Positions 1 through 32,000 of a stretch of 32,000 bases of DNA are shown here, piece after piece. The notes below the pieces were generated by a model, which worked only from the letters and a program-made list of their open reading frames with translations, was not told the origin of the DNA and did no database searches. Location of the stretch: contig NZ_CP142525.1 in NCBI RefSeq assembly GCF_051097895.1, positions 1,560,001-1,592,000 of the forward strand. The letters are read 5' to 3'. This DNA comes from Psychrobacter sp. HD31. GTDB taxonomy: Bacteria; Pseudomonadota; Gammaproteobacteria; Pseudomonadales; Moraxellaceae. Each line of letters opens with the position of its first letter. Position 1 is the first letter of the stretch. Position numbers and translations under genes: made by a program.

Positions 1-138
1 ACTAGGTAGATTCCTAAGTATTACTCACCCGTCCGCCGCTAATCGGGTCTAGCAAGCTAGACCTTCATCGCTCGACTTGCATGTGTTAAGCCTGCCGCCA
101 GCGTTCAATCTGAGCCATGATCAAACTCTTCAGTTTAA
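1..138 (-). rRNA. rrs: 16S ribosomal RNA, 5' end only (gene continues off the left edge)
   Basis: The reverse complement of 1-138 reads AAACTGAAGAGTTTGATCATGGCTCAGATTGAACGCTGGCGGCAGGCTTAACACATGCAAGTCGAGCG..., the universally conserved 5' start of bacterial 16S (27F region). The 5' boundary is placed by analogy with E. coli AAATTGAAGAGTTTGATC, +/- a few nt. Confidence 0.93.
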
Positions 139-405
139 TCTTTGTTGAGACCTTTTAAGATGGTCCCTAATCTTGGCTCATTCGTACTTTACTAGCATAT
201 TTACTTAAGTATGTTCGTATATGAATTAACTTTGAGTATTTCTACTAATTTCGTCGAATGATTATCTTTTTAAAGTCATTCTAAATTAGCAAAAATCCAC
301 ACAAGTTGTTTTTTAAGTTTGTTTTTAATGAGTTAGATTACCTTCGTCAGGTTAATCTTTACCCCCTTTGTCTTCAACGTATGCTGTGCGACTCAGGGAA
401 GGCAT

Positions 406-433
406 ATTATATAGTGTTTATCTCTCGTGTCAA
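406..433 (-). promoter_or_regulatory. rrn promoter P2 (proximal): TTGACA-16 nt-TATAAT
   Basis: Minus strand has -35 TTGACA (433-428), a 16-nt spacer and -10 TATAAT (411-406). An A-rich tract lies upstream of the -35 (GTAAAAAAGTG). It sits ~260 nt upstream of the mature 16S end. Confidence 0.6.
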
Positions 434-560
434 CACTTTTTTACGCCTTTTTAAAGTTTTTTCGCTTCGCTTTTCTTTGTTTTAAGCTTAACTCAATTTC
501 ACTTTAATTTACGCTACAAAACTTCGCTTTGTCAGCTCTGCCCCGTTTGCGTGAGGGCGT

Positions 561-588
561 ATTATACGCAGTTTTTTTAGGTTGGCAA
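561..588 (-). promoter_or_regulatory. rrn promoter P1 (distal): TTGCCA-16 nt-TATAAT
   Basis: Minus strand has -35 TTGCCA (588-583), a 16-nt spacer and -10 TATAAT (566-561), followed by the GC-rich ACGCCCTCAC (discriminator-like). The upstream TCTTTAAAAAACCCC tract is UP-element-like. Confidence 0.6.
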
Positions 589-794
589 GGGGTTTTTTAA
601 AGATTTGTGAAATTTGCTTGTAAGGGGCTGGTTTGAAAGGGGTTTTTGGGTTCAAAGAAGTTAGGCTAAGTTAGTATCGTTCGAGTGTTTTGTTTTCAAT
701 GATAGTTGATTTTTTATAGGGTTAACGTTCACATAAAAGGCGAGCGGTAGCGAGCCCAGCCCACGTTTTTTTGTGGGCAATTTTAATGTGTTTG

Positions 795-1169
795 TTATAA
801 GGCAATTATTTCTACACCTCGAATTGAAATATATAAAAAACCAAAAATAAAAGCGCCTAGTGATAGAAACCTAGAGACATAGGATAATATTTTATTTCTC
901 TCTACCCCTGCATCTTGGTTTGATGCTTTAAGAGTGTTGACTCTATATCTAAAATAATTGACAAGAACACCGGAAACCAAACCTAAGCAAAAAAACCTAA
1001 GCCCATAAAATGAGACAATTGCAAGTTCAATATTACTGTCAATAACTGCTTGAGCAAAACCAAGTAAAGCAATAATTGCCCCTGAATTTATTAGAATAAG
1101 ACTTTGAACAAATTTATGTTCAATATCGACTCTTGCTTGATATTTAGCATCCTCAGAAATTGCCATCAT
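795..1169 (-). CDS. hypothetical small membrane protein (about 3 TM segments)
   Basis: 124-aa ORF with three hydrophobic stretches: LILINSGAIIALLGFAQAV, IVSFYGLRFFCLGLVSGVLV and FLSLGAFIFGFLYISI. No family recognised. Confidence 0.5.
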   Translation of the reverse strand: MMAISEDAKYQARVDIEHKFVQSLILINSGAIIALLGFAQAVIDSNIELAIVSFYGLRFFCLGLVSGVLVNYFRYRVNTLKASNQDAGVERNKILSYVSRFLSLGAFIFGFLYISIRGVEIIAL

Positions 1170-1387
1170 TTTCCCAACTTATCGACTCATAACAATTTAT
1201 TACCTTGCCAGACTAGCATTGATATCAAACTTTAACAATATAAACATAGCAATAAAGCTCTTTTATTGCATATATTTATCATAATAGTTGTAGGGTAGGT
1301 TAGCAAAGCGTAACTCACATTTCTAATTGTAAACAGAAACAAACAATTACATAACCACACTCTACCACATATTTTTAACCTCGCCAT

Positions 1388-1543
1388 GGTGCGGTTTAGC
1401 CCTGATGGTAGCGGTATTGAAATTTAAGCTGTGGCGATTGCGAACAAGGTTAAGGGTGGTTGCTTGGATAATGAAACACCTTTAACCACAATGAGCAACG
1501 CCACAGACAAATTGAAATAATAGCGGACAGCAGGATTGGCTAC
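1388..1543. repeat. ~155-bp long-hairpin dispersed repeat, copy 1 (MITE/ERIC-like)
   Basis: About 93% identical by hand alignment to the reverse complement of 28162-28316 (about 11 differences including one 1-nt indel). Nested inverted repeats are CTGTGGCG 1429-1436 / CGCCACAG 1499-1506 and GGTTAAGGGTG 1448-1458 / CACCTTTAACC 1477-1487. Confidence 0.8.
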
Positions 1544-2238
1544 GTTAGTACCACATCTGCAAACACAAAACCACCACGCTCTACAATTTCGCCAGTAGTT
1601 ATATTTAGCGGCTCATAAAAGCAAGGGGCATCATATACAAAAGTATGAAACTCACCATTTTCTCCGCAGGGGTCAATAGGGTTTGCCAAAGTGCTTAAAT
1701 CGGTTAAAAAAGCTTGATTGTAATCTCTGCCACAAAAGTTATGAGGTAATTTTTTAGGGTCTATACAGGTTGTAACCGCTTTTACGCCATTGTCTACCAA
1801 TGTTTGCGATAATTGTTTGGTGTCCATCCCCCAAAGTGGAAATATGGGTTTAAGCCCCGTACCTTTTAGCTGTTTGATGCGGTAATCCCTGACATCTTGT
1901 AAAAATAAGTCACCAAAGGCAATTTGCTCAATCCCTCGCGCCACCAACTCTTTAAAATAGTCATCCATTATTTTTTGATAATCATCATTACTGCAAGGAA
2001 ATGGCAAAGAGATAATATCTAACGGTAATGGTTGTTTTTGTGTGCCCGCAACTTTAGCTTGTTGTTTGAGCAACTCTACCCGTACGGCATGCATGGCAAC
2101 ACGTTGAAACGCTTCGTTAATACTAGAAAACAGCCCAACCAGCTCTATGTTTGGATCTTGTTTTAACTTATGTAAAGTCCATGCACTATCTTTGCCTGTG
2201 CTCCATGATAGTATAGTTTTTTGTTTTTTCATAAACAC
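1540..2238 (-). CDS. ATP pyrophosphatase of the MJ0570/Dph6 (adenine nucleotide alpha-hydrolase) family
   Basis: Has a PP-loop-like SWSTGKDS near the N-terminus and GENGEFHTFV near the C-terminus, both signatures of this family. The ATG at 2232 (MKKQK) is an alternative start. The stop codon lies inside the last bases of the 155-bp repeat. Confidence 0.65.
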   Translation of the reverse strand: MFMKKQKTILSWSTGKDSAWTLHKLKQDPNIELVGLFSSINEAFQRVAMHAVRVELLKQQAKVAGTQKQPLPLDIISLPFPCSNDDYQKIMDDYFKELVARGIEQIAFGDLFLQDVRDYRIKQLKGTGLKPIFPLWGMDTKQLSQTLVDNGVKAVTTCIDPKKLPHNFCGRDYNQAFLTDLSTLANPIDPCGENGEFHTFVYDAPCFYEPLNITTGEIVERGGFVFADVVLT

Positions 2239-2418
2239 TTATTTTATGTAATCTAATAAATAACAAACTTACTGATTTACTAAAAAAAGTAGTTGCATAG
2301 AACTACTTTTTCTTAAATAACAGTATTTACAACATCTATCCAGTCAGCCGTTATATCAAAAGTTAGTAACTTTTAGTAGGATTGGCATATAAATAAAGTA
2401 AAAGTCACTATTTTTAGC

Positions 2419-3003
2419 TTATTTACACTTTACTTTACTTAACATCTGCTGTGCTTGTATGATGAACTCTGTTTTTTGTTTATCCAATGAATGCGCTATA
2501 GCATTAATTTGGGCACTTACTTCTTCTGTTGGCTGATAATTTTCAGCATAAGTAACACTGACTAAAGCACAATTATTTCGTAAAGCATATGCCGTATTAG
2601 ACTCAATACTATTGTATCTTGAATCATTTATTAGCGGTGGATACACCATTTGCCAAGCCAATGAATTATCTGTTAACTGCGTTTTTGCATAAGGCAAATT
2701 TTCTATTTTAAATTTTTCTCTTAAAATATTGTCAAGCTGTTTGAAGTTTCTATTTTCTGCATAATGTATTGTAATTAATTTAGACCAATCAAAATCTTTT
2801 TCATTTGCCAAATAGTACTCTGTAAAACTAGGCGTCAAGTTTTTTTGCCTATACGTTTGACCATTGTATGTTATCGAATTTGGTATATTTACTGGCATAA
2901 TTTTTTTTACGCCAATGTTTTCTGTATGATTGGTACCGCCTGTGCTGCATGCTGATAAACCTAACACTGCTATGGCTGCAATTATTGATATAAACATTTT
3001 CAT
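2419..3003 (-). CDS. hypothetical lipoprotein
   Basis: 194-aa ORF. The N-terminus MKMFISIIAAIAVLGLSAC has a signal peptide plus lipobox (L-S-A-C). No recognisable catalytic motif. Confidence 0.6.
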   Translation of the reverse strand: MKMFISIIAAIAVLGLSACSTGGTNHTENIGVKKIMPVNIPNSITYNGQTYRQKNLTPSFTEYYLANEKDFDWSKLITIHYAENRNFKQLDNILREKFKIENLPYAKTQLTDNSLAWQMVYPPLINDSRYNSIESNTAYALRNNCALVSVTYAENYQPTEEVSAQINAIAHSLDKQKTEFIIQAQQMLSKVKCK

Positions 3004-3144
3004 AACAACTCCCTTTTATATACGCTGTAACTGAAGTACTATTTTTATTCTAATCCTGTTTAATAAATAATACTATCATTTTTATTTAGCATACTGTTAC
3101 CGTATGATATGAATAGAATCACAATAAAAACAGAGGATTAAGAA

Positions 3145-3186
3145 AAATAAAAAAACGAGTTATAAAACTTACGTTTTTTAACTCGC
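3145..3186 (-). terminator. putative rho-independent terminator downstream of gyrB
   Basis: Minus strand has stem CGAGTTA / TAACTCG (3185-3179 and 3162-3156), followed by a T-run (complement of the plus-strand A-run 3145-3155). Confidence 0.45.
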
Positions 3187-3244
3187 TCTATCTTAATTGG
3201 AATCTATTCTTTCCTAATCCCTTAGGTAGGAAAGAAAAATGTAG

Positions 3245-5758
<2,514 letters not shown>

Positions 5759-5925
5759 TTAAAGTTGATTGACATTTTTATTAATTATCGCGTTAAGTCT
5801 TCTGCTTTATTTAATGCCAAAATTAACCCTAAAATTATAGCATTTTTTTGACAAATAGTCATTTTTATCAATGACAGGAGAAGGTCGGTTAATTAACATT
5901 TAAAAAATAAGCGTTACTGTTTATA

Positions 5926-7095
5926 TTAATTATTTTTTTCTATAACCCCTTGTTTCACATGAAACAATTTATAATCCTGCCAATAGTTTTTAACTAAAGG
6001 TAAAATGTCTTCTGTTAAACTTGTTAAAAACACTTGGCAATCTAACCCGCCAAGTGTGGTAAGCAAAACTTGAATGGCTTTTTCATCAAGCTCTGCAGTT
6101 ACATCATCCAAAAGAACAATAGGGACTGAACTTTCATAGTCTAATGTTTCATGTGAAACATCAATATTGGATTTTGATTTATCTTTTTGTAAAAGTGGCA
6201 ATTGTGATAATCTTAAAGCGGTTATTAATAACTTTTTTTCTCCTCGAGAAAGCACATTAGCTGCTTGATCTTTTACTTTATTTTTATTATCAATGTCAGA
6301 TTGCCAATGTACATGAATATCTGCACGGTGGCTCCCCACTCTGGTATAACCTTGTTGCAAATCTTGCAATAAGCGTTCTTCTAAAATTTTATCTAATGAT
6401 TGTGTAATATCAAAACCAGGTTGATAACTCACACTAATTTTTTTTGTGTAATGAGGTAACAGTTTTTCAATACTTTTTAAAAAGTACGGTTGCCATTCAT
6501 CAAAAACTTGTTGCCTATAATAATGAATTAACTCGGCATGCGCTGCTAGCCCTGCATCCCATGCTGCAATTTGTTGTTTTTGTAAATCAGTTAATATACG
6601 AGTTTGTTTTAAAAGACTATTACGCTGTTTAAGTAACCGTTGATAAGATAACCATTGCGCATAAAAATTTGGTTTCACATGAAACGCTAGCCAATCTAAT
6701 AATTGACGACGGCTCGCACTGCCTTGCTCCAAAACATCCATAGAAGATGGATCAATCAACAAGGTTGGCATATAACGTGTTAACTGGCTCTGCGTTTTTA
6801 CTGTATCACCATTAAAACGCAGCTGTGTAGTCGCATCTGTTTGTTTTTGAATCGCTAAGCGTATCTCATCATCAAAAACAGCAAACACTGTGGCAAAGTT
6901 ATTTTGATGCCGGATATAACGGCTTGGTTGATGGGTACGAAAGCTTTTACCACGAGATAATAAAAATATGGATTCGAGTAAAGAAGTTTTACCACTGCCA
7001 TTGTTGCCTATAATAATATTACAGCAACTGGTCGATAAATTAACTTGAGATAAATTGCGCAGATTTGTAATTTGTAAACGCTTAATCATGGACAT
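5926..7095 (-). CDS. recF: DNA replication/repair protein RecF
   Basis: Has Walker A GNNGSGKTS, the signature SRGEKKLL and Walker B LLDDVTAELD, and lies between dnaN and gyrB. The start is ambiguous: ATG at 7095 or 7089, while the ORF track begins at TTG 7104. Confidence 0.9.
   Translation of the reverse strand: MSMIKRLQITNLRNLSQVNLSTSCCNIIIGNNGSGKTSLLESIFLLSRGKSFRTHQPSRYIRHQNNFATVFAVFDDEIRLAIQKQTDATTQLRFNGDTVKTQSQLTRYMPTLLIDPSSMDVLEQGSASRRQLLDWLAFHVKPNFYAQWLSYQRLLKQRNSLLKQTRILTDLQKQQIAAWDAGLAAHAELIHYYRQQVFDEWQPYFLKSIEKLLPHYTKKISVSYQPGFDITQSLDKILEERLLQDLQQGYTRVGSHRADIHVHWQSDIDNKNKVKDQAANVLSRGEKKLLITALRLSQLPLLQKDKSKSNIDVSHETLDYESSVPIVLLDDVTAELDEKAIQVLLTTLGGLDCQVFLTSLTEDILPLVKNYWQDYKLFHVKQGVIEKNN
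5952..5965. repeat. 14-mer GTTTCACATGAAAC, copy 1
   Basis: Inside recF (codons FHVK). Palindrome extends to TTGTTTCACATGAAACAA. Confidence 0.95.
6146..6159. repeat. 14-mer, copy 2 (GTTTCATGTGAAAC on + strand)
   Basis: Inside recF (codons VSHET), in a segment absent from shorter RecF proteins. Palindrome extends to ATGTTTCATGTGAAACAT. Confidence 0.95.
6672..6685. repeat. 14-mer GTTTCACATGAAAC, copy 3
   Basis: Inside recF (codons FHVK). Confidence 0.95.
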
Positions 7096-7155
7096 AAACC
7101 CCAAAAAACACCATTAAAAAAACGCTTAAAAAATACAAAATGTGCATGTTTAAAA

Positions 7156-8331
7156 CTATATACGCATTGGCATAACAACATATTGATGTAGTTCATCACC
7201 ATGTTGATTTAGGAGGGTTGACGCATTAGCTTGGCTCATTTGTAATACCACATTACCCTCTAGCACATCTAACACATCTTGCAAATATTGCGCATTAAAA
7301 GATAACTCAATTGGATCGCCAGAATATTGAGATTGCAGTTTTTCAACCGCTTCATCTTGTTCTGCATTATTAGCACGCAATTCAATCATGCCTTCCGCAT
7401 CAAAATTTAAAATAACACCGCGAGATTTTTCATTACTTAAGATAGAAACTCGACGCAATACTTCTGTCATTTGTTCTTTATTAATTAGGGCTTGTTTATC
7501 ACTACTCGATGGCATAACACGGCGATAATCTGGGAACTTACCATCAATCAAACGAGCGGTAAAAGTAACTTGTAAGCTATCATCAATAACACCAGTGCTA
7601 TCAACATTGCCAAACGGCAATACTACTTGCAAAAATTCACGCCCAAATTTTAAGGTGATAGGGTTATCATTATCATTTAATAGTTTACCGAGTTCATTAA
7701 GTAAACGATCCAACTCAACAACTGCTTTACGTGGCAAAATCGCTTGCATGTTCAAATCATCATCTACCTCAATGGCACTTTTTGATAAAGCAAGACGATG
7801 ACCATCGGTCGCAACCGTGGTTAACAAACGTTGAGATACTTCAAACAACATGCCTGTTAAATAATAGCGTACATCTTGTATTGCCATAGCAAACTGCGTT
7901 TTGCTTATCATATCTGATAACTGAGCACGGTTAATTGTTAATGGCGTAATGTTCTCTGGCTCACCAAGTGTTGGGTAATCTGCTGATGGCAAAGTCCCTA
8001 AAGTGAACTTACTTTTATCACTTGTTATTAAGCAGCGGCTATTATCACTTGTGGTTAAATTAATTTGAGCATTACTGGGTAAAAGTTTACAAATATCACG
8101 CAATTTATCAGAAGGCAGTGTTATTGAGCCTTCTTCTAAACAAGCACCTTCTGGTAATGCCAATTTTGACATTAGTTCCACTTCTAAATCTGAAGCGGTC
8201 ATATACAAGTGAGTTTGAGTAAGCTTTAGCTTTATATTACCCAAAATTACCATGTTGTGGCGCTTATCTGCCGCTTTTGCAATCAGATTAATGGCTTTTA
8301 ACAATAACTCACGATTGATTGATAATTGCAT
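7156..8331 (-). CDS. dnaN: DNA polymerase III beta sliding clamp
   Basis: 391 aa. N-terminal MQLSINRELLLKAI and C-terminal YVVMPMRI are typical of beta clamps. Position is immediately downstream of dnaA. Confidence 0.93.
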   Translation of the reverse strand: MQLSINRELLLKAINLIAKAADKRHNMVILGNIKLKLTQTHLYMTASDLEVELMSKLALPEGACLEEGSITLPSDKLRDICKLLPSNAQINLTTSDNSRCLITSDKSKFTLGTLPSADYPTLGEPENITPLTINRAQLSDMISKTQFAMAIQDVRYYLTGMLFEVSQRLLTTVATDGHRLALSKSAIEVDDDLNMQAILPRKAVVELDRLLNELGKLLNDNDNPITLKFGREFLQVVLPFGNVDSTGVIDDSLQVTFTARLIDGKFPDYRRVMPSSSDKQALINKEQMTEVLRRVSILSNEKSRGVILNFDAEGMIELRANNAEQDEAVEKLQSQYSGDPIELSFNAQYLQDVLDVLEGNVVLQMSQANASTLLNQHGDELHQYVVMPMRI

Positions 8332-8427
8332 AGTTATACTCTTTCTAGGCTTTTTTATTTAATAAATAAATGCTAAAACATTAAACAAGCCTAGTATAAC
8401 CAACTTTGTATGTTTTAACAAAGGCTA

Positions 8428-9792
8428 TTAGCCAGCTTGTAGCATCATTGCCAGTGCTTTATATTCTTTATCTAAAATTAAGTCTTCAGCTCTTAATTGT
8501 TTGACTTTGTCACAAGCATGCATCACGGTAGAATGATCTCGACCACCAAATGATTGCCCTATTTCTGGATAGCTGTCACCCGTTAATTCTCTTGCTAATG
8601 CCATCGCAATTTGACGAGGACGGGCAATGCTGCGTGTGCGTTTTTTACCCATTAAATCTTTAACCGACACATCATAAAACTCTGCCACCACTTTACGGAT
8701 GTTATCCATATTTACAGACTGAAAACGCTGTACAATAATGTCTCTAAGCGCATATTGCACCATTTGTAAATCAATGGTTACACCCGTTAAACTTGCATTA
8801 GCTATCACTTGGTTAAGTGCACCTTCTAGCCTACGTACATTAGACACAACATTTTGTGCAATAAATAAAGCACAATCTTTGGGCAGCTCAATACCAGATA
8901 ACGATGCTTTTTTTTGTAAAATTTGTACACGGGTATCCAGCTCAGGTGGATCAATTGCAACAGACAAACCACCTGATAACCGTGAACGGAATCTTTCATC
9001 AAACTCATCTAACTGAGCTGGGTGTCTGTCTGAGGCTAAAATTATTTGTTTATCGCCGCTAGTAAAGTCTGCAAATAACGATAAAAATTCAGTAATTGTT
9101 TTTGTTTTACCTGCAAGCACATGAATATCATCAATAATTAACAAATCCACTTGCTTAATTTTCTTTTTAAATTCATCAATTTTCTTTTGGCGTAACGAAT
9201 TAACCATCTGATTAACAAACTTATCAGAAGTAAAATAATAAAAAGTACGATTGGATTTTAAATATCTATGGGCAACCGAGTGCATTAAATGCGTTTTACC
9301 TAAACCAGACGGTCCATAAATAAACAAAGGATTATGACGATTTTGAGGGTTTTTCTTTGTTAGTTCATAACAGGCTTTATAAGCTAAATTGTTAGATTTA
9401 CCAGTGACAAAGGTATCAAAAGTAAAATTTGGATCAATGATATTTAAAGCTTTTGATTTTTTATTACTTAAAACAACACTACTTTCTTGGCTCGTTGGTT
9501 GGTTAGAAACGCTATCAGAAACAGCCGTCGATACACGATCTTTTTGTATATCAATTTCAATATTAACAGCATCTATTTGATTAGCACTGTGCTTAATCGC
9601 TAATTGTGTAATCGTTTCTAAAAAGTTATCTGTAACGTAATTAACAAAAATATCATTAGGGGCTTTTACAATTAAAATATTGTTATCTACTTCTGCCGTT
9701 AAAGGGCGTAACCACATTGTGAAAATACTACCTTTAACTTGATACTCTAAATCATCTAAGCATTTTTTCCAAAGAGCGACCGCATCAACCAT
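8428..9792 (-). CDS. dnaA: chromosomal replication initiator DnaA
   Basis: 454 aa. Has AAA+ Walker A GPSGLGKTHL, Walker B LLIIDDIH and C-terminal DNA-binding region SYPEIGQSFGGRDHSTVMHA. Confidence 0.97.
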   Translation of the reverse strand: MVDAVALWKKCLDDLEYQVKGSIFTMWLRPLTAEVDNNILIVKAPNDIFVNYVTDNFLETITQLAIKHSANQIDAVNIEIDIQKDRVSTAVSDSVSNQPTSQESSVVLSNKKSKALNIIDPNFTFDTFVTGKSNNLAYKACYELTKKNPQNRHNPLFIYGPSGLGKTHLMHSVAHRYLKSNRTFYYFTSDKFVNQMVNSLRQKKIDEFKKKIKQVDLLIIDDIHVLAGKTKTITEFLSLFADFTSGDKQIILASDRHPAQLDEFDERFRSRLSGGLSVAIDPPELDTRVQILQKKASLSGIELPKDCALFIAQNVVSNVRRLEGALNQVIANASLTGVTIDLQMVQYALRDIIVQRFQSVNMDNIRKVVAEFYDVSVKDLMGKKRTRSIARPRQIAMALARELTGDSYPEIGQSFGGRDHSTVMHACDKVKQLRAEDLILDKEYKALAMMLQAG

Positions 9793-10450
<658 letters not shown>

Positions 10451-10474
10451 TATAATGATTAATTTAATCATTTG

Positions 10475-10506
10475 AAAGCGTCAAATTAAATTTGACGCTT
10501 TTTTTA
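10475..10506 (+). terminator. rho-independent terminator/attenuator after rpmH
   Basis: AAAGCGTCAAATT (10475-10487) pairs with AATTTGACGCTTT (10489-10501), followed by a T-run to 10505. Confidence 0.7.
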
Positions 10507-10586
10507 TGTTTAATTAATAAAAGTTTAATATTTAAAATTCATCAGCTAAAATATAGCAATTATTAATAAAAGGTTTTTAGATAGTA

Positions 10587-10949
10587 ATGACTCATAATGG
10601 CTATAGCTACCCTAAAACAGCAAGATTGTTAACTCCAAAACAGTTTAAAAATGTTTTTGACTCTCCAGATAAAAAAATACATCAACCACATTTAATGGCC
10701 TTTATTAAAAAAAATGAACTTAACAATGCCAGATTAGGGATGGCTATTACAAAAAAGAAAGTACCAACAGCAGTTGCTCGCAATCAGTTAAAAAGATTAA
10801 CGAGAGAAAACTTCAGAATGTTAAGTAGCGACTTAGGCACTGTTGATATTGTTTTTATTGTAAAAAAACCCATAAAAGATATTAGTAACAATGAGTTAAA
10901 AAAACAAATAAAGGTTATTTTTAACAAAATAATAAGCCATCAGGGTTGA
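10587..10949 (+). CDS. rnpA: ribonuclease P protein component
   Basis: 120 aa. Has the RNR motif region AVARNQLKRLTRENFR. Follows rpmH as in most bacteria. Confidence 0.9.
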   Translation: MTHNGYSYPKTARLLTPKQFKNVFDSPDKKIHQPHLMAFIKKNELNNARLGMAITKKKVPTAVARNQLKRLTRENFRMLSSDLGTVDIVFIVKKPIKDISNNELKKQIKVIFNKIISHQG

Positions 10950-10963
10950 TTGGTTATTTTTTA

Positions 10964-11326
10964 ATGAATAAAGAACTGACTCAGTCTAAATCTACGTTAT
11001 CTTCACGCTTGTTGAGTAAACTTATTAAAGGTTATCAGCAAGGTATTAGCCCATTAATGCCTGCGCGTTGTCGTTATTACCCTACTTGCTCTCAATATGG
11101 ATTACAAGCTTTGGCTTGGCATGGGTCGTTAAAAGGTGGTTGGTTATTAACCAAACGAGTTTGTAGTTGCCATCCTTTAGGTGGTCATGGTATTGATTTT
11201 GTGCCGTTACCACTTTATCGATTTAAATTTGAGTATGTTGATTTTAAAAATATAGATAGAAAACTGGTTTATAAAGATAAATTTGATTATACAAGTCAGT
11301 TAAATTTTTGGCTAAAATCTGCATAA
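10964..11326 (+). CDS. yidD: membrane protein insertion efficiency factor YidD
   Basis: Has the conserved YQQGISPLMPARCRYYPTCSQYGLQA and CHPLGGHGIDFVP. The ATG at 10964 is preferred over the TTG at 10946 used by the ORF track. A C-terminal ~35-aa extension is present relative to the usual ~85-aa proteins. Confidence 0.85.
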   Translation: MNKELTQSKSTLSSRLLSKLIKGYQQGISPLMPARCRYYPTCSQYGLQALAWHGSLKGGWLLTKRVCSCHPLGGHGIDFVPLPLYRFKFEYVDFKNIDRKLVYKDKFDYTSQLNFWLKSA

Positions 11327-11435
11327 ATGTGACATATATCATTATGTATATCAATTTACAACAAATTTTAGTAGAATATCACCCATTTTCTTTTAAAGAT
11401 TAATTCTTAATTTTTTAACCTTGTAGGATACTTTC

Positions 11436-13100
11436 ATGCAAAAGATATTACGAGCGTTGATTATTGTTGCTATGCTTATTACAACATGGTTGTTGGTCAT
11501 GGCGTGGCAAAAAGATTATTCTGGTGTAGACCAGAGTTCAACGCAAAATACAACGGTTACTACGACTGGTGACTTACCTTCAGTAAATAGTAACGCAGAT
11601 CTACCAGCTTCGAGTGTGCAACCAAAAGCTTCAGTTGCAGCATCGGTTGATAGTCAGTTAATTAATGTTAGTACAGATTTATACGATATTAAAATTAACC
11701 CTGTTGGTGGTGATGTTGTATTTGCCTCATTAAAAGATTATGACGCAAAATTAAATAGCAATAATCCATTTGTATTACTAGAAGAAAACAGTAATCGTGT
11801 TTATCTTGCTCAGTCTGGCTTGGTTGGTCAAAATGGTATTGACACAGCGCAAGGACGAGCAAAATATGACTATATTTCTAGTAACTATGCTATGGCTGAA
11901 GGGCAAGAGACCCTTTCCATACCATTAACTTATAGCAAAGATGGGGTAACGGTTACAAAAACATTCACCTTTACTCAAGGTAAATACCCAATTGAGGTTA
12001 GCTATAATATTAACAACAACTCTGCAAACACATGGCAGGGTCAAATGTTTGCTCAGTTAAAGCGTGATGATAGTAAAGATCCAGGTATGGCAGATAAAGG
12101 TGCACTAAGTATGGCAACCTTTTTAGGCGGTGCTTATGGCACACCTGATGACGATTATAGCAAACTTAAATTTAGCAAATTTAACGATGGCGAATTAAAT
12201 AATATATCAACAAAAGATGGTTGGGTTGCTATTATTCAACACTATTTTGTTGCCGCATGGACACCATCAGATAATGTTACTGCTAAATTATTTAGTAAAC
12301 AGACAGAAAATAACAATATTATTGGGTTTACTAGTGAGCCATTAACGGTAGCTGCCGGCACACAAAATACTTTTTCTGCCAAGTTGTATACAGGTCCAAA
12401 AGTTCAGGATAAGTTAGAAAACTTTGCTCCTGGCTTTGAAAAAACGGTTGATTATGGTTGGGCATGGCCGATTTCTAAGTTCTTATTTACAATTCTATCA
12501 GGCATTCATAGCTTTGTTGGCAATTGGGGTTGGGCAATTATTGCTTTAACATTGTTGGTTAAATTAGTGTTATTCCCAATTTCTCATAAGAGTTATATGT
12601 CTATGGCTAAAATGCGTGCAATTGCGCCTAAATTGCAAGCCATTAAAGACGAGCATGGCGACGATCGTATGGCTCAATCACAAGCAATGATGGCATTGTA
12701 CAAAGAAGAAAAAGTGAATCCAATGGCGGGTTGTTTGCCATTATTAGCGCAAATGCCAATCTTCTTAGGTTTGTATTATATGTTGGTAGAAAGTATTGAA
12801 CTTCGCCACGCACCTTGGATTGGTTGGATTCAAGATTTATCTTCAATGGATCCGTTATTTATTTTGCCAATATTTATGGGTATTTCAATGTTTGCACAAC
12901 AAATGTTAAATCCTCAACCGGCTGACCCAATGCAAGCAAAAGTAATGAAGTTTATGCCAATTATGTTTGCAGCTTTCATGCTTTTCTTCCCAGCTGGTTT
13001 GGTATTGTATTGGACGGTAAACAACTTATCTAGCATGGCGCATCAATACTATGTGAACAAAAAAGTTGAAAAAGCTTATAGCTCAACAACCGCCAGCTAA
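11436..13100 (+). CDS. yidC: membrane protein insertase YidC
   Basis: 554 aa with an N-terminal TM anchor, a large periplasmic domain and a C-terminal multi-TM core (WGWAIIALTLLVKLVLFPIS, GCLPLLAQMPIF, PAGLVLYWTVNN). Position is rnpA-yidD-yidC-mnmE. Confidence 0.95.
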   Translation: MQKILRALIIVAMLITTWLLVMAWQKDYSGVDQSSTQNTTVTTTGDLPSVNSNADLPASSVQPKASVAASVDSQLINVSTDLYDIKINPVGGDVVFASLKDYDAKLNSNNPFVLLEENSNRVYLAQSGLVGQNGIDTAQGRAKYDYISSNYAMAEGQETLSIPLTYSKDGVTVTKTFTFTQGKYPIEVSYNINNNSANTWQGQMFAQLKRDDSKDPGMADKGALSMATFLGGAYGTPDDDYSKLKFSKFNDGELNNISTKDGWVAIIQHYFVAAWTPSDNVTAKLFSKQTENNNIIGFTSEPLTVAAGTQNTFSAKLYTGPKVQDKLENFAPGFEKTVDYGWAWPISKFLFTILSGIHSFVGNWGWAIIALTLLVKLVLFPISHKSYMSMAKMRAIAPKLQAIKDEHGDDRMAQSQAMMALYKEEKVNPMAGCLPLLAQMPIFLGLYYMLVESIELRHAPWIGWIQDLSSMDPLFILPIFMGISMFAQQMLNPQPADPMQAKVMKFMPIMFAAFMLFFPAGLVLYWTVNNLSSMAHQYYVNKKVEKAYSSTTAS

Positions 13101-13121
13101 ATCAACCTGATTCTTTATAAT

Positions 13122-13157
13122 AAAAAACACCGTCTAATATTTAGTCGGTGTTTTTTT
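13122..13157 (+). terminator. rho-independent terminator after yidC
   Basis: AAAAAACACCGTCT ... AGTCGGTGTTTTTTT: an imperfect stem (CACCG/CGGTG core) followed by a 7-T run. Confidence 0.6.
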
Positions 13158-13205
13158 ATATGTCAAGGCATGTATAATATTCTTATATTTATTAGAGAAC
13201 AAAAA

Positions 13206-14597
13206 ATGATTCAAACTAACCGTTTACCAACCATAGCTGCAATTGCGACACCAATAGGTAGAGGTGGTGTTGGTATTATCCGTATTTCTGGGGCACTTGC
13301 TTACGATATTGCTTGTCGATTAACAAACAAAAAACAATTTACGGCTCGTAAATCGATTTTTTGCCGTTTTTATAATCAACAACAAAAAGTCATTGATGAA
13401 GGCATTGTTTTATATTTCCCTGCACCAAACTCTTTTACTGGTGAAGATGTCATAGAACTACAAGGGCATGGTGGCATGATTTTGCAAAATATGCTGTTGG
13501 CCAGAGTGTTTGAATTAGGTGCAAAACAAGCAACAGCGGGCGAGTTTTCATACCGTGCGTTTGAAAATGATAAATTAGATTTAGTACAAGCAGAAGCCAT
13601 TGCAGATGCGATTGATGCAACTAGCGAGGCAGCAGCAACCAGTGCAATGAGGTCTTTAACGGGTGAGTTTTCGACCAAAATTAATGGGTTGTTAGAACAA
13701 CTTATCCATTTACGATTGCATGTAGAAGCTGCTATTGACTTCCCTGATGAAGAAGATGTTGATTTCTTATCTGATGGTGTGATTGAGTCAAAACTAAATA
13801 ATACACGTGACGAGTTAACCAAAGTTTTAGCAACTGCAAAGCAAGGGCAGTTATTAAGAGATGGCATTAATGTGGTACTTGCTGGAAAACCTAATGCGGG
13901 TAAATCCAGTTTATTAAACCGCCTTGCAGGGCAAGAGCGAGCGATTGTTACAGAAGTTGCTGGTACCACACGTGATACGCTTGAAGAAACCATAGTACTA
14001 AATGGTTTGACCATGCATTTAACCGACACAGCAGGGCTGAGAGATACAGAAGATAGGGTAGAGCAAATAGGTATTGAAAGAGCTAAGGATGCCATAAGCA
14101 AGGCTGATATTTTGTTAATGGTATTTGATTTAACACAAGACATTAACCCAATTGAATTAGCAGAAGAATTATTTGGAAAAATTCCTAAAGCTGAAAAATT
14201 ATTAATGATAGGTAATAAACTTGATTTAATTGAAAATGGTGAGAGTGCTACTTATAAAAACAAAGCAAACTTTGGAAATGAAACTAACTATGATCAAGTA
14301 AACGTTTCATGTGAAACATCAACAGGTATTCATGAATTGATTTCAAGTTTATGTAAAAAAGTTGATTTTCACCCACCAGAGAATAGTTTAATTGCCCGTA
14401 CAAGGCACATAGATGCCCTAAAAAGGACCCAAAATCATTTAGATGATGCTTATGAGCAACTAACGGTTTTTAAAGCAGGAGAACTCGTAGCAGAAAGCTT
14501 ACGCCAAGCACAGCAAAGTTTGGGAGAAATAACAGGCGAATTTAGTGCTGATGATTTGTTGGGCAAAATATTTGGTAGTTTTTGTATAGGTAAATAG
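13206..14597 (+). CDS. mnmE: tRNA modification GTPase MnmE (TrmE)
   Basis: Has N-terminal IAAIATPIGRGGVGIIRISG, G-domain GKPNAGKSSLLN / DTAGLR / NKLD and the C-terminal FCIGK motif. The ATG at 13206 is preferred over the 12-codon upstream extension in the ORF track. Confidence 0.93.
   Translation: MIQTNRLPTIAAIATPIGRGGVGIIRISGALAYDIACRLTNKKQFTARKSIFCRFYNQQQKVIDEGIVLYFPAPNSFTGEDVIELQGHGGMILQNMLLARVFELGAKQATAGEFSYRAFENDKLDLVQAEAIADAIDATSEAAATSAMRSLTGEFSTKINGLLEQLIHLRLHVEAAIDFPDEEDVDFLSDGVIESKLNNTRDELTKVLATAKQGQLLRDGINVVLAGKPNAGKSSLLNRLAGQERAIVTEVAGTTRDTLEETIVLNGLTMHLTDTAGLRDTEDRVEQIGIERAKDAISKADILLMVFDLTQDINPIELAEELFGKIPKAEKLLMIGNKLDLIENGESATYKNKANFGNETNYDQVNVSCETSTGIHELISSLCKKVDFHPPENSLIARTRHIDALKRTQNHLDDAYEQLTVFKAGELVAESLRQAQQSLGEITGEFSADDLLGKIFGSFCIGK
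14304..14317. repeat. 14-mer, copy 4 (GTTTCATGTGAAAC)
   Basis: Inside mnmE (codons VSCET). Confidence 0.95.
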
Positions 14598-14652
14598 CCA
14601 TTTAAGCAACAAATAGATATTACAACTAACAATTAAATTAATAGGAAAGCTT

Positions 14653-15114
14653 ATGCATTGCCCATATTGTAATGCCACAGAAACAAAAGTGATTGATTCA
14701 CGCTTGGCAGCAGAAGGAGCTCAAGTTCGCCGTCGTCGACAATGCAATAGTTGTGAAGAACGTTTTACAACTTTTGAGATGGTTGAAGTTGTTATGCCCA
14801 GAATTGTAAAAGAAAGTGGGAAAATAGAACCTTATGATGGTGATAAGCTACGTCGCTCTATTATGTTGCCTTTACAAAAACGACCAATTAGCATTGATGA
14901 AACAGACGGCATGATAAGCCGTATAGAAAAAAGAATTAGGCAAATGGGTGAGCGGGAAATTAGTAGTAAACAATTGGGCGAAGTGGTTATGACAGAGCTA
15001 AAAGAAGTCGATGACGTTGCTTATGTCCGTTTTGCCAGTGTTTATAGAGATTTTCAAGATATTGAAGCTTTTCAGCAAGAGCTTGCCAGTATACGTCCAG
15101 AGTGTGAAAAATAA
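14653..15114 (+). CDS. nrdR: transcriptional repressor NrdR
   Basis: Has MHCPYCNATETKVIDSR...CNSCEERFTTFE (zinc ribbon) followed by an ATP-cone. 153 aa. Confidence 0.95.
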   Translation: MHCPYCNATETKVIDSRLAAEGAQVRRRRQCNSCEERFTTFEMVEVVMPRIVKESGKIEPYDGDKLRRSIMLPLQKRPISIDETDGMISRIEKRIRQMGEREISSKQLGEVVMTELKEVDDVAYVRFASVYRDFQDIEAFQQELASIRPECEK

Positions 15115-15116
15115 TA

Positions 15117-16175
15117 ATGAATGACTTGTATTTAAATCATAATTCCACTGATATTTACTATATGACGCTTGCTATTAATCAAGCAAAAAAAGCCATTTAT
15201 ACAACACGGCCAAACCCTGCTGTAGGCTGTATCTTGGTAAAAGATAACATGATTATTGGAGAAGGGTTTACCTCGCCTGTCGGCGGTAATCATGCAGAAA
15301 TAAATGCTTTAAATCATGCTAAAAACAATCATCATCAGGTTAACGACTCGACGGCTTATGTTACGTTAGAACCATGTTCTCATTATGGTAAAACGCCCCC
15401 TTGTTCAAAAGCAATCATTGAAGCGGGCATAAAAAGAGTTGTCATTGCAGGGTTAGATCCAAACCCAAAAGTTGCAGGGCGTGGCGTAAAAATGTTGCAA
15501 GATGCTGGTGTAAATGTGACGACTGGCTTATTAAGTGATCAAGCAGAGCAATTAAATAAAGGTTTTTTAAAGGCAATGAGAATAGGCATGCCTTATGTAC
15601 GGTTAAAAATTGCTACGAGTTTAGATGGAAAAACAGCAATGGCATCGGGTGAGTCTAAATGGATAACTGGAGTAGAAGCACGAGAGGATGTACAAAAAAT
15701 AAGAGCACTGAGTGGTGCTATTATAACGGGTAGTCAAACAGTTATTGATGACAACCCCAACTTAAATGTGCGTTCAAACCAGTTGGGTATTGATGTAAAT
15801 GAAATACCACAACCTAAAATTGCAGTTTTGGATAGACGAAATAGATTATCTGACAAAACAGATTATAAAATTTGTAAGAATGAGAACACTATTTTTTGTC
15901 ATGATGATGATCTAAAACAATTATTAAGTGATTTAGTGACACAATATCAAATTTATGATGTTATGGTAGAAGCCGGATCAAAAGTAGTAGGTTCATTTAT
16001 AAAACAAGATTTAATTGATGAGTTAGTTGTCTATCAAGCGCCTTGTTTACTAGGGGCTGATGCCAGGACAATGGCTGATTTTAAAATAAATCATTTATCA
16101 GGTCAAAAAAGGTTTAAATTAGTTTCACATGAAACTATGGGAAATGATTTAAAATTAGTTTTTACTAAGCAATAA
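15117..16175 (+). CDS. ribD: bifunctional riboflavin biosynthesis protein RibD (deaminase/reductase)
   Basis: Has deaminase zinc motifs HAEINAL and PCSHYGKTPPC, plus a C-terminal reductase domain. Conserved nrdR-ribD pairing. Confidence 0.92.
   Translation: MNDLYLNHNSTDIYYMTLAINQAKKAIYTTRPNPAVGCILVKDNMIIGEGFTSPVGGNHAEINALNHAKNNHHQVNDSTAYVTLEPCSHYGKTPPCSKAIIEAGIKRVVIAGLDPNPKVAGRGVKMLQDAGVNVTTGLLSDQAEQLNKGFLKAMRIGMPYVRLKIATSLDGKTAMASGESKWITGVEAREDVQKIRALSGAIITGSQTVIDDNPNLNVRSNQLGIDVNEIPQPKIAVLDRRNRLSDKTDYKICKNENTIFCHDDDLKQLLSDLVTQYQIYDVMVEAGSKVVGSFIKQDLIDELVVYQAPCLLGADARTMADFKINHLSGQKRFKLVSHETMGNDLKLVFTKQ
16122..16135. repeat. 14-mer GTTTCACATGAAAC, copy 5
   Basis: Inside ribD (codons VSHET). 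Palindrome extends to TAGTTTCACATGAAACTA. Confidence 0.95.
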
Positions 16176-16177
16176 AC

Positions 16178-16214
16178 AAAAAAAGACGACCCATATTTGG
16201 ATCGTCTTTTTTTT
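16178..16214. terminator. bidirectional terminator between convergent ribD and OMP gene
   Basis: AAAAAAAGACGA ... TCGTCTTTTTTTT: a stem flanked by an A-run and a T-run, so it is usable on both strands. Confidence 0.65.
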
Positions 16215-16231
16215 ATTGCTTGTTAACTATA

Positions 16232-16795
16232 TTAGAATTTTAGGTGTGCACCAATTGTCCAAAGGTTGGCATCAACATCATCACCAGCATCCATCATTCC
16301 GTATTCACCTTCGATAGAAAAGTTAGAGTTAATATCATAACCAAGACCTAATGCACCCGCGATACCTGTTTCATCAAGTTCTTTTTTAGCACCATTTTTG
16401 TAATTGGCTTCAGCCTCAACTTTTGCAACACCTAGTTTTGCTTTACCATATAAGCCACCTGTGTTTGCAAAGTGATGGCGGTAAGTACCGTAAGCACCAT
16501 ATTGTTTAGCGTTATATTCGCCTTTAACATTGCCATCTTTAATATCTGCATCTTCAGAATCAACGTATTCTGCTTCGATACCAAAGCCATTATTGAAGTT
16601 ATAACCACCATAAACACCATAAGCAGTTGGCTTGTCGGCATTATCAATATCTAAATCAAACTGACCTGCTTTAATGCCTATATATGGTTGACCCATTGTC
16701 ATTGCGTTAGTGTTTATGTGGTTACCTGCATTTGCAGTTGTTGCTAAAATAGTACCAGTAGCTAAAGCAAGTAGAGTTTTATTTAATGTATTCAT
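16232..16795 (-). CDS. small outer-membrane beta-barrel protein (OmpX/OmpW/opacity-like)
   Basis: Has signal peptide MNTLNKTLLALATGTILATTANA, alternating aromatic/Gly-rich beta-strand pattern and a C-terminal ...GAHLKF (terminal Phe). The AGGAGA RBS before the ATG at 16795 argues against the longer ORF-track start at 16840. Confidence 0.75.
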   Translation of the reverse strand: MNTLNKTLLALATGTILATTANAGNHINTNAMTMGQPYIGIKAGQFDLDIDNADKPTAYGVYGGYNFNNGFGIEAEYVDSEDADIKDGNVKGEYNAKQYGAYGTYRHHFANTGGLYGKAKLGVAKVEAEANYKNGAKKELDETGIAGALGLGYDINSNFSIEGEYGMMDAGDDVDANLWTIGAHLKF

Positions 16796-17053
16796 ATCGT
16801 TATCTCCTGAGTTGGTTATTAAATACAAGCGAACAATCATTTAATTTGCTAATCACCCAATGTGATAGTTATTTATTTAAATGAAAGAAGATGAAAAAAA
16901 AGAAAACATATAAATCATCTTGCTTGTTAACGATGAATACATAGTAACAGGATATTACCGAATGTATGTTCATTTTATACGATAAGTTTGTAATATACTG
17001 TTACATTTATTGCAGATAACTAAAAATTATTGCTAAAAAAAGCGATAAAGCAA

Positions 17054-17090
17054 TAAAAAGAGCTGTATTTATTAAATACAGCTCTTTTTT
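17054..17090 (-). terminator. rho-independent terminator after infC
   Basis: Perfect hairpin AAAAAGAGCTGTATTTA / TAAATACAGCTCTTTTT, 30 nt downstream of the infC stop, with T-runs on both strands. Confidence 0.8.
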
Positions 17091-17121
17091 AATCAATATA
17101 AATTTGATTGAGTCGCTAAAA

Positions 17122-17643
17122 TTACTTTCTTTTAGCTGGGCTTAACATCATACCCATTTGACGGCCTTCCATTTTTGGATGTTGGTCAACCGTTGCTAAT
17201 TCTTCAGTATCAGTAATCACACGTTTTAGTTGTTGCATACCAATTTCTTGATGTGCCATTTCACGACCACGGAAACGGATGGTTACTTTAACTTTGTTTT
17301 CATCTTCTAAAAAGCTAACAATTTTACGCAATTTAACCTGATAGTCAGCTTCTTCTGTACCAGGACGAAGCTTGATTTCTTTAACTTGCGTACGTTTTTG
17401 GTTTTTCTTTGCTTCTTTTGCTTTTTGTTTTTGCTCATACAGGTGTTTTTTATAGTCCATGACTTTACACACTGGTGGCTTAGCATTTGCAACAATTTCA
17501 ACCAAATCTAGACCTGCATCAGCAGCAGAACTTCGTGCTGTGTTGATGTCAACCACGCCAGCTTGTCCGCCATCTGCTAAAACAAGGCGGACTTCTTTGG
17601 CACGGATTTCATCATTGATGTTTAAACGGTTTGACTTTTTAAT
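17122..17643 (-). CDS. infC: translation initiation factor IF-3 (ATT start codon)
   Basis: The ORF-track version (144 aa from an internal Met) lacks the N-domain. The frame stays open upstream to ATT at 17643-17641, giving (M)[35 protein letters not shown]..., which matches the IF-3 N-terminus (INxEIRxxEVRL). The ATT lies 5 nt after the thrS stop. Confidence 0.88.
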
Positions 17644-17648
17644 GGGTA

Positions 17649-19583
17649 TTACTCCTCATCTGTTTTTAGATTGTATCGACCCTTCTGGGCGACGGCTTTT
17701 TGTACTAGCTCGATAAAGTCTTCTACTGACATAACACCTAGGTTTTCACCTTCTCGAGTACGTACATTGACGCTGCCAGATTCGACTTCTTTGTCCCCCA
17801 ATACTAACATGAAGGGGATACGTTCTAGAGTTCGCTCACGTATCTTAAATCCAATTTTCTCATTACGCAAGTCACTAAAGGCACGAATGCCTACATTTTT
17901 AAGTTTTTCTACGACGTCATTACAGGTGTTAGATTGTTTGTCTGTAATGTTCATTACCACAACTTGATTTGGTGATAACCAAGGTGGCATAAAGCCGGCA
18001 TAATGCTCAATAAGCATGCCAATAAAGCGTTCAAAGCTGCCTAATATGGCACGGTGTAGCATCAGTGGCGTTTCTCGCTCGCCGTCTTCATTAACAAATT
18101 CTGCATCAAGGCGTTCAGGCATATTAGGGTCAACTTGGATTGTACCGCACTGCCATTTTCTGCCTAAGCAATCTTTTAATGTAAATTCAATTTTAGGACC
18201 ATAAAATGCCCCTTCACCCGGTAAATATTCCCAATCAAGACCAGAGCTGTCTAGCGCATCTGATAAGGCTTTTTCTGCCAAATCCCAAGATGCTTCTGTA
18301 CCAACACGTTTTTCTGGGCGAGTCGATAACTTCATTTCGATGTTATCAAAGCCAAAGTCTTTATAAACATTTAGAGTAAGGGCAATAAAGTTTGCTACTT
18401 CTTCTTCTAATTGTTTACGAGTACAAAAAATATGACCATCATCTTGAGTAAAACCACGTACACGCATAATACCGTGTAGTGAGCCAGATGGCTCGTTACG
18501 GTGGCACGAACCAAACTCAGCCATACGTAGTGGTAAATCACGGTAAGATTTTAAACCCTGATTAAATACTTGTACATGGCATGGGCAGTTCATTGGTTTT
18601 ACGGCGTAGTCACGGCTTTCACTTGAGGTGGTAAACATGTTTTCGGCATAGTTACCCCAGTGACCAGACTTTTCCCACAAGCTGCGGTCTACAATTTGTG
18701 GTGTTTTCACTTCATCATAGCCATTATCTTGCTGTAGTTGACGCATGTATTGCTCAAGTACTTGCCATATTTGCCAACCATTTGGGTGCCAAAAAACCAT
18801 ACCTGGCGCTTGCTCTTGTAAGTGAAATAAGTTTAACGCTTTACCAATTTTACGGTGGTCACGTTTTTCGGCTTCTTCAATACGAGTAATGTAGGCTTTT
18901 AATTGTTTTTTATCTGCCCAAGCCGTGCCATAAATGCGCTGTAGTTGCTTATTGTTTGAGTCACCACGCCAGTAAGCACCGCTCATTTTAGTAAGCTTAA
19001 ATGCTTTTAAAAAGCGTGTATTTGGTACATGTGGACCACGGCACATGTCAATGTATTCTTGATGATAGTACAAGCCCATTTCAGTTTCATCAGGCATCTC
19101 TTCAATCAGTTTTAGCTTGTAGTCTTCATTACGTTCTTCAAATACTTTAATCACCTCATCACGTGGTGTCATTTTTTTGATAACGTCATAATTTTGGTTA
19201 ATTAGATCTTTCATACGAGCTTCTATTTTGCTCATATCCTCTTGAGTGAAGGGCTTTTTACTGTATATATCGTAATAAAAGCCATCTTCAATAACAGGAC
19301 CAATCACCATTTTTACATCAGGGTATAACTGTTTTACCGCGTGTCCCATTAAATGAGCACATGAGTGGCGAATAATTTCTAACCCTTCTTCATTTTTTGA
19401 GGTAATGATTTCTACTTTTGCATCTGTGGTAATCAGATCGCTTGCATCACGTAAAATGCCATCTACACGCCCAGCAATGGTGGCTTTTGCCAAACCAGGA
19501 CCAATGCTCTCGGCGATTTGCATCACAGTGGTTGCTGCGCTGAATTCTTTGATATTACCGTCAGGTAAAGTAATCGCTACCAT
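17649..19583 (-). CDS. thrS: threonine--tRNA ligase
   Basis: 644 aa with an N-terminal TGS domain, editing domain ([10 protein letters not shown]), class II core ([30 protein letters not shown]) and C-terminal anticodon-binding domain. thrS-infC linkage. Confidence 0.96.
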
Positions 19584-19807
19584 AATTTTTTCCTTCTTTT
19601 TGTCCGTTGATAGTGATGATTGTAACTCTCAATCATATAATCGCTAGACTATGTTTTAAGTTCATTGATTGTTGCCATACCCTTTAAATACTTTTAACTG
19701 GTAATAATTTGGCAAATTAAAATAAAGCTTTAATTATATCAAACCTTTGTAATAAAGACCAAGTAACTAACATTTTGCATACAAGGTTTGATAACATTTT
19801 AGTACAC

Positions 19808-19841
19808 AAAAAACCGCTTTGTCTGGCAAAGCGGTTTTTTG
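19808..19841 (-). terminator. rho-independent terminator after pnp
   Basis: AAAAAACCGCTTTG tctgg CAAAGCGGTTTTTT: a perfect GC-containing stem with U-runs on both strands, 25 nt downstream of the pnp stop. Confidence 0.8.
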
Positions 19842-19865
19842 GATATGTTTTAGCAAATTAAAAAA

Positions 19866-21962
19866 TTATTGCTCAACACCTTTCATAGTAAGTTTGATAC
19901 GACCACGGTTGTCAACGTCTTGTACCAATACTTTAATTTTTTGACCTTCACTTAAGTGGTCACTCACGTTTTCTACACGTTCTTCACTGATTTGTGAAAT
20001 ATGAACCAAGCCATCTGTACCCGGTAAAATAGTAACAAAAGCACCAAAATCAACAATACGTGCAACGGTACCTTCGTATACTTTACCCACTTCTGCTTCG
20101 GCAGTAATGGCTTCGATTTGAGCAATGGCAGCTTTGCTTGATGCTTTGTTTTCACCAAAAATGCGGATTGTGCCATTATCATCAATATCAATTACTGCGC
20201 CTGTTTCTTCAGTAAGCTGACGGATAGTTGCACCGCCTTTACCAATTACGTCACGAATTTTATCTGAATCAATGTTGATTACAGCATAGTTAGGTGCATG
20301 CGCGTTTATTTCTGTACGGCTTTCTGCAATAACTTCGTTCATGGCATTTAGGATGTGGATACGTCCTGCATGTGCTTGTTTAAGCGCTTGTTCCATGATG
20401 TCAGCAGTGATGCCTTCAATTTTGATATCCATTTGAAGTGCTGTGATACCGTCTTTAGAACCAGCAACTTTAAAGTCCATATCGCCTAAGTGATCTTCAT
20501 CACCTAAGATGTCAGATAAAACAGCAAAACGCTCATCTTCTTTAACTAAGCCCATTGCAATACCGGCAACTGGTGCTTTTAGTGGCACACCGGCATCCAT
20601 TAATGCAAGAGATGCACCACAAACAGAAGCCATTGATGAAGAACCATTTGATTCAGTAATATCTGATACTATGCGGATCACATAAGGGAAGCGATCACTA
20701 TTTGGCAGCATTGCTTGAACACCACGGCGGGCTAAGCGACCATGACCAATTTCACGGCGTTTAGGTGCGCCTTCGCGACCTGTTTCACCCACTGAATAAT
20801 GTGGGAAGTTATAATGCAACATGAAGTGATCTTGTTTTGTACCTGAAAGACTATCAATTAGGTTCACATCGCGTGAGTTACCTAATGTTGTGGTAACCAG
20901 TGCTTGGGTTTCACCACGGGTGAATAATGCAGAACCATGGGTGTATGGTAATACGCCAACTTGCACATCTAATGCACGTACGGTTTCTAAATCACGACCA
21001 TCAATACGTTTGCCATTTAATACAGCATCACGAACAGTGCGGTATTTTAACTCATCAAACAAACCTTTTACTTCGCTTGCTTTGTCGCTATAGTCTTCAG
21101 CTTCTGGGTCGCCTGCTAGTGCTTCTAAAACAGCCGTTTTAACTTCATCAAGTTTAGCGTAACGGGCTTGTTTGTCGGTAATGGTATAGGCTTCGGCAAC
21201 GGCTTCACCAAATTGAGTTTTTAAGGCACTTTCTAAGGCTTCATTAACCTGAGGGGCTTCAAAAACTTGCTTTTGCGGTGCAACGGCATCGGCTAATGCT
21301 TGGATGTTGTCAATTACCACTTGTTGTTGCTCGTGTCCGTATAAAACAGCGCCAAGCATTTGATCTTCTGATAGCTCTTTAGCTTCAGATTCAACCATTA
21401 AAACAGCACCTTTTGTGCCTGCGACAACAAGGTCTAAATCGCTTTCAGCCAATTGATCATGCGTTGGGTTTAATACATACTCACCATTAACAAAACCAAC
21501 ACGTGCCGCACCAATAGGACCATTAAAAGGCGCATCAGAAATTGATAGGGCAGCTGAGGCACCAATCATAGCAGCAATATCAGCATCTTGAGATTTGTCT
21601 GATGAGATAACCGTTGCAGTGATTTGAATCTCGTTTACATAACCTTCTGGGAATAATGGACGGATTGGACGATCGATAAGGCGGCTAGTTAAAGTTTCAA
21701 ACTCACTAGCACGACCTTCACGCTTGCCATAACCACCAGGGATTTTACCCGCTGCATACATTTTTTCTTGATAGTTTACCGTTAATGGGAAAAAGCTTTG
21801 ACCTTCGTTTGCTTCAGCTTTTGCGACAACAGCAACTAATACAGATACGCCACCCATGTGTACGATAACGGTATTAGCCTGACGAGCAATACGCCCAGTT
21901 TCTAAAACGACTTGTTGATTGCCGTATTGAAATTCTCGTGTAATGGTATTAAACATTGACAT
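19866..21962 (-). CDS. pnp: polyribonucleotide nucleotidyltransferase (PNPase)
   Basis: 698 aa with two RNase PH-like domains, KH ([15 protein letters not shown]) and S1 ([18 protein letters not shown]) domains. Downstream of rpsO. Confidence 0.96.
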
Positions 21963-21992
21963 TTATTGTTCCTAATATTTAAAAAATTATAA

Positions 21993-22006
21993 GTTTCATG
22001 TGAAAC
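21993..22006. repeat. 14-mer, copy 6 (GTTTCATGTGAAAC)
   Basis: Intergenic, 31 nt upstream of the pnp start codon, so within the pnp 5' leader. Confidence 0.95.
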
Positions 22007-22228
22007 AGCTGAATATTAATCATGTTATCAGCTTTATTTTTGTATATTTTGACTTAATATTTAGCCTCTAACGGTTATAGATTTTTGTTTTTTAAATAAA
22101 AACAAACCCACAAGCGTTAGAAGCCAGCCTAAAAATACACACTTCCATTTTACCTTTATTTAAGCATTTTTACTATTGATTAATAAATATTGCTGATAAA
22201 AGTATCTAACTAGATTAAGTTAAAATAC

Positions 22229-22259
22229 AAAAAACGGCGAGAATCCACATTCTCACCGT
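22229..22259 (-). terminator. rpsO terminator/attenuator
   Basis: Minus strand has ACGGTGAGAAT gtgg ATTCTCGCCGT followed by TTTTTTG. It begins ~22 nt after the rpsO stop. Confidence 0.7.
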
Positions 22260-22281
22260 TTTAAAAACTATTCGCTATATA

Positions 22282-22548
22282 TTAGCGACGTAAGCCTAGT
22301 TGACCAATTAGCGTTGAATAACGGTTAAGGTCTTTACCTTTTAGGTAGTCTAGTAGTTTACGACGTTGGTTAACCATACGGATTAGACCACGGCGGCTGT
22401 GATGATCAGCTTTGTGCGCTTTAAAGTGAGCCTGTAGGTCGTTAATACGAGCCGTTAATAGAGCTACTTGTACTTCTGGGCTACCAGTGTCGTTTTCGCC
22501 ACGTTGGTATTGAGCGATGATTTGTTCGCGATCTTGATTTGTTAGCAT
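22282..22548 (-). CDS. rpsO: 30S ribosomal protein S15
   Basis: [70 protein letters not shown]...GLRR. The AGGAGA RBS before the ATG at 22548 means the 5-codon ORF-track extension is rejected. Confidence 0.95.
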
Positions 22549-22740
22549 TTTAATCTCCTGCAATGCTGTGAGTGATGATTCACTCCATTTAAATTCAGGC
22601 TATCCCTGCATTACTAGAGGTAGCCTATGGTTTGTTTTTTCTAAATTTATCTGTGTTTAAAACTTTAAAAAAACACAGAAAAATTAAGAGGGCATATCTT
22701 AGCAAAAAATTAGCTAAATTGCTAATTAATCTGATATATC

Positions 22741-23355
22741 TTATAAAATTGATAAAATATTTCTAAAAGTTAGGCTTATTCGTCCATTTTTTACCATTTT
22801 AGTTTTGGTAATGGTATGTTGCCAGTGGTTTTGTGTTTGCCCGTGCATAACAATTAATTGACCGTTTGTTAGCATGATTTCGGCTTTGTTTTTAGTCTGG
22901 TTATGTTTAAAAACAAATTTGCGGGTTTCTCCTAACGATAAACTCGCAATAATAGGTTCAAAGCCAAGCTCTGGTTCATCATCTGCATGATAGCCCATGC
23001 CTTCTTTACCGGTTGGGTAATAATTAAGTAAGCAGGCGTTAAAAGTTGTTTGTATGCCTTTCTCTTTTAATTGCTTTTCTATGAGCTGTTTCACATGAAA
23101 CACGTCATTTATCCAAGGTATGCTTAGGCGATTATGCCCAGAATATCGGTAACTAACATTATCGCCCATCCATACAATTTGCCGTTTGGTAATGTGTGTT
23201 TTACCAAAAATAGTGACTATATCGGATTGCCAAGGAAGCTTGCTTAGCAAGGTTTGGTAAAGCTGGGTTGGGTTGTCTAGTACAACACCAAAATCATTAA
23301 CCATGCCATCGTAAGGTAATAGGTTATCTTGTGGATTTGATGGGAATAGATTCAT
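22741..23355 (-). CDS. AlkB-family Fe(II)/2-oxoglutarate-dependent dioxygenase (ABH2/3-like)
   Basis: Has GYHADDEPELG (HxD iron ligands), WQHTI (distal His) and RISLTFRNI (2OG-binding Arg). 204 aa. Confidence 0.8.
   Translation of the reverse strand: MNLFPSNPQDNLLPYDGMVNDFGVVLDNPTQLYQTLLSKLPWQSDIVTIFGKTHITKRQIVWMGDNVSYRYSGHNRLSIPWINDVFHVKQLIEKQLKEKGIQTTFNACLLNYYPTGKEGMGYHADDEPELGFEPIIASLSLGETRKFVFKHNQTKNKAEIMLTNGQLIVMHGQTQNHWQHTITKTKMVKNGRISLTFRNILSIL
23088..23101. repeat. 14-mer GTTTCACATGAAAC, copy 7
   Basis: Inside the AlkB-like gene (codons FHVK). Confidence 0.95.
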
Positions 23356-23374
23356 CTTTTCACTTTAAACATAA

Positions 23375-25237
23375 CTAGTCTTTACCTAAAAACCCACCAC
23401 TTTGGCGCTGCCATAGTTTGGCATATACGCCATCTAGTGCCAGTAGCTCGTCATGGCTACCTTGTTCAATTATCTTACCTTCTTCTATAACAACCAGCTT
23501 ATCTAAAGCGGCAATTGTCGATAACCTATGGGCAATTGCGATGACGGTTTTACCTGCCATCATATCATTTAAACTTTCGGTAATTGCGTGTTCTATTTCA
23601 CTGTCTAGGGCAGAAGTTGCCTCATCTAATAATAAAATAGGTGCATTTTTTAGCATAACTCTGGCAATGGCAATACGTTGGCGTTGCCCACCAGATAGCT
23701 TAACGCCGCGCTCACCAACTTTTGTATCTAAACCTGTGTTGCCTTTTTTATCATGTAAGCCTTGGATAAACTCCCAAGCATGAGCTTTTTTGGCAGCGGC
23801 AATAATTTCATCTTCTGTGGCATCTGGGCGACCATAGGCAATATTTTCTCGTACTGTACGATGTAGCAATGAGGTATCTTGTGTTACCATGCCAATTTGC
23901 AAACGCAGAGACTCTTGCGTAACTTCATCAACGGCTTGTCCATCTATTAAAATTTTGCCAGATTGCACATCATAAAAACGCAGTAACAAATTAACTAAAG
24001 TAGATTTGCCAGCACCAGAACGCCCAACAAGTCCCACTTTTTCACCAGGCTTTATTTGTAGGTTAAAATCTGTAAGTAGATGCTCTATCTTAAGCTTATC
24101 TAAGTTTTCATCTTTAACCTCATAGGCAAAGTTAACATTATTAAAGCTAATTTCACCTTTATTGACGGTAATTTCTTTAGCATTTGGTTTGTCGATGACT
24201 GTTTGAGGCGTGGATAAAGTACTAATGCCATCTTGCACGGTGCCGATGCTTTCAAAAAGTTGTGCTATTTGCCACATTATCCAATGGGTCATGCCATTCA
24301 TACGGATTGCCATGGCGGTTGCCGTTGCAATGGCACCTGCCGTTACAATGCTGGCATTCCATAGATACAAACTAATAGCGGCTGTACTGCCCACCAATAT
24401 AATGCTGATTAAGTGGGTCATTAAGCCTAAATGAGTTACCCAACGCATTTGCCCGTGTACGGTTGTAATAAATTGTTGCATTGCGTCTTTGGCGTATTTT
24501 AACTCTCGTCGAGAATGGCTAAATAGTTTAACGGTTGTGATATTGGCATAGGCATCGGTAATTCGCCCTGTCATTAGTGAGCGGGCATCGGCTTGTTTGC
24601 GAGAGGCATCGCGTAGTTTAGGGACAAAAAAGGCAATATTGGCAATTAATAAAAGTAGCCAAAGTATAAAAGGCAATAAAAGTAGCTTATCTAGGCTAAA
24701 CATGATGACACCAGTGGTTATAAAATAAATAAACACATAAGTGAGCATGTCGCATATGGTCATGATAACGGCACGAACAGCAAGCGCTGTTTGCATGACT
24801 TTGGCAGAAACCCTACCAGAAAACTCATTTTGATAAAACTGCATGGATTGTCCAAGCATTCTTCTATGAAAACGCCAACGCATCTGCATTGGGAATACGG
24901 CTTGTATTACTTGATAATGTACCAATGATTGTAAAATTACCACTAAAGGGCTTGCGAGCATAATCATTGCCATCAACTTAATTTTATCGCCTTTTTCTGC
25001 CCATAGCGTTTGCGGGGTATAATGGCTTAACCAATCAACCAAATCACCAATCCATGCAAACAATACGGCTTCATAAACGCCCATGACAGCCACTAAAAAA
25101 GTAAACAACAATAGCCAGCCGCGTAATCCGGCAGTACATGCCCATAAAAACTTAAGCAAACCTTTGCGTGGCAAGGGGATTTGATTAGTTGGATAAGGAT
25201 TTAAACGACTCTCAAAATACTGAAAAAGTGGCTTCAT
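23375..25237 (-). CDS. ABC exporter, fused permease/ATPase (type I exporter)
   Basis: 620 aa with an N-terminal ~6-TM domain, Walker A GRSGAGKST, signature LSGGQRQR and Walker B ILLLDEATSALD. Substrate unknown. Confidence 0.88.
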   Translation of the reverse strand: MKPLFQYFESRLNPYPTNQIPLPRKGLLKFLWACTAGLRGWLLLFTFLVAVMGVYEAVLFAWIGDLVDWLSHYTPQTLWAEKGDKIKLMAMIMLASPLVVILQSLVHYQVIQAVFPMQMRWRFHRRMLGQSMQFYQNEFSGRVSAKVMQTALAVRAVIMTICDMLTYVFIYFITTGVIMFSLDKLLLLPFILWLLLLIANIAFFVPKLRDASRKQADARSLMTGRITDAYANITTVKLFSHSRRELKYAKDAMQQFITTVHGQMRWVTHLGLMTHLISIILVGSTAAISLYLWNASIVTAGAIATATAMAIRMNGMTHWIMWQIAQLFESIGTVQDGISTLSTPQTVIDKPNAKEITVNKGEISFNNVNFAYEVKDENLDKLKIEHLLTDFNLQIKPGEKVGLVGRSGAGKSTLVNLLLRFYDVQSGKILIDGQAVDEVTQESLRLQIGMVTQDTSLLHRTVRENIAYGRPDATEDEIIAAAKKAHAWEFIQGLHDKKGNTGLDTKVGERGVKLSGGQRQRIAIARVMLKNAPILLLDEATSALDSEIEHAITESLNDMMAGKTVIAIAHRLSTIAALDKLVVIEEGKIIEQGSHDELLALDGVYAKLWQRQSGGFLGKD

Positions 25238-25542
25238 TCTTGTTCTACAGTTTTAAGTTTAATAATAATCATTCTAGCAAAAAATAAATCGCTAAATAAT
25301 GAAATAATGTAAGCGCAAAATTCAAGGTTATATGGATTTAATCGCTTTGTAAAATAAAGACGATATAATTTGTTGTTTGTATGTGTATTAACAAGCAAAA
25401 TGATATTTTAATAATTTGCTAATTTTGATAAAATATATAGCCATTCAGCAAATAAATATTTTTAAATATTTAACACGTTTAACTAACATTAACGAATTTT
25501 ATAATTTTAATTCGTTTTATTTACTCACAGGAGTTTTTACCG

Positions 25543-26433
25543 ATGAGTTTTTCAGAACAAACGCAACGTATTGCCAATGATGATGGATTCATCGCAGCCC
25601 TTGACCAAAGTGGTGGCAGCACACCAAAAGCACTAAAAATATATGGTGTGAATGAAGATGAATACACCAATGAAGAAGAAATGTTTACCAAAGTACACGA
25701 GATGCGCACACGCATTATGACGTGTGATGCTTTTACATCTGAGCGTGTTTTGGGTGCAATTTTGTTTGAAAACACCATGGACAGACAAGTAAACGGCAAA
25801 CCAACGGCAAACTACTTGTGGGAAGATAAAAACGTTGTGCCTTTTTTAAAGGTAGATAAAGGTTTGGCAGATGAAGAAAACGGCGTACAGCTAATGAAGC
25901 CAATGCCAGACTTAGAAGCCTTGTTAGATAAAGCCAAAGCATACCCTATTTTTGGTACTAAAATGCGCTCGGTTATCCATACAGCCAATGCAGATGCAAT
26001 TGAAGCCGTTGTTAGCCAGCAGTTTGATGTTGCAAAACGCATTTTGGCAAAAGGTTTTATGCCAATTATTGAGCCAGAAGTTAATATTGAAAGTGCAGAC
26101 AAAGCAGAGTCTGAAGCATTATTAAAAGCAAGCTTTTTAAAGCATCTTGATGAACTACCAGCAGATCAAAAAGTTATGTTTAAACTAACATTGCCAGAGG
26201 TTGCGGGCTTTTATCAAGAATTGATTGACCACCCTAAAGTATTAAAAGTGGTGGCGTTGTCTGGCGGTTATTCTCGTGATGAATCTTGCCAGCGTTTAAC
26301 AGATAACAAAGGTATTATTGCTAGCTTCTCTCGTGCATTTACCCAAGGTTTGGCAAAAGCACAAAGTGAAGACGAGTTTGCCAGCACAATGGATGCTACA
26401 ATTGATATGATTTATAGCGCTTCTAAATCTTAA
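25543..26433 (+). CDS. class I fructose-bisphosphate aldolase (296-aa Staphylococcus Fda type)
   Basis: The N-terminal GFIAALDQSGGSTPKALKIYGV block and length match the short bacterial class I aldolase family. An AGGAG RBS lies upstream. Confidence 0.8.
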   Translation: MSFSEQTQRIANDDGFIAALDQSGGSTPKALKIYGVNEDEYTNEEEMFTKVHEMRTRIMTCDAFTSERVLGAILFENTMDRQVNGKPTANYLWEDKNVVPFLKVDKGLADEENGVQLMKPMPDLEALLDKAKAYPIFGTKMRSVIHTANADAIEAVVSQQFDVAKRILAKGFMPIIEPEVNIESADKAESEALLKASFLKHLDELPADQKVMFKLTLPEVAGFYQELIDHPKVLKVVALSGGYSRDESCQRLTDNKGIIASFSRAFTQGLAKAQSEDEFASTMDATIDMIYSASKS

Positions 26434-26472
26434 TTTGGTTTATTACTAACTATAGACTTAGATTACAGCAAT

Positions 26473-26505
26473 AAAAAACGCACTCATATTAGAGTGCGTT
26501 TTTTA
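26473..26505 (+). terminator. rho-independent terminator after the aldolase gene
   Basis: AAAAAACGCACTC atatta GAGTGCGTTTTTT. Confidence 0.8.
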
Positions 26506-26566
26506 TTTGTATATAACATAGTTGTTTAAAAGTATTTTGTCATAAAATATTCTCTAATTGTAAGAA

Positions 26567-26580
26567 GTTTCACATGAAAC
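26567..26580. repeat. 14-mer GTTTCACATGAAAC, copy 8
   Basis: Intergenic between the convergent aldolase gene and thrC. It forms the core of a 30-bp near-perfect palindrome at 26559-26588. Confidence 0.95.
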
Positions 26581-26639
26581 CTCTTACATTCTACACACAG
26601 CTTTTACAAACAAGTTTTACACACAATTTTTTATGAAAA

Positions 26640-28058
26640 CTAGGCAATTGGTTCAACGTGTTTAACAATCTCATCAGCCACTAAGCTTGCTTGGTTATCA
26701 AGTTTTATCACGTGCTGTGGTAGGCTTTCAATATCTTGCGTGTGTGCTGGGCGTGGTATGGCTACTTCGCCAATGGCTTCCTGCATGGTTTCTGCAAACT
26801 TAGCAGGTAATGCGGTTTCTGCACATACAATAATTTCGCCATTTTTTTGTAGTTCTTTAGCCACTTTAACGCCATCTGCAGTGTGTGGGTCTATTAAATC
26901 ACCCGTTGCCTCGTAAACCGCTTTAATGGTTGCCAAACGGTTTGCGTGGGTAGATTTACCTGCTGCAAAGCCAAAACGCTCATTAATGGTTTGTGAAAGC
27001 TCAGCCAACTCAAAGCCTTTGCCAGACTTAACGCCCTGAAACAGCTCATTTACCTTTTGTGTGTCTTTACCTAAAAGCAGATAAATAAAACGCTCAAAGT
27101 TAGAGGCTTTAGAAATATCCATAGACGGGCTAGAGGTTACGTAAGTTTTGTCTGCTGGGCGTGGTTGGTAGCTACCGCCGTTAAAAAACTCGTTTAGTAC
27201 GTCATTTTCGTTAGTTGCTACAATCAATCGCTCAACAGGTAAGCCCATTTCACGTGCTATGTGCCCTGCACAAATATTACCAAAGTTGCCAGACGGCACA
27301 CAAAAGCTCACTTTTTGCTCGTTTGTGCTAGTGGTTGCAAAGTAGGCTTTAAAGTAATAAACGATTTGCGCCAAAATACGACCCCAGTTAATAGAGTTAA
27401 CCGTACCTAAGCTGTATTTTGCTTTAAAGTCTGCGTCTTCTTGCAAGGCTTTAACAATGTCTTGGCAATCATCAAACATGCCGTCAATAGCAATGTTATG
27501 GATGTTTTTATCAGTTAGGCTGTACATTTGCGCACGCTGAAACTCACTCATTTTACCTTGAGGAGACAGCATAAATACTTCTACGTTTTCTTTACCACGC
27601 AGGGCGTATTCTGCCGCACTGCCCGTATCGCCACTGGTTGCACCAATAATGGTAATACGCTCGCCTTTTTGCTTAAGCACATATTCAAACGCATTGCCCA
27701 AAAACTGCATGGCAATGTCTTTAAATGCAAGCGTAGGTCCGTTAGATAGCCCAAGTATGTGTATGCCGTTGCCAAGCTCACGCACAGGCACAATGTCTTC
27801 ATTGCCAAATGCTTCTACCGTGTAGGTGCGGTTTACAATGTCTTTTAAATCATCGCTGGCAATGTCGGTTGCAAACAGGCTCATAATCTCATAAGCAAGC
27901 GCTTGGTAGCTAAGGTTACGCCACTCATTTAACTTGGCTGCATCAATTTGAGGATATTGCTCTGGCAACATCAAACCGCCATCTGGTGCTAAACCCATTA
28001 AAAGCACATCACTAAATGCCATTGGCTCGGTTTGACCACGCGTGCTGATATATTTCAT
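26640..28058 (-). CDS. thrC: threonine synthase (long form)
   Basis: 472 aa. Starts MKYISTRGQ, has PLP-lysine region GPTLAFKD and GATSGDTGSAA. Confidence 0.93.
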   Translation of the reverse strand: MKYISTRGQTEPMAFSDVLLMGLAPDGGLMLPEQYPQIDAAKLNEWRNLSYQALAYEIMSLFATDIASDDLKDIVNRTYTVEAFGNEDIVPVRELGNGIHILGLSNGPTLAFKDIAMQFLGNAFEYVLKQKGERITIIGATSGDTGSAAEYALRGKENVEVFMLSPQGKMSEFQRAQMYSLTDKNIHNIAIDGMFDDCQDIVKALQEDADFKAKYSLGTVNSINWGRILAQIVYYFKAYFATTSTNEQKVSFCVPSGNFGNICAGHIAREMGLPVERLIVATNENDVLNEFFNGGSYQPRPADKTYVTSSPSMDISKASNFERFIYLLLGKDTQKVNELFQGVKSGKGFELAELSQTINERFGFAAGKSTHANRLATIKAVYEATGDLIDPHTADGVKVAKELQKNGEIIVCAETALPAKFAETMQEAIGEVAIPRPAHTQDIESLPQHVIKLDNQASLVADEIVKHVEPIA

Positions 28059-28161
28059 TTTTTACCTACTAACTTAGTTATCAATCATTTTTTAACCATT
28101 ATACAAAAACTCAAGCCTTATGCGGAACTATTTATATGATTGTTATGTATAAAATTTATTT

Positions 28162-28316
28162 GTAGCTAATCCTGCTGTCCGCTTTTATTTCAATTTGTCT
28201 GTGGCGTTGCTCATTAGGTTAATGGTGTTTCATTATTCAAGCAACCACTCTTAACCTTATTCGCAATCGCCACAGCCTAAATTTCAATACCACTACCATC
28301 AGGGCTAAAACGCACC
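28162..28316. repeat. ~155-bp long-hairpin dispersed repeat, copy 2 (inverted relative to copy 1)
   Basis: Its reverse complement aligns end to end with 1388-1543 (about 93% identity by hand). It lies between the thrC upstream region and the first island gene. Confidence 0.8.
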
Positions 28317-28390
28317 GAGTGCGACCTTATTCTCTTCTGAGTTGGGTCTCGTTACCTCGACGCCAACCTACTATGTCTTTTTAAATCATA

Positions 28391-28419
28391 TTGTTAGCGT
28401 GCTATATTGGTGCTAGTAT
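28391..28419 (+). promoter_or_regulatory. possible promoter of the two-gene island operon
   Basis: TTGTTA (28391-28396), a 17-nt spacer and TAGTAT (28414-28419), ~40 nt upstream of the ATG at 28461. Weak match, by eye only. Confidence 0.3.
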
Positions 28420-28460
28420 GGATAGATAATAAATTGTTAGCTCTTAGCTGGAAGTCACGT

Positions 28461-29189
28461 ATGAAGAACTGCCTAAACCGAAAAGTATTTGATTCATTAT
28501 CTTCTTCATTCGATAGAATAGATGAAGCTGCATGGTATATTCGCTTAATGGAAGAAAACTACCATAAAGCCGATAAATTTCGGTGGTCTTTAAACTCCTT
28601 TTTGAGAACTCTAAAAGAAATAATGCAGATGGTTACAATGGAAGTTCAAGGCGACGAAAGACTCAAATCGTTAGTTGCTAGTAAAAAATCTGAACTTTCT
28701 GAAGACCCATTGATTCACTTTTTATACAAGCAACGTAATTTAGTTGTTCATAAATCTATGCTGAAACCAGCAAGTAAAGGTAGCGTTGGGTTTACTCGTG
28801 GTCGAGGTATGAAGTTAGGATTAAATATACCGATTGATCCTCTTAGTGATAGTGAAGAAGGGATAAAAAGATATATTGCTCATGCTGCAAAAAATTCTGA
28901 CTTTCTTGGTATTTTATATACCGAAGAAGATGGTGGAGGTGAATATACTTGTGTTCAACGCGAATGGAAACTTGAGCAATTTCCAGAAGATGAGATAACC
29001 AAACTTGCGGCAACTGCATGGGATAAGGTGGCGCAAGCATTTTTTGATGTTGCAGATGAAATGGGTGCAAAGCTAATAAAACCTTCGTTTGAGCTAGGCA
29101 ACCCTAATGACGTGCAGTTTGAAATATACAATCCTGCATGGATAAAAGCGCAACTCGAACGTACTAGACAGCAAGTGATTATTGGGTAA
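28461..29189 (+). CDS. hypothetical cytoplasmic protein with HEPN-like R-N-x3-H motif (putative RNase/sensor)
   Basis: 242 aa from the ATG at 28461, with a GGAAG RBS 6 nt upstream. The ORF track starts at TTG 28407. The helical N-terminal ~110 aa end in FLYKQRNLVVHKS (R at 28734-28736, H at 28749-28751), which fits the HEPN Rx4-6H signature with the common RN dipeptide. The C-terminal ~130 aa are unassigned. No TM segment or signal peptide. Confidence 0.7.
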   Translation: MKNCLNRKVFDSLSSSFDRIDEAAWYIRLMEENYHKADKFRWSLNSFLRTLKEIMQMVTMEVQGDERLKSLVASKKSELSEDPLIHFLYKQRNLVVHKSMLKPASKGSVGFTRGRGMKLGLNIPIDPLSDSEEGIKRYIAHAAKNSDFLGILYTEEDGGGEYTCVQREWKLEQFPEDEITKLAATAWDKVAQAFFDVADEMGAKLIKPSFELGNPNDVQFEIYNPAWIKAQLERTRQQVIIG

Positions 29190-29201
29190 AACACCTTACT
29201 T

Positions 29202-30005
29202 ATGAGAAACAGTGGTTTGCAAAATTTTACGAAAAGACTACTTAAAACTTCCGATGCTTTAGCAAAAATACCAAGTCTAGGCTGGGGTTTAAGTTATTTT
29301 ATAACAATATTAATTTTTGCCGTTGTTTATAAAATGAATAGTACAGGCTTTTATCACACCACTTCACAATTTGAGAAAAACCTAAATGAAGATGCAATTG
29401 AAATTCTTAATTCTATTGAATCTTCATTAGTCACTGTTACTAACTTTTCACCTGCAAACTATGATGGTTGGACGCTGCTCAAAGATGAGTTTGAAGTTCA
29501 TTCATTAAGGCATTTCGATAACAATATCGGATTTACTGTATTGACAGTTTTTGAAAAAGATAATGCTATGGTAAGTATGAATGTGGAATTAAATTTCAAA
29601 TTGAATGAAGAACTTATTACCTGTACTGAAAAAAATGAGTGTTATTCAACTCACTTTTTACAAACAACAAGACCAATTTTTGATAAAGAAAACAACTTTG
29701 AAGCTTTGACCCCTCAAGCTTTGTCTTATTATGGCGATATACATTGGTTCAAAACACCTTTAACACTTGATAAAAAAATAAAAGGGTATGTGGCTGCTAA
29801 AAAAGGTTTTCCTTCTGAAGCTAGTGGTAGTTTTAATAGAATGCTTTATCTAAGTGTTGTGACAATAACAACGCTTGGTTATGGAGATATTGTTCCAATA
29901 TCTGGTTTAAATCGTTTTTTAGTTGGACTTGAATCTATAATTGGGTTGATAATTGTAGGATTATTTTTAAATTCACTTTCTAGAGAGAGGCGTAAGGTAC
30001 TCTAA
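29202..30005 (+). CDS. 2-TM potassium-channel-family protein with large extracytoplasmic insert
   Basis: 267 aa. TM1 is LGWGLSYFITILIFAVVY (aa ~26-44). Pore helix plus canonical K+ selectivity filter is FNRMLYLSVVTITTLGYGDIVP (TTLGYGD = 29868-29888). TM2 is FLVGLESIIGLIIVGLFLNSL, followed by only 7 more residues (RERRKVL). It starts 12 nt after the upstream stop. Confidence 0.85.
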   Translation: MRNSGLQNFTKRLLKTSDALAKIPSLGWGLSYFITILIFAVVYKMNSTGFYHTTSQFEKNLNEDAIEILNSIESSLVTVTNFSPANYDGWTLLKDEFEVHSLRHFDNNIGFTVLTVFEKDNAMVSMNVELNFKLNEELITCTEKNECYSTHFLQTTRPIFDKENNFEALTPQALSYYGDIHWFKTPLTLDKKIKGYVAAKKGFPSEASGSFNRMLYLSVVTITTLGYGDIVPISGLNRFLVGLESIIGLIIVGLFLNSLSRERRKVL

Positions 30006-30013
30006 AAATTTAA

Positions 30014-30035
30014 GTAGAGTGCGTTCTACGCACCA
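30014..30035 (+). repeat. GTAG-headed palindromic element, single arm (S1)
   Basis: GTAGAGTGCGTTCTACGCACCA, 8 nt after the channel-gene stop. It shares 19-21 of 22 nt with the arms of the elements at 31643-31704. Internal mini-palindromes are GTAGA/TCTAC and GTGCG/CGCAC. Confidence 0.6.
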
Positions 30036-30063
30036 GCTTACTACTCACACTATAATTTAACTA

Positions 30064-30300
30064 TCAAACCTTCCTCAATACCGCATAATAAAAGCCATCG
30101 CCACCGCTTTTGTTTAAGTCGCTATCTATTGGCAAGCATTGGCGTCCAACTGCTTGTTCAATGCCTCAATCTGCGTCAATCTTGACCTCATTGGCATCGC
30201 TATGGTCTGCCAAAAACGCCAACATTTGGGTCTCGTTTTCATCTTTTAAAATAGAGCAAGTGGCAATAATTAAAACCCCGTTTGGTTTTAATTATTGCCA
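30064..30300 (-). pseudogene. decayed duplicate of the rsmB 3' end (last ~79 codons)
   Basis: 30056-30300 aligns without indels to 31713-31957 (offset 1657), with about 17 mismatches by hand and 81 bp identical at 30185-30265. In the rsmB frame it carries in-frame stops at 30168-30166 (TGA replacing the Trp TGG) and 30294-30292 (TAA replacing Gln CAA). Homology ends abruptly at 30300. Confidence 0.85.
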
Positions 30301-30431
30301 TGACATTGGTTATAAAGTCGACTACTTGTTTTTATTAAATTTTTTCCATATAGTTAACTGGTTATTTAATGATTTAAAGCTCAGTCAAAATGGCAGAGAA
30401 GCCCACGTTATGAATTAAAAAAGGAAAATTT

Positions 30432-30920
30432 ATGAGCATTCAAGAAAACTGGCAAAAAGTTAAAAAAGTCCTTGAAGAAGGTCAAGCATCTACGATTTAT
30501 TGCTCTATCGCAACGGTTAACCCCGACGGTTCGCCACATATCACGCCAGTGGGTACGGTTTTTCTTCGTGACGATTTAACCGGATATTTTTTCGATCATT
30601 ATGCTGTAAAAATGGGAGAAAATATCGACTCAAATCCTAATATTTGTATCATGGCAGTTAATGCAGGTCGTATGTTTTGGTTACGCTCACTGATTAAAGG
30701 CAAGTTTGTATCACATCCTGGCGTTCGGCTTTATGGTAAAGCAGGACCAGTTAGACCAGCAACAAAAGAAGAAATAAAGAAAATTGAAGACCGTGTTAAA
30801 CCTACAAAATGGCTTAAAGGTGCTGGCTTGCTTTGGACTGATTTTACCCATGTAAGAGATGTAGACTTTAGTGACTATAAGCCAATTACCTACCCTGTTA
30901 TGATGGATGGAATGTGGTAA
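30432..30920 (+). CDS. pyridoxamine 5'-phosphate oxidase-like FMN-binding split-barrel protein
   Basis: 162 aa. CSIATVNPDGSPHITPVGTVF is the typical N-terminal strand pattern of the PNPOx-like/general stress protein 26 fold. An AAGGA RBS is present. Confidence 0.65.
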   Translation: MSIQENWQKVKKVLEEGQASTIYCSIATVNPDGSPHITPVGTVFLRDDLTGYFFDHYAVKMGENIDSNPNICIMAVNAGRMFWLRSLIKGKFVSHPGVRLYGKAGPVRPATKEEIKKIEDRVKPTKWLKGAGLLWTDFTHVRDVDFSDYKPITYPVMMDGMW

Positions 30921-31034
30921 ACATGCTAGAGTCATAACAAGTCAGGCACTGGATGAAAATGGTAATTTCGTTTAGTTTTGCCTGTGCTTTCATTGATATA
31001 AGTATCTACTGTTTTTTGAGGCAAAACGAGTTAA

Positions 31035-31106
31035 GTAAGATGCGCTCTACGCACCATTTTATGAGGAATAGCTAAGTTATTTTGCGGTGTGTGGAACGAA
31101 TGCTAC
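31035..31106. repeat. GTAG-family imperfect palindrome (S2, two inverted arms)
   Basis: Left arm GTAAGATGCGCTCTACGCACCATTTT (31035-31060) faces right arm ATTTTGCGGTGTGTGGAACGAATGCTAC (31079-31106). They pair imperfectly over ~22 positions with mismatches and wobbles. Confidence 0.6.
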
Positions 31107-31244
31107 AAGATTTTTCGATAAGATTATCTAAGCATTTATGCCCTTATAGTAAGGTATTAGGCGCAAGAGGAGAGGGCTATCAAATTCTTAAAAATTTTGT
31201 CTCTTAAAGTTAGATTAAGAGCTTTGTCTAAACAAGAAATATGT

Positions 31245-31646
31245 ATGCCAATAGAGATATTTTCATTATCTCGAGAAATGGAAAAGCTTTACCCAGATAT
31301 TAGAGTACAAGCTATATTTGAGGAGTTTAAGAGCAATAATAGTGCTTTTGTAAGGCGTGCAATGCTTACAGTAACAAGATTTATTGGTGCAGAATTTGCA
31401 CAAGACAATGTAGATTACATTAGAGAATCAATAAAAGACCAAGACGAATGGGTTGCTTATGATGCAATTTGGTCACTATCTGAAAATAATTTGTTAACTG
31501 CCAATGACTATACAACTCTGCTAGATTATGCAGAATCATACAGCGATTTGAGTTTAGAGGAACTAGAACAAATTTCTCCAAAATCTGCTGATGAATATCG
31601 TAATAAAATTGCCGCCGAGGCACTAATAAAACTAGCTAGTAAGTAG
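31245..31646 (+). CDS. hypothetical protein with HEAT/PBS-lyase-like repeats
   Basis: 133 aa from the ATG at 31245; the ORF track starts at TTG 31197. Repeated helical units are NSAFVRRAMLTVTRFIG, DEWVAYDAIWSLSE and EYRNKIAAEALIKLA. The TAG stop lies inside the S3 element. Confidence 0.55.
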   Translation: MPIEIFSLSREMEKLYPDIRVQAIFEEFKSNNSAFVRRAMLTVTRFIGAEFAQDNVDYIRESIKDQDEWVAYDAIWSLSENNLLTANDYTTLLDYAESYSDLSLEELEQISPKSADEYRNKIAAEALIKLASK

Positions 31647-31704
31647 AGTGTTTTCCACGCACCATTTAATGAGATTGTTTTGTGGTGAGTAGAACGCACT
31701 CTAC
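31643..31704. repeat. GTAG-family imperfect palindrome (S3, two inverted arms)
   Basis: Left arm GTAGAGTGTTTTCCACGCACCA (31643-31664), an 18-nt loop, then right arm TGGTGAGTAGAACGCACTCTAC (31683-31704). It sits between the convergent HEAT-like ORF and rsmB. Confidence 0.7.
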
Positions 31705-31720
31705 TCACTTAATCGAACTA

Positions 31721-32000
31721 TCAACCCTTCCTCAACACCGCATAATAAAAGCCATCGCCACCACTTTTATTCAAGTCACCATCTATTGGCAAACATTGGC
31801 GTCCAACTGCTTGTTCAATGCCCCAATCTGCATTAATTTTAACCTCATTGGCATCGCTATGGTCTGCCAAAAACGCCAACATTTGGGTCTCGTTTTCATC
31901 TTTTAAAATAGAGCAAGTGGCATAAATCAAAACCCCGTTTGGTTTTAATTGTTGCCATAAGTTTTGCAAAATCTGTTTTTGCAGGCTTACCGTTTGTTCT
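31721..32000 (-). CDS. rsmB: 16S rRNA (cytosine967-C5)-methyltransferase RsmB, C-terminal part (gene continues past the right edge)
   Basis: The frame is open to the window edge. ...LQKQILQNLWQQLKPNGVLIYATCSILKDENETQMLAFLADHSDA...GDGFYYAVLRKG* matches the RsmB/Sun C-terminus (catalytic YATCS, ENE, GFFYA-type tail). Confidence 0.85.
   Translation of the reverse strand, partial: EQTVSLQKQILQNLWQQLKPNGVLIYATCSILKDENETQMLAFLADHSDANEVKINADWGIEQAVGRQCLPIDGDLNKSGGDGFYYAVLRKG

Follow-up and report, generated by a model that had tools for sequence, protein, structure and literature searches.

Probable chromosomal parS sites with a changed central dinucleotide in the origin region of Psychrobacter sp. 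HD31

The oriC region and its repeated 14-mer

The window considered here, that is the whole stretch of 32,000 nucleotides that was analysed, is the oriC region of Psychrobacter sp. HD31. The genes are arranged around a dnaA-rpmH gap, with dnaA-dnaN-recF-gyrB on one side and rpmH-rnpA-yidD-yidC-mnmE on the other; within this gap the GC content falls to 28%, the sign of the GC skew flips, and two perfect DnaA boxes (TTATCCACA, at 9881 and 10081) are accompanied by two boxes with one mismatch (at 9906 and 10006). Eight exact copies of a 14-mer, GTTTCACATGAAAC, are spread from -4 kb to +16.6 kb relative to the dnaA-rpmH intergenic region, and no copy occurs in the outermost 11.4 kb (both ends of the window together). 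The high density of the motif is due to the position of the window on oriC and does not imply a corresponding frequency across the genome. The features are as follows.

9793 to 10450, no strand: dnaA-rpmH intergenic region, likely the oriC/dnaA promoter region (DnaA boxes, GC dip, skew change)
5952 to 5965, plus strand: parS-like site 1, recF C-terminus, frame LFHVKQ; 16-mer TGTTTCACATGAAACA at 5951-5966; exact match
6146 to 6159, minus strand: parS-like site 2, recF at about aa 319, frame VSHETL; 16-mer TGTTTCATGTGAAACA; exact match
6672 to 6685, plus strand: parS-like site 3 (GGTTTCACATGAAACG), recF at about aa 143-145, frame AFHVKP; exact match
14304 to 14317, minus strand: parS-like site 4, mnmE, frame VSCETS; exact match
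16122 to 16135, plus strand: parS-like site 5 (AGTTTCACATGAAACT), ribD, frame VSHETM; exact match
21993 to 22006, minus strand: parS-like site 6, intergenic, after rpsO and 31 bp ahead of the pnp start codon
23088 to 23101, plus strand: parS-like site 7, AlkB-like 2OG-Fe(II) oxygenase gene, frame VFHVKQ; 16-mer TGTTTCACATGAAACA
26567 to 26580, plus strand: parS-like site 8, intergenic, in the space where an aldolase-like gene and thrC converge, and not part of the terminator hairpin close by

An earlier, sequence-only reading of this DNA had reported the eight copies at these positions, five with a CA centre on the plus strand and three with a TG centre, and all of this was confirmed; zero copies are expected and none was found in 100 dinucleotide-preserving shuffles. 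A search of the window with GTTTCANNTGAAAC returned the same number, with CA or TG at the centre every time. When up to two mismatches were allowed across the window no further site appeared, so that there are no near-variants and no one-mismatch halo, and besides a weaker AAAGTGGTGG no other long k-mer is strongly over-represented. The reading frames bear out the placing of six copies inside genes (three in recF, and one each in mnmE, ribD and the AlkB-like oxygenase gene), the other two being intergenic; the remark that the third frame would give TGA is true but trivial. Extension of some copies by further complementary bases also held, as three of the eight form the full 16-mer (starting at 5951, 6145 and 23087) and one more has A...T flanks. 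Beyond this the flanks of the eight copies are unrelated to one another, and the motif is therefore not part of a larger repeat or MITE. No copy in the window is embedded in a terminator hairpin. The strand and replichore bias for which a check had been proposed is absent; both orientations occur on each side of oriC, which, together with a length too great for the class, excludes a polarity signal of the KOPS or Chi kind.

Likeness to chromosomal parS

The statement that the 14-mer is not a described motif was wrong, as it differs from parS by a single central transition. All eight copies agree with the canonical parS core (TGTTNCACGTGAAACA) at 13 of 14 bases, and three copies at 15 of 16; in every copy the sole deviation is a transition that turns the central CACGTG into CACATG or CATGTG. 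The parS element has this consensus, lies in the ori domain and is typically present in 3-22 copies (PMC7022226). It is highly probable that the eight 14-mers are the chromosomal centromeres of Psychrobacter sp. HD31, namely its parS sites near the origin. They add one more example of a known element, to which the degenerate centre gives a small genus-level twist. A literature search found no paper that prints the 14-mer and no description of a chromosomal parS from the Moraxellaceae.

Compared with the chromosomal parS sites of B. subtilis, P. aeruginosa, V. cholerae chromosome I and C. crescentus, those of HD31 have the same 6-bp inverted arms (GTTTCA/TGAAAC) and 16-bp extent, are likewise multi-copy within ~20 kb of oriC and often inside genes (PMC7022226), and agree in their recF positions with other gammaproteobacteria. 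They differ, however, by the transition in the central CpG of all eight copies, which makes each site asymmetric. The change has a parallel in the half-parS heptamers of P. aeruginosa (GTTCCAC/GTTTCAC), since the half-sites defined by ParB ChIP-seq allow C to T at position 7, exactly the HD31 change, and each HD31 site retains one perfect GTTTCAC with GTTTCAT as its other half (PMC5961200). The P. aeruginosa heptamers are isolated and number hundreds genome-wide, whereas the HD31 sites are full inverted repeats seen in the origin region.

For a wider comparison, 80 other gammaproteobacterial dnaA loci, with no Psychrobacter or Moraxella among them, were collected by a DnaA-alignment search of genome contigs; the same search with RecF returned no loci. 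Sites with parS arms were found in 62 of the 80, mostly 3.0-3.9 kb downstream of the dnaA start. When mapped onto RecF, the copies at 6672 and 5952 fall at the same positions as canonical parS in Pseudomonas, Halomonas, Chromohalobacter, Legionella, Acinetobacter, Alkanindiges and a Moraxellaceae MAG. The counterpart of site 3 (6672) is a parS read as xFHV[K/E]x at RecF aa 137-177 in Acinetobacter, Alkanindiges, Pseudomonas, Halomonas, Legionella and all Psychrobacter loci, whilst that of site 1 (5952) lies in the C-terminal part of recF or at the 5' end of gyrB as canonical TGTTTCACGTG[A/G]AACA in Chromohalobacter, Halomonas, the Moraxellaceae MAG, P. arenosus and others. The recF positions of parS are thereby conserved across much of the Gammaproteobacteria, and the RecF peptide xFHV[K/E]x is linked to the DNA motif.

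The remaining sites are of narrower distribution. Site 2 (6146) is common to the closest lineages only, with a CATATG centre in L206 and TGTTTCACATGAAACA at the corresponding recF position in L216, and looks like a lineage-specific gain. Each of the six other-lineage Psychrobacter loci that span mnmE (L001/L002, L206, L214, L207, L208 and L209) has site 4, and with the same single-transition centre; site 5 in ribD is kept in L001 and L206 and has a CATATG centre in the sister MAG L214. The same sister MAG carries an identical copy of site 7 and has AGTTTCATGTGAAACT in the thrC/aldolase intergenic space that corresponds to site 8. At the orthologous position of site 6 it carries AGTTTCATCTAAAACA, with three changes, and this site may accordingly be either a recent gain in HD31 or a loss in L214. 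Judged from these alignments, the copies at 6146, 16122, 21993, 23088 and 26567 appear to be newly gained in the HD31 lineage. Elsewhere in Psychrobacter the origins have 6-9 sites in 21 kb, and at orthologous positions the centre may be CG, CA/TG or TA depending on the locus.

Conserved arms and a variable centre

The 6-bp arms are identical in every orthologous coding comparison; third-codon positions within them are conserved in 60 of 60 cases, compared with 41-76% elsewhere in the same genes. Purifying selection is shown to act on the arms at the DNA level. The centre drifts from CG by way of CA/TG to TA. A CG centre is found at 119 of 128 sites (93%) in the 80 other gammaproteobacterial origins, against about a quarter (~23%) in Psychrobacter and none of eight in HD31. 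The canonical centre is absent from HD31 and from the sister MAGs, the latter of which also have the double-transition CATATG. All eight HD31 sites have a single transition, none being canonical and none double, compared with seven single to four double in the sister MAGs; the pattern in HD31 is slightly odd, although by a rough estimate the difference in single to double sites is not significant. Transitions at the central CpG are thus tolerated to an unusual degree in Psychrobacter and are complete in the reduced, low-GC HD31 lineage.

Rival readings and the role of ParB

The sequence-only reading had seen in the motif the hallmarks of a DNA-uptake sequence, which would be enriched throughout the genome by preferential uptake through the competence machinery. 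The 14-mer does resemble the USS of Pasteurellaceae and the DUS of Neisseriaceae in being short, exact, highly over-represented and tolerated within genes, in open frames only, and Psychrobacter is said, after Juni and Heym, to be naturally transformable, which counts in favour of uptake; a literature search found no Psychrobacter uptake sequence. However, USS and DUS are lineage-specific words that occur at ~1 per kb over the whole genome, with many one-mismatch variants and often paired in terminators, features not seen for the HD31 motif. The latter is one base short of a near-universal bacterial sequence, and its copies occupy positions orthologous to those of canonical parS in gammaproteobacteria at large, families without known uptake bias among them; added to this are the missing halo, the site-free outer parts of the window and the position of the copies outside terminator hairpins. 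Furthermore, non-origin DNA of the Psychrobacter lineage, sampled from P. phenylpyruvicus (L213) and from a second contig of a sister MAG (L215, reached via a 92% cluster representative protein), contained no site in 34.9 kb, against 10.7 expected at the density of 0.31 per kb that the motif family has around dnaA (P ~2e-5), a comparison that applies to relatives and not to HD31 itself. From these relatives and the 11.4 kb of site-free window ends we infer that the motif is restricted to the origin in HD31 as well. An uptake function is consequently extremely improbable. The other proposal of the earlier reading, a genome-wide protein-binding or nucleoid-organising site, was essentially right as to its nature, but the evidence points to an origin-local site and not to a genome-wide one. 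The main value of the analysis lies in this correction: the striking "unknown 14-mer" is a standard bacterial centromere in an oriC window and not a new uptake signal. Both the one-base distance to canonical parS and the identity of the window as a replication origin region had been missed.

The sites could instead belong to a protein unrelated to ParB, such as a transcription factor or a nucleoid-associated protein, and resemble parS by chance; the lack of a parB gene in the window and in the Psychrobacter loci retrieved would agree with this. Such a reading is hardly credible, as it needs a 13 of 14 match to parS, the origin location and the orthology to canonical parS to coincide, and transcription-factor operators do not usually lie within coding sequence, as six of the eight sites do. 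The same lack of parB, along with the loss of the canonical centre in HD31 and the sister MAGs and the CATATG centres of the latter, might also suggest decaying relics in a reduced 2.17 Mb low-GC lineage that has lost, or is losing, ParABS, the drift from CG to CA to TA marking sites that are no longer read. This is very unlikely given the conserved third-codon positions of the arms and the apparent new sites of the lineage, which together argue for continuing selection by a reader protein. Two further candidates concern the centre alone: restriction avoidance is excluded by a CACGTG count of 8 against 5.3 expected in the window, with ACGT only mildly low at 0.71, and a methylation switch at CATG finds no support, with CATG at 0.85 of expectation.

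If the sites are parS, as we prefer, the expected mechanism is that known from the ParABS literature. ParB dimers would recognise the inverted GTTTCA/TGAAAC arms, load at the sites as CTP-dependent clamps and, from there, spread across ~20-50 kb of neighbouring DNA; the resulting partition complex would serve ParA, and probably a condensin too, in organising and segregating the newly replicated origins. In 19 other gammaproteobacterial loci the ParB gene lies 8-9 kb upstream of dnaA. Neither parA nor parB is among the genes of the window or of any Psychrobacter locus retrieved, and the cognate ParB is therefore assumed from the general distribution of ParABS (PMC7022226), by analogy with which parAB should be encoded in the HD31 genome. 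That ParB would bind and load at the HD31 sites has indirect support from the half-sites of P. aeruginosa (PMC5961200).

The centre itself may have changed through AT-biased mutation of the central CpG in a low-GC (36%) lineage, giving the single transition that leaves the half-site GTTTCAC perfect and puts T at position 7 of the other; it would apparently be tolerated by ParB and is synonymous in FHVK-frame sites (CAC to CAT, both His). A bolder and rather doubtful suggestion is that Psychrobacter ParB is less demanding at the central parS dinucleotide or has shifted its preference there, with segregation in HD31 running wholly on asymmetric CACATG sites of one perfect and one imperfect half-site each. 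Were ParB to have co-evolved with the centre, this lineage would offer a natural experiment on the drift of centromere specificity and would show whether one perfect half-site suffices for CTP-clamp loading. Through its degenerate centre the genus offers an inexpensive natural test of the positions in parS that ParB actually reads.

In a viral collection the bare 14-mer had at least 120 matches, with single chance matches among the matches listed. One phi29-like phage contig (L038) has three 16-mers of the canonical form and three of the CACATG type, TGTTTCA(CA/TG)TGAAACA, and phi29 itself has four copies of TGTTTCACGTGGAACA. Functional Spo0J parS sites are carried by phi29, which exploits Spo0J (PMC2731898). 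These Bacillus phages belong to another host system and their sites serve spore entrapment, so that their relevance to HD31 is circumstantial; by this analogy the CACATG variant would be in use where parS function is expected.

The origin region and its repeated 14-mer

The window is the chromosomal origin region. On the minus strand it carries gyrB, recF, dnaN and dnaA, followed on the plus strand by rpmH, rnpA, yidD, yidC, mnmE, nrdR and ribD; the dnaA-rpmH spacer contains four DnaA boxes, two of them perfect and two with one mismatch, is the GC minimum of the window (28%) and is where the GC skew flips sign. The nearest relatives of the window DnaA were two MAGs (92% identity), with other Psychrobacter species at 63-74%.

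A recount of GTTTCACATGAAAC gave exactly eight matches in the window, five on the plus strand and three on the minus, at the positions and with the strand split that the sequence-only reading had reported. Its placing of six copies inside genes was likewise confirmed, the other two being intergenic. There were no matches in 100 dinucleotide-preserving shuffles, no extra locus appeared in the window when up to two mismatches were permitted, and among the long k-mers of the window only this word reaches such an excess. The pattern GTTTCANNTGAAAC also matches eight times, with CA or TG as the central dinucleotide in 8/8, and comparison of the 25-bp flanks of the copies revealed nothing in common.

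Copies of the 14-mer in the window (start position, location, reading of the frame)
5952, recF, C-terminus, LFHVKQ
6146, recF, around residue 319, VSHETL
6672, recF, around residue 143, AFHVKP
14304, mnmE, VSCETS
16122, ribD, VSHETM
21993, intergenic
23088, AlkB-like oxygenase gene, VFHVKQ
26567, intergenic

The chromosomal ParB-binding site parS has the canonical sequence TGTTNCACGTGAAACA and, as reviewed, occurs in several copies, nearly always in the origin domain and frequently within genes (PMC7022226). The window 14-mer is the core of this site with one central transition, CACGTG to CACATG, and the full-site match extends to 15 of 16 positions in three copies; the centre is CA in some and TG in others because the one transition sits on either strand of an otherwise perfect palindrome. 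The eight copies very probably form a cluster of parS sites near the origin in an uncharacterised Psychrobacter, where ParB would bind at CACATG. Such an element is well known; the cluster is a new example of it, and its degenerate centre is mildly unusual and typical of the genus.

Neither parA nor parB was found in the window or in the fetched Psychrobacter loci, and in 19 of 80 other gammaproteobacterial dnaA loci ParB lies 8-9 kb upstream of dnaA. As ParABS has been reported missing among gammaproteobacteria only from the Enterobacteriaceae and Pasteurellaceae (PMC7022226), it is expected to be present in the HD31 genome.

Distribution of the sites and the uptake-sequence alternative

These 80 loci (L125-L204) were obtained by a DnaA-profile scan of species-representative genomes, and 62 of them have parS-arm sites. 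Of the 128 sites, 119 are centred on CG, eight on CA or TG and one on GG. Measured from the dnaA start, most lie 3.0-3.9 kb downstream, often in pairs some 615-640 bp apart, a pairing positionally kept across many families. When mapped on RecF, the first member of the pair falls at residues ~140-175 (about residue 145) and the second at the RecF C-terminus or in the first gyrB codons; within recF both read xFHV[K/E]x, the frame differing where the second falls in the first gyrB codons. The pair was found in Pseudomonas, Halomonas, Chromohalobacter, Legionella, Steroidobacter, Acinetobacter, Alkanindiges and one Moraxellaceae MAG, and its two positions are exactly those of sites 6672 and 5952 in the window. 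It appears that the centromere and the RecF peptide are evolutionarily coupled.

Within the genus, the origin loci of six other lineages were compared: the sister MAGs L206 and L214, a relative with 74% DnaA identity (L216), and L207, L208 and L209. Each locus spanning ~20 kb around dnaA contains 5-9 parS-arm sites, and the shorter L216 has three. At orthologous sites the arms are identical while the centre alternates between CG, CA/TG and TA. Wherever the locus of a lineage extends over mnmE, the mnmE site has a centre with one transition (Cys codon TGT); sites 6146 and 16122 are common only to the closest lineages, and sites 23088 and 26567 are common to the window and L214, in which the orthologue of site 21993 has three changes.

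Both sister MAGs carry a second mnmE site, AGTTTCATATGAAACA, which reads VSYETN, has a doubly mutated centre (L206 5519, L214 17020) and lies 57 bp from the conserved one; at the corresponding position the window has nothing within two core mismatches. In L216 (GC 31.8%) recF is no longer followed by gyrB, and its C-terminal recF site (4506) is TGTTTCAAGTGGAACA, with an AG centre unlike the transitions seen elsewhere.

The sequence-only reading had proposed a DNA-uptake signal of the USS or DUS kind, which would be expected genome-wide. This is not supported. Two samples of relatives' non-origin DNA, the 22.1-kb nusA-infB-rpsO-pnp region of P. phenylpyruvicus (L213) and the 12.8-kb second contig of sister MAG GCA_002754915.1 (L215), contain no site, even at two to three core mismatches, against 10.7 expected if sites were as dense there as in the origin loci, which have 39 in 127.5 kb (P about 2e-5). 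No one-mismatch halo was seen in the window, the window sites are orthologous to canonical parS, and the word itself is pan-bacterial. The alternative offered in that reading, a protein-binding or nucleoid-organising site, named the right kind of site, but the evidence favours sites local to the origin over a genome-wide spread.

Constraint on the arms and change at the centre

In a codon-aware comparison of recF, mnmE, ribD and the AlkB-like gene with the six relatives, arm third-codon positions were identical in 60/60 cases, against 41-76% identity elsewhere in the same genes; the chance probability of this identity ranged, lineage by lineage, from 3e-4 to 4e-2. Judged from these alignments, the arms are read as DNA by something, with selection acting on the DNA and not only on the protein.

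Site variation within the genus is confined to the central CpG. In the three window sites in the FHVK frame the transition is always synonymous (CAC to CAT, both His) and never Val-to-Met, whilst in the VSxET frame the central change replaces R with H or C, and in the sister MAGs, where the centre is CATATG, there is a further change to Y. CG centres are gone from the HD31 group, which has the lowest GC (32-36%), and are in part retained in species of higher GC. The ParB ChIP-seq logo of P. aeruginosa, GtTcCAc, permits C to T at position 7 (PMC5961200), which is exactly the change from GTTTCAC to GTTTCAT. AT-biased mutation may have eroded the centre as a weakly read position, within bounds set by the coding frame and perhaps also by a requirement that one half-site stay perfect. 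Single to double transitions number 8:0 in HD31 and 7:4 in the sister MAGs, which, by impression, do not look clearly different. Restriction avoidance was ruled out as the cause of the change because CACGTG is not depleted in the window (8 observed, 5.3 expected).

A phi29-like phage and other features of the window

A viral scan gave, among the matches listed, one contig with three motif copies, L038 (IMGVR_UViG_3300045988_095234), a phi29-like podovirus with genes for connector, gp9, capsid, gp16, protein-primed PolB, gp4 and SSB. Its 12 kb hold six parS-type 16-mers (1649, 3266, 5952, 7120, 9804 and 11333 in L038 coordinates), three with the canonical CACGTG and three with CACATG/CATGTG; phi29 itself has fewer, with four copies of TGTTTCACGTGGAACA (strong sites). 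The L038 sites suggest that this phage relies heavily on host ParB/Spo0J. As L038 carries the CACATG-type variant and phi29 is documented as using host Spo0J/parS (PMC2731898), the variant seen in the window recurs in a second context in which sites would be expected to work as parS.

An intrinsic-terminator-like strong hairpin, AAAAAACGCACTC...GAGTGCGTTTTTT (26480-26510), lies between a convergent aldolase-like gene and thrC, ~60 bp from the parS-like site at 26567, which is outside it. The 10-mer AAAGTGGTGG occurs five times in the window (0.07 expected), at 8685(-), 23394(-), 25607(+), 26245(+) and 31758(-), and is mostly extended to AAAGTGGTGGC; the flanks are unrelated, the orientation relative to oriC is mixed, the copy in dnaA, at least, encodes K-V-V-A, and related loci have 0-1 copy each. 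A repeat of ~26 nt, AAAG[C/T]GGTGGCGATGGCTTTTATTAT, lies at about 30100 and 31757. GGCC is nearly missing from the window (6 observed, 69 expected under a Markov model), GATC is reduced (39 against 89 expected) and CCGG and CGCG are likewise strongly depleted; the GGCC and GATC depletion suggests HaeIII-like and MboI/DpnII-like restriction pressure on the HD31 lineage.
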